Below are positions 1-64,000 of a DNA stretch of 64,000 nt, piece by piece. The number at the start of each line of letters is the position of its first letter. Positions within the stretch are counted from its first letter, which is position 1. Below the pieces are notes generated by a model that did no database searches, was not told the DNA's origin, and saw only the letters and a program-made list of their open reading frames with translations. Source of the DNA: Cyanophora paradoxa CCMP329 (lineage: Eukaryota; Plantae; Glaucophyta); the NCBI GenBank assembly GCA_004431415.1, contig QPMI01000078.1, positions 124,001 through 188,000 on the forward strand. Reading direction: 5' to 3'. Made by a program: the position numbers and the translations under genes.

Positions 1-110
1 TTTTAATTTACAATCGGTCCACCGCTTATGTTTTCTGTCCCTGCCTTTCCATTCTCTCTCTCTCTCTCTTTCACTCTGCCTTTCCACGCTCACCGGTTGT
101 TTCTCCGCAG

Positions 111-2497
111 CGTGCGTGGGAGAACTATGAGGCGACCTTGCAGTCGGCCGATGGCCGGCAGATCCGGGATCTTTTCCAGGAGGCATTGCGGTCGGGCTTC
201 GCGGATCCACGTGTCGCAGGATTCAACCCGCTGCTGGGGGAGCACTTGGCTACTCTTTGGACCGTCTACAAGAAGGCCCCGCACTACCGCAAACTCCCCA
301 AAACCTTTTTCAAGGCGCGCCAAGTTGCTGGGCGTGCCCTCGCGAGGCTGAGGTCGCCTCCCGATCGCAGGCAATCCTGGACTGGACACGGGCGAACAAG
401 AATCCGCCGCCCGGCGTGCTGATCGCGGACGTGGTTGCGCCTTCGAAATTCTGAACTTGAACTCTCTCGTCGCCGATTAAAAATTATATTGCGGTTCACC
501 GCCCGGCAGATTCGCGCTCTCCGCACACGCGAGCGCGAGGAGCTGGAGGAGCAGAAGCTCACGCAGGAGCGGGAGGAGCGGGAGCGGGAGGAGGAGCGGA
601 AGCGGGCGGAGGAGGAGGCGCGGCAGCGAACGGAGGCGGAGCGAAAGCGGGTAGAGGAGGAGCAGAAGATTGAGAAATTGGAAGAGCAGAAGCGGGAGCG
701 AGAAGCAGCCAAGCGCGCCCGTTGCCGGTAAGAACCAAGCTGCAGGCAGAAATTGAATGCCTGGTGCGCTCTTAGATCTGAATCACGCACCACGATCGCC
801 AGCAAACTGGAGGAGCGCAAGCGGGAGCGGGAGGAGCGGCGGCGGGCGGAGGAGGAGCGCGAGCGGGCGCGGGAGGAGGCCGAGCGCGCCGAGCGCGCCG
901 CCCGCGACGCCGCCGACCGCGTGCGCACTTTTATGCCCGTGCGCCACCCGCCCTCTGGCATGCACTGAGCCGTGCGGCAGGAGGCGGTTCGGACGCACGT
1001 GGAGGCCTCGCAGTGGGCGCGAGCGTGCAAGCTCGTCGATGCCCTTCTCAAGGTTCGGCTGCTGCGAGCGTGGCACCCTCGAGTCGTTTAGTTTTGACGG
1101 ACGTGCAGCGGTCGCCCGACGACTTCGAGGCTCGCCTGCTCCGCATCCGTGCGCGCCTCGTCCTGCTCTCCAAGATCACCGGTCCCATATTATTTAAAGC
1201 TTGCTGCCACTGCGGCAGAATGCATGGCGGGGGCGGGCCAGCTGGAGGCGGCCGCGCAGGAGGCCGAGGCGGCGGAGCGCGGGCTCGCTGCTACCGAGCC
1301 GGCCGCGAGCTCGAGCGAGATCGCTGACGCCCTCCGCCGGTGCGCGCCGACCCCTTTCCGAGTGCGGTGGCAGGCCGCCGGGCTAACAGGCGGCTGCAGG
1401 CTCGAGGAGCTGCGGCGCCATGTCGCGGCGGAGCGGCGGCGGCGCGAAGAGGCGACGAGGAGGGCGAAGGAGGAGGCGGGGCGGCGGGCGCAGGAGGAGC
1501 GGCGCGAGCGCGAACGGCAGCTGCGGGAGGAGCAGGAGCGCACGGGGGCGCGCCGGCGGGAGGAGGCGCGGCGGCGGGAGCAGGAAGAGGAGCAGCGGCG
1601 AGAGGAGCAGCGGCGGGAGGAGGAGCGGCTCCAGGCGGCCGAGGCCGAGCGGCAGCGCGAGGAGGCGCGCCGGTGCGAGGAGGAGCGTCTGCAGGCGGAG
1701 CGGCGGGAGCGGGAGCGTCGGCTGAAGGAGCAGCGAGAGGCGCGCCGGCGCCAGCGGGGGGAGGAGCGCCGGCTGGCCTCGGAGCAGCAGCGGCGCGAGG
1801 AGGCGGAGCTGCAGCGGAACCAGCTGCAGGCAAAGCAGAAGCAGAACGGGAAGGGTGTCTGCCGGTGCGCGCGCGAGACGAGCTCGCCTCTTGCGCACTT
1901 TAATTTGCTTTTCTTTAATTTGACATCCCAAGTGCACCCTGCTTGGCAGGTACCAGCCCGCAGCGGCCCCCGAGGATGCCGAGTGCGCCATATGCTTCGA
2001 ACCCCTCTGTGCCGGCCCGCCCACCGCCGCCCTCTCCTGCCGCCGTGCGCCCTGCACTTTAATTCGCACTGGTCCCCTACTCGCCCGGCGCCGCTGACGC
2101 CTTTACAGACCGCTTCGAGTTCCACGGGAGGTGCATCAAGACGTGGCGGGCGGAGAAGCACGCCGCTGGGTGCCCCCTGTGCGGCGCCCCCTTCGCGGGG
2201 CCGTCCTCTTCCGCGGCCGCGGCCGCTGCCGTCGCGGGCGCTGCCTCGAGCTCCTCCACGCCGGCGCGGGCGGGGCGCGCGGCGGGTCCGGCGAGCCCCG
2301 CGGAGGGCCCCTCGGGCGCCTCGAGCTCGAGCTCGCCGCCGGCGCTGCAGCAGCCGGCCTCCCCCGCCACCCCCGAGGGGGCGGGCGGGGCGGGCCGCCC
2401 CGCCTTCCTCTCGTCGTCCTCGCCCGCCCCACCCCAGGCGCCGGCCCCGCGGCGGCCCACGCGACCCTACCAGCCCCCCGGCATCTCCTTCGCCTGA
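111..2497 (+). CDS. 3' part of a multi-exon TPR-like / E-R-rich coiled-coil / RING-H2 protein (paralogue 1; 5' end lies outside the window)
   Basis: Exons are colinear with the paralogue at 5350-9273 (e.g. FFK|AILDWTRANKNPPPG, AECMAGAGQLEAAAQEA). The spliced C-terminus is ECAICFEPL...LSCRHRFEFHGRCIKTW...GCPLCGAPF (RING-H2), with stop TGA at 2495-2497. GT-AG and GC-AG introns. Confidence 0.7.
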
Positions 2498-2610
2498 GCG
2501 AGCCGTCCCACTCGCTATGGTTATAGCCCACCACTGCCCCACCCGCACCGGCCAGTGCATGCGCACGAGGCCATGGGCCCCTCTTTGTCGAACTGTTGAA
2601 TTGTCGAACT

Positions 2611-2943
2611 GCGGCACCTCTGGTCGCCCCCCTAACTTAAGCCGGTTTTTTCCCTCAGCTCTATACATCTAGATCTCGACTTATTCCTTGATTACCCCTC
2701 CAAAATTCCCAACCTCATGCAGGCCTTCAATTCGCGATCCCCTCTTTCGCCTCAACCTCGATCTCCTCTAATTTTCGGCTTTCCACACTGCGCGCGGCAC
2801 CTCTGGGCGCTCCCCTAACTTAAGCCGGGTTTTCCCCTCGAGCTCTATACATCTAGATCTCGATTTATTCCTTGTTTCCCCCTCCAAAATTCCCAACCTC
2901 TCTCCCCTTTCGCCTCAACCTCGATCTCCTCAAATTTTCGCGG
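2611..2943. repeat. Two imperfect tandem copies of a ~150-180 bp intergenic unit
   Basis: gcggcacctctgg...taacttaagccgg...ctctatacatctagatctcga...ccctccaaaattcccaacctc...tttcgcctcaacctcgatctcctc occurs at ~2611-2779 and ~2794-2943. Confidence 0.85.
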
Positions 2944-3294
2944 TCCTCTCCTGATCACACCTCCCTCCTCTAATTGTCTCGGCGCAGCGATCAAATTCCG
3001 CGCCGGGGTAGAGTCGAATTGCTGAGCTCAGTATCGTGGGCGTCCCCGGCCCTCGGAAGGGGCGCTCGCGAGCAGCGGGCGCGATCCGCGCGGCTCTCTT
3101 CGTCCCGCGCTCGCGAAATCGATATCGGCGAGCCGGGAGAAGTTCGAGGTGCGAGTCCAAATTTCAAATTAAAGTTGACGCGCGCGCGCGGAATGATGGC
3201 GGCAATTCACACTGGGTGAGGTGCGCGCAGAAAGCGACATCACAGAGGCAAGGAGGCCGCGGCCGGAGCTGGCCGCTGTGAAAATACAGCGCGA

Positions 3295-6200
3295 ATGTCG
3301 GGAGCCAGCAGCTGCAGCGCGAAGCCCGTCAATTCAGCTGCATACGTATCCACAGAGGATGACATTCGCAATCGTGACAAGGATGAAATCCCGCCCGATC
3401 TGGAGGCACGCATTCTTGAAGCTGCACACGCATGCGTAGCTGCAGCTAGTGGAGAATCTGGAACAATCGATTCGGTCTCGGTTCGCGCCCGCCCGCTTGG
3501 TGGTGAAGAGACGTCGACCAGCTGCAGCCTGCATTTTAAATTTCATTTTCGCTTGCGACGCATGCCGGCTCGACTGCGCATGCCCCCGATGCTCGGCGCC
3601 GGCTTACATGAACTATGCGGTGCAGATTGGTGGCGAGGCGATGTCGATGTCGACAGCTGCTGCACCCGTAGATTTCCAGTCCGAGTCCGGCGTCGACGTC
3701 GCTCCCGTTATAATCAAGATTCCGGCGGTGCTCCACGACGTACTCAAGCTCGGGGACGATCACCGGGGCTACATCTCGTGCACCTGCGCGAGCTCGAGCT
3801 CGAGCTCGGGCTCGAGCATCTGTGGGGCGTGCAAGGAGCTCGTCCTCGCGATCGCTCTCCCGCGCGCCGAATTCGAAGTTGCCGCTGCGATCGCGTCCTC
3901 ACCAGTGGAGCTCCGCCAGTTCTCCGTCGAGGTCCAGGTATACGTATACGTAGCCGCGGGGTCTGAATCTGGCTCGCAATCGCCTCCTTAAAAATATTCC
4001 TCACGCTCTAGATCTGTCCACGTCTGCATCACATGATTTGCGTTTAATTTCGAATTCGCCGACAACCCCGCGCAGAAATTCCTGGATGCGCTAACGCAGG
4101 TAGCGGGGCCGAACTGTGCTCTGAGGGCTGCCTGCGCAATCCAGTTTGCTTTGTTCCTTCGCGTTCTTGGCGACTGCGATGCGGCTATCAAACTCTGGGA
4201 GGTGCTATGCTCCCGGCCGCGCCCGGCTCCAGTTTCTGCCCCACTGACACCTGAATCGCAGTCGGGGCTCAAAGTCTACGCGGGGGACGCGCTCCTGCGG
4301 GCGAACACTAAGCCCGGCGCCCTCGCCGACCACGCGGAGTTCCTCGGCGCACAGTATCGTCGAAACGCAGACCTCCCCAACGCCAAGCGGGCTCTCTTCG
4401 TGTGTTCTTAACCATCAAATGTTTCTGATAACTTTGCAATTGAGCTGCACTATTACTGTTAGTCCTAATAATATACTTATTTATCTTCGATCTTAGTGCA
4501 CGTGGTTTAACTTCTGCAATCGACCCTCATCGATATTGCAATTGGATGATCTGCAGACTAATCGAAATCCTGCTTCGCGCGCAGTGGGCGCTCTCGTTCC
4601 GGCGTGAGAGCCTGGGGCCCCTCCACGCGGCGACGACCGAGACGGAGTACATGCTAGGCGTATGCTCGCACGAGATGGAGGATTACGAGGGCGCCGAGGG
4701 TTACTTCAGGGCACGCCCGCGGCCGCCCGTCGCTGTACGTATACGCGCACGTTTGACCCCCGCCTGTGCCGTCAGTCCGCCTTCGCGCACGAGCGGGAGG
4801 CCGGATGCGAGGGCCGGATCGCAAAGCGCTGCTGCGACCTGTCCGTCGGCTTGTATCTCATGGACTTGGCCATTCGCCACTTCGAGGCGGGGCGCCTCCA
4901 GCGCGCCCTCGGCCTCCAGCAGGTGCTAACCTTAGCCTCGGCTCATGTACAAGCCGCGCCATCGGTCTGACAAGCCGCATGCTCCCCGCAGATGGCCGCG
5001 ACGATCGCGGAGCGCGTGTGCGACAAGTGCCTCGAGCGCGGCGACCTCGAAAATGCTCTGTCGGGCATCGCTGGCGTCAGAATCTCCGAGTTGTCGGGCA
5101 ATCGCCCGGCCGCCGAGGTGGCCTTGAAGGTGCCTCATCGCCCCTAGCATATCTGAAGTTTTTCCGGTCGCAATTTCAAACTCGCTTCACAGCGGCTCGC
5201 TTCGGAGAGCGAGCGGCGCTTGGGCCCAATGCAATCACGTGTAGGCCTTGCCCTTCTGCAACTCGCTCATTTCTACGTCTTTTCCGATCCGTCCGCGGCC
5301 GAAATTGCCAAGCCTCATGCCCGCGTCCGTCTTTTCCCCTCGCCGCGCCGCGCGCGATCGTGCCTCAAGATCTTGAGCTCATGCTTGTCGCGCTGCAGCG
5401 CGCGTGGGATATTCTCGAGGCGGCCTTGCACTCGAATCCCGCTCGACCGGACCTCGGGGAATATCTTGCCGCGCTCTGGATCGTCTTCGAGAAGGCCCCA
5501 CAACTCGACCCCGCCACAGCTTTCTTCAAGGCGTGTTCATAGATTAATTACTAAGTTATACTGTAATTAGTTTCGTTTCGGTGTTTTAGGTTTCCGTTGA
5601 TTGAAAGGGCGCCTCGCAGGCCGTACTGGAGTGGACGCGCGCGAACAGGCAGCCGCCACCTGGCGTGCCGATAGCCGACGTGGTTGCGCCCTCCCATCTG
5701 AATTTTTGTCGACGTCGGCGTGGACGACATCTCACCGCCCGGTCGACAGATCCGCGCCCTCCGCATGCGCACGCAGATACAGGATGAGCAGCCTACGCGG
5801 ACTCACAAGCAGGCGCTGGAGCTGGAAAAGCGAAAGTTAAAGCACGTGGAGGACACGCGGAAGCACCTGGAAGACGAGCTGAAGAGGATGGAGGAACAGC
5901 ACAAGCAAGCGGAGGACAAGCTCAGGCAGGACCTGAAGCATGCGATGGAGGGGCGCAAGCGGGCGGAGGAGGAGAGCAAGCGCCTGCAGGGGGAGCGCAG
6001 GCGACTGGAAGAGGCCGTGAAGCGCAACGCCCGTGACAACGCCGACCTCGTGCGCTCTTCGAAGTCTCGCCAAGCCAGCCAAGTGGTCATGAACCGCTGA
6101 TCATGAGCCGCGAGGCAGGAGGTGGCTCGCAAGCACGTGGGGGATTCGCAGTGGACCTGCGCCCGCCCGTTCCTCGACGCCGTGCTCAAGGTCCGACCCT

Positions 6201-9200
6201 CTGCTGACAGCGCCGGGGGCGCCGGCGCTGCTGTTGAATAAACCTTTTACGCCCTCGTGATCGAGCCATCTCTTACAGCTTTTACCACAGCGGTCACCCG
6301 GCAACCCCGCTGCATGCTTTCTCCGCATTCGTGCAACCCTCGCCCGCTTTCATAGTTATCGCTCACGCCCCTCGATCCTCGCTGACACAGCGGCAGAGTG
6401 CTTGTTGGGGGTGGGCGAGCTGGAGGCGGCCGTCCAGGAGGCTGACAGGGCCGAGCGCGAGCTCGCTGCCATATGCGAGGAGACGGCGCTTGATCTCGAT
6501 CGCGAAACAAGCGCGCGCTCCGACGCCTTCCGCCGGCGCCAGTGCGCCGGTGCGCGCGTTGGCCTCCCGCTGTTTCTGAAGCGGCGTCGTGCACCAGTGT
6601 GGAGGATACGGACTCGTTGCGTCTTTCTCTGGCGGAGGTGCGGCAGTTGGGGGAGGTGCTGCGGCAGGCCCAGGAGACGCAACGGAAGTTTGAAGAAGCG
6701 GAGAGCTGGCGGAAGGAGTGCCGGCAGGAGGCGCAACGGTCGCAGGATGAGCTGCAGCGGCTGCAGCAGCTGTGGCAGGAAGAGGAGAACAGGTGTGTGG
6801 AGAATTCGAAGGAGTGCGAGCGAGCGGAGGAAGAATTCGAACGCAAGCGACTGGAGGAGGAGAAGCAGAGGCTGGAGGAACTCGAAGGGGGTTGCGAGGG
6901 GGCGAAGCAGAACGTAGAGCGCCTGGAGGGGGAGCACAAGCTAGCAACGGAGAAGCTCAAGCTAGCCATGGACCTCGTGCGCCCTTTGGAACCCCGATCG
7001 GTATCCGCTCATCATGAATCGCGAGGCAGGAGCTGGCTTGCAAGCACGCGGATGACTCGCAGTGGTCCTGCGCCCGCCCCCTCATCGACGCCCTGCTCGA
7101 GGTCCGATCCGATCATGAAGCTCTGCTGATGGCGCTGCTGTTGAAGGCAGCTTTACGCCCTCGAGCCGTCGCTTACAGCTTTAATTGCAGCGGTCACCCG
7201 GCAACCCTGATGCTCGCCTGCTCCGCATCCGTGCGACCCTCGCCCGCGGCCGCTTTGTATAATTACAGTTTCCTGGCTTATAATTAAGCTTTCCGGTTCT
7301 CGCTGATCGTGACACCGCGGCAGAGTGCATGGCGGGGGCGGGCGAGCTGGAGGCGGCCGTCCAGGAGGCCGACAGGGCCGAGCGCGAGCTCGCTGCCATG
7401 TGCAAGAAAATGGAGCTCGATCGCGAGACAAGTGCGCACCCCAATGAATTCCCCCGGTGCGCGCCGGTGCACATGCTCGCGTTGTCCGCCGCTGGCTCTG
7501 AGGCGGCGGCAGTGTGGAGGACCCGGATCCCGAGGCGTGGCGCCTTTCTCTGGCGGAGGTGCGACGGATGGGGGAGACGCTGCGGCAGTCAACGTTGCAG
7601 GATCCGGAGGCGGAACGGCAGCCAGAAGAAGCGAAGCGTTGGCAGGAGGAGTGCCGGCAGGAGGCGCAACGGATGCGTGATGCGGCGGAGGAGCGGCGGT
7701 GGCGGCAGCAGCTGCGGCGGGAGGAGCTGCGGCGGCGCCGGCAGAAAGAGCGGCGCCAGGCGGCCGAGGCCGATCGCGAGCGGCAGCGCGAGGAGGCGCG
7801 CCGGCGGGAGGAGGCGGCGCAGAGCCAGGCGGCCGCGGCAGAACAGCAGCTCGAGGAGCAGCGGCGCCGGCGGGAGGAGGAGCAGCGGGAGGAGGAGCAG
7901 CGGGAGGAGGAGCGTCTGCAGGAGGAGCGGCGCCAGGCGGCCGAGGCCGAGCGGCAGCGCGAGGAGGCGCGTCGGCGGGAGGAGGCGCGTCGGCGGGAGG
8001 AGGAGCGTCTGCAGGAGGAGCAGCGCCAGGCGGCCGAGGCCGAGCGGCAGCGCGAGGAGGCGCGTCGGCGTGAGGAGGAGCGTCTGCAGGCGGAGCGGCG
8101 GCTGGAGGAGGAGCGAGAGGCGCGCCAGCGGGAGGAGGAGCTCCGGCTGGCCATGGCCGAGGGGCAACGCCTGCGCGAGGAGGCGGCGCGGCGCCAGGCG
8201 GCCGTCGCTGAGCAGCAGCTCGAGGAGCAGCGGCGGCGCGAGACGCTGCAGCGGACTCGGGAGGAGCAGCGGCGCCGCCAGGAGAAGCAGGGGCGGAAGC
8301 ACGGGGCGCAGGCCGTCCCGTGCTACTTCTTCGCGAAGGGCTCCTGCCGCGAAGGCGCCCGCTGCCGGTGCGCAGGACGCCATTTACTATGGCGAGGCCT
8401 TCATTTAGATTTTGGCCGGCCCGTCCACGTGCACCGAGCAATTTTCTTTGCGTTGCACGGCATGCGCAGGTTCCAGCACGCGTATGAGGCGATCGGTCGC
8501 AGCAGCGCTAGCCCCGTGGCGGCTTCCGAGAGCAAGGCGGCTGGGGCACGCGCAGCTGCCTCGGCCGCGGGGCGGCAGCTCCGGCAGCCCGCCTCTTGCC
8601 GATTGTTCGCGAGGGGCGCCTGCCGAGCCGGCGCGCGCTGCCGGTGCGATGGGCTCGACTCTTAAGCTTGCTTAATTTTCAAATTTTCTCACGCGGCGCG
8701 GCAGGTACCGGCACGAACTGGCCGGCCGCCCCGCAGCAGCGGCCCAGGCGCCGGCCGAGTGCGCCATCTGCCTCGAGCCCCTCGCCGCCGGCCCGCCCCC
8801 CGCCGCCCTCGCCTGCCGACGTGCGCCCCGCCCTTCCCCTCTAGATCTACCCCACTACCCCTGACGCCCCTCGCAGACCGCTCCGAGTTCCACGGCGCGT
8901 GCATCGAGGCGTGGCGGGCGGGACCGCTCGCCGACGGCTGCCCGCTGTACGGCGCCCCCTTCGCCGGGTCCTCGAGCTCCTCTTCTTCGGCAGCGGCCGC
9001 AGCCGCAGCCGCCGCGGCGGCCGCGCCCTCGACGCCGGCGCGGGCGCGGGGCGAGCGCGCGGCGGGTCCGGCGAGCCCCGCGGAGGGCCCTCGGGCGCCT
9101 CGAGCTCGAGCTCGCCGCCGGCGCTGCAGCCGGCCTCCCCCGCAACCCCCGAGGGCGCGGGAGGGGCAGGCGGCCCCGCCTCCGTTTTCGCGGCATCGCC

Positions 9201-9273
9201 CGCCCCACCCCAGGCGCCGGCCCCGCGGCGGCCCACGCGGCCCTACCAGCCCCCCGGCATCTCCTTCGCCTGA
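3295..9273 (+). CDS. Multi-exon protein: TPR-like N-terminal region, repeated TPR-like + coiled-coil modules, two CCCH zinc fingers, C-terminal RING (paralogue 2)
   Basis: Spliced CYFFAKGSCREGARCR|FQH and CRLFARGACRAGARCR|YRH (C-x7-C-x5-C-x3-H); ECAICLEPL..LACRHRSEFHGACIEAW..GCPLY; duplicated module AEC(L/M)xGxGELEAAVQEADRAERELAA at ~6395 and ~7322; stop at 9271-9273. The start codon is tentative. Confidence 0.65.
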
Positions 9274-10641
9274 GCGAGCCGCTCCGCTAGCTGTGGCTCT
9301 AATCCATTTCTGCCCTGCCAGCACCGCGGCCGGCCAGCTACAGTGGGCCACTCTAGATCTGCATGTGGCCAATGCATGTGCACGTGGCCATATGCATTGG
9401 GCCCACTGGCTATGCATCTAGCTCACTTATTCGGCAGCTGCAGGCGCCCCTCGCGGAACATCTAGCTATGCATCTTAACCAGCCAGCTTGAACCCTTGAA
9501 CCGCGGTCCTTTGAATGAAAATAAATAAAGGGCCACTGACTTGCCGCGCGCGTCAGTTGGGTCCGGGGAAGGGCATTTAGCCTCGGCGAATCCAAGATGT
9601 AGATGCAGAGGGCAGCTGCAGGGACTTAAGCTTAAGCTTAAGAAGGCGCGCGCGCGGTGGCCGGGCGAGCCGCCGGGCCGGCTCCGGCCGAGGCTGGCCA
9701 TGCCAGGCGAGCTCAGCGGCTGTCCTCGCGATCGAGGCGAGCTGTCCTCTTAGAGGTAGGCCTCATGATCAGGGCCTAGCGAGCTAGCTATAGCTATGTA
9801 AGGCGCGGGCCTTGGGAAGGGGCCGGGGAGGGAACCTTGTCTGGCCATGGACGTGCTCGAGCTAGCGCTCCTGCCAGGCTGCGCATGCCCCGCGGCCGTC
9901 GCGCGCGTGAGGCGTGGCGGGTGCACGAGTGCGCATGTGCTGCGGGTGCACGTGCGTCACGGCGTGGCTATATAGCTATATATAGCTAGGGGCTGGCCTA
10001 GGCCTCCGCGAGATCTGGGCGCGGGCGCGGGGACGCTGCTCAAGCTCACGTTCCGTTCAGAAAGCGGCGCAGCGGGCCAGCTCATGATCAGCGGCGCCGG
10101 CTGCAGCATGCGCAGGCATGCGCATCGCGCGCGCGCGGGTGGCATGTGCGGCCGGCTTGCGGCCGGCTTGTGCAACAAGCGAGTCCCTGCGGAGCAGGAG
10201 TGGCCTTGGGTCTTGGGGCTTCAAGGCGTGAGGGTGGCAGCTCTTTGTTTTTAAACGGGGGCCCGCAACCGCGCGCGGTTACGGGGGAGGGGGGAGGAGA
10301 AACAGGGGGTCCACTCGGCAAGGGTACACACTTAAGTAAAGGGGATACAGAGTTGTGCCGCAAGGGTACAGAGATCGATGCGGGGCCCAATCGGCTGCAG
10401 TTGTACGGCCGAGTACAGCCTGTACAGGCCCAGAGGGGTCCATTGCAAAATTGGTGAAGCAGGTACCCCGGAAAATTGCGTGTCGTCCTTCGGGCGCTCT
10501 CCCTGGGCCTCCAGGCAACGTCCGACGCGGCCGGGCCGCGTAACTAGTCATAAGGGCACTAGGGCTAGCGTCCCAGCAAGTTTGACAAGATGACCAAGGT
10601 TTGAAAATTCCACTCCCGCCCGCCCCGATCCCTCCCGGACA

Positions 10642-13600
10642 ATGAGTCCGCTAGGCACTGTAAAGTTCGCTAACCCTCTGAGGGCGCCCGTGACCGCCGC
10701 ACGGACCCTCGGAGTGCTAGGCAAATTTGAAATTCCCCTGATCTCCCGCCAAATCCCGATAGCGAGTGGTACGGTCCACTCGCCGAAGTGCCTATCCGGC
10801 TTATGCCGTCAGTCCGATTACGGCTTATGCTGTCATGTTGCTACTGGGAACTTGGCGGCCCACGTGACTCCTCGGACCAATTGTGGTCCCTTTGTTTCTG
10901 CCTCTTGCATGTCCCTATGCCTAGGACCAAGCCCGTATGATCAGACTGCGCCTCGCGCGGGACTGACTCTCTTGCCTCCCGCGCAGCGCAACAAAGGAGA
11001 CAGTTCACGACCGAGCGCAAGCGCGGACAAAAGTGCACCGCAGCACGACGCCCAGGGCGATACTGTCTTCACCGACGCCCAATACGGCAGCAATGCCGGC
11101 TTCATAGACGGCTCCATCCGCAAGCGCGTCATGGAGGAAGTTGAAGAAGACCCCGAACTTCGCGAGTTTCTGGGCAGCGACGCCAACGCAACGAAGACGC
11201 CGCGGACGATCCTGAGCAACCTCTCAACACTGGGGAAGGAGATCGTCGAGCAGGCGGCCGCGGTCCTCGTACTGCCGCCCCCGGAACACATGATAGGAGC
11301 CCAGCCTGTCCGGCCGCCTCTGGAGCTCGTCCTCTTCGCAGTCGCGCGCCATGCGAAGGTGAGAACCGCACTACTGCATATTCAGCCGCAGCTGCTTACT
11401 GCAGACCTGTCGCAGTTCCGCGTATTCGGAGGCCTTAGCGCAGACGACCTGGCGGCGGAGAGACTCTACTCAGTGACAAGTGCGATGTGGAACCACTTCA
11501 ACCTAAACGAGTCCACACTGGCAGAATGGGACGCGCGCATCAGCCCTATAGCTGAGCGCAAGCTCAAGACAGCGGAGAAGAAGAAGAAAGAAAGTGAGCC
11601 CGCGAGACAGCGCTTGCACACTTCTCGCTCACTAATCGGCGTTACAGAACAGCCCGAGAACAGGGCCGGAGCCTCAGGAAACCAAGAGGAGGCCGACGCG
11701 GCCGACAGCGGTACGTCCCACACCCGGGCCCGCGCGCTGCCGAATCTGACCGCAATGGCAGACGTGGACGAGCTCACGAAAGGCCTCAACTCGCTCCCCC
11801 CGGTCCCACGCAAGCCCGACTCAGCGGGGCCGGAGGCCAGCGCGGCCCTGAAAGCCCTCATGCACGGTGCGCGGCGCACAGTGAGGTTATATGATACATG
11901 TACTCGCACATCTCATACCTTCGCAGGCAAAGCGGGCAACCCCGCGGCGCCGGCGTCCTCGCCGGACGCGCAAGCGAAGGCCCTGGCGACGCTCAGGAAC
12001 AAGCCCATGTCCGCGGTCACCTCCTCGTCGTACATGGCGGAGTTCTACATAGACGACGTTGAGGCCATGACGAAGAAGCACATGACGGACGCCGAGGCCA
12101 GCACCTGGCTGCAAGAGCTGTGTCGGGCGCGGGCGATCGGTTTCTTGGCTGACTCGGCCAAGACGAGCACCTTCGCGCATCACCGCACCGTGCAGATCGC
12201 CCTCAAGTCAAAGGACGACCAACTGAAGCTCTTCGGAGTGCCACGACGCGACCCATCCTTCGTCGTACCCCTCGGCACAGGCCTGCGGGTGGTGCACTTC
12301 CGCGAGCCCTTCCTTGATGGAGTCAGCCAGAAGAAACCGGGCTGCGTCCAACTCATCGACGTCCCGCTGGACATCTCGGCGTACGACGCGACTGAATGCG
12401 TGGAACGCCTCGTCGCCGCGGTACTAACGGCAACGCCCGGCCCAGGGCGCAGCAGATGCGCGTCGCATACGCTGAGGACAGTCGGGCATTCGCCTGCGCA
12501 GGCACTCGAAACGCTGGGGCTCCTGGAAGCCGCTCTCCACGTCAACCCGGTACTGGTACACGAGCGGCACTGCTCGTACATGCCAAAGAAGAGCAATCTG
12601 GCTCAAGGCAACACCTATTGCGTGCGCTCTCCCCGCGCTGAACCGGGCGCAAGCGGCCAACCTGACTGGGCGCCGTGGCAGATGTGCTGCACCGTGCCCC
12701 ACGTCGGCGACCTTGTCAAGAACCTCACGGCGGCCCCTTTCAGCTGGCCGGAACAGCGGTCGATCGCGCGCATCATCGCGGGCGTGGACGCGCCTCCGAA
12801 ACTGACACACGAGAACGCCTTCACGATCCTTCACGTGGAGCCGAACTTCCCCCTCACCCGCGACCGCCTGCCGGAGCCCTCGGTGGACGAGGAGCCCGAC
12901 AACTGGGATCTCCTCCACGCTATCGGCGCGGTACGCCCGCGTGCCACGGCGCCAACGCTAACGCGACAGCCTGCGCACGGCGGAACCGTCTCTGACATGC
13001 AGGCAGGATCGCATAGTTTGGATGTGCTCGGCCAAGCGGGGCATGGAGCGCATCAATGAGAACGCGGTGAAGCGGGCCAAGGCGGCCGGCGCGCCCGATC
13101 CCATGTTCTGCTCGACGCAGTGGCTCCGTCACAACTGCTTCCATGTGGTGCTCAAGGCGGGGAGCGCGGCGGGGACCCTCAAGGACCTGCTCGGCGGAGC
13201 CTGGACCACGAACCCGGCTCCAGCGACGCCGGCGACGCCGGCCGCGGCGGTGACGCGGGAGAGCGCCTATCAGCCGCTTCTCGGCTCCATGGCCGCAGTC
13301 CCTTTCGAGGTACGCAGCGCTGGGCTCACTGGGGGCCGCACCGACCGACACTGACCACCGGCGCCTTGCACAGAGCCTCTTCCCGTGCCCCAAATGCTCC
13401 GAGCCGGACGACCTCGCTCGAGGCGCGGCGAGCTACTTCGCGAAGCGAGGCCTCTCGCTGCTTCACACCATCCCCGCCACCAATGGTACGCGCGGCCTGC
13501 TGTGCAGCAGCCAGCGCTGCACGCAGCGCGAGGAGCGGGACAAGCGCGTTGCGAAAGACTACAAACGCAATGCTGCAGCACGCGAGGATGCGGATCCGGA

Positions 13601-13886
13601 AGCAGCACAGCCGCAGCGAAACGCGGAGTGGGCGGCACGCAAGCAGGACCAGGCCCAGCGGGCCGCCCAGAAGCGGCAGGCAGCAGACGCGGCCGCCCTG
13701 CAGCAGGCGGCGAACTGGGCACAGCTCGCCAGCTCCCTGGGCGTGCATGTGCGCGCCCTCTCGGCCCCACCCCCACCTTACCAGGCGGCCCTACCGCCCC
13801 AAGGTCCCCACCCGTACGCCCAGGCAGTCATGGCCATGGGGCCGGCAGAGGCCCCTGTGTGGGCCAAGAAGCGCAGAAGTCACTAG
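10642..13886 (+). CDS. LINE ORF1 (~1080 aa when read through two apparent +1 frameshifts near 12962-13059 and ~13335)
   Basis: 805-aa intronless ORF, then protein-like continuations in frame 2 (13022-13354) and frame 3 (...LFPCPKCSEP...LLCSSQRC...WAKKRRSH, TAG 13884-13886), ending ~100 bp before ORF2. The start codon is uncertain. Confidence 0.65.
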
Positions 13887-13988
13887 AAAGGTAGCCGGCA
13901 GATGGTGTAAAGATAACAAGGGCAGTGCACGCCCCGTTCACACAAAGCAATCGCGCCGAACCCGGGCCCCGCAAACAGATATCATAAA

Positions 13989-14455
13989 ATGATGAACAAA
14001 AGGAAAAGAAATGAAAGCAAGATAGAAAAGCAGAAGCCGCGCCCAAGGGCGCGAGCTGGGCCCTCGCGGAGCGTGCTACCCCTATCCCTCAGACTCCGGG
14101 ACATCTTCCCCCCCGACAATTTTCCCGAGGGGGGGAACACCATCGGGGCGGCGCCAACAATCGAGAAAAAGAAACCAGAAGGAACTCTTCGGGCCATGAC
14201 ATTTAACACGCGGGGCTCCAGTGAATCCAAGCTGCAGCAGACTGAAGACTTCTGCCGGCGGTGGGGGGTAGATTTTGCAGGACTGCAAGAGATCTCTATG
14301 TCGAAAGGAGACATCGCGGCCGCGCTCCGCTCGCCTGGCATGGGCGATCTGCCTGAGGGCGCCATCACTTATGGAAAGCTCCTGAGCACGACGAAATCAG
14401 CCCGGTGGCACGGCAGCGGAGCCGCCCTCTGGGTGGCGCCGCAATGGGTGAAGCA
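13989..14455 (+). CDS. LINE ORF2 5' segment: N-terminal part of the AP endonuclease, interrupted by the nested element
   Basis: APE motifs TLRAMTFNTRG, VDFAGLQE and GSGAALWV; ends in QWVK at the TSD and is in frame with the 17364 segment. Confidence 0.9.
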
Positions 14456-17363
14456 AAATCTCTTGCATTAGCACACAACACAACTACAATGAGTTTCACA
14501 TCGCCCAATAAATCTCTCCGACTAGATACTATCGAGGACCGTCGTATGCTGTGCTTTAGAAAGTACAAAATGAACGAAAGGTTTGAAGGTTTCGTGTCTA
14601 GATATCTAGCTAAGGAGGTTTCTAACTAATACTAATGATGTGGAAGCTAGCTGTATCGATTTCTAAACCAACCTAAACTCCCGGCTACGAGGTCCTATCT
14701 CTACAAAAGACTCCCAATCATGGTATGTCCGCCGCCAGCGCTGCCCAAGGCCTCGCCGCGCCGTGTGCCAGGCTCCTCGCCAGCCCCAGTAGATTGGGCT
14801 ACTGGCCGCCTCCTGCCGTCGCCTCCGCCGCCTCCATTTGTTGGTGTTGCGTCCTCCGGCCCCGCCCCCAGACCGCAATCCCCCAGTGTCTCCCTCTAGC
14901 GCGGGCGCGCCCTCTGTGTGCCCACGCCCCAAGCATACCTGTTCGTATGGTCGTATACTTGCATGGCCGCTGAAGCCCGGACCCAGCCGTAGTCGTCTGG
15001 CGGGCAGCTCAGGTGTGTGAGGGCTAGGGTTTCCCCGCCTTGGTGGCGGGACTCGAGGGCACCGCACTCCCTGCAGCGTTCCCGCTGCCGGGGCTCCGGA
15101 TCCGCGCGCTTCCTGCGAGCGTTGCCAGCCGTATCGTCAGGCGGCGCGTCGGCCTCGCGCCCGCGCGCCTCAGTGCGCTTCGCCTTGGCGCGACGTTCTT
15201 TCATGACCTTCGTGATCCCGCACGCCTTCTCCCACTCCGCGTACGCCTGGCATCTGGCGGCCCACGTTTTATGGGCCTGCTCGCCTATGGCCGTCGTCAG
15301 CTTGCGCACGACCTGGGCAGCTTTCTTGGCGTCCGTGACGGTCTCGCGAATCATATCGGTGAGGCCCGCCGGGGGCAGCCCCGTAGCACGCACATCTGCG
15401 CCTGCCGTTCAGCTGCCGTGAGCGTCGGGTCGTTTACTCTCGTGACCTTCAGGGAGCTGGAGAGCGCGTGTGGCACTGACCGCTTCTGCGCGCCTTCGAG
15501 GGCCTCGCTGACCGTCGCTGCGATGCGTGCTTCCGCAGCGGTGCGCGCCTCCGTCGCCACCGCGCTGGGGCAGGTGAGGACGTGCTCCAGCGTCTCCTCG
15601 GGCCCAGTCACAAGCTGGGGCCGGCCGTCGCCATCGATTTCCCGTGTGCTGCAGAGCGCACAGAGTCCTGCCGGGTTCACTTCGCTGTAGAGCTCGGGCG
15701 CGTCTCGCTTGCGGACGAGGGCCGTCGCCACCGTACCCAAAACGAGTTTCATGTGCGTACCCGGAAGCAGTTGCTCTCTCGGCTCACTCCGACTCGGCGG
15801 GGCCCCATAGCCATCTGATCGTATACTGCGCCGTGATCCACTGGCAGCCGTAGCCACTCCCCGGCCTTGAGCTGGTTCGCCCACGCGAAGTGCGTGTGGT
15901 GCGCGTGAAGCACAGCGGCGTGCCGCCGAGGGTCGCCTTCGACTCGCCTGACTATCCCGGTCGGTCCCTCGATCGTCAGCACTGCCGGCATGCTGAACTC
16001 GGGCGGCAGGAAGATGTTCTCGTCCAGTTCCTCCTGTTCCAGGTGCGCGCCTTGATCGGCCGCTCTGTCGGCGGCGTCGTTTAGCTCGTGCATATCCTCG
16101 TCGCTGTGCGCCTTGACCTTGATAACCGCAGCCGGCCGCTGCCGATCCCGTCCCATCACCAGGGCGCGGAACTTGGACCACGCGTACAGCTCAGCGCTGC
16201 ACGTGTTCCGGATGTAGTCTCGCATGTGCATATCGTGCGCATTCAGCACGAACTTATCGAACCACGTGCAGACGTTCTGACTGTCCGTGTGCAGGCGCAC
16301 CCCCTGCGCCGCGAGCACGTCGGCGACGATCGCAGCCTGGAGCTCAGCCTTGTTGTTCTCTTGAAGCCCGCGCAGCCTGCCAACGTACGTGCCTGCCCAT
16401 TCCGGGTGGTTCGCCACGGTCCCGTCCGGGAACTCAGCCGGGCTCACGACGCCGAGGCCCGCGTGCGCCCCTTCCGTTTGACCCTTCTTCAGGCTCCCGT
16501 CCGTCCATATCCACTGCTCGAGTTTCCCCGGGCGACGGCCGAGCTTCGCGAGTTCCGCCTCTTCGATCTGCTCCCAATTTGCCAGCATGTGCTGCCAGTA
16601 AACGGTGAGGGTGACCCCTTCCTGCGCCGCCCGGGAGTCCAGTGGCGCGGCGCTCCGCCCGCGTAGTAGAGTTCGCTCTGCTCTGCTGAATCTGACACAG
16701 GTTGTGCCTCGTCCCGCGGCTCGGCGCCCGGCGTCGCCGCCGCAGCCACTTCCAGCGCGGCCTGCAGCTCAGCCTCGGCCTCCGGGCTCAGCTGTTCGCG
16801 GAGGAAGCGCTCGTCACCATCCTGTACGGCTTTCACGCGGGCCTGGAGAAGCAGCGCCCTGCGTTTCTCGTCGTCTTGCGTGCGCAGGCCCGGGTCGTAG
16901 TACTCCAAGGTCGGTCGCAGGGCGACCTGCTTGCGCCCGCGCTTCGACTTCGTCTCCTGACCCGCCGCTACCGCCGGCGTCTCCTCCGTCGGTTCGCCTT
17001 CCAAGGCGAGGAGGGTATCCTCCTCCTCCCACCAGCCCTTCCCGTGCGTCCACGAGCCGTCGCACTGACTCATTTCGGGGCAGCGCGATGGAGCATTGCG
17101 CGTGCACCGGTCGTCATGGTGCCAGTACTGCTTCCCTGTCCCCTGCACCGCCGTGTACGTGCTCGTCCGCCCCTCTATTTCGGGGTGCCGGCAGTGACCG
17201 TCGCACCGGCAGTAGAGTCCCTCTTTCTCCGCGTCGGGGTCCGCGCCCTTTGGCACCGGCACCCAGTGCTCCAGCAGGTACTCCGACGCTAATATGCTGC
17301 CCGTCTCGGATTTGAACGTAACGACTCGCCCCACGTGGGGCTCGGCAGATTCATCGTGCAGTT
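14456..17363 (-). mobile_element. 5'-truncated, inverted non-LTR retrotransposon of a related subfamily (Cys-rich domain, RNase H, zinc finger, 3' UTR)
   Basis: Exact 14-bp TSD CAATGGGTGAAGCA at 14442-14455 and 17364-17377. Translation is colinear with host ORF2 from ~21195 on (IWTDGSL, NNKAELQA, LHTDSQ, VKAHS, CALC..ETLEHVLTC, ...YAWGVGT); stop at 14896-14898. Confidence 0.93.
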
Positions 17364-20300
17364 CAATGGGTGAAGCACCTAACGAAGAAGTACGAGGTGC
17401 CGGGCCGGATGATCGGGTTCGAGCTCCGGTTCAAAGAGAACCGCCAGCTGTTCGTCGTAAGCATCTACATGCCCGCGTCGGAAGCGACAGACGAACACCG
17501 GCGGGACCAAGACAGAATCCTGCAGGAACTTGAGAAACTGATCGCTGATTTCAGCACGCGACCGAACGCGCACCTGCTGCTGCTAGGAGACTGGAACTCG
17601 GTGGCGGTCCCGGAACTGTCCCGCGTCCGAAACGGGGCCCCCGTTCCCAGCCGAACGCCAGAACGGAAGTGGTGGAACACGATGATCGACACGTGGGACC
17701 TGCGCGATGCGGCGATCACGCACTCTGCCGCGCACGACAGCGGCGAATGGGGTGCGGCGCGGGAAGTGACGCACAGGACGCACCTTCCAAGAAGCGGAGA
17801 CGATACCGGCGCTAGCGGCTCACAAGACGGCGACGCCGCTCCGGCCGACCTGCCGCAGGACGCCGTCTGGCACGCGGCACGCATCGACGCGGTCCTGGTG
17901 TCAGAGTCACTCGACAAGGCGCTCCTGAGCGCGCACACCTGCCCGGCACACGTCGATGCGCCTCACGACTCGGATCACTTCCCGGTGCTCGCGGACTTCT
18001 CGCTGGAGGCCGCGGGCCTGAAGGCTCCGACGGGACCGATGCAGACTCCAACACCGGGACCGCCGGTCTTCGATCTGGACTCCCGCAAGCTGACGGACGA
18101 GGAGAAAGATGAGTTGAAAAGAGACCTCAACAAACGCATCGGCGAAGTGCTGGGCCCGGACCTAGAGGCGGTCGGGAGCGGCACCCGGGAAGAGCGCCTC
18201 GAGCGCCTCGCCCGCATCCACACTGAAAGCGCGCGGCTAGTTCAGAAAGTGGCGAAGGACCACAAAGCCATGAAGAGCAGGGGCTCACACCCGACCAAGC
18301 CGCGCAATCTGCCATGGCAGGCGAAAGCGGACTCCAAGCTTGGACGGATCTGGGCCGCATGGATGCAGGAACCGAGCGGAATCCCGACGCTAAGAACGAT
18401 CGACAAGATAGAGAAGCTCCAGAAGTTCGTAGCAAGACAGGAGGGCGCGCGGCCCCTCCCGCTGCGGCCTACGGAACGGAGGCAAGCGGCAGCTAACTCG
18501 TTGGACCAGCGCCCGGACCCCACTGTACCCCCCCAGCCCTTCGACGCACGCGACGGGCATACGAAGCGCGCGCAACTGAAAGAAGACTGGGCATCTTTCT
18601 TCAGGGAACTGAAAACCTGGCGGAACCGCACCAGGCACGACCTGCAGAAACTGCGGCGGCAAGACAAAGCAGCAGACATTTCCAGGGCCGTAAAGAACCG
18701 GCTAGACGACTTCATGGACGGCCGCCGCCTGGGGGCATACATAGCCTCTGTGCTCGAGAAGCCTAAGAGCCGGCCGATAATGCACATCACCCGCCGCTCG
18801 CAAGACGGAAAGACATACGAGATCTATACGGAACCGGCAGAAGTGAAGCGGCTCCTACGCGAACATTGGAAAACCTGGTGCCAAAGACGGCGACCCCGAG
18901 TGGGCTGTACTGTCGGGGAGGTGCCGGATAGCGAGCTGAAAACAAAAAGCGGAAAGCGCCTGCTTGACTTCTGGCAGAAAGAGTACAAGCCGCGCGGGAA
19001 CCCGGCCCTCTTCGAGAACGATATGGCTGTGCCATCCGAAACCGAGCTAGGGGACTACATCAAAACGCTAGGCAACACGGCAGCGGGGCCTTCCAACCTC
19101 TCCTACGCTATGGCAAAGTTCCTGTGGGCAAAGATCCCCAAGAAAAAGAAGGAGAGGACCCCCTCGGGAGACCAGGGCCGAGCCGGCGCCCCGCAGGCGG
19201 CGGAGGAGGAGGAAGAAGAGGAGCCGGAGCCCTGGGGCCGGAGGCTACTGCACTCGATGGTAGCGGAAACGATCCGTCTCAGAGACTTGCCAGACTCGGT
19301 CTGCCAAGGCAACGTCTTCGGAATCCCTAAGAACGGAGAGTGGGACGGGGATATTGATAATAACCTGCGGCCAATTACACTCCAAGAGGTAGCCCTGAAG
19401 CTCACCACGGGCCTCCTCAACGAGCGCCTGTCCCGGACAATCCATCAGAACGGGCTGCTGAAGGGTGCGAACTACGGGTTCAGACCTGGATGCTCCACGG
19501 ACGACGCCCTACACGTCTTCAACGCTATGCTCGAGGACGCAAAGCAGTTCAAGAAGCCCATCTACGTCCTGCTGCAGGATATCAGGCGCGCGTACGACTC
19601 GGTATCGTGGGAGAGCATGGAGCTCTCGATGCGGAGGCTGTGCATACCGGAAGGGTACATCGAACTCCACAGGAACATCTTCCGCCGGCGCCGAGCCAGG
19701 GCGATCTCGGGGCACGGCCTCTCCGACGAATTCGAGCTTGAGTGCGGACTCCCGCAGGGCGGCGTCGAATCGCCGCTGCACTGGCTGATCTTCTACGACA
19801 CGCTCCTCTGCGCACAAGAGAGGATGGACGAAATCGAGCGTCAGGACAGCCGGGCTAGCTCGGTGGCAGGCTGGCTGCAGTCGGGGACGGGTACGGCTTA
19901 CGTGATGGGGGACCCCAAAGAGAAGAGCCAGACCGAGCTCGGTCGGCGAGCACGGGTCTGCGGGCTGGCGTACGCGGACGATACGAAGTGGGCGAGCAGC
20001 AGCCTGGCGGGGCTGCAAATCATGGCTGACGTGGCAGGCGAGTTCTTCCGCCTGCACGATATCGAAGTCAATGCAAAGAAAACGATCTTCACGTGGAACA
20101 ACGCGCCCCGCGAGTTTGAGAGCGTCGCGGGAACGCACCCCGCTGCGAAGAAGAAGGAGAAGAAACCGGCACCGCCGCGCATAAACGGTACCCCCGTCGG
20201 GGTGGTCCTTGAGCCCCACGAACACTTCAAGCTCCTCGGAGTGTACATGAGCGCGAACCTCAACTGGGGGCGGCAGTGGCAGTACGTACGCGATCAGGCA

Positions 20301-23300
20301 CGCAACGCCGTGAAGACGATTGAACGCAAAAAGCTCACCGCAAACGAGGCATGCTACCTGGTGCAAGCCGTGGTGCAGGCACGTATCGCTTACGGCCTGA
20401 AGCTAATGACGATGGACGATCAGCAGTGCAAAGAGCTGGATAGGATATGGATGCGGGTAGTGAAGCACCATGCGCACCTCGCCTCATCGACGACGAACTA
20501 CGTGATCTGGAGTCACGGGGGGTACAGCCTCAAGCGCACCGAGCACCTGCAGGCGGAGGTTCAGATCGCGGAAGCGCAAATCCGCCTGTGCGCACCGGAA
20601 GACTCGTTGCTGGCCCGCGTCGTCCGTCACCGTGTGCGGGCCCTCCAGGAGAAGCTGGGGGTACCGTTGCTCCCGACTGAATTCCTGAACGCCCCCGTCT
20701 CGAGAGATGACGTTCGAACGAACTGCCTGGCGGCGCTAATGCCCCAGATGCAGCGGCGTCAGTACAGGCTGATGTCAAATCACGAGCGCTACGCCGCTTT
20801 CCGGCAAGTACCGGGGGCAGAGCCGTGGCCGGAGCCGGCACGGTTGGATAGGCGCTTCGTCCTGGCGTGGCACATCCCGCGCTCGATTTTCAGGGAAGCA
20901 GCGCCCAAGCTCTATGCTGCTGGGGTGGTCACGATGGATGCAGTGACGGCGGCGGACGGGGCCACCGTGCGAACCTGGCAGGACTTGTACATGAGGGCCC
21001 CCAGAGAGACGCTCCCGCGGGCTGAACCTGCGTGGTGGCGAGTGCTCAGGGAAGCCATCACGAGTGACGGAAAGCAGCTACAGTACCCCATGAGGAAGGC
21101 GGGCACGCGGCCCTCGCCGATGGCCGCCCTGGCAGCTGGGGCCCGGCAAGTAAGATGGGAGAAGGACTCCTTCGTAGCGGTGTTCGACACGGCAAACCTT
21201 CACGAGGATGAGGCGCTGCCCATGGTGGGACGGGTCGCGAACTGGCGCTCAGAGGCGGGCAGCATACGCGCGTACCAGTACCTCCTGCAGCACTGGGTGC
21301 CAGTACCTGACGCGGCCGACCCAAACGCCGAGGGCGCAGGCCTGTACTGCCGCTGCGACGGGCACTGTCAGAACACGGAACCCAAGAAACGCAAACGAAC
21401 GTACACGGCGATCCAGGGAACCGGAAAGAACTACTGGCACCGCGACGCGCGATGCGAACACGCCGATCCGAGCCAGTGTCCCGAGATGAGCCAATGCGAC
21501 GGACCCTGGGCGGAGGGTCAGGGCTGGTGGGAAGACGAGGATGCCCTCTTCGGACTGACCGGCGAGGTCCTCGAGGAACCTATCCACATCACCAGGCCGG
21601 ACACGGCTGGCGGCGGACAGACGACGGCGTCAACAAGAGGGCGCAAGCAGACCCACACGGGCCCGACCCTGGCGTACTTTGACCCCGGCCTGCTGGACGA
21701 ACGAAAGCGCCAGCAGCTGCTCCTCCTTGCCCGAGTGAAAGCCGTCCAAGACGGAGATGAGCGGTTCCTCCGCCGCGCCCTCCTCCCCGAGGCGGAAGCG
21801 GCGCTGCAAACAGCGCTCGAGACGGCGTCGGCGGCGGAGCCGAGGGCCGAACCGCTGGACGAGGCACCGCCCGTTTCAAACCCCCGCGAACTGAGAGATC
21901 TGTATCAGGCGAGCTTCGGGCCTGAGACGTGGAGCGAACAGGACGGCCAGTACTGGCAGCACGCACTCGCGCTCTGGGAGACGATCGAGAAGTACGAGCT
22001 CGAGAAGCACGGCAACGCGCATCCGAGGTTACTGAACATATGGACGGATGGGAGCCTATTCAAGGGTCAGACGGAAGGCGCGCACGCGGGCTACGGCGTG
22101 GTGGTACCTGCGACCGCTGCGGACGGCGAGCGGCTGAACCCGGACGAGGCTGCGACCGAATGCCTCGGCCGGCTTCGAGGGCTTCAGGAGATCAATAAAG
22201 CTGAACTCCAAGCGGCGATCGTGGCAGACGTACTGGCGCCGAACGGGATGCGCCTGCACACGGACAGTCAGAACGTCTGCACGTGGTACCAGAAGTTCGT
22301 GCGGAACGCCCACCAGCAGCACGCGCGCGACTACGTCAGACACCCCTGCAACGCAGAACTGTATGCGTGGTCGCGCTTCCGAGCCCTGATGCAGCAACGA
22401 GAACACCGAAGAGCGGTGGCGCTCGTCAAGGTCAAGGCCCATAGCAAGAGGGAACCCCTCCACGAACTAAACGATGCGGCTGACAAGGCGGCCAAACGGG
22501 CGGCCAAGCTCGAGCCGCAGCCGCCAAACACGCTGACAGAGGACATCTTCCTCCCGCCCGCGTTCAGCATGCCGGCGGTGCTGACGATCCAAGGGCCAGA
22601 CAGGATAGTGCGGCGGGTCGAAGGAGATCCCCGGCGGCATGCTGCTGTGCTGCACGCGCACCACACGCACTTTGCCTGGGAGAACCAGCTGAACGCGGGG
22701 GAATGGCTGCGAGCGCCGGTGGACCACGGCGCAGTGTACGATCAGATGGCAATGGGACCCCGCCGCGTCGGTGTGAGCCAAGAAAGCAACTGCTTCAGGG
22801 GTACCCACGTGAAGCTCGTGCTGGGTACGGTGGCTACAGCGACGGTCCGCAAACGCGACGCGCCCGAGCTCTACAGTGAGATAAACCCCGGCGGGTTCTG
22901 CGCCCTCTGCAGCGTACGCCAGACCGATAGCGAGGGCCGGCCCCGGCTCGTTGCTGGCCCCGTGGAGACGCTCGAACACGTCCTCTCCTGCCCCAGCGCG
23001 CCAGCGGTAGCGGCACGCGCGGAAGCAGAAGCCAAAATAGCAGAGGTAGTCGCCAGCGAGCTACCGGAGGCGCTCAAGCGGACGGTACCGCACGCGCTTG
23101 CTACGTCTCTGAAGGTTACGCGCGTGGCTGACCTGACGCTCACACAGGCAGAGCGACAAACCCAGCTTTGGGTGCTGCGCGGGCTGCCACCGGCCGGCCT
23201 CACTGATCTGATCCGCGAGACCGTCGAGGACGAGGTCCAGGCGGGCAAGATCGCCCGCAAGCTAACGAAAGCGATCGGTGAACAGGCGCACAAAACCTGG

Positions 23301-23666
23301 GCAGCACGGTGCAAAGCGTACGCAGACTGGGAGAAGGCGTGCGGGATCACGAAGGTGATGAAAGAGCGACGCGCGAAGCCCCCACGCGCCGAGCCGCGCC
23401 CCCGAGAGACGGCCGCGAAACCTGGCGGGCACCGACGCAAGCGCAGGAAACTCGCAATCGACGAACCGGTACAGCCGCGCGAGCGCTGCGCGGAGTGCCA
23501 AGCGCTTATGTCCAGGCACCGGGGTGGGGACGCCCTGGCCCTATCCTCGCTGAGCTGCCCCCCAGACGATCACGGCTGGGTCCGGGCGGCGGAGGCAATG
23601 CAGGTGTACGACCACACCAACAGGTATGCATGGGGCGTGGGGACAGCAAGGACCAGACCACGCTAA
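17364..23666 (+). CDS. LINE ORF2 main segment: APE C-terminal part, reverse transcriptase, Cys-rich insert, RNase H, CCHC zinc finger
   Basis: APE LLGDWN, RIDAV, SDHFPV; RT IPK..LRPITL, QDIRRAYDSV, GLPQG, YADD, FKLLGV; RNase H WTDGS, INKAELQA, HTDSQ, KVKAHS, NDAADKAAK; CALC...ETLEHVLSC. Confidence 0.95.
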   Translation, partial: QWVKHLTKKYEVPGRMIGFELRFKENRQLFVVSIYMPASEATDEHRRDQDRILQELEKLIADFSTRPNAHLLLLGDWNSVAVPELSRVRNGAPVPSRTPERKWWNTMIDTWDLRDAAITHSAAHDSGEWGAAREVTHRTHLPRSGDDTGASGSQDGDAAPADLPQDAVWHAARIDAVLVSESLDKALLSAHTCPAHVDAPHDSDHFPVLADFSLEAAGLKAPTGPMQTPTPGPPVFDLDSRKLTDEEKDELKRDLNKRIGEVLGPDLEAVGSGTREERLERLARIHTESARLVQKVAKDHKAMKSRGSHPTKPRNLPWQAKADSKLGRIWAAWMQEPSGIPTLRTIDKIEKLQKFVARQEGARPLPLRPTERRQAAANSLDQRPDPTVPPQPFDARDGHTKRAQLKEDWASFFRELKTWRNRTRHDLQKLRRQDKAADISRAVKNRLDDFMDGRRLGAYIASVLEKPKSRPIMHITRRSQDGKTYEIYTEPAEVKRLLREHWKTWCQRRRPRVGCTVGEVPDSELKTKSGKRLLDFWQKEYKPRGNPALFENDMAVPSETELGDYIKTLGNTAAGPSNLSYAMAKFLWAKIPKKKKERTPSGDQGRAGAPQAAEEEEEEEPEPWGRRLLHSMVAETIRLRDLPDSVCQGNVFGIPKNGEWDGDIDNNLRPITLQEVALKLTTGLLNERLSRTIHQNGLLKGANYGFRPGCSTDDALHVFNAMLEDAKQFKKPIYVLLQDIRRAYDSVSWESMELSMRRLCIPEGYIELHRNIFRRRRARAISGHGLSDEFELECGLPQGGVESPLHWLIFYDTLLCAQERMDEIERQDSRASSVAGWLQSGTGTAYVMGDPKEKSQTELGRRARVCGLAYADDTKWASSSLAGLQIMADVAGEFFRLHDIEVNAKKTIFTWNNAPREFESVAGTHPAAKKKEKKPAPPRINGTPVGVVLEPHEHFKLLGVYMSANLNWGRQWQYVRDQARNAVKTIERKKLTANEACYLVQAVVQARIAYGLKLMTMDDQQCKELDRIWMRVVKHHAHLASSTTNYVIWSHGGYSLKRTEHLQAEVQIAEAQIRLCAPEDSLLARVVRHRVRALQEKLGVPLLPTEFLNAPVSRDDVRTNCLAALMPQMQRRQYRLMSNHERYAAFRQVPGAEPWPEPARLDRRFVLAWHIPRSIFREAAPKLYAAGVVTMDAVTAADGATVRTWQDLYMRAPRETLPRAEPAWWRVLREAITSDGKQLQYPMRKAGTRPSPMAALAAGARQVRWEKDSFVAVFDTANLHEDEALPMVGRVANWRSEAGSIRAYQYLLQHWVPVPDAADPNAEGAGLYCRCDGHCQNTEPKKRKRTYTAIQGTGKNYWHRDARCEHADPSQCPEMSQCDGPWAEGQGWWEDEDALFGLTGEVLEEPIHITRPDTAGGGQTTASTRGRKQTHTGPTLAYFDPGLLDERKRQQLLLLARVKAVQDGDERFLRRALLPEAEAALQTALETASAAEPRAEPLDEAPPVSNPRELRDLYQASFGPETWSEQDGQYWQHALALWETIEKYELEKHGNAHPRLLNIWTDGSLFKGQTEGAHAGYGVVVPATAADGERLNPDEAATECLGRLRGLQEINKAELQAAIVADVLAPNGMRLHTDSQNVCTWYQKFVRNAHQQHARDYVRHPCNAELYAWSRFRALMQQREHRRAVALVKVKAHSKREPLHELNDAADKAAKRAAKLEPQPPNTLTEDIFLPPAFSMPAVLTIQGPDRIVRRVEGDPRRHAAVLHAHHTHFAWENQLNAGEWLRAPVDHGAVYDQMAMGPRRVGVSQESNCFRGTHVKLVLGTVATATVRKRDAPELYSEINPGGFCALCSVRQTDSEGRPRLVAGPVETLEHVLSCPSAPAVAARAEAEAKIAEVVASELPEALKRTVPHALATSLKVTRVADLTLTQAERQTQLWVLRGLPPAGLTDLIRETVEDEVQAGKIARKLTKAIGEQAHKTWAARCKAYADWEKACGITKVMKERRAKPPRAEPRPRETAAKPGGHRRKRRKLAIDEPVQPRERCAECQALMSRHRGGDALALSSLSCPPDDHGWVRAAEAMQVYDHTNRYAWGVGTARTRPR

Positions 23667-24377
23667 ACGTTGAAAGGGGGTGCTTTCTGGGGGGGGCTTG
23701 GGGGGCACGGCGGGGACAACAACACAAGGAGGACACAAACAGTGGAGCGGGAGCCGGTAGCCCACTAAACAGGGACTGGCCAGCAACTTTTCTATTTCAC
23801 ACCTTGTCTTTCTCTAGCTGCGGCATGCTACGAGGATGGAGTAGGGCATTGCCAGCAGAGGTTAGGACCTTTCTAACTAGACTTTCGTAGGACTTAGAAA
23901 TGCAGCAAAGTAGACGTCACAGGAAAAGTAGAAATGCAGTTGTAATTAGAATAACTAGATGTACAGGCACAGCACGCAAGAGTCCTCATATTCTCTTCCT
24001 GGATACAGTTTTCAGTGAGGGTATGGTCGACGTTACGACTTCATTGTTGTATGGATGTGCTAATGCAAATCACTCCCATTGCAAAATTGGTCGGGCCCAT
24101 TATTTTTTCGGCGCTTTTTGAAGGTGGTTGATAATTATCTATGAATCATTTAAATGTAATTCGCAGTAATAAGGCTCTGTCTAAATTGGTTATTTTAATT
24201 ATCTTTCAATCAACACATCAAATACTTTTAAATCCCACATCGTGGCACACTACGACGTCTGTCTCATACAAATTTGCAGGCCGACATCGTGGCGCTCCGT
24301 TAATTTGGACACTATTTCCTAGCGAATGGGGTGCGGTCTCTTGAAATTAATAATTTTCAAATTTCGACTTGGAAGGC

Positions 24378-24677
24378 TGTCGCGTGCGGGATTAGTGGGG
24401 AAGCACGCGGGGAGGCTCCCGGTCGAGCGTGGCTCGACGGGGCTCAGTGGATCACGAGGGATCGCTGTCGCTTCTGTAGTATTGCAAGTAACACTGTATC
24501 CCTAATGAATGATGCGTACCCGGACAGGCCCGGCGTACCCGTATTAGCTATAATAAGAGGTGGCCGAGGCGTACTGACGCCGACGTCGGCCCTAGCAGCA
24601 CGTAGGCTGCACTAGCAACTAGCAGCACGAAGGCTGCACTATCTAGCCTCGCATGCACGATAATCATGCATGCGACA
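24378..24677 (-). repeat. 3' LTR (300 bp)
   Basis: TG...CA termini; identical by eye to 29524-29823. Confidence 0.95.
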
Positions 24678-24695
24678 ACTCCTCCACTCGGAAGG
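24678..24695 (-). other. Polypurine-tract-like site
   Basis: The minus strand reads CCTTCCGAGTGGAGGAGT immediately before the 3' LTR. Confidence 0.65.
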
Positions 24696-27490
24696 CCACG
24701 TCCTCGTGGGCTAAGTACCACGGAAATCACTACAAGCAAGCATATTTACAAGATTTCGCGGCAGGACACTGCCGGGAATAAAAGACTTGAAGCCATATTT
24801 ACAGAATCCGCGAATTTCGCGCACGCCGGCGGCTCGACTGCCGGGAATTGAAAATAGACAAGTGGCCGGCTACTGCCGGGAATTGAAGAAGACCGCTAGC
24901 CGGCTGAGGCTATTCACATCGCTAAATCATCGAATCTCTAAATCAAAGCCAAGGTCTAATTATATAAATCATTTTACCAAATTCTAAATGTAAAACTGGG
25001 TCATGATCAAGGGGGCGGCAATGGGCCGCAAATAATCGTCCGTCTCCGGCCCAGCGGGCCAAGGTCAAGCTTCGAGCCGGCGGCTCAAGGGGATGATGAA
25101 TTGGTTTGTTCATTGGATGTCTTTCCACAGCGGGCTCTCGCCCAGATGCCATGCAAGCCCCGCGAGAGCACGCCGCAGATGCGAACGCGAAAGAGCAGCG
25201 CGGGGCGACGTGGCGCGCAGGCAGCGCACGGCCCCCTCCGGTGTGCCCCCCAACCGCGACGCGGTCGAGTGACCCAAGTGCGAGCCGCGCAGAGCTCCAC
25301 CCAGGCGAGCACCCCTTAGGCTCTCGCAGTGGTGAAGTACAGGTAATCGGATCGGCGGGGATTCAACCGTGCCGACGAGGATAGAGCCGGCTCTGGGACC
25401 GGGTACCGCTCACAAGAGTGCATTCCGGTTTTGCCGCACGCGGCGCCGAGCACCCCTGCCCGAGCCCGTGACTTCCATCTAGGAGAGAAGAGCCAGCATC
25501 GAGCGTCCCCGATGTGGATTCTCATGCATGAGAGACGTTGAGCTCTCGTCGTCGTGCACGGACCTTGAGCCGGCCGACCGCCCATTCACTGGGACTTCGA
25601 TTCAGGATAGGGCCCAGGGGTCGTTTAGCCCCGTCGCGCCGTTCTCGTCAGGAACGCGCCAAGATCGGGGTCGTCGAGCCCCGCGCGCCGCTCACTATGG
25701 GCGGAGGGCAAGTCTGCCCGTCGCGTCGCTCGACGTCGAGTCGAAGCGCGCCGCCTGGATGCCAACTGAACGGGCGTCCCCAGGACTTCATTCGCTCACG
25801 ATGGGCGGGGCAATAATGCCCGTCACACGCTCGGCTCGTGGCCGCAGCGCGCCGCCTGGATGCCAACTCGGCGGGCGTTACCAGGACTTGAATTCAATTG
25901 CAATGAATTCATAATTGTCAGGCCCGCAATAGAGCCGTCGCTGTGCCAGGCTCGGGGCCAGTGCCAGCGGCCTGACCGTCTCGCGGAGCGCGCCGCGGGC
26001 CAGGACTTTGCTTCGGGCTCGAGCTTTCGAGGGCACCATGGCCTCAGGCTCGCCCTTCTTTGGAGCTCGGAGGCTCACAAATTTTGCAGGGGCTCGAGAG
26101 GCCGCCTGTCAAGCTCACGACGCGCGGCCAAGCGCTGGGCCAGGCGTCTCGCGATCGCCTCGGGCGTCGCGATCGAGCTTTCTTTGAGAGTGCATCCCGA
26201 GCTCGGGGCCCGCGGATCACGTCTCGTATCGCGAGGGCATCTGGGCCGCTCGCCTGGAGCGCTTCCGAGTTCAGCTCCAGCGCGCGATGGGGCCAAGGGC
26301 CGCATCTTTCAGCGCACTCGTCGTCATGATCAGCTCCCTAGCGCAGGCTGAGAGCCTCGCTGGGGCTCGACGGAGCAGCGTGCAGCGGGCACGGGCCTTG
26401 GGCCGCGGCCTCTTGCTTTCAGCACGTGCGGAGGCAGCTTCCCGCCGCAGACTCTCGGGCCTTGCGGAATCCGGAGCTCCTTGCGATTTCAATTCAATGA
26501 TTTGCATGAGACGGGGCCATGAGGCTCCTCGCCCATCGTCAGCTCTCTTGTGCGGGCCGCGAATCGCGAGCCTCGCTGGAGCTTTTATTGCAGCGTGAGG
26601 CGGGCCGCGGGCCCAGCCCCCTCCGCTCACGTTCGAGCTTGGCAGCTCAGCTCGCCGAAGCTGGCAATCGGCAGCGCTAGCCTGGCATGGGGGCCCGGCG
26701 GCCGTCCGACGGTCGGCCTCGCATTCACGCTTGGCTGCAGCTCGCCCGACTGGGTGTGCAAGAATTCGAACGCACGCCCGCTACGTATACGGCTCGGAGG
26801 CCGATCACGGCGTTCATCAGGGGGTCCGCTAGAGGGACTCCTCCTCTCGGAAGGCTGACACCCGCGGCAGCAACCGAGCCGCCCGGTGGGGTGTGTAGCG
26901 GCGTGCTTCAGGGCGTCGGGCCGCCTCTTCGGCGAGCTCTAGGGCTCACTTCGCGAGAGAGGGTGGACTCCTCCTCTCGGAAGACTTGTACCCTCCCGGA
27001 CTCCGGGAGGGGTACGCGACGCTCGGTTACGCGCAGAGGGCGAACCGGATGCCAATATTTGCAAATATTTACAAATTTACAAGGGGCTCATGATCATCGC
27101 GTGCTCGCGCACTGCGCGGCTGCTAGATGCGCACCGGGGCCCACTCACACTCTTAATCGCGAGAGAGAGGAGGGACTCCTCCTCTCGGAAAGCGCTTTAC
27201 CCGTTGCTAGGGTACGGCCAGCCCAGGTCAGGCCTCGGGAGGCGCGAGCTCATGGCTCGTCAGCTCACTCCTCTTCTCGGAAAACGTCGTCCCCGACGTC
27301 AAGAGTTTATGTACAAATGTACAAATGTACAGCCCGCTCATGGCAGGTATACTGGCTGCTATATTACAGCGACACGCCGGCACTTTCGCAGAAGGCCGGG
27401 GGCTGGCGAAAAATTTCGCGGTGCTTTGCAAAATTTTTTGCAGGGCTTTGCTCTGGCGGCTGCCCAAGCCTGCCAGGCCCAACGAGAATT

Positions 27491-29038
27491 TTACTCGGCC
27501 TCGGGGGCAGGTGCCGGCAGGGCCAGAGGGGCCTTGCCCTTGGCACGAGTCGGCGGGTCGGGGCAGGCACTGTGGTGGTGCCCGGCTTCGCCGCAGCGAC
27601 CGCAGACCTCGTTTGCCGCTTCATCCTCATACTCATCGTTGTATGAGTCGTCGTACGATTCGGCGTACGCTTCAGCTGGGGCACCCGCCTGGTCATTCCG
27701 CACCCAGGGGTGGCGGGGGGCGTGGGGGGGGCGCTTCGGGCAAAGGAAAGCCCAGTGAAGGCGCTTCGAGTCTGGGACACTGGGGTCACCAGCGCAGTTC
27801 CAGCACTCAGCCGGAGGGTACTGAGGGTACCCGAGCTCAGCCATGCGCTGCATCACAGCAGCCAGGGCATCTGGCGAGCTAGACTGCACGGCCCAAGAGG
27901 ACCCATGTGCAGAAACGAGGGACCGGGCCTCGCGCTCAGCTGCAGGAGGGGGGTCACGCCCAACCTCAGCAGGAGCCGGGGCTGCAGCTGCAGGCATCAC
28001 AGCCTTAATTGGCGTGGCATCCGTGTCGCCGGCATACGGCGGAGCCTTGAAGCCGGCCGGCCCCTTGGAGCGCTTTGCCGAGGGCTCAGTCTCCTGGGAC
28101 GGCTCCTGCAGCAGGCGCACGGTCCGGCGACCGTGGCGGTCGCACTGCTCCTCGAAAATCCTTTCGGCGCGCAGGGGCGTGAGATCGGCCCCGAAGCGCG
28201 CGAACTCGCCGCGGAGCTCCTGCAGAATGTACGTCATCGTATTCTCATTCTGGCGCGCGCCGATCGCAGCGCGAACTTCGTAGTTGTCATACTGCGGGTC
28301 GAGCCCGGTCTGACGGCGCGAGAGAGCGTTCCCAATCACGGTGATCAAGTGCTCAGCGTATGATTTGCCCGCGGGGCGCGTGTGGCGCACGTGCGGGGCG
28401 ATCCAGTTCACCCACGTCAGCGGGTCTTCGCCCGTGTACGCAGCGTTGATCGCGGCTTCAGCGATGTGGGGCAGGCCCTTCGTCACGCGCGCAATGATGT
28501 ACTTCGCAACGCCCGGAGCGCGCTGGAAGTTATTGCGGCCCTCAGCGATCTCAGCCTCGAGACGCGTGATTGCATTCTCGAGCTGCAGGATCTCGGCCTC
28601 GGTCTCAGGGAGCCGGGCCTCGATAGGCAAGGCAATCAGCACGGCCAGCCGCGCGCGCTTGCTGGCAAGGTATTCTTTAGTCTCTTCCAGCTGGTCACGC
28701 ATGCGCTGCATCTGGGAGCGCAGCGAGCCCTTGCAGAGCTGCGAGACCATGAAGCCGCCAAGAGCTTCAACCTTGGTCCAGTTGTCTCCCTCGGGCTCAT
28801 ACGCATACTTATGCGCCTGAGTGGAGACGAAAGTGCTAATCTGCTGGCGCCACTCATCGACTTCTTCGATGGTAGGGTTCGCAGACAGCGGAGTGATGGA
28901 GGGCAAGCCCTTCGCATCAACTGCGGGCGCCGCAGCAGCCATCTGCTGAACGGAGACGCCACTCACAGGCGCGGTCGAGTTGAGTGCGATCATGCGATCA
29001 CGCTCACTCGCCGGCAGCTCAACTGGAAGCCGCGACAT
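27491..29038 (-). CDS. gag: Gag-like protein, 515 aa, with a coiled coil and two zinc knuckles
   Basis: Intronless ORF downstream of the PBS; CGRCGEAGHHHSAC (CX2CX4HX4C) and CWNC-x12-HWAFLC. Confidence 0.85.
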   Translation of the reverse strand: MSRLPVELPASERDRMIALNSTAPVSGVSVQQMAAAAPAVDAKGLPSITPLSANPTIEEVDEWRQQISTFVSTQAHKYAYEPEGDNWTKVEALGGFMVSQLCKGSLRSQMQRMRDQLEETKEYLASKRARLAVLIALPIEARLPETEAEILQLENAITRLEAEIAEGRNNFQRAPGVAKYIIARVTKGLPHIAEAAINAAYTGEDPLTWVNWIAPHVRHTRPAGKSYAEHLITVIGNALSRRQTGLDPQYDNYEVRAAIGARQNENTMTYILQELRGEFARFGADLTPLRAERIFEEQCDRHGRRTVRLLQEPSQETEPSAKRSKGPAGFKAPPYAGDTDATPIKAVMPAAAAPAPAEVGRDPPPAAEREARSLVSAHGSSWAVQSSSPDALAAVMQRMAELGYPQYPPAECWNCAGDPSVPDSKRLHWAFLCPKRPPHAPRHPWVRNDQAGAPAEAYAESYDDSYNDEYEDEAANEVCGRCGEAGHHHSACPDPPTRAKGKAPLALPAPAPEAE

Positions 29039-29508
29039 GGCAGGCTCTCACAGTGGCAAGTACAAGGCAGATCAAATTTGAGCTCGAAGCTCTTTGAGGC
29101 CGAGTCGCCGCGTAAAACGCGGGATTTCGACGGCACAGACGACGACGATCTGTTGCTAGCGCAACACACCGGAGCACAATCCAGGCTCGCAGGCCAGGGA
29201 TCGGCGATGGCACAAAGTTGCCCTCGAGGGGAACTTCGGCGGCTCGACGCGCACGAGGGCGGTCGGCTCTAGCGCGGCGCGCGGCCGGCTCTTCAGCACG
29301 CAGGGCAAGAGTTCCGATTAAAGAACTCAAGCCAGCCAGTCTCCGGGGTCACCGGAACGCAGGCCCTCACTTTTCGGCGACCGGGGTTGACCGGAGGCTT
29401 ACTGTGAGCAAACGTGTGGGAATGTCACTACGATGCTACGGTGCGCGTGCGCGGCGCGCGCGAAGGCGGGATCGCGAGCGACCCGACCTGACCCTTAAAG
29501 ATTCAGCT

Positions 29509-29523
29509 CCGAGCAGTGGCGCC
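29509..29523 (-). other. Primer-binding-site-like sequence
   Basis: Minus-strand GGCGCCACTGCTCGG directly after the 5' LTR; resembles TGGCGCC-type PBSs but lacks the leading T. The cognate tRNA is not identified. Confidence 0.55.
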
Positions 29524-29823
29524 TGTCGCGTGCGGGATTAGTGGGGAAGCACGCGGGGAGGCTCCCGGTCGAGCGTGGCTCGACGGGGCTCAGTGGATCA
29601 CGAGGGATCGCTGTCGCTTCTGTAGTATTGCAAGTAACACTGTATCCCTAATGAATGATGCGTACCCGGACAGGCCCGGCGTACCCGTATTAGCTATAAT
29701 AAGAGGTGGCCGAGGCGTACTGACGCCGACGTCGGCCCTAGCAGCACGTAGGCTGCACTAGCAACTAGCAGCACGAAGGCTGCACTATCTAGCCTCGCAT
29801 GCACGATAATCATGCATGCGACA
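29524..29823 (-). repeat. 5' LTR (300 bp)
   Basis: TG...CA termini, followed by the AAGGC TSD. Confidence 0.95.
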
Positions 29824-30879
29824 AAGGCCAATGTGATTTGCGCTTTGAGTTTTTTTCCGGGAAAATGCTTTTCGACGCTTCTCGACGTGCTGTTAGTGCT
29901 TGTTAGAGATGTCACATTTGAAAAGTAGCGCCGCCATCGTGTTCCCGAGGGTCGAGAATGGGTACCTAGGTCCAAAAATTTTGTCTATAATCTCATTTTG
30001 AAGTTCGCCACAAGATACGCACAGACCTAAGGGCCTCTCCTTTCCCCAAGGCCGATTGCGTCGGGGCGCGGTTGGCGCGGGTGAAGCGTGCGCGGCTGGC
30101 GCGGCTAGCCGCTGAGCCACAGCAAACTGCCGCGCGCGCGAGAGGCGTAACCATTGTTGAGCCGAGCCGAGCTGCGGCGCCCGGGGGAGAAAGCGGCCGG
30201 GGGGGTACTTTAAGAGGTTTTTGCAGGGTAAGTTAACGCACTCTCCAATGTGATTGGCTAGCGCGCGCGGCGTCCTCCCACGCGACCGCGTTCGCGCCCG
30301 GCCTCGCTCTTGCAGTACGGAATGTCGAACATGATGCGCGCAACGACCTCGAACTGGTCTGGCCCGTATATCTGCTCCCTGTGCGTCGCTGGACCCATTT
30401 TTGTCCCGGGTGTTGGTGCCTGTTCCTGGATCACCCTTTGGTCGGACGGGACCGGGAGACATGGTTTCGGGGTCCCCTGGGGATGCGCTTTCAGAGTGTA
30501 TCGCGCGGCCCCGGTTTTGCGGAGGTCGGGGAAATGGGATTTGGGGTAGGGTTGGGCCCAAGGGACAGGGACAGGGGAAGTGTTTTACCCTTCCCCAAAA
30601 AGTGCACGTGCATGGGAGAGCTTGATTTATATATAATTAATTCGGAAGTGGGAGAGATCTAGAATTTTGATTCTAAAGAGAAAAGTGAGTTGGAAGGGAG
30701 ATCTAGAAGAGACCGAAATTAAACTGATTGAAGGCGAGCGTGAGGACGTACCAAAAATCGGCCGCCAACAGGTGATCGTGACCAGCTGCAGCGCGCATGC
30801 AGGTCGCTAGCGCTGCTTCCTATGTGCATGCGCAGCGCGCGGGCGTTAACGCGCAGCGGGCGCAGGATTCAAAATATTA

Positions 30880-32647
30880 ATGGCAATGATATCGATCGCC
30901 TCTCAAGAAACCGGTGCATGCGCTCGCATTTTTGCAAGCCGCATAAAGAACCGAGCTTCGCAAACCGGCCCCACGCTAGCTATAGGCACTGCGGCAGCCG
31001 AACGCTCATATGCGAAAACCCACGCGCGATATGAATTCGTTTGACGTTGCCGGGCGCTGTCATTCGACAGAGATGCCTTCGCAAGCAACGCCGACGTCGA
31101 CTGGCTCTCCTCGGGGTCCGCGTGCGCCCCTACAACGTTTGGCATTTTATGTGCTGGCGCTCGTTTAATGACAGGTTCCGCGCAACCAGTTTTGCAGCTC
31201 TTCAAAAGCCGCCGGCATTCCGACATCGAGCTCGTCGTGCACGGGCGCTCGTACCTCGTCGACTCGGAGATCCTGCGCGGCGCGAAATACTTCGACACCC
31301 TCATTTCGATCGTTGTCTCCGAGCGCTCGGCCGCCGGCGCAGCAAACCTTGCTCTAGGCTCGCCCGTTGCCTTCAATCTCGTCCCGCTGCACGAGGAGGG
31401 GGAGGAGGAGCTGTTCGAGGCGTTCTTAAGGCTGCTGTATTTCGGGCGGTTTAGCGAGGAGTTCTCGAGCGCTAGCGCAGGCCCGAGCGCGGCGCGGACG
31501 CTCGGGCTACTTTGGCTCTTCAATGCATATATACCTGTGAGGCTTTTTTAATCTGTGACGTATTCTTTTATCAGCTTGCTCTTGAATTCTCTCAGATGGG
31601 AGGAGGGCATCGATGCTGCCATCTCGACCTTGGGCGGCCTTCGTCTGTCGGTGGAAGACGCGCAGCGCATCACGGCCGAGGTCCCTTTGAGCCCGTCGTC
31701 CAAGGCAGCCGCCCAGCTCGCAGATATCATCGAGAAGACGGCGCTCGAGCTCGCGACGCCCGTCGTCTGCGAAGACGCGTTGAAACAATTCGTGCAGGGC
31801 GGATTCGGAAGATGGAAACTTCTCCCGCACGTCACATCTATGCTCCAAAGCCGTTTGAAGCAACTTCTGCCGGGCGAGACACCCGAAGACGCCCAGAAAG
31901 ATGTCTGGAATGCGCTGCCGACATCCATCAGTGACTGGAACTGCGCTAAAGGCGGTGTATCTCTGATATCAGCCTTCGGGACAGCCGATCATGCGCACAC
32001 GTTCTAGATCTTCGAATCCTGGCTAGATCTTCAAGGCACGAAAGAGGGCGACACGGTATTCCCCGAATTTCCATTCGAGCACACGAAGGACGTGGCCGAG
32101 GCTCTATCCTGCCTTCTCGAAATGGTGCGTTATAATCACCACTCGAATCTTCGAATTCTTTATTTGCACTTGATGAGAATTTGGCTGAGAGTTCTTAAGC
32201 TTCGTAATCGCATCAAATTTCTGATTCGAATTCATACTCAGGGCCTTTCCCAGAACAACGACCGCTGCCTTGAAATTGCCAGTAAATTCATTGCCCGAGG
32301 CACTCTTGGAGACGACGATAGCAGACACGACGACGACCCGGATCGCTTTTACGTGCGTGCGGTGCACTGCTGCAGCATTAATGATCATGAATTCATCACT
32401 CTTTTCATCCGAGCATGCGCAGCGCACGAACGATCTGGCCGATCTGGCCGACGAAACACTCGCCGCCCACGTAAAGGCCATTTGGGAATCGAAAACATCA
32501 CCCGCAGGAGGTGCGGAGGCGTCGGTGCCGGAGGCGACGCGCCGAGCTGTCAATCTCATTGCAAAATATTTTCACGCGCACTTGTCCTCGTTCAGCAAGC
32601 TCTATGCTGCCGTGGCCCCGCGGCCGCGGAAATCGAAACCCAATTGA
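30880..32647 (+). CDS. BTB/POZ-domain protein (multi-exon)
   Basis: LFKSRRHSDIELVVHGRSYLVDSEILRGAKYFDTLI...EELFEAFLRLLYFG matches the BTB pattern; phase-compatible introns from ATG 30880 to TGA 32645-32647. Middle exon boundaries are approximate. Confidence 0.7.
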
Positions 32648-32994
32648 AAAACCGTTGAACCCAATGTGCTGCTGCTGCGATGTATATACACATATCTATG
32701 CTGCTCAATTGCAATAGCTTCCGTTGCGGGCCTGCTGCGCGGGGCCGGCTGAGGCGCCGGCGCCTGAGCTTGCGATCGGGCCGGGGGGCTTCGGAGGCTG
32801 CGCGCGGGGCTTTCGAAGGCCGCGCCGAATAGCTAGAAAGATAAATCTAGAGCGCCAATGGATCCAGAGATATACAGCCAGCGGCTGATCATGAGTTACA
32901 AAACCGCGCGAAAAACCCGAAATACGTACATATACACTGAAAATGCATATGGCAATTTCAGTTGCAGTCCCAGGCTAGGGGCCGGCCGGCCTCT

Positions 32995-33850
32995 CAGGCG
33001 GGCCAGGGGCGGATCCGGAGGACGTGATTCATGGCCCCCGATGCCGCCATCTGCGGCGCACGGCCCCCGGCCCCGCGTCAGCGGAGGCCGGCCCCGAAGA
33101 CGGCGGGGGGACGGGCGGGGCGGGCGGGGCGGGCGGGCCTGGGCGAACTGGGCCCGGGGCCCCCTCAGGGTCCGCCTCCATCCCGAAGCTCGCCACGTCC
33201 TGAGCGACGGGGCGGGGCGGGGTCGGCCGGGGCGAGGGGCGGGGGGCCGGCGGGGCGGGCGGGGCGGCCGCGGGGCACCCGCTTGTGGACGGCGCACCCA
33301 CGCCGCGCGCAGCGAAGCGCAGCGCAGCTCAGCTCGGCTCAAGCAGCCGAGGCTCGGAGCGGGGCGCTGCCGCGCGCGCTGCGCCGCCTCCAGCACCAGC
33401 GCCCCGCCCTCCCGTACCCCTTCGCCCGCACCCCGCCTGCAGGGGTGTCAGGCGCGGGGATACCGGAGGGGTACGGCTGGGTCGGGTGGGGGGCCGGGGG
33501 GTACCTTGAGCGCGCCGAGCTTGGCGGCGGCGGCGGGGCTCTCGGCGTCGAAGGTGCGCGGGTCCCGCCCCTGGGCGTACCGCGGGTCCCGCGTGAAGAA
33601 CAGCGTTCGCTTCTGCGGGGGAGGATCGGGGGGGGGGGGGTACGGCCGCAAGGGGGCCGGGGGTACGGCGGGGCGTACCGTGTCGGGCTCGCGCTGGAGC
33701 AGAGCACCGTACAAGACCTCGAGCTCCGTGACCGAGCGATCCCGGTACCCCGCGAGCCAGGGGTACGACGCCATCGCGCGCTCGAGGGTCGTGGCAGCAG
33801 CTCGTCGCGGGGGGCCCCGTCCTGCTGCGCCCATGGCCACCTACCGCCCG
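32995..33850 (-). pseudogene. Inverted, internally deleted fragment of the DUF4062-NACHT gene
   Basis: The reverse complement matches 46920-47340, pieces of 47498-47548, then 54289-54690. Introns are retained but diverged; frames are broken. Confidence 0.85.
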
Positions 33851-33976
33851 TTCGCCAAACGTACGGGGCGGGGGGCGGGGGGGGGGGGGGAAGGAGGGGG
33901 TATGGCAGGGAGGCAGATTAGCAAGGACGGGGAGAGGCCCGGGGGTACTCGCCGAGGCCGGTTGAGGATCCAGGCG

Positions 33977-34011
<35 letters not shown>

Positions 34012-34583
34012 GTGAGGGAGGTGGAGGGGGGAAGGGGGAGGGGGGCGGGGCGTGGGCGTGCAGGGCGAGCGCGCCTTGGCGGGGGAATGCGAAACGCTCG
34101 GCGGCCTAGGCCTTTGCCGCGAAGACCAGGAGCTTTCGAATTTGCGATCCGATGATCGAGGGCGGGTGTGGAAGGGCGGGGGCGGGGGTGGTGCACCGTA
34201 GTTTTTTAGGAGAGGAGGGGAGGGGATGGGATGTGAATCAAGGGCGGCCTTGGAGTAGGGGGGTTTCGAGGGGCCCGGGCCCCGGGGGTCCCCAAGGGGA
34301 GGGAAGGGAAAACTAGAGGGGGAATGAGGGGGGAGGAGAGGGGCCGCGGGCCGGGGCTATAGGGGTCGCGATCGATTAAAAATTCGACACTCCAGTTAGC
34401 CTAGTAGGAGGTATAGGGGGAGGAAGAGGAGGGCTCGAGAGAAGAAAGGGGAGAGAAGGGGGGCGCAAGGCCCTGAGGGGGAGGACCAAGCTTAAGGGGT
34501 ACCCGCTCGACCTGTCCGGGATACCACATTCGGAAAACCACTTCAGCTTCGAGATCCGCGCTCCAGCCCCGCCGCCGGCAGCC

Positions 34584-35214
34584 ATGCACCGCGCCGCCGT
34601 CTTCGTCGCGCTCCTCGCCTTCGTCCTCGCCATGCTGGCGCTCGCCTCCGCGCAGGACATCACGCCCGAGATCACGCCGGAGATCACGCCGACCGTCTCC
34701 CCCTCGCCGTCCCCGGGCATGGTGCGCCTCCCCGCGCCTGTACATGTACCGCACGCGCGAGAACCGCGCCGGCGGCGCCCCGCGCCGCCGCGCATTTCCC
34801 GGCGGGTTTGCCTCTTCGCGCGCGAGCTCCGGCGCGCGACGCCGGCGGGCCGGCGCCGCACGACGCGCACGCGCATAGGCCGTGCTGCGCAAAACGAAAC
34901 AACTGCCAGCGCCGGCGCCGCGGCCGGGGCAACAGAAAGCGCGCGCCTGTTCGCGTGCGCCGCGGCTGACTCCGCTTCTGCAGGAGGGCTTCTTCAGCGA
35001 GGAGGAGCTCATCACCCTGTAAGTCACCTCGCGCACGCAAGTGTGTCGCAGGCTTATTGAGGTCGGTGCGCGAAACTTGATCTCCCGCGCGCCGCCGCGG
35101 CCCGCCCGCGCGAGCGCTGACGGCGCTCGCCATCTGCGCAGCAATCGGGATCAAGATAAACTCGGGCCAGGCATCCGATCAAGTCGCCCCGGCCTGGATT
35201 TAGACGGAGCCTGA
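34584..35214 (+). CDS. Small secreted Thr/Pro-rich peptide precursor (~82 aa, 3 exons), copy 1
   Basis: Signal peptide MHRAAVFVALLAFVLAMLALASA, (ITPE)n-VSPSPSPGM | EGFFSEEELITL | NRDQDKLGPGIRSSRPGLDLDGA*. Exons are conserved in the copy at 55175-55832 while introns diverge. Confidence 0.7.
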
Positions 35215-35794
35215 TCGAATCCCTAGGCCTGCGCGCTTCCACGTAGGACTCGCTCTTAGCTTTCTTATACGTATATCCGTTTTTAGGCTTCAAGTAATAT
35301 AAACAGTCTATTCGATCTCTTTCCTTTGGCTAAGCCGTGGCTGTCGCCGCGCCGCGGCCCGCGCCGCGCGCGCGCGCGCGGGAGCGCGGGCGCGAGCGAG
35401 CGCGCGCCGGGCTGGGGCCGCGGGCGGGCCTGGTTGGGAAGGCGGGCATGAGAGATCGTCTGCTAAGTGCTCGGATCATGTACAGCCGATGCGGGATCCA
35501 GAGCCGACGCACCGACCGCGAGCGCTAGCGCTTCGCCATGGCGCTGCGTCCATTCGCTTCGGCGGCCGGCGCCGCCGGCCGCGTTCATATGCGAGGATGG
35601 CCATTTGCTAAGCCTGGAGCTGCTCTACAAACCGCCGCGGTAACGACGCGGCTTCGGCAAGTGGCGCTACGAGCGTACCGATTGTCTCGTTGAGCTGCTT
35701 TCGAAGAGAACTAGCAGCTGGTGGCGTAGCGTGGCAAGTTGGATCATCACTGGCGGGATACCGATTTGAAAGTCGCGCCTAGCCGAGAAGCGCC

Positions 35795-37068
35795 ATGGCG
35801 TACAGGACGCCGTCGAGCTTGCAGCGGGTCACCTTCTCGCAGGGATCCTACCAGCCCGAGGCCTACGAGTCGCCGGCGTATGGCGGGCGGCCGATGCCCG
35901 CCGCCGACCCTTACCGCCGCACATCCGATTTCCAGTTCGAGAGCAGCCGCTCGGCGAACTACTCACAGTATCCTCCGTCCGGCCCGCGGCCGCACCAGCA
36001 GCAGCAGCTCATCCCCGACTTCAACTCCGATCTCTTCGACTGCTGCGCCGAATCGAGCGAGACTTCAGAATGTGCGTCGTAGCTAAATTTCGAGACTCTT
36101 CTGCGATAGAAGGGACCACGCCGCCGTGGTGGACTCCCGGGAGGCGCCGCGGCGCCATCGGTTGTGCAGCGCGATGCGCCACTAGATTCGCCGATAGACG
36201 ATGTTTTCGAGCTCTTCTCGTCTGATCTCACATGCGCAGGCCTCGTCTCGTTCATCGTGCCCCCGGTCCAGGTTCGCCTACGATTTCAAACCCCGCCATG
36301 AGCGCCCCGCCGACGCGCCCGCCCCGGCTCGCAGATCGGCATCACTGGTGCGACGAGCCGTCCTAATGCCCCGTCCGCCCCGCCGACGCGCCTGACATCG
36401 ACGCCCTTGCAGAGGAGCTGCACGATTCGACGTCCTGCGCGTGCGTGCCACGCCCGCCCGCCCGCGGCCGCGGCCGCCAGCCCTCCGACGCCGCCGGCGC
36501 GCGTGCGCAGGCCCACGGCGGCGCTGACGTGCGCCATCGACCTGTGCACGGCCGGCTGCGGCACGCGCGTCATCGGCTTCATCAAGCGGTGCGGTGCCGC
36601 CCGCCCCCTCCGCCTCCGCCCTCCTGCGCGGCGGCGGCTCACGCGGCGGCGGGCCAGGCGCAAGTACATCGAAGCGTACGGCATGCAGCGCGACGCCTGC
36701 AACGACTGCCTCGCATGTGCGGCCCTGACCTCCCCGCCCCGCCCCGCCCCGCCCCGCCCCGGACCGGGCGCCCCGCCTGCCGCCAACGCCCCCCGCCAGA
36801 CTTCTGCTGCCCGTGCTGCGCCGTGGCACAGGACGCGCGCGAGGTATGCAGCACCCCCCTCCCGCCCATCCCCCGGCGCCGCCCCCCCTCGAGCGCCCCG
36901 CCCCCCGCGCAGGTGCGGATTCGTGGCAACGTGAAGATGATGATGCCGCCGCCGGCCCAGATGATGGCCCCGAACGCGGGGTACGCCGCCGGGCCCGTCG
37001 GGTACGGCTACGGCGGGCCCGCCCTCCCGCCCTCGGGGTACGGCGGCGGCCGCGACGTCGTCGTGTAG
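35795..37068 (+). CDS. PLAC8/cornifelin-family Cys-rich protein
   Basis: Spliced FNSDLFDCC...CLVSFIVPPVQIG...RRKYIEAYGMQRDACNDCLAYFCCPCCAVAQDAREV; canonical introns. Confidence 0.85.
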
Positions 37069-37348
37069 CCCCCCCGCGCCCGCATCAACCTCGGCTCTCT
37101 CGAGGCTCTTTAATCTCGAGCGCTGCTTTGCGTCCCGTCTCCGTTTGCTATGTCTTAGTAGGCCTAGCTTGGCAGGCACCCCGCGCCGCCCCGCACGACC
37201 CCGCCCTGTTCCGTGTGGCTGAGGGCTCGTGCATGTAGTAATGTGGAATGCGTGGGACCGAGACGCGCACCAACTATATGCATCCAGGAGAGAAAGCGGC
37301 GTTGACGGCTACCTAGACCGGCCTGCTAGGCGACTACTACTGCTGCTG

Positions 37349-38813
37349 CTACTTGATGAGCTTCTCGACCTCTGCCTTGAGGTCCGAGGCCGCCTTCTCG
37401 ATGCCCTCGCCGACCTTGTAGCGGAGGAAGCCGGCGACGGCGAGGCCGGGGACGCCCAGCCGCTTCGCCTCGGCCGCCAGCAGCTGCGAGACCGTCTGCT
37501 TCTCGTCCATTATGAACTTCTGTAAGGGGCGGGTCAGCGGTCCGGAGAAGCGGGCTGGAGCTCTGATTCAGGGGCTCGGCCGACCTGCTCGGAGAGGACG
37601 ACCTCGCCCATCCACTTGGCCATGCGCCCCTGCACGATCTTCTCCGCCGTCTTCTCGTCCTTCCCCGCCGCCCGCGCCTGCGCCGTCGCCACCTCCCGCT
37701 CCCGCTCCACCGCCTCGCCCGCGACGCAGTCCTTCGCCACGAACGAGGGGCTGGCGCCCACGACGTGCATCGCGACGCGCCCGGCCAGCTCGTGGAGCGC
37801 CTCGGCCGGCGCCGCCGCCCCCGCCGCCGCCTCCAGCGCCACCAGCGCCGCCATGCGGCCCATCCCCGGCCGCGCCGCCGAGTGCACGTAGGCGCCCACC
37901 GCGCCGCCCCCCGCCCGCACCTCCAGCCGCCCCGCCCGCCTGCCCGCCGCCGCGTCAGACGCCGGCGGGCAAGGCGGCGGGCGGGGCGGGCGGGCGAGCG
38001 GGCGGGCGGACCTGAGCTGGCAGTTCTCGCCGACGGTGGCGATGAGCTCCGTCGTGGCTGCCTCAACGGTGCGCCCGCCGGGCAGCGCCGCCGCCTTGAG
38101 CGACTCGGGCGCCACCGCGAGGGTCGACCCCAGCGCCCGCTCCGCCGAGGGCGCCGCGGGGCCGCCAGGGCCGCCCCCGCGACCTGCTCCAGCGTCGCCT
38201 GGAACGCCTCGTTCCTCGCGACGAAGTCCGTCTCGCTGTTCAGCTGCGCGCGGGCGCGCGGCGGGCGGGCGGGCGGCGCGTCGGAGGGCGGCGGCGGGGC
38301 GGGGCGGGGCGGGCGGCGCGGGCGCGCCGCGCACCTCCACGATCGCTCCGCGGAGCTTGTCCTCGCTGATGCGCACCGCGACGAGCCCGTCCGAGGCCAC
38401 GCGCGACGCCTTCTTCGCCGCCGACGCCAGGCCCTTCTTCCGCAGCCAGGCGATGGCCTTGTCGATGTCGCCGCCCTCCGCCACCAGCGCGTTCTTGCAC
38501 TCCGCAATCGATGTGCCTGTACGCTCGCGCAGCTCCTTGACCTGCGCGCCGCCCGGCGCGTCAGCCGCGAGTCGGCGGACCGTCGTAGCCGCGGCGGGGC
38601 TGCGGCCGCCCGGCGGCGCAGGATCCGGCTGCGCACGAGCGAGATGGGGATCTTTGACGCGTCGCCGCCGTCCGCGGCCGCGGCCAGGCGCGCGGGCGTG
38701 AACGCGATGCCGCGGACGCCGTGCCGGAGCGCTGGGAGCGGGAGCCGTTAGCTACGCGCTTAAATCGCCTTGGCGCGCGTACCGGCGCGCTGAACGGACG
38801 CGAGGCGCTGCAT
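37349..38813 (-). CDS. TSFM: Elongation factor Ts, mitochondrial-type
   Basis: LVKELRERTGTSIAECKNAL..WLRKKG..IVELNSETDFVARN, VGENCQLRR, VAMHVVG, VLSEQKFIMDE; Arg/Ala-rich N-terminal presequence; one apparent 1-nt indel at a G run near 38160. Confidence 0.93.
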
Positions 38814-38860
38814 CGTCGTGTGTTGCTACCGTACCCCGGGATTCAACACAAAGCGAAAAG

Positions 38861-40618
38861 ATGGTGGCCGGGCCCTTCAACAGCGGAGCGACTGTGCGTT
38901 TGTCGCCTTCCTGAGGCTATCGCACGGCCGAGCTAGCCCCTAGACGAGCTGCTAGCTTTTTCCCGCGAGGATAACTGACGCCCGGCTGTGCCGTGCTGAC
39001 GTATCCGCAGACGCTCCTCAAGCTCCTCAATGTCGCCAGCATCATCATCTCTGGTGCTATCGTGCGTGCCTCTGTCCAGCCGCCTCGAGACACGTCCACC
39101 AGTGCCTCCGCAATTCCTGACGGACCCACTCGGACGGTACAGATCGGCTCCGGCATCTACGCCGCTGAGGAGGGCCTGCTGGGCACCGGTGCCCTCGCCT
39201 GGTTCCTCGTCGGTGAGCCCGGGCCGTTTCAGCGCTGACCTCCGAAACACCTATGCCTTCGGATCTAGCCGACCGACGTCGCCTTCCGAAACCGTTTACC
39301 GACGTTCGGCCTTCGCAGTGATCGGCATCCTCATCGCGGCGACCGCGATCCTCGGCCTGGTCGGCGCCTCGAAGAACTCGCCCGGCATTCTCTTCGCTTT
39401 CTTTGCGATCACCATCACCACCACGACTCTCACCGTGTTCCTGGCGATCCTCGCCTTCATCAGTGTGTGGCCCCTTTCCCTCCGGGGCGGTTGCCGGCCC
39501 GAACCGGCCGGCAGACAAGGACCTCGTTGAGCCCACCTTCCGCGAGTACTGCTCCAGCCACGACTGGTGCGCACTCTCGAAGCGATTGAGTTTCTTTCCT
39601 CGCGCCTGACTCGCCCGCCCGCAGCGTCCGCCTCTGGGGCTACAGTGCGCCGGCCGGATACTCCTCGCCGGGCTGCTTGCGCTGACGCCGGGGTCCCCGC
39701 AGGCGCCGACGAGGCGATTACGATCTTCCAGCGTGCGTACAAGGTCGTCGGCGCCCTCGCCCTCGTCTGCTTCTTCATCCTGGTGCGCCCCGCCCGCCGC
39801 CCGCGCCTCTTCCGGCGCCGCCTGGTCGTGAGGCGGCCGGCAGCTCGGCTGCACCATCTCGGCGGGCATCGTCCTCGGCCTGAAGAACATCGCCAAGCGC
39901 GCCCTCATCACCTTCTGCTCCCTCTTCCTCGTCCGCCCCGCCCCCGCCCCGACCCGCCTGCCTCCCCGGGCCCCCGCTGAGCGAACCGACCCGGCCCGCA
40001 GATCCTCGGCCTGGCGCTCATCGTCGGCGGGTTCCTGGGGAGCAAGTACGGGCTGGGCACCACCTGGAGCTCGTACGCCATCGGCGGCCTCGGCCTCGCC
40101 CTCTTCCTCGTCTCCCTCCTCGGCATCATCGCCGCCTCCCGCGAGAGCGAGGCCCTCCTCAACGTGCGTACCCCCCTTCTTCTCCCCCCCCAAAAAAAAT
40201 CCCGAACTCAGTCGCCCCGCAGATCTACCTGGCGGTGCTCTTCATCATCTCCATCATCCTCTTCGCCGCCGGCGTCGCCGCCTTCCTCAACGGCGCGTAC
40301 CCGTCCCCGTCCCCTCCCCTCCCCCCCCCCACCCCGCGCGCGTACCCGTCCCCGTCTCGCGCCGGCCTGACGCCCGCCGCAGTCAGCAAGGTCCAGGACT
40401 ACGTCACGACGCACGCGGAGGACCCGCAGTTCCAGGGCGTCTTCAAGACCCTCACGACGGAGCAGCAGCGCTCCCTGGCCGGCTTCGCCGTCAAGACCAT
40501 CGGCCTCGCCGGCATCATCTCCGCCATCGTTGTCGTCGTCGGCATCGTCTTCACCTTCAACCTCAAGTCCAACGTGGGCTACAAGGCCTCGGCCTACCGC
40601 TACGGCCAGCAGGTCTAA
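38861..40618 (+). CDS. Tandem double tetraspanin-like membrane protein (8 predicted TM helices)
   Basis: The spliced product has two 4-TM units, each with the TM2-TM3 motif (ILGLVGASKNSPGIL; LLGIIAASRESEALL) and a loop before TM4. Confidence 0.7.
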
Positions 40619-41146
40619 GCGGCGCCCCCATAGTCCACGGGCCGCTCGCCCTCTCCGGGATCCGGCGCCTAGTGTGCGCCCCGCGAGGCTTCGGCGCTGC
40701 CCTGTCTCAATTCAGTGTAATTTGGCCGCCGCTGGGCTTAGCTTGGGCGTGTCGAGCAGTCCGGGCGCAACACGTGCACATTGCCACTCAAAGAGCGGTT
40801 TGAGCGCATCCGCATGCCGAATTCGAATTCGAAAGAGGTTTGAGATTCGTGGAACGCATGAGCACGTGCAGAGGCCAGCGCGCGAGCAGACGCATTTGAT
40901 TCGAAGTCCGATCAATTTTCCCTAGATCTATTTCATCGATGTCAATGAATGTGTAACTGACGTACTAGCTATAGCATAGTCTAGCAATAGATACCGTCAA
41001 TGGACTGACGTAGACTGATTATACGCAAAAAGGCGTCTATCAAACTGCTTAGAGCTCAACTCGCAAACAGCCAAAAAGAGGGAACCGCGCTGCACAGGAG
41101 ACCTAGAATTGAAACCTACGCCCAAGAGCTGCATTGTGGTACGTCA

Positions 41147-42407
41147 TTATACCTCGTACATGTTCCAGCCTCCGTGCGCGTAGCTCGAATTCCGCTTCAT
41201 GCTGTCTGCGGCGGGGGTCGGCGCCTGGGGCGGGGCGCCGGTGGCGAGTCGCGGCGCGCACCTTCGTGGCTCGTGAACCCGATCACGTGGTCTGCAGGCA
41301 GGTTTGCGAGACCCTTGAACTGTTGCCTGCGGGCGGAGGAGGCGCGCGTCAGGGCGGGGCCTCGCGAGGAGCAAGCGAGGGGCAGGCGCACCCGATCGGG
41401 ACGACGTTCTCGGCGCAGCCCCGCGTCCATATTGCGAGCTTGTCCTGGCCCTTCCTAATGCTCACCACGGCCCCGTTCACCTGCCCCTGGCTCTCGTCAT
41501 CGAACTGCTCCCCAATAAGCGACAAAACCTGCGCAGGAAAGAAAAGGAAGAAGAACCGAAATCAGAACACATCAAGCAGAAGCAATACGGAAATGCTGCA
41601 GAGAGAAGCGCGCACGAGGTCGAGCCACAGCTGGTCGAGGTCCGCTCTCCGCTTGGTCGGCCAGATGAGGGTCCACTTCCCGCCCTGTCCGTTGTTCGGG
41701 TCCTCCCACTTCGGCTCCACATCTGCGCACACGGGCGTGCCTCAGAGGGAGGCTGCAGCAGGAGCTCACGGCAGCGCTAGCGTTGGCAGAACAGGGTCGC
41801 GATCGTAGGCACGGCATGCGCGTGGCGGGAGCGAACCTTCTTTAAATAAGTGATAGTTACTACCAGCAGCAAGTTTGCTGGGCGGAACGATATTGTTGAA
41901 CATACTGCGAGACGAGCGAACGGGCGAGCGTCAGGGCGCCTGCGGGGATGTCTCGCGCGCTCAAAGCGCGACTCACCACCAAAAGTCCTCAACCTGCGCA
42001 TGGCGCACATGATCGGGGAGGCGCGCCGGTCAGCGGCAGGCGGTGGTGGAAGGAAAACGCAAGAGGACGTGTGCGCGGGCGGCGCACCGTGTCAAAAGTC
42101 AGAATCCGGCGCAGATTGTCCTCCCAGTTCGTCTGGTTGACGCGCTTGCCCGGGTTGTCGTACCACATGGTCCACCGGTGCTGCGCATGAAAGACCGCTC
42201 GCGACTCGTTCCCGGGCGGCGGGGCGCGGGGGATGGCACCTGCAACGGGTGCTTGATGCTATACTCCAAGGGATAGCCTGCATCGCCCGCGTAGTAATCG
42301 GTCGCCTCGTCCATGAACTGCTCCTGCCCGTCCTGCATCTCCGCCTCGGTGGTGGGGTTGCTCTCGGTTGGTGCCTCCGTTCCCTCCTCGCTCTTCATGT
42401 CTGCCAT
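41147..42407 (-). CDS. eIF4E: Eukaryotic translation initiation factor 4E
   Basis: KHPLQHRWTMWYD..FDTVEDFW..YHLFKEDVEPKWED..GGKW..LIGEQF..GAVVSIRKGQDKLAIWT; canonical introns. Confidence 0.96.
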
Positions 42408-42690
42408 GGATCGCCTACGCGCGGCTCCCTGGTCAGGTTCTTCGCGTTGCATCGAAACACCAAGCCACTTCGTCCGAGAACGCGGCTTCGGGGCGCGGCA
42501 CCTTCAGATTCAGGTAGTACAAGGGACGCTCCGGCACCGATCGGAGAGCACCAGCCCCGGCGAACGGAGAGCACCGATCGGCAAGAAAAAGGACGGGGGA
42601 AGAGAATACTGTGGGGTACAGCTGATAAAACCTCCTCAGGCGCTCGCTTCCTCAGGGGCTTGTACACCTGAGGTCGGGCGCTTGCTTCCG

Positions 42691-45070
42691 ATGCGCACGG
42701 CGGCTCTGCTCGCCCTCGCCCTCGCGGCGTGTGCGCTCGCGCTCGCTCAAGAGGTCGACCTCGACCGCTTCTGCTCTCCGCTGCCTGTCCTCGTTGTCAC
42801 CGCGGGCAAGCACGGCATAGAGTCAGGGAGCGATCGCAGCAACACGCACGTCTCCCTGCACGCGTTCGAGGCGCCCTGCGGCGCCGGCGGGGATCGACGC
42901 CCGCTCTTCGACGTAGATGCCAAGGCCCACGCTCGCACAGACGCACGTCGCGGGTTCGCCTCTCCTCCTTCTCCTCCTCTCGATCGCACTGGGGCTGAAG
43001 CTTGAAAATTTTGCAACAGGTTTCCGGAGTTTAGTGAGCCCGGCTGCAACACACACCCCGCGCGCGCACGGCGCAGTTAAAGCGCCCGCGCGCCGCCGCA
43101 GTGTATGCGCTCAAGACAACAGACTCGGACGGGAAGGAGAAGGCCGTGCCGCTGCTCGGCATGCCCTCGCACAGCCGCTGGGCCCTGTACGGCGCGCTCT
43201 CTGCTGGAGCTGCTCTCTATCCATCGTTCTGGCCCGCCACTGATCCGACGCAGGCTTCCGGCACGGGGACCGGAGCCTCGTCCGCAACGCCGTCTCGTTC
43301 CGCCTCAGCCACGACATCGGGAGGCGCGCCCCCCTTGGCCCCGGCCATACAGCCCGCTCAGCCTGCGGCAGCGTGCTGACGCGGATGCGCCGCCTTCGCA
43401 GGTGGGCCCCGCGGGTGCGCTACGTCGAGGCGTTCTTCGCGCGCGGGAAGAAGGACCGCCCGCAGTACGCCGGTGAGAGAAGCGCCCGCCCCAGTGCGCG
43501 GCCATCGGGCCCATCCGGCGCAGGCGTGTGGCTCGTGATGGAGACCGTGCGCCCCTCCGAGCACCGCGTCGACCTTGGCAACGAGACGTGCGCGCTGTAC
43601 CCTCCCGCCGAGTCGCCCCGCCCGCCGCGCCCCGCTGAGTCGTGCCGCGCAGGGCCGCGGGAGAGGGGAGCCGACCGTGGATCCTGACGTAGCGCGCCCG
43701 GCCCCGTCATGCTCAGCCCCGCCCGGCCCCGCCCCGCCGCGGCTCGAGCGGCGGCGGTGCGCAGCGTGTCTTACGAGAACCTGCGGGACGGGGGCGGCTC
43801 AGTCGAGGCGGAGGCCGCCAAGCGCGCCGCCCGCCAGTGGTGGATCCTCGCCACCGGTGGGCGGCCCCGGCCCCGGCCCCCGGGGCGAGCCGAGCGCGAA
43901 CTTGTACCCTTGGCGGGGGCGTGCAGGGTACAAGTTCGTGTGGCCGCGGCCCAAGGCGGTGGAGAACGGTATCGCGGGAGAGGCCAGGCGAGCGCTCCTC
44001 CGCCTCCGGTCCCGCCGCCTCCGCCTCCTCCGCCTCCGCTGACGGCGCTCCTCCGCCGCGCAGGGACGCGATCGTGGAGCTGGCGGGGCGGGGCCCCTGG
44101 CGGGCCGCCTCCGCCGTGGACCTCGCGAGCTTCGTCGACTACTTCCTCCTGCGGGCCCGCCTCAGGCTTAGGCCTAGGAGGCCCCCTCTGAGGCGGGGCG
44201 GCCGGCCGCGCAGGAGCTGCAGCGGGACGCGGATGGCGTGCGGAAGAACCAGTTCTACGTCCGCCGCGCGGGGGAGCGCGCGCTCAGGATGGGGCCCCTC
44301 TGGGACTGCGAGGTCTGTACCCCCCACTCCCCCCGCTCCTCCCCTTGGAATTTGAGCCGCCCGCAGCTGGGGTTCAACCGGACCTTCCGGCCGGGCTTCT
44401 CGCTGTGCGGGCAGGAGCGCGTGGAGGGCTTCGCGTTCCTGTACCCCGACCTGGACTGCCGCCCCCCGGCCTTCTGGCTCGACCTCCTGCGGGGCACGAC
44501 CTTCCCCCGCGCCGCCGCCAGCCGCTGGCACCAGCTCCGCGCCCCGGGCGCGCCGCTCTCCCCCCCCGCCATTGACGCCCGCGTCGAGGTTCGCCGTACC
44601 CCCTTCCCTTTTTCCCCCATAGCCCTCCTGCCACGGCTTCGCAATCACTTAATTACCCCCCGCGCAGGAGGCGGCCGAGCGCATCCGGCCCGCCCAGGCG
44701 AGCCATCCGCACCCCCCTGCCGCCCGCCCGCCCCGAGTTGATGGGGGGGCGGGGCGGGGTACGTGTGCAGGGGCGGCACGCGCGGCGGTGGCCGGAGGCA
44801 TCGCCGAGGACGACTGCGGACTGGGAGCGGGAGGTCCGCGCCGTCGCCACCTGGCTCCGGGCGCGCACCCCGGCCCCGCCCCGCCCCGCCCGGCCTCTTC
44901 GGGGCTTGCAATTGCCGCCTTTGGCTTATCTCCGCTGCGTGCAGCTGCGGGGGGCGTGGCTGGACCGGCACATCGACTCGCTGGGGGCGGCGGCGCGGGC
45001 CGCGGTCGAGGGCGAGGGCGCGGATGGGGACCTCGACTCGTGGAACCGCGTGCCCCCGCTCGCCCTCTAG
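42691..45070 (+). CDS. Secreted CotH-kinase-family protein (multi-exon)
   Basis: Signal peptide; VPLLGMPSHSRWALYG..DRSLVRNAVSFRLS..WAPRVRYVE..GVWLVME; VDLASFVDYFL..DADG..N.FY..MGPLWD; W..LR.AWLD. Confidence 0.8.
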
Positions 45071-45615
45071 GGGCGCCGGCCCGCCGCCGGGCCGCCGGCC
45101 GCGCCCCGCTGGGCCAGCCTGGCAGGGCCTTGCATGCGAAGGACCCTGGGCCCTGCGGCCCCTGCTGTCGACGTCGCGCTCGAAGCTTTAGCAATAGCTA
45201 GCATGTAGATGTAGATCTGTAATTACGCATAAAGCCTTGCCACTGAACTTGTGACTGAAGTTGCCAGCTGCCATTCAGCAGGCCCTTGCTGCAGATCTAG
45301 AATGGCCAATATATATTAATGTGTTTACACGTACTGCTTCGTCGTAACATCGAAGATATCGATCAGTTTGGTTTCTTAACTTTGGAATCTTTGGATTACC
45401 AGAGGATATTTTTTTTTTTGGTGAATTACCGGCCACAGCCTCTAGTCTACTCCAGCACTGTGGGGGCGTATACAGGCAAGGTGGGGCATGATCGATCGGA
45501 ATTATGTGGAACGGGCGGGATTTGAAGGCGTGATTCTCATCGCAGGGCGATTCGAACACGGAAGGCATGCATAGGAAAGCGTGTATGATAACCACACCGC
45601 TATGAGCAGAGGATA

Positions 45616-45868
45616 CCGTGTAACACTTAAATATGACGGCATCTGTGATGTCGTTTATAAAACCTGGACTCCCTTGCGCGTGAAATAAGACGCTCCCAAA
45701 TTATGTCGCTATGAAAATAATGAAATTCGAGGTTTGTATGGGGCGCAGTAATTTTGTATGGGGCACAGGAATTATGGCGCTTCCAAATTATGTCGTTATA
45801 GCAAAATTTCGGCGACATAATTTGGGGATGACATAATAAAGTGCGCGTCATATATAAGTGTTATACGG
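45616..45868. mobile_element. 253-bp MITE, Tc1/mariner(pogo)-like
   Basis: TIRs CCGTGTAACACTTAAATATGACG / CGTCATATATAAGTGTTATACGG (2 mismatches), TA on both flanks, internal CCAAATTATGTCG repeats in both orientations. Confidence 0.85.
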
Positions 45869-46004
45869 TAAGTCGGAGACTCCGAGCGTGTCGGAGGTTT
45901 GGACACTGTCTTTTCGAATTTTTCGTCCGGACTTCCGAGCACTCTACCCGGGATCATCGGATCGAGGGAGCAGCCACAGACTAGCTATAGCTAGAAAGCG
46001 TACG

Positions 46005-49000
46005 ATGGGCTGCTGCTCGTCGAAGTCGCGCGATCTGCCCGTGCCGACGCGCGAAGTCGTCATCGATTTCACGCCGCAGCCGGGGTCGTTTGCCGCGGTT
46101 CCCGCCCCGGCCGCCCGGCCCGCCCAAGCCGCCGCGCAGCCGTACGCGCAGCAGCCTCCTTATGGCCAGCAGCAGTCGCAGCAGTACGGCCAGCAGGCTA
46201 GCGCTCCTCAGCCCGCCCGGTCGACCGCGATGCCGAGTCAGGAAATCGTGCCCAGCGGCCCGAACGCCGTGAAGGAGCAGCTCGAGCAAGTGATGAAGAC
46301 GCGCACCGTGAGAGTCTTCGTGTCGTCCACCTTCGTACGTCGCGCCCGTCCGCGTCCGACCGTTAAGCTCGGTCCTCGCGCCCCCGCACACACCGACGCG
46401 CAATTCTGTGCAGCGCGATATGCAGGAAGAACGAGATGAGCTGAACAAGGTCCGTTAGGAGCTCCGCGCAGTCCAGTCCGGCAGATCAAATCAGAGCGCG
46501 GCCGGTCACGGGGCCAACGGCGTACCGCAGGTCGTGCCGGAGCTGCAGCAGCTGTGCGCCGAGCGGGAGCTCTTCTTCGTCGTCGTGCGCAAGCGCTCCG
46601 CTCCGCTTCGCCGCCGCCGCCGTTCGATTCGAATCTCTGACCCGTAGAGTTCGTACGCGTACGCGTACAACAGGTCGACCTCCGCTGGGGAGTGCGCCAT
46701 GTCCACAGCTCCGCGGGCGCCTCTCTTGGCCTCCGCGCCTGACGCGGGCCTGCAGGTGACTGCGGAGGAGAGCAGCGGCGGCGAGGTCATCCGCCTCTGC
46801 CTTGAGGAGATCGACAGATCGAGACCCTACTTCGTGTGCATGCTCGGCGAGAGATACGGGTACCCCCGCCTTCCTCTTCCCCCACCTTTTATGCCCTGCC
46901 CGTTTGGAGAGCGGCCGGCAGGTGGGCGCAGCAGGACGGGGCCCCCCGCGACGAGCTGCTGCACACGACCTTCGAACGGGCGATGGCGTCGTACCCCTGG
47001 CTCGCGGGGTACCGGGATCGCTCGGTCACGGAGCTCGAGGTCTTGTACGGTGCTCTGCTCCAGCGCGAGCCCGACACGGTACGCCCCGCCGTACCCCCCT
47101 CCCCTGCGGCCGTACCCCCCGTGACCCCGCCCTCCCCCGCAGAAGCGAACGCTGTTCTTCATGCGGGACCCGCGGTACGCCCAGGGGCGGGACCCGCGCA
47201 CCTTCGACGCCGAGAGCCCCGCCGCCGCCGCCAAGCTCGGCGCGCTCAAGGTACCCCCCGGCCCCGCCCCCGGTCCCCGCACCGCCGTACCCCTCTCCAC
47301 GTATAACCCCCCGCAGGCGGCGGTGCGGGCGAAGGGGTACCGGGTGCACGAGGGGTACAGCAGCGGCCGCGACTTCGCGCGGCTCGCCCTCGACGGCCTC
47401 CGCGCCGTGCGTGGCTCTACCCCTCCCCGCCCCCCCCCCCCAACCCCGTACCCCCCGACGCCTCGCCGCCCGCAGGCGATCTCGGCGGACTTCCCGCGGG
47501 AGGGCGGGGCGCTGGTGCTGGAGCGCGGGGAGGAGGCGGCGCAGCGCGGGGCCCTCGCGGCGGCCCTCGTCGGCAACGTGCCCGACACGCCCGCCCTCGC
47601 CGCCCTCGCCGCCTACGCACGCGACCGTGCGCCGCGCTGCGCCGCTGCTCCCCCTGGGCTCCCAGAGCCCGGCCCGAGCGCGCGGGGCAGCGCAAGGCCT
47701 GCCGCTGGTGGTGCTGGGGGCGCAGGGCGCAGGCAAGAGCGCCCTCCTCGCCTCCTGGGCCAAGACCCTCCCCGGCAGCCTGCCCCGCGGTCCGCCCTCG
47801 TCCTTCCTCCTCTATTTCTCTCCCGCTCACTCCCCTCTCAGGGGCGGTGCTGCTGCACCACGCGGCGGAGGCCTCTTCGGAGAGCGGCCGCCTCACGACC
47901 CTCGCCCGCCGCCTCGAGACCGTCCGCCCTGTACCCCGCCCCCGCCCCTTTCGGCGGTGACGGGGGTACGCGCGCGTGCAGGCGCTGGGGCTGAAGCCGA
48001 CGGTGTTCCGGGCGGGCCAGGGCTCCGAGCTCGCCCACCTCGCCGAGCGCCACCTCGAGGCCGTGCGCCCCGTACCCCGGCCGGCTTCTCCCCCCCACCC
48101 CCCTCACCTGATCGGCCCCGCGTGCGCGCGCAGCAAGGGAAGGCGGGGAACGGGAGCCTGCGGGAGCGGTCGGAGGCGGAGGCGGCGGCCGTGCGGGCCT
48201 TCCCCTCCATCCTCGCCAAGATGCCCCCCGGCAGCGTCCTCATCCTCGACGGGCGCGCCCGTACCCCAGCCCGCTCGCCCGATCTGATCTGATCTGATCT
48301 GATCTGATGTGAGCGCAGGGCGGACTGCCTGGACCCCGAGTACCCCTTCCTCTCGAACCTGGAGTGGCTGCCCCGGCGCCTGCCCCCGGGCCTCGCCCTC
48401 GTCCTCTCCGCCGCCGCCGGACGGCCTCTCGAGGCGCGCACATGCGCTTCGAATTCGATCCTGACGCGAGCCCGAGCCTGACGCGTCGCGCAGGTCGCGC
48501 GGGAGCGGGGCTGGCACGAGGCGGCGCCCTCGGGGCTCTCGCAGGCGCAGCAGGCCCAGGCGGCCCGGGCCCTGCTCGCCCTCTCCGGCAAGAAGCTCTC
48601 CGACCCCCAGGCCCGCCCGCTAGCCTCCCTAGGCCTAGCTATAGCCGAGCCCCCGCGCGGCCGGTCGCGATCCCGAGATGACGCCCCGCCCCGCAGGTGG
48701 CGGCGCTGACCTCCCGCCCCGCCACCGCCTTCCCCCTCTTCCTCCGCGTGCGCCTCCGCGCCGCCCCCCGCTTCGCGTCCCTCTCCCTTGGCTGAGCGGC
48801 GTACCCCCCTCCCCCAGGTGGTGGTGGAGGAGCTGCGCTCGTTCGGGTCGTTCGAGCGGCTGGAGGCGGCCATCGCGGGCCTGGCGGGGAGCCCCTCGCT
48901 CCCCGCCCTCTACCGCGCCCTCGTCCGCCGCTGGGCCGACGACTACCCCGCCGCCCGCGTCCCCCAGGTCGCCTCAATCACCGTACCCCTCTTTCTTCTC

Positions 49001-50511
49001 GTTCGGCGTTGATCGGGTCGGGCCGGGGCAGGCGCTGTCGTACCTGCTGGTGGCGCCGACGGGCCTGGCGGAGCCGGAGCTGCTGGGGGCGACTGGGGCC
49101 CCCGCGCGCGAGTGGGCCTCGTTCTTCGCGCGGGCGCGCGGCTCGCTGCTGCTCCAGTCGGGGCTCTACCGGCTGGGCAACCCGTACCTGCGCGAGGCGG
49201 TGGTCGACGAGTTCGGGATGGAGGAGGGCGGGGAGGGCGCCCGCGCCGCCCACGCCGCCCTCGCCCAGTACTTCCTCGCCGTCCGCGTGCGCCCTAAAGA
49301 CGAAGCTCGATCTGATCTGATCTGATCTGATGTGATCTGATCTGATCTGATCCGCGCAGATGCCGGGGGCGCGGCGGGTGGGGCGGCACGAGAAGGAGCT
49401 GCTGGAGCACCTGCAGGGGTCGGGCGACACGGCGGGGCTCCTTCGCGAGCTCTCCACCCCGCAGGTCCCCGCCCCAGCCCCGCCCCCGCCCCGCTCGCAG
49501 AGAGCCGAGCTCAGTTAACGTTGGGCGGCAGGTCTTCGGGGAGGTGTACGGGCGGGACCCGGCGGCGCTGCACCGCCACTTCGAGTTCCTGCGGGCGCGC
49601 CTCCCCGAGGAGGAGGTCGTGGGCCAGATGCGCGCCCGCTTCCGCGACCTCGCCGGCCTCCACGCCACCGGTGCCCATCGAAGCTAAGCTACAATAAGCT
49701 AAGCTTATAATAAGCTAAGCTGAGCTAATTATAAGCTAAGCTAAGCTATTTATAAGCAAAGCTAAGCTAATTATAAGCTAAGCTGAGCTGAGCTGAGCTG
49801 AGCTGAGCTGAGCTGAGCGCGCTCTGCTTGCGTGCGTGCGTGCCCCTCAGACATGTACGAGGCGTGCGGGCGCTTCTTCGGGGACGTGGGCATGCACGCC
49901 GTGGCGCTGGCCTTCGCGGAGCTCGCGGGGGAGGCCGCCCGGGGGCGCGAGTCCCTCGTCGAGCTCGGCCGCGCCGCCGCCTCCGGCGGGGGCGCCGCCG
50001 CCCTCGCCCTGGGCCAGCGCGACTACCCGTGCGCCCTCTCTTTCCTCTCCTCTCCTCCCTCAGCTTACGCTTTCGTTTCTGACTCGCGCGGCCCTCGCTC
50101 ACGATCAGGCTGATCGCGGAGCCGGCGGAGCAAGTGGGCGCCCCCCAGATCACGGCCATCACGTCCTACTTCATGGAGAACGTAGTGAAGGAGGACGACG
50201 AGTCGCTGCCGCCCCGCGAGAAGGCCCTCCTGGCCCTCGTCAAGGAGCTCCAGAACGGGTCGATGGCGGAGCTGAGCACGGCGGCGGCGGCGCGGGACGC
50301 GCAGGCGGCGGGGATGCGCGAGGCGGACGTGGCGCCCAACCCCGAGCAGGCGCGGGCGGCCGTCACGCAGGGCCGCCTCCTCGTCGATATGGGGCGCCAC
50401 GAGGAGGCCGGGCGCCGCCTGCACGGCGCCCGCGCCGCTCTCGAGCGCGCCGGGCGCACAAAGTCGCCCCCTACCACAACGCGCGTCCCTTGCCTCCCCT
50501 CCTCGCGCCCG

Positions 50512-50546
<35 letters not shown>

Positions 50547-53500
50547 CGGCTTACTCCATCTTCGAATTCGGGATCGGCGCGCGCAGTGCCTGTGCCAGCT
50601 CGCGGAGTTCTACCGTAGCGTTGGCGATGGCGACCGTGCCGTCCGGTGAGCTCACTGACACGGGCCCCGCCTGCTCACTAGGCTCACTGGGGGAACGCTC
50701 GCCCAGGTACACGAACCTGTGCCTGTACTACATGCTCCAGGTGCCCTCGAGCCCGCCTCCACCCCCCCTCCCCCCCTCCCCACCCCCCCCCCTCACGCGG
50801 GGCGGCAGGACCCGCGCTGCGACCTCTCGTCGTGCGCCATCGCGCTGGACCTGAAGGGGGCGATCCTCTCGGCGGCCGGCGAGTTCGAGCGGGCGCTGCC
50901 GCACCTGCGCGCCTCCCTCGACATGAAGCTCCGCGTCCACGGGCCCGCCCACGTCCAGGTCCGCCCAGATCTCATCTGATCTGATCTGATCTGATCTGAT
51001 CTACGCCGGCCAGGTCTACTCGTCGTACAACCACCTGGGGAACGCGTACCGGGCGCTGGGGATGGACGGGCGGGCGCGGGAGCTGCTCGAGCAGTCCGCC
51101 GCGGGCTTCGAGGCGGCGCTGGGCCCCAGCAGCCCGGCCCTCGCCGGCGCCCTCAACAACCTGGCCCTCGTCCTCCACGCGATGGGGCGCCCCGAGGAGG
51201 CCGCCGCGCGCATGCGCCGCTGCGTCGCCATCGAGGAGGGCCTCTACGGTGCCCGCAGGTCGGCCCCGCCCCCGCCCCGCCCCGCCCCGCCCCGCTCTCA
51301 CTGGTACCTTCACCCTAACCTGCGGGTCCCGCAGCGAGCGGGTGGCGGCATCGTACTGCAACCTCGGCACCATCCTCGAGGAGTCCAAGGCGCGCCCCGG
51401 CCCGGCCCGCCTTCTTCGCCCGGCCCGCGCGGCCTCTGACGGCGCCGACCTCGCCGCCCCGATGAGCAGAACCTCGACGAGGCGATCGGGGCGTTCGAGG
51501 CGGCGCGGCGGGCCGGCGGGCGCCCGTACGAGGAGGCCTGCGCCGTCGACGTCGCTGTGCGCCCCCGCTCTAACTCTAGCTCAATGTATAAGCTGGGCTC
51601 ACCCGTTTATCTACATCTTTGGCCAGTCTCACCCGCGCTCGACCCCGCAGCGGTGCCACGCGAAGGCGGGCCGGGCGCAGGAGGCGCTGCAGCTGCTGCG
51701 GGGCGCCCCCGGCGCGCCCGGCGCCGGCGATCTCCTCCGCCGCATCAACGAGCGCGCCGACCTCGACGAGGACGAGGTCGCCGCCCGCTCCCCGCCCGCC
51801 CCGGCGACGCGCATCCCGCTGGGGCAGGGCGGCGCCGGCGCCGGCCCCGCCCTCGTCTCCCGCTGCGACGGCCTCCCCGGCCTCGTCCTCGCCGCCTGCG
51901 GCCGCGCCGTCTACGCCCTCGGCGGGGGCGCCGCCGCCGCCCGCCGCCCGCAGCAGGTGGCGGCGCTGCCGGACGCCTGCCCGGGCCCGCCTCGTGCCTG
52001 CACGCCGCCGCCTCCGGCGACCGCGTCGTCGTCGCCGTCGGCACGGCCGCCGGCGGCCTCGCCGCCTTCGTCCTCCCGAAGGCCGCGCTGGCGTCGGGGC
52101 CCCGGCGCAGGGCCAGGTGGCCCTGGCGGCGGCGTCGGTTCCGGGCGCCGAGGGCCCCGTCACGCTCGTCGCGGCGAACATGGACGGCTGCCGCGCCGTC
52201 GCCGCGCACGCGGCGCCGTCGCCTGCGTCTTCGCCCTCGACGCCGCCGGCGCGGGGCGGCGCCGGCGCCGGCGGTGCTGCGCGGCCACACGCGCCCGATC
52301 GCGGCGATGGCGGCCTACTCGCGCAAGCCGCGCCTCGTGACGGCCGGCGCCGACGAGACGCTGCGGATGTGGCGGCTCGAGGGCGGGGCCGGCGGCGCGC
52401 AGGCGGCGTGGGCGGCGGACCGGGCGCAGGGCCGCTTCGTGGGGGTCTCCCTGCACGAGGAGGAGACCGACCTCCACACCGCCTCCGACGAGTGCGTGAT
52501 CGCCGTTGCTGCCTGTTTCCCTTTGGCTCGGGGCCCGAAAACGACGCCCCTGACCATGACGGGCGGGCAGTTGCACGCTGCGGAGCTGGGACGACGACGA
52601 GGGCATGTGCGCCTACGTCCGCCACGTCGCCGCCGTCCGCCCCCCGCCGTCCGCCCCCCGCCCCCCGCCCCAGCGGCGGCCCGAGCTCGGCCGGCGCAGC
52701 CGACGGGGCTGGTGGCGAGCTCGACGCTGCGGCGGGTGGCGGTGCCCTGCGCCAACGGCTCCCTCCACCTCTACTCCCTGCCCCGCCTCAGTGCTCAGAT
52801 TCGATTCGATCTTTGTGTGCCTCCGCCCTGCGCTCCGCTCCGCTGATCGCGACGCGGCCGGCAGTGTCGCTGGGGCGGTTGGAGTCGGCGGCGGCGCGGG
52901 CCGCCGGCCCCGTCCGCTGCGCCGCCCTCGCCGACTTCCAGGTACCCCCCCCCTCCCCGCAGGATTCTCTTCCCCCCTTCTGACTCCTTCCCCCCCCCCA
53001 GCTGGGGTACGCGGCGGTGACGGCGCACGCGGACGGCACCGTACTCCTCCACGCCGGCATCCTCGACAAGTGCGCCCGCCCCGCCCTGTACCTCTCCCTC
53101 CGTCGTTTCTTCAGCTCCTGCCCGTACCCGTTCCTCCCTCCGTCTCACCTCCAGATCTCCACGTACCCCTTTCCACCTTTCTCCCGCTTCTCCCTGTACC
53201 TCTCTTTCCCTTCGTCCTGTACCGCCCTTTTCGTCATGTACCCCTCTCGCTTTGCTCTCCGAGCCCCACCTAAGTCCCCTTCCCTGGCCTGTACCCCCGC
53301 CCTCGAGCTGCCTCGCCTGATCTCCCCCCCCCCCCCCCCCCCCCCCCCCCCCGCAGGGTGCAGCGGAAGGTGGTGGCGCGGGTGCAGGGCGGGGCGACGG
53401 GCGCCGCGATCCTGCCCCGCGAGCGCCTCGCGGTCGTCTCGGACGCGACGGGGGCCCTCCACGTCGCCGACTTCTCCCAGTGGCTCCCCCCCGACCAGGC

Positions 53501-54681
53501 CCGCCGACCCTCCACCATAAACTCGAGCTCGCCCAATCTAAGCTTAAGTTGTCTCGGGCTCATAATCAAGCTTCGTCTCTCTGCGCCGGTGTCGTTGGCG
53601 GCGGCGGCGGCTTAAGCTTAAGCTTCAATCTAAAGCTTAAGCTCTCTTAACCCCAATCTCTGTGGCGGCGCCGGCGCCAGCGGCATGAACTGAGCATATC
53701 GCCGCCCCGCTCTGCGCAGGCGCTGCTGAAGGAGGCGGGCGACGCGGGGGACGCCGAGCGCGACTGCCTCCGCGCCCTCGCCGGCCGCGTCCGCCCCGCC
53801 GCCCCGCCCCGCCCTTGAGGGTCTAGGCTCTAGGACGCACCGCCAGCCCCGCCCCGCCGCCCATCTCTGATCGCGGCGCAGATGCCCTCGCCGCCGTCCT
53901 CGGGCGCCTCGAGCGCCCGCGCGAGCTCCGACTACGGCGCCGGCGGCGGCGCCGGCGGCTTCTCGGCGGGGCCGCCCCCGCCCCGCCCCGCCCCGTTCTT
54001 CGGCTCCTCGGCGGCCCGCCCGCCCTCGGCCCCGGCCGGCGCGGGGCTGCCGCGGCTGGAGCCGGGCCCGCGCGGCTGGCTAGTCATGCGCGACATGTAC
54101 AAGGTGAGAGGGGCAGTGGAGGGCTCTTGCTTTAGATGTATACGTGGCCGCGGCCAGGCGCCGCCCAACGGGGCCGGCAGATCGCGGTGCGGTGCGACGG
54201 GGCTGAGGTGGACATCGCCGGCGGCTTCCGCGGCTTCCGCGACGTCCCCCCCGGCACCCACCTCGTCGAGGCGCGCCCTCCCCGCGCCCAGCGCCCCGCT
54301 GAGCTGAGCCGAGCCGAGCCGAGCTGAGCCGAGCTGCGCAGATCAAGACGCCGGAGGGGGCGTGGGTGCGCTGGGAGGTGCGCGTGCCACCGGGCCAGGC
54401 CGTCGTCTACAAGCAGGTGCCCCGCCCCGCCCCGCCCCGCCCCGCCCTCCGCTCCGACCCCGCTCCGCCGACGTCGCTCAGGACGCGGCGAGCTTTGGGA
54501 TGGAGGCGGATCCCGAGGGGGCCCAGTTCGCCCAGGCCCGCCCGCCGCGCCCGCCCCGCCCCCTCGCCTCCTCAAAGAACGCCGGGCCGGCCTCCGCTGA
54601 CGCCGGGCCGGGCGGCGGGGGTCCTCACAGATGGCGGCGTCGGGGGCCATGGAGCACGTCCTCCGCCCCTGGCCCGCCTGA
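46005..54681 (+). CDS. Large STAND-type protein: N-acylation motif, DUF4062, NACHT-like P-loop, TPRs, WD40-like repeats, C-terminal AAR2-N-like domain
   Basis: MGCCSSK; RVFVSSTFRDMQEERDEL..VDLRWGVT..LCLEEIDRSRPYFVCMLGERYG..SVTELE; Walker A GAQGAGKS; Walker B VLILDG; SSYNHLG/ALNNLA TPRs; LRGHTRPI..LVTAGADETLRMW; ~30 introns; stop 54679-54681. A few homopolymer indels. Confidence 0.85.
48281..48308. repeat. (GATCT)n intronic microsatellite
   Basis: Seen directly; ends ~10 nt before the acceptor AG at 48317-48318. Confidence 0.95.
49309..49352. repeat. (GATCT)n intronic microsatellite
   Basis: Seen directly; precedes the acceptor AG at 49358-49359. Confidence 0.95.
49681..49818. repeat. (CTAAG/CTGAG)n intronic microsatellite
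   Basis: Seen directly; precedes the acceptor AG at 49849-49850. Confidence 0.95.
50968..51002. repeat. (GATCT)n intronic microsatellite
   Basis: Seen directly; precedes the acceptor AG at 51012-51013. Confidence 0.95.
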
Positions 54682-55174
54682 GAGGCTGGCCGCCGCCCCC
54701 CGCGATCGGATCCGGGATCGCTAGTACTGGTGTCCGTGTGCCCCAGCCAGATGACACAATCACCACTTCCGGAAGCTGACCAGTTTTGGTGCAGGCTCAC
54801 TTTCATCTAGTTCAGGCCGCCAAACCCGAAGCAGCGGGCGCGGGTCGGGCCCCTGCCGGGCGGGGGTCACAAGAAGAGTTACTTGAAAATGGGGACTTTA
54901 ATTTTCGGCGCGTGCGGGGAGCCGCGGGATGTATATTTGACGTATGCTAGGCTCCGTGGAGGATCCCGGATCTGAGCGCCCCCTCCCGTGACCAGCCCGG
55001 CCGGCGCCCCGCCCCATGCATGGCGGGCCCGGCGACGACGAAGGCGAAGGCAGAGCCAGACGAAAGATCGAATAGACTGTTTATATTACTTGAAGCCTAA
55101 AAACGGATATATGTATAAGAAAGCTAAGAGCGAGTCCTACGTGGAAGCGCGCATGCGCAGGCCTAGGGATTCGA

Positions 55175-55832
55175 TCAGGCTCCGTCTAAATCCAGGCCGG
55201 GGCGACTTGATCGGATGCCTGGCCCGAGTTTATCGCGATCCCGATTGCTGCGCAGATGGCGAGCGCCGTCAGCGCTCGCGCGGGCGGGCCGCGCGCGGGA
55301 GATCAATTTTCGCGCACCGACCTAAATTAAACAGCCCGCGACACCCTTGCGCGCGCGAGGCGCCTTACAGGGTGATGAGTTCCTCCTCGCTGAAGAAGCC
55401 CTCCTGCAGAAGCGGATCCCGGAGTCAGCTGCGGCAGAGCTAGCCGCGCACGTGCGCGGCTCAGGCGCTTTGATTTGCTGCGGCGCCGGCTGTCGCCCGT
55501 TTAGTTTCGCACGGCACTAGTACGTATACTGCCGGCGCCTTTATTTGCGGAAAATTACCGGATCGCCGGCGCCGGGAAATTTGACACGCGGCGCAGCAGG
55601 GCGAGCGCGTTCCGATAGTTTAACGGTCCTCACGCATCAGCACAGGCGCGGGGAGGCGCACCATGCCCGGGGACGGCGACGGGGAGACGGTGGGCGTGAT
55701 TTCCGGCGTGATCTCGGGCGGCGGCGTGAGTCTGGGGCCGATGGATGCGGGGCCCGTGTCCTGCGCGGAGGCGAGCGCCAGCATGGCGAGGACGAAGGCG
55801 AGGAGCGCGACGAAGACGGCGGCGCGGTGCAT
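55175..55832 (-). CDS. Small secreted Thr/Pro-rich peptide precursor, copy 2
   Basis: Same three exons as 34584-35214 with an in-frame insertion (DTGPASIGPRLTPPPE). Confidence 0.7.
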
Positions 55833-56340
55833 GGCTGCCGGCGGCTGAAGCGCGGATCTCGAGTTGGTTTTCGGATTGTGGTATCCCGGACGGGTCGAGT
55901 CGACGTCGCACCCCTTGGTCCTCCGGATCCCCTCTGCGCCCCCCTTTCTCCTCTCTCCTCCGAGGCTCTGCCTCTCCCTTCTCTCCCCTCTCCCCTCTCC
56001 CCTTTAATCCCTAGCTGGAGTGTCGAGATCGACCCTCATGATTAGTCGACGCCTCCCCTATACTATGATATGTAGCAACCCCCCCCCCACTAGATCTAGC
56101 AGTTAACGTTCTAGATCTAAATGACATGCGCACTAATAGCCTGTGACCTAATAGCCTAAATGACCGATGATCATGATCATGAAACGCCGCGGCCGTGCAT
56201 GACGACCTGCGGCCGGCGCCGGCGCCGCGGCGACTTCGAATTCGAATCATATGCATGAATTCGAATTCGGGGGGTATGTCCTACTGCAACACTTTCAAGA
56301 GAATGTTCAAACTCGCATTTTTCTTTTGCATCCGGATCCT

Positions 56341-56440
56341 CGAGGAGCGCGACGAAGACGGCGGCGCGGTGCATGGCTGCCGGCGGCGGCGCTGGAGCGC
56401 GGCCGGATCTCGAGTTGTTCGGAATGTGGTATCCCGGCAT
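56341..56440 (-). pseudogene. 5' fragment (UTR + MHRAAVFVALL) of a third secreted-peptide copy
   Basis: Matches 34518-34616 and 55800-55890, then breaks off. Confidence 0.7.
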
Positions 56441-56857
56441 GCGCAGATCGAGCGCTGGCGCTAGCGGTCCCCGGGGGGCCCGGGCCCCGTTAACGTGCCG
56501 GTGCGCCCCCCGGGCCCCTTTCTCCTCTTGATCTCCCTTCTCTCCCCTCTCCCGTTTAATTTCCCCACTTCTCTCCCCTTTCTTATCTCGAGCTCCCCTC
56601 GAGCACTTCCCTATCCTGGCCCCTACTAGGCTATATATAGCCCCCTGTCCCCCCCCCGCCTTTTAATTAGGCTTCCCCTTCGAATTCTATGGCCTCTGGT
56701 TAAACGTTTCCCCTCCCTTTCCTTGAGACCCCCTCAAAGCCCCCCCTACGTACATAGTCTAAGGCCTCCCTTGATTCGCATCCCCTCCCCTCCCGGTGGG
56801 CACCGGTGCCCCCCCCCGATCGATCGCGAGCTCTCTTCTCCACCAAGCTAATCAGCC

Positions 56858-57314
56858 ATGGCTTCCCACGGCCAGGTGTCATGGCTTCCTCGCGGCGTCC
56901 GCTTCATGCTTAAACGAAAATCGCCGCAGGATCGGAGCATTCGTGACGACTCGAGCAAGGTGCGCGGCGATCTTCCTCAAGTCGACGTACGCGTCGCTTT
57001 CTCGCCCGAGACGGACGCGAAGATCGGAGGTGAGTAGTGACGCCGACCCCTTAAGCTTGTATACGCGCGTACCACTTTCTTTGACGTTCTCGTGCGCATG
57101 CGCAGCCTCGGCTGAGAGTTTAAGTAAGAGCGTCGACCAGATCGCCAAAGACTTTTCCCAGGCCACGAAGAGCTTCGACCAACTCTGCAAAGACTTCGGT
57201 CTGGGCTCGATGGCGTTTGGAGTCGGCTCCTTCCTCGGCGGGGCCGGCGTGTTTATTCTAAGCGTCCGCCGCGGCCGTGCGCCACCGAGCGCCTCGGGCT
57301 TCGGGTACCGCTGA
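56858..57314 (+). CDS. Small orphan protein (~108 aa, 3 exons) with a helical repeat and C-terminal hydrophobic anchor, copy A
   Basis: ATG, two GT-AG introns and the reading frame are conserved with copy B; C-terminal FGVGSFLGGAGVFILSV followed by RRGR. Confidence 0.6.
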
Positions 57315-57604
57315 GATTCTCGTCCTCTGGCGGCGTAGTAGTACTAGTGCCCTGTTTCTGAGCTCTTTTGCAGCAATGTTTTATCATGTGTGTGACTCGC
57401 GCGCTCTAGATCTTCAATTGCTACGCAGCCCGTGCTCTGGCGGGGCACTCTCTCAGAGTATGCAGACAAGCGAATTAGAGAGATAACACCACGTGCTTAA
57501 GCTTGGTGCTTCTCTGGGTTCTGTGCGAATCCGCCAGCTGCAGTGTGCATGTACATGTGGCGCCGTGGCACCGCCAATGCTTCTGGATCGTTCCGAAGTT
57601 CGGG

Positions 57605-59975
57605 CTAGGCGGAGGGGGCGGGGAGGGGCCCGGCGCGGGCAGCGGCGAGGAACTCGGGGATGACGCGGAAGCCGTCCTCCCGCGGGGCCGCCCGCCCAAG
57701 CTCCGCGAGCAGCTCGCGGTGCCGCTCGGAGGAGGGCGCCGCCTCCAGCCGCCCCCGCACCGCCTCCAGCTGCCGCCAGGCCGGCAGGCAGAGCGGGCAC
57801 TCGCCCCCGCTCGGCGCCCGCTCGAGGCAGCGCCCGTGGTACGCGTGCCCGCAGCCGAAGTGCGAGGCGGGCAGGTCCAGCGGCGACGCGCACGCCGCGC
57901 ACTTCGACGACTGCCGGGGGGGTACTGCGTCAGGGCTGGGGGGGGGGGGGGGGGGCGGACAAAAGGGGGGTAGGCGCGCCTGGTAGATCTCGGCGGAGGA
58001 GCGGAGGCGGTCGATGTCGGCGCGGGCGCGGGCGGTGCGCTGCCGGAGGGCCTCAGCGGCCGCCCCCTCGGCCTCCGCCACCTCGCGGCCCCAGGCGAGG
58101 GTCTTGGAGAGGTACCCCCGCACGTCCCCGAGGGTCAGGCCGCCCTCGCCGCCCTCGGCCGCGCCGGCGGCGAGGGCGCGGAAGAGAAGGAGCGGGGAGA
58201 GCGCGCCCGTCGCCTCCACGGCGTCCAGGGCGCGCGCGAGGTGCCCCGGGAAGCGCCGCGCGTTGCGGGCGAAGAAGCGCAGCGCGGCGCCCCAGGCGTG
58301 GGGGTCCGGGGCGGGGGCCCCGGGGGCGGGGCGGCGCAGGCGGCGAGGACGGCGTCGGCGTCGGCGGCCTCGATGTGGAGCCGCAGCAGCTCCCGGCGCT
58401 GGCCCAGGCGGCCCAGCAGCGCCACGAGGCCCGGCCGGAAGGCGAAGGCGTGGCAGAGGAGCAGCCCGTGGTGCGGGTCGAGGCCCGAGGCCGGCGCCTC
58501 CTCCGCCATGCGCGCCGCCCGCGCCCGCGCCCCCTCCGAGCCCTCCTGCAGCAGGCACTCGAAGAGCGCGTTCGCCACGCGCGCGGGGGGAGGCCCCGCG
58601 GCCGCCGCCGCCGCCGCCTCGAGGAACGAGAGGAGCTCCGCGCCGTGCTCGGGGCCGAAGAGGGGCAGGAACGGCTCCGGGTCCGCCCGCTGCCGCCGCG
58701 CCGGCGCCGGCGGGGTCGCCAGCGCCGGCGGGAGGGCCCGGCTCGAGACGGGGCGGGAGGAGGAGGAGCCGGAGGGGCGGCCGGCGGCCGGGGCGGGAGG
58801 GGCGAGGAGGCGCCCGAGGGCCGCCGAGGGCGCTGGCGGGGGCCGGGGGCGGCGGGGCGCTGGCGAAGTTGCTGCGGGCCGCGTCAGGCGCGCGGGGGCG
58901 GGGCGGGCCGGGACGAGGCAGAGCCCGCCGCGCACCCCGAGACGAGGTCGACCAGGAGGCCCGTCGCCTCCGCCGGCAGCTGCCGAAGGAGCTCCCGCCC
59001 GAACCTGCGCCGCCGTCGGCCGGCGCGGCGCGGAGCGGAGCGCTTTGCGGGGCGGGGCTGAAGAGGCGCACTGGAGGGCGTGGGCGAGGGCGGCGTCGAA
59101 GGGGAGGCGCCGGAGGTGGGCGAGGGCGGCGGCCGCGTCGCGCAGCTCCTCGAGCTGGATCCGCAGGTAGGCGGCGTGCAGGCCGTGCCGCCGGGCCAGG
59201 TAGAGCGCGTGGCTGTGCAGGCCGGCCGCCGAGCACGCCGCGATCGCCGCGCGCACGTCGAACGAGTGCCGCGCGGCCCCCTTCTCCTTCTCCTTCTCCT
59301 TCTCCTTCTCCGCCTGCGCCGCCGGTGAGGCGCGGGCGTGAAGCGGGGACAGAGAGGCACGCGGGGCGGACCTCGAGGTCCGACTTGCGGCCGGACTTGC
59401 GGCCCGAGCGCTCCGGCGAGCCGCTGCGGCGCGGCGCGAGCCGCCTCCGCGAGCGCTGCGAAGCCGGCGGCGGCGGCTGCTCGCCCTCCGCCGCCGCCGC
59501 GGAAGGCGCCTTGGCGGCATCCGGCGCCTCCTCCGCCCCCGCCTCGTCGCCCTCGCTGCCGCTGCGGGCGTCGGCGGCGGCGGCGGCCTCGGCGGCCTCC
59601 TGGTCGGCATCGGCGCCCTTGCGGCCGATGAAGCGCGCCAGCCGCTCCGTGTCACGCAGCGGCGCGCGCGCGCGCGCGCTCCCGGGCCTCAGCGGACGAC
59701 GGGCGGGAGCGAGGAGCGTTCTGTTACCTTGACGTAGCACTGGAGGAGCAGCGTGGTGTGCTCGCCTGATGCTCCTTTGCACAGGTGAAGCGTCTCCAGG
59801 AACTTGGTGAGGTTCTCGATTTGCGCATGCCGCGGCGCGCGCCCACACGGGTGACGTTAGATGGGAGGGGGCGGGCCCGGCTGCGGCGCGCGCCTTGCCG
59901 CGCCGCCGTAGATCAGGCGGCGGATGACGCGGGACGACTCGCCGTGCGGGATCGGCGGGCCAGCGGGGCCCGCCC
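57605..59975 (-). pseudogene. VPS11: 5'-truncated VPS11 duplicate
   Basis: Same C-terminal exons as 61284-63645; similarity stops at ~59978, so the N-terminal half is missing; upstream splice acceptors are altered. Confidence 0.75.
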
Positions 59976-60538
59976 CCGCCCAAATGCAGATGGAGATCAT
60001 GATACAGGCGCAGCTTAGCGCCAGCGCAGCATGTGCGCAAGCATTTAATGCGCATCGAAGCGCATGCAAAATGCACCGGCCCCCCAAACGGCAAGAAGTC
60101 GACGCGCTAAAAGCTTAAATTTCGATCACTCGGTTCGCGTTCAGCCGCGTTCGCGAAGCCTGCGTCGTTTTCTGGGCCGGGGATGCCAACGGTGGCGATT
60201 GCGCCCTACCCCGGTGCCACTTTTGCCCCGGCGAATGCGCTTTACCCCCGGTTGCAAAAAAACGCGGTGAAGGGAGACCAGCTGGCATGAGTGAAGGGCA
60301 TGGCTGCACCGTGCTTACTGCGCAGTGAAACGCATCACACTCGGCGCCAGACCTTCGCCGTCCGGTACGTGCAGCCCTGACCGGTGCGCTCCGCCCGCCC
60401 GCGGCGCTTGGCATGCGCGTGCGATGGAGCTCATCGTTCGAGCAGGCCAGCCGCGACCTCGCGGATCGCGGCATCGCTGCGTTCGCGGCATCGCCGCGCT
60501 CTCAGATCTTCTCCTCTTCTCCACCAAGCTAATCAGCC

Positions 60539-61000
60539 ATGGCTTCCCAGGTGCGTCGCCAGGGCCTCGCAGCGTCCGCATACATGCGTGAACGAATCGC
60601 CGCAGGATCGGAGCATTCGTGACGACTCCATCAAGGTGCGCGACAAGGTGCGCGGCGATCTTCTTCAAGTCGACGAGCTCGAGATGTTTTCCGCACGCGC
60701 TTTCTCGTCCGAGACGGACGCCAAGATCGGAGGTGAGTGCTGACGCCGACCCCTCCACCACTTTCGTTGACGTTGTCGTGCGCAGCCTTGGCTGAGAGTT
60801 TGACCAAAGACGTATCCCAGGCCACGAAGAGCTTCGACCAGGCCACGAAGAGCTTCGACCAAGTCTGCAAAGACGTCGGCCTGGGCGCGAAGGCGCTTGG
60901 ATTCGGCTTTGGAGTCGGCTCCTTCCTCGTCGGGGCCGGTGTGTTTATTCTAAGCGTCCGCCGCGGCCGTGTCCCACCGAGCGTCTCCGGCTTCGGGTGA
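60539..61000 (+). CDS. Small orphan tail-anchored-like protein, copy B
   Basis: As copy A, with a duplicated QATKSFD heptad. Confidence 0.6.
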
Positions 61001-61283
61001 GCTTATCGTCTGGCTCCGTGGTAGTGCCCTGTTGCTGAGCTCTTTCGCAGCAATGTTCCATCGCGTGTGTGACGCGCATGCTCTAGATCTTCAACGGCGC
61101 ACGTGCACGCAGCAAATTAGAGAGTTAACAGAGTCTCTCAGAGTATGTAGACAAGCGAATTAGAGAGTTAACAGCATGTGCTTGTTGCTTCTGTGGGTTT
61201 TGTGCGAATCCGCCAGCTGCAGTGTGCATGTGCATGTGACGCCGTGGCACGGTCCGTGCTTCTGGATCGTTCCGAAGTTTGGG

Positions 61284-64000
61284 CTAGGCGGAGCTCGAGG
61301 GGGCGGGGAGGGGCCCGGCGCGGGCGTGGGCGAGGAATTCGGGGATGAGGCGGAAGCCGTCCTCCCGCGGGGCCGCCCGCCCCAGCTCCGCCAGCAGCTC
61401 GCGGTGCCGCTCGGAGGAGGGCGCCGCCTCCAGCCGCCCCCGCACCGCCTCCAGCTGCCGCCAGGCCGGCAGGCAGAGCGGGCACTCGCCCCCGCTCGGC
61501 GCCCGCTCGAGGCAGCGCCCGTGGTACGCGTGCCCGCAGCCGAAGTGCGAGGCCGGCAGGTCCAGCGGCGACGCGCACGCCGCGCACTTCGACGACTGGC
61601 GGGGGGGTACTGCGTCAGGGCTGGGGGGGGGGGTGGGAAGAGGGGGTAGGCGCGCCTGGTGGATCTCGGCGGAGGAGCGGAGGCGGTCGATGCCGGCGCG
61701 GGCGCGGGCGGTGCGCTGCCGGAGGGCCTCGGCGGCCGCCCCCTCGGCCTCGGCCACCTCGCGGCCCCAGGCGAGGGTCTTGGAGAGGTACCCCCGCACG
61801 TCCCGAGGGTGAGGCCGCCCTCGCCGCCCTCGGCCGCGCCGGCGGCGAGGGCGCGGAAGACAAGGAGCGGGGAGAGCGCGCCCGTCGCCTCCACGGCGTC
61901 CAGGGCGCGCGCGAGGTGCCCCGGGAAGCGCCGCGCGTTGCGGGCGAAGAAGCGCAGCGCGGCGCCCCAGGCGTGGGGGTCCGGGGCGGGGGCCCCCGGG
62001 GCGGGGCGGCGCAGGCGGCGAGGACGGCGTCGGCGTCGCCGGCCTCGACGTGGAGCCGCAGCAGCTCCCGGCGCTGGCCCAGGCGGCCCAGCAGCGCCAC
62101 CAGGCCCGGCCGGAAGGCGAAGGCGTGGCAGAGGAGCAGCCCGTGGTGCGGGTCGAGGCCCGAGGCCGGCGCCTCCTCCGCCATGCGCGCCGCCCGCGCC
62201 CGCGCCCCCTCCGAGTCCTCCTGCAGCAGGCACTCGAAGAGCGCGTTCGCCACGCGCGCGGGGGGCGGCCCCGCGGCGGCGGCGGCGGAGGCCTCGAGGA
62301 ACGAGAGGAGCTCCGCGCCGTGCTCGGGGCCGAAGAGGGGCAGGAACGGCTCCGGGTCCGCCCGCTGCCGCCGCGACGGCGCCGGCGGGGTCGCCAGCGC
62401 CGGCGGGAGGGCCCGGCTCGAGACGGGGCGCGAGGAGGAGGAGCCGGAGGGGCGGCCGGCGGCCGGGCGGGGAGGGGCGAGGAGGCGCCCGAGGGGCCGC
62501 CGAGGGCGCTGGCGGGGGCCGGGGCGGCAGGGCGGCGGCGAAGTTGCTGCGGGCGGCGTCAGGCGCGCGGGAGCGGGCGGGCCGGGACGGCACAGAGCCC
62601 GCCGCGCATGCGCACCCGAGACGAGGTCGACCAGGAGGCCCGTCGCCTCCGCCGGCAGCTGCCGCAGGAGCTCCCGCCGAACCTGCGCCGCCGTCGGCCG
62701 GCGCGGCGCGGAGCGGAGCGCTTTGCGGGGCGGGGCTGAAGAGGCGCACTGGAGGGCGTGGGCGAGGGCGGCGTCGAAGGGGAGGCGCCGGAGGTGGGCG
62801 AGGGCGGCGGCCGCGTCGCGCAGCTCCTCGAGCTGGATCCGCAGGTAGGCGGCGTGCAGGCCGTGGCGCCGGGCCAGGTAGAGCGCGTGGCTGTGCAGGC
62901 CGGCCGCCGAGCACGCCGCGATCGCCGCGCGCACGTCGAACGAGTGCCGCGCGGCCCCCTTCTCCTTCTCCTTCTCGGCCTGCGCCGCCGGTGAGGCGCG
63001 GGCGTGAAGCGGGGACAGAGAGGCACGCGGGGCGGACTTCGAGGTCCGACTTGCGGCCGGACTTGCGGCCCGGGCGCTCCCGCGAGCCGCTGCGGCGCGG
63101 CGCGAGCCGCCTCCGCGAGCGCTGCGAAGCCGGCGGCGGCGGCTGCTCGCCCTCCGCCGCCGCCGCGGACGGCGCCTCGCCGCCCTCGGTCGCCTCCTCC
63201 GCCCCCGCCTCATCGCCCTCGCTGCCGCTGCGGGCGTCGGCCTCGGGGGCGGCCTCGGCGGCCTCCTGGTCGTCGTCGGCCCCCTTGCGGCCGATGAAGC
63301 GCGCCAGCCGCTCCGTGTCACGCAGCTGCGCGCGGGCGCGCGCCCGGGCCTCAGCGAACGACGGGCGGGGGGCGAGTAGCTTTCTCTTGCCTTGACGTAG
63401 CACTGGAGGAGGAGCGTGGTGTGCTCTCCCGAGGCCCCCTTGCACAGGTGCAGCGTCTCCAAGAACTTCTCGAGGTGCTCGATCTGCCGGTTGGATACAC
63501 GCGCGCGAAGTTAGATGAGATGAGTCAGATGGGAGGGGGCGGGCCGAGCTGGAGATTGCGGCGCGCCTTGCCACCGTCGACCAGGCGCCGGATGACGCGG
63601 GACGACTCGCCGTGCGGGATCGGGGGGCCGGCGGGGCGCGCCCCCGGCTGGCCGGCGTCCCCCTGGGGGTACCGCTGCGCCGCCTGCGCGGCGTGCTGGT
63701 AGAGTGCGAGGGACCACTGCTGCGCCGCGCCGTCCAGTCGCCCGTCCTGCCGGCGGCGCGTCGGGGCGGCGCAGAGCGGCGGAGCGGGCCCGGGGCGGCG
63801 GGGCGGAGCGGCGGGGAGGCGGTGGCCGCGCACTCAAGGGGAAGGGGGAGGGGGGGGGGGGGAGAGGGGGGGGGGGAATCGCACTCGGAGAGGTGGTCCC
63901 CGAATTTGCGGTGGACGGCGGCGAGGAGGGCCGGCGGGGCGCCGTGCGTGCGAGCCACCGCCAGCGCCGTCGAGTACTGGTGCGCTGCCCCACCGCCCGC
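61284..64000 (-). CDS. VPS11: Vacuolar protein sorting 11 (HOPS/CORVET core subunit), 3' part; 5' end lies beyond the window
   Basis: HRKFGDHL..SRVIRRL..LETLH..HTTLLLQCYVK|LRD..LYLARRHG.H..YLRIQLE (clathrin-repeat region); KCAACASPLDLPASHFGCGHAYHGRC..ECPLC RING; Vps11_C-like tail. A few 1-nt indels in G/C runs. Confidence 0.88.

Follow-up and report, generated by a model that had tools for sequence, protein, structure and literature searches.

That transposons passing through a genome diversify it by the footprints they leave is an old idea, so far based on single loci. To our knowledge, the chemistry of the CACTA superfamily has been deduced from footprints only, and we know of no reconstitution of it. 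CACTA elements generate 3-bp target site duplications (TSDs) and have C...G ends (PMC3193017), and the footprints left by a carnation CACTA element at a TGG target, TGGCCGG and TGCATGG, are partial loop-less versions of the palindromes described here (PMC3859356). Footprints of CACTA/En-Spm elements (carnation dTac1, dahlia Tdv1, Arabidopsis Pack-CACTA1a) share with the Cyanophora motifs a 3-bp TSD of variable sequence and reverse-complemented TSD bases with the junction at their exact centre; the C...G ends of their elements would match the C/G spacers of a minor Cyanophora class. However, the published ones are few, heterogeneous and partial, whereas in Cyanophora two complete symmetric products dominate and occupy about 9 percent of intergenic DNA; no class keeping one terminal base per side was found among the published CACTA footprints compared. 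Hairpins on the flanking DNA have been shown for hAT, Transib, RAG and Muta1 (PMC5499845). The P-nucleotide footprints of hAT elements (Ac/Ds, Hermes) involve host-opened flank hairpins and microhomology joining, as we propose here, but with an 8-bp TSD and palindromes whose centre is the complement of the element-adjacent base. A loop-less flank hairpin is likewise formed in RAG coding joints, Transib and Muta1 (a MULE), but their TSDs are of 5 bp or 8-9 bp, or absent, unit lengths that are at background here, and Muta1 donor sites are mostly repaired precisely via the TSD. In PIF/Harbinger elements (mPing) the 3-bp TSD serves as microhomology, as in our proposal, but the target is fixed (TTA/TAA), the staggered cut is hairpin-free and repair is precise, whereas any triplet is used here, with a palindromic gain. 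Finally, small inverted triplications (FEN1/rad27) and ODIRA products have the same direct-inverted-direct layout, but these are variable and about 50 times longer, contain spacers and involve pre-existing inverted repeats. The chemistry proposed for Cyanophora is known; the uniformity and density of the motifs and a class with C/G spacers are unusual.

We counted exact 9-mers made of a triplet, its reverse complement and the same triplet again, T-rc(T)-T, against Markov backgrounds. An excess of this motif had been anticipated, and it was found: the window, by which we mean the whole 64-kb stretch of Cyanophora paradoxa DNA analysed, holds 316 copies against 55-100 expected (Markov orders 1-5), and its intergenic-type DNA (19.6 kb) 201 against 15-24. 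Outside a LINE block and with CG repeats removed, the count was 265 for 41 ± 8 expected. Only a unit length of 3 was enriched (178 vs 15), lengths 2 and 4-9 remaining at background. The motifs are densest at 9271-10455, with 14 clusters of A/T-containing motifs per kb and an iterated six-unit run at 9625-9642, and the intergenic stretch at 54682-57600 reaches 8 clusters per kb, several C/G-class motifs included (55958, 56060, 56623). The young LINE block at 10456-24077 on the forward strand, with a reverse transcriptase and RNase H ORF at 17370-23666 and a 16-bp TSD, served as an internal negative control and was near background (0.3 clusters per kb). Copies of the motif with one mismatch were likewise in excess (449 vs 238-319), which, together with young transposable elements that are nearly scar-free, is what an ongoing, cumulative process would produce. 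Introns are not exempt: motifs are present in those of several genes. The gene names EF-Ts, eIF4E, PLAC8, tetraspanin, CotH, STAND and Vps11 are putative, assigned by reading the sequence.

The geometry of the motif is strict. Its palindromic arms end at exactly 3 bp, further extension being no more frequent than expected (55 vs 53 and 57 vs 53). In intergenic DNA, 28 of the 32 triplet classes are used, and flanking positions are near background apart from a mild preference for C at -1. Of 305 motifs, only 3 have a TAA/TTA target. A second, minor class, T-C-rc(T)-G-T, occurs 23 times against 0.9 expected, about one motif in nine, and the two classes together make up 8.8% of the bases of the 19.6 kb of intergenic-type DNA. 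The bases adjoining C/G-class motifs are not fixed, so the spacer C and G are not derived from the flanks; a hAT-like origin of this class from a 5-bp CNNNG or GNNNC target was rejected on the same grounds. Spacers of the reverse G/C order, A/T spacers and one-sided spacers were all at background. Mixed products were not enriched either, which makes two enzymes or families of fixed chemistry likelier than one sloppy enzyme.

Comparison of paralogous segments showed how the motifs arise. The original prediction of a 6-nt spike in the indel spectrum was borne out: 17 of 57 clean indels were of 6 nt, against 2-5 for each neighbouring length, and six had the exact T-rc(T)-T geometry (null 2.4 percent, P = 1.7e-6). 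The 9-mers of the seven original cases are all present at the coordinates given, and five of the cases are clean. Extra bases form clean +6 indels at 33011-33019 (GGA; absent at 54662-54665, in the end of an intact gene; the insertion lies in the rearranged fragment), at 55151-55159 (GCA; absent at 35230) and at 61291-61299 (GAG; absent at 57612, with identical flanks). Those at 57340-57348 (AGT; absent at 61022) and 57496-57504 (CTT; absent at 61181) are +6 with 2-3 substitutions in the flanks. The remaining two were less simple. At 57093-57104 a four-unit palindrome run faces a shorter allele at 60779 that is itself a 6-bp palindrome, so the +6 at 57096 is equally a plain tandem duplication, and at 62606-62614 (GCA) the net difference from 58932 is +5, the motif being combined with a one-base difference in the adjoining C run. 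Additional scars were found at 33831-33839 (CCA; missing from an exon of the intact gene, at about 46925), 34488-34496 (AAG; absent at about 55916), 33150-33158 (GGG, plus one base in a run; absent at about 54520), 55922-55930 (TCC; absent near 34480), 55899-55907 (GTC; absent near 34503) and 7244-7252 (CCG; absent near 6345). Scars of various ages coexist: decayed ones with one mismatch occur in one of three copies at 6255-6263 (TCG) and 7304-7312 (TGA), others lie at 57306 and 57417, and the C/G-class motif at 57591-57601 (TTC) is common to its paralogue, where it carries one substitution, and is an older event. The C/G-class motif at 34468-34478 (AGG), in contrast, is missing from the paralogue near 55934, its +8 balancing the +6 at 55922. 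Among the gag paralogues, no indel of two residues coincides with the motif near 27982.

Short-read contigs contained the extra bases of the scars that they spanned. Contigs from four short-read runs were identical to the window at 57250-57551, which includes the scars at 57340 and 57496, and at 55816-56862; those of run X11 also matched 54462-55679, including the scar at 55151. These three scars, which belong to the seven, and many other motifs are therefore not assembly errors. At 57496, the scar-free allele was 3.4-4.4 times deeper in the contigs. No strain variation was seen among the short-read runs compared.

The remark that no causal element is visible in the window holds. Scans for terminal inverted repeats (TIRs) with TSDs, short CACTN ends included, returned only chance or paralogy matches, and Pfam scans of 28 ORFs identified reverse transcriptase, RNase H and RING domains along with a weak TPR match, but no transposase. 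No full/empty/footprint trio was seen in the window, and metagenome scans that started from the gag alignment or from a published CACTA TIR gave no match. The Cyanophora genome paper reports little repeat expansion, and its main text names no DNA transposon family (PMC6704402). Our literature search returned no paper describing these palindromic scars in Cyanophora.

Both motif classes are probably excision footprints of elements of the CACTA/En-Spm type, a culprit that we infer from the products. An element would insert and duplicate the triplet T; at excision, the transposase would nick the element boundary and, like RAG, Transib and Muta1, close each flank into a hairpin without a loop; a host nuclease would then open the hairpins, leaving T and rc(T) on each end. 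When the possible microhomology joins were enumerated, such ends could give only T, which would pass unseen as a precise excision, or T-rc(T)-T (+6), irrespective of the position at which the hairpin was opened. For an element with C...G ends, a first nick displaced inwards by one base at both ends would leave T-C-rc(T)-G-T (+8) as the visible product. Where transposons move steadily in a lineage that persists for long, scars would build up wherever selection allows. In one paralogue pair, roughly 4-8 scars had accumulated per 72 substitutions, and under assumed mutation rates this reading calls for about 3e-4 to 3e-3 visible events per genome in each generation, a modest rate. The original suggestion of insertion and excision of a flank-hairpinning element with a 3-bp TSD fits every test run, its link to CACTA being drawn from the footprints; the parallel with hAT, in turn, survives as an analogy only, since the hAT geometry, with its nick one base into the flank, gives neither product, and hAT-type products with units of 3-9 were at background. 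Since no base of the major class stems from the element, that class cannot by itself identify the enzyme. In the minor class, the invariant C and G amount to one base per side, and other superfamilies also begin with C.

The same enumeration is valid for any filled-in 3-nt stagger, so a host or domesticated nuclease could yield the geometry of the major class if its staggered ends were filled, hairpinned and rejoined via the same microhomology. Such an element-free origin would also suit the very high motif density and a window in which no causal element was found. We nevertheless consider it unlikely: it leaves the invariant C and G of the second class unaccounted for and requires two separate unexplained activities, the stagger and the hairpin sealing of blunt ends, and we know of no enzyme that combines them.

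Replicative origins fare worse. Formally, T-rc(T)-T is an inverted triplication, and such events have been described in yeast and in tumours (bioRxiv 10.64898/2025.12.26.696596), so that three bases might be copied from the other strand by template switching or flap fold-back (quasi-palindrome mutation, ODIRA, small inverted triplications, polymerase theta snap-back); 5-nt partial forms, mildly in excess (75 and 64 vs 35-42), would agree with this. However, published small inverted triplications measure 184/160/184 bp on average and have a 30-bp spacer, whereas here the unit is fixed at 3, no other length is enriched, the arms are not extended and the junction is loop-less or carries a fixed base. 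Moreover, rc(T) was not in excess within 12 nt of collapsed sites (30 vs 47 ± 5), which indicates that a prior inverted repeat is unnecessary. Template switching or staggered break repair, put forward originally as the alternative to excision, is thus disfavoured by the fixed 3/3/3 geometry, the lack of prior inverted repeats and the C/G class; the length and spacer spectrum already largely refutes template switching, which we regard as very improbable. Least probable of all, by a narrow step, are old or selected palindromes, composition effects or assembly noise, with the indels produced by slippage deletion between the two direct copies of T. The motif does hold a 3-bp direct repeat able to seed deletions, 57096 can be read as a tandem duplication and some alleles differ in adjoining homopolymers; some single cases may be deletions. 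As the main cause this explanation is refuted, because deletion cannot enrich a motif tenfold across nearly all triplets, and the short reads agree with the window. Rather than descending from ancestral palindromes, the polarised cases are insertions by paralogue comparison: three-copy comparisons place the extra bases in one copy, and an intact gene lacks scars that its fragment carries. The contig depth of about four to one for the short allele argues in the same direction.

If the excision reading is true, the scars are a major source of mutation and a record of how such transposons cut DNA, and the two product classes predict the nick site of the CACTA transposase. Cyanophora scars can be counted, dated by their decay and polarised genome-wide, so that vanished insertions would leave a readable record and past transposition could be estimated directly. 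Because +6 scars keep the reading frame and create 6-bp palindromes, they can feed both protein and promoter evolution. We raise more tentatively, as a possibility that we would not favour, that transposon traffic ranks among the leading mutational forces of this glaucophyte, stereotyped palindromes arising about one tenth as often as substitutions, and that T-C-rc(T)-G-T reflects an undescribed cleavage geometry, with a first nick one base inside the element and a flank hairpin; in its extreme form, an element-free host enzyme would stagger, hairpin and rejoin DNA to make the major class.

The original prediction listed seven 9-mers in which a triplet T is followed by its reverse complement and again by T (T-rc(T)-T, 6 nt longer than T alone). 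All of them were found (33011, 55151, 57096, 57340, 57496, 61291 and 62606), and the expected enrichment was evident against a Markov background, with 316 T-rc(T)-T motifs over the whole window compared to 55-100 expected. Outside the LINE block and with CG repeats excluded, 265 were counted versus 41 ± 8 expected, and pairs of palindrome centres peaked at a spacing of 3 (276 versus about 60). Three was the only enriched unit length; the arms stopped at three bases with asymmetric flanks, 28 of the 32 triplet classes were used, and five-nt partial forms reached about twice the background. A second class with fixed spacers, T-C-rc(T)-G-T (+8 nt), occurred 25 times for 3.5 expected, or 19 versus 0.8 for triplets containing A or T; spaced forms with G/C or A/T spacers and one-sided forms were at background. 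The bases beside T-C-rc(T)-G-T are variable, indicating that its C and G were not copied from the flank, and the copy at 34468 is polymorphic, its lengths balancing as +8. The 19.6 kb of intergenic-type DNA contained 201 exact T-rc(T)-T copies (versus 15-24) and 449 copies with one mismatch (versus 238-319); exact motifs of both classes accounted for 8.8% of its bases. Introns also carried T-rc(T)-T motifs. Spacers between genes held 4-14 A/T-containing clusters per kb, conserved genes 0-2 and the LINE 0.3, and the LTRs had none. The distribution matches that of a cumulative process on which selection and age act as filters. Motifs at 46197-46205 and 35984-35992 sit in low-complexity exons and are possibly tolerated in-frame gains of two codons.

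Eleven paralogous pairs were searched gap by gap for clean indels of 2-15 nt. The anticipated spike was present, 17 of the 57 indels being 6 nt long; six of these were exact T-rc(T)-T and three or four more had one mismatch. Since random removal of 6 nt collapses a motif in 2.4% of cases, six exact cases correspond to P ~2 × 10^-6. Two of the seven initial cases were weakened: 57096 can equally be read as a simple tandem duplication, and 62606 is a net +5 instead of a clean +6. At a few scars (62606, 56437 and similar) the adjacent C or G run is one base shorter, giving net +5, either because homopolymers slipped by chance or through a minor variant of the repair. Nearby inverted copies showed no excess at collapsed sites. 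At the decayed scars 6255 and 7304 the extra bases were present in one of three copies, and at 33011 and 33831 they were present in a rearranged fragment and absent from the intact gene. At 57496, contigs without the extra bases had 3.4-4.4 times the depth of the single-copy contig carrying them; these deeper copies may form one recent clade. The segments 56833-57620 and 60514-61305 differ by 72 substitutions and by four exact events, or up to eight including decayed and compound ones. Among the seven initial cases, the extra bases at 55151, 57340 and 57496 were recovered in short-read contigs. Contigs from four runs were identical to long stretches of the window, with zero differences. One run may have been used in the assembly and all four are probably from one strain, so that assembly error is excluded and no population variation is visible.

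The signature is real and genome-shaping, and most likely represents CACTA-type excision scars. Flank hairpins have been demonstrated for hAT, Transib, RAG and Muta1 (PMC5499845), and Ac/Ds leaves palindromic footprints with microhomology (PMC5873905); the Cyanophora scar would work like a RAG-type hairpin footprint. CACTA elements have 3-bp target site duplications (TSDs) and CACTA ends (PMC3193017; PMC6379663), and two carnation CACTA footprints are partial, loop-less versions of the Cyanophora scar (PMC3859356); the scars probably belong to CACTA. In contrast, PIF/Harbinger elements have a fixed target and precise repair (PMC4561436), and small inverted triplications contain spacers and greatly exceed the scars in length. 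The signature goes unmentioned in the main text of the Cyanophora genome paper (PMC6704402), and no genome built of such scars was found in a body of literature that included few subscription papers and left out the classic work on Spm, Tam1 and Volvox footprints.

We enumerated the joins between two ends each carrying T, hairpinned and opened 2-5 nt past the tip. With a nick at the element boundary, the always-available joins were T and T-rc(T)-T; moving the nick one base into an element with C...G ends changed them to T and T-C-rc(T)-G-T, and neither scar arose from a hAT-type nick, which falls in the flank. This enumeration establishes that the hairpin model is sufficient and does not prove it. 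The microhomology would be supplied by the target duplication itself wherever the hairpin opens, which would explain the uniform products. A staggered break resolved before fill-in would, we infer, yield a 3-nt inversion with no gain; the duplication would therefore have to pre-exist, as after a real insertion. For excision scars, the calculated requirement is 3 × 10^-4 to 3 × 10^-3 visible events per genome per generation, assuming 40 Mb of free DNA and rates of 10^-10 to 10^-9 per base, which is within reach of an active family with short-lived insertions. With insertions as short-lived as that, no element need occur in any given 64 kb; the 64-kb window yielded no causal element, transposase or trio of full, empty and footprint alleles.

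The window is eukaryotic, intron-dense and 67% GC, with host genes and several duplicated segments. The LINE block (10456-24077; RT and RNase H) is bordered by a 16-bp direct repeat (10440-10455 and 24078-24093) that appears to be its target duplication, and its interior holds an inverted sister element. A young LTR element (24377-29824) with two identical 302-bp LTRs carries only a gag-like ORF (27491-29038) and no pol; homologues of this ORF are confined to one proteome, that of Cyanophora paradoxa, with the window-encoded protein in the same cluster. Nine scar clusters lie in its non-coding interior, implying that this young element is propagating old DNA of host-like character. The region 32978-35362 is a scrambled, inverted mosaic of pieces from 46861-47547, 54401-54699 and 55023-55960, which are exonic, intronic and spacer parts of a gene nearby; it resembles captured gene fragments, and its surroundings yielded neither TIR nor TSD. 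A tandem 3.68-kb duplication (56833-59978 and 60514-63646) contains a RING-domain fragment that, on reading the sequence, we take to be Vps11-like, and contig depth suggests about four further copies elsewhere. In the long gene at 46005-54681, pentamer microsatellites (48281-54341) lie close to the 3' ends of introns.
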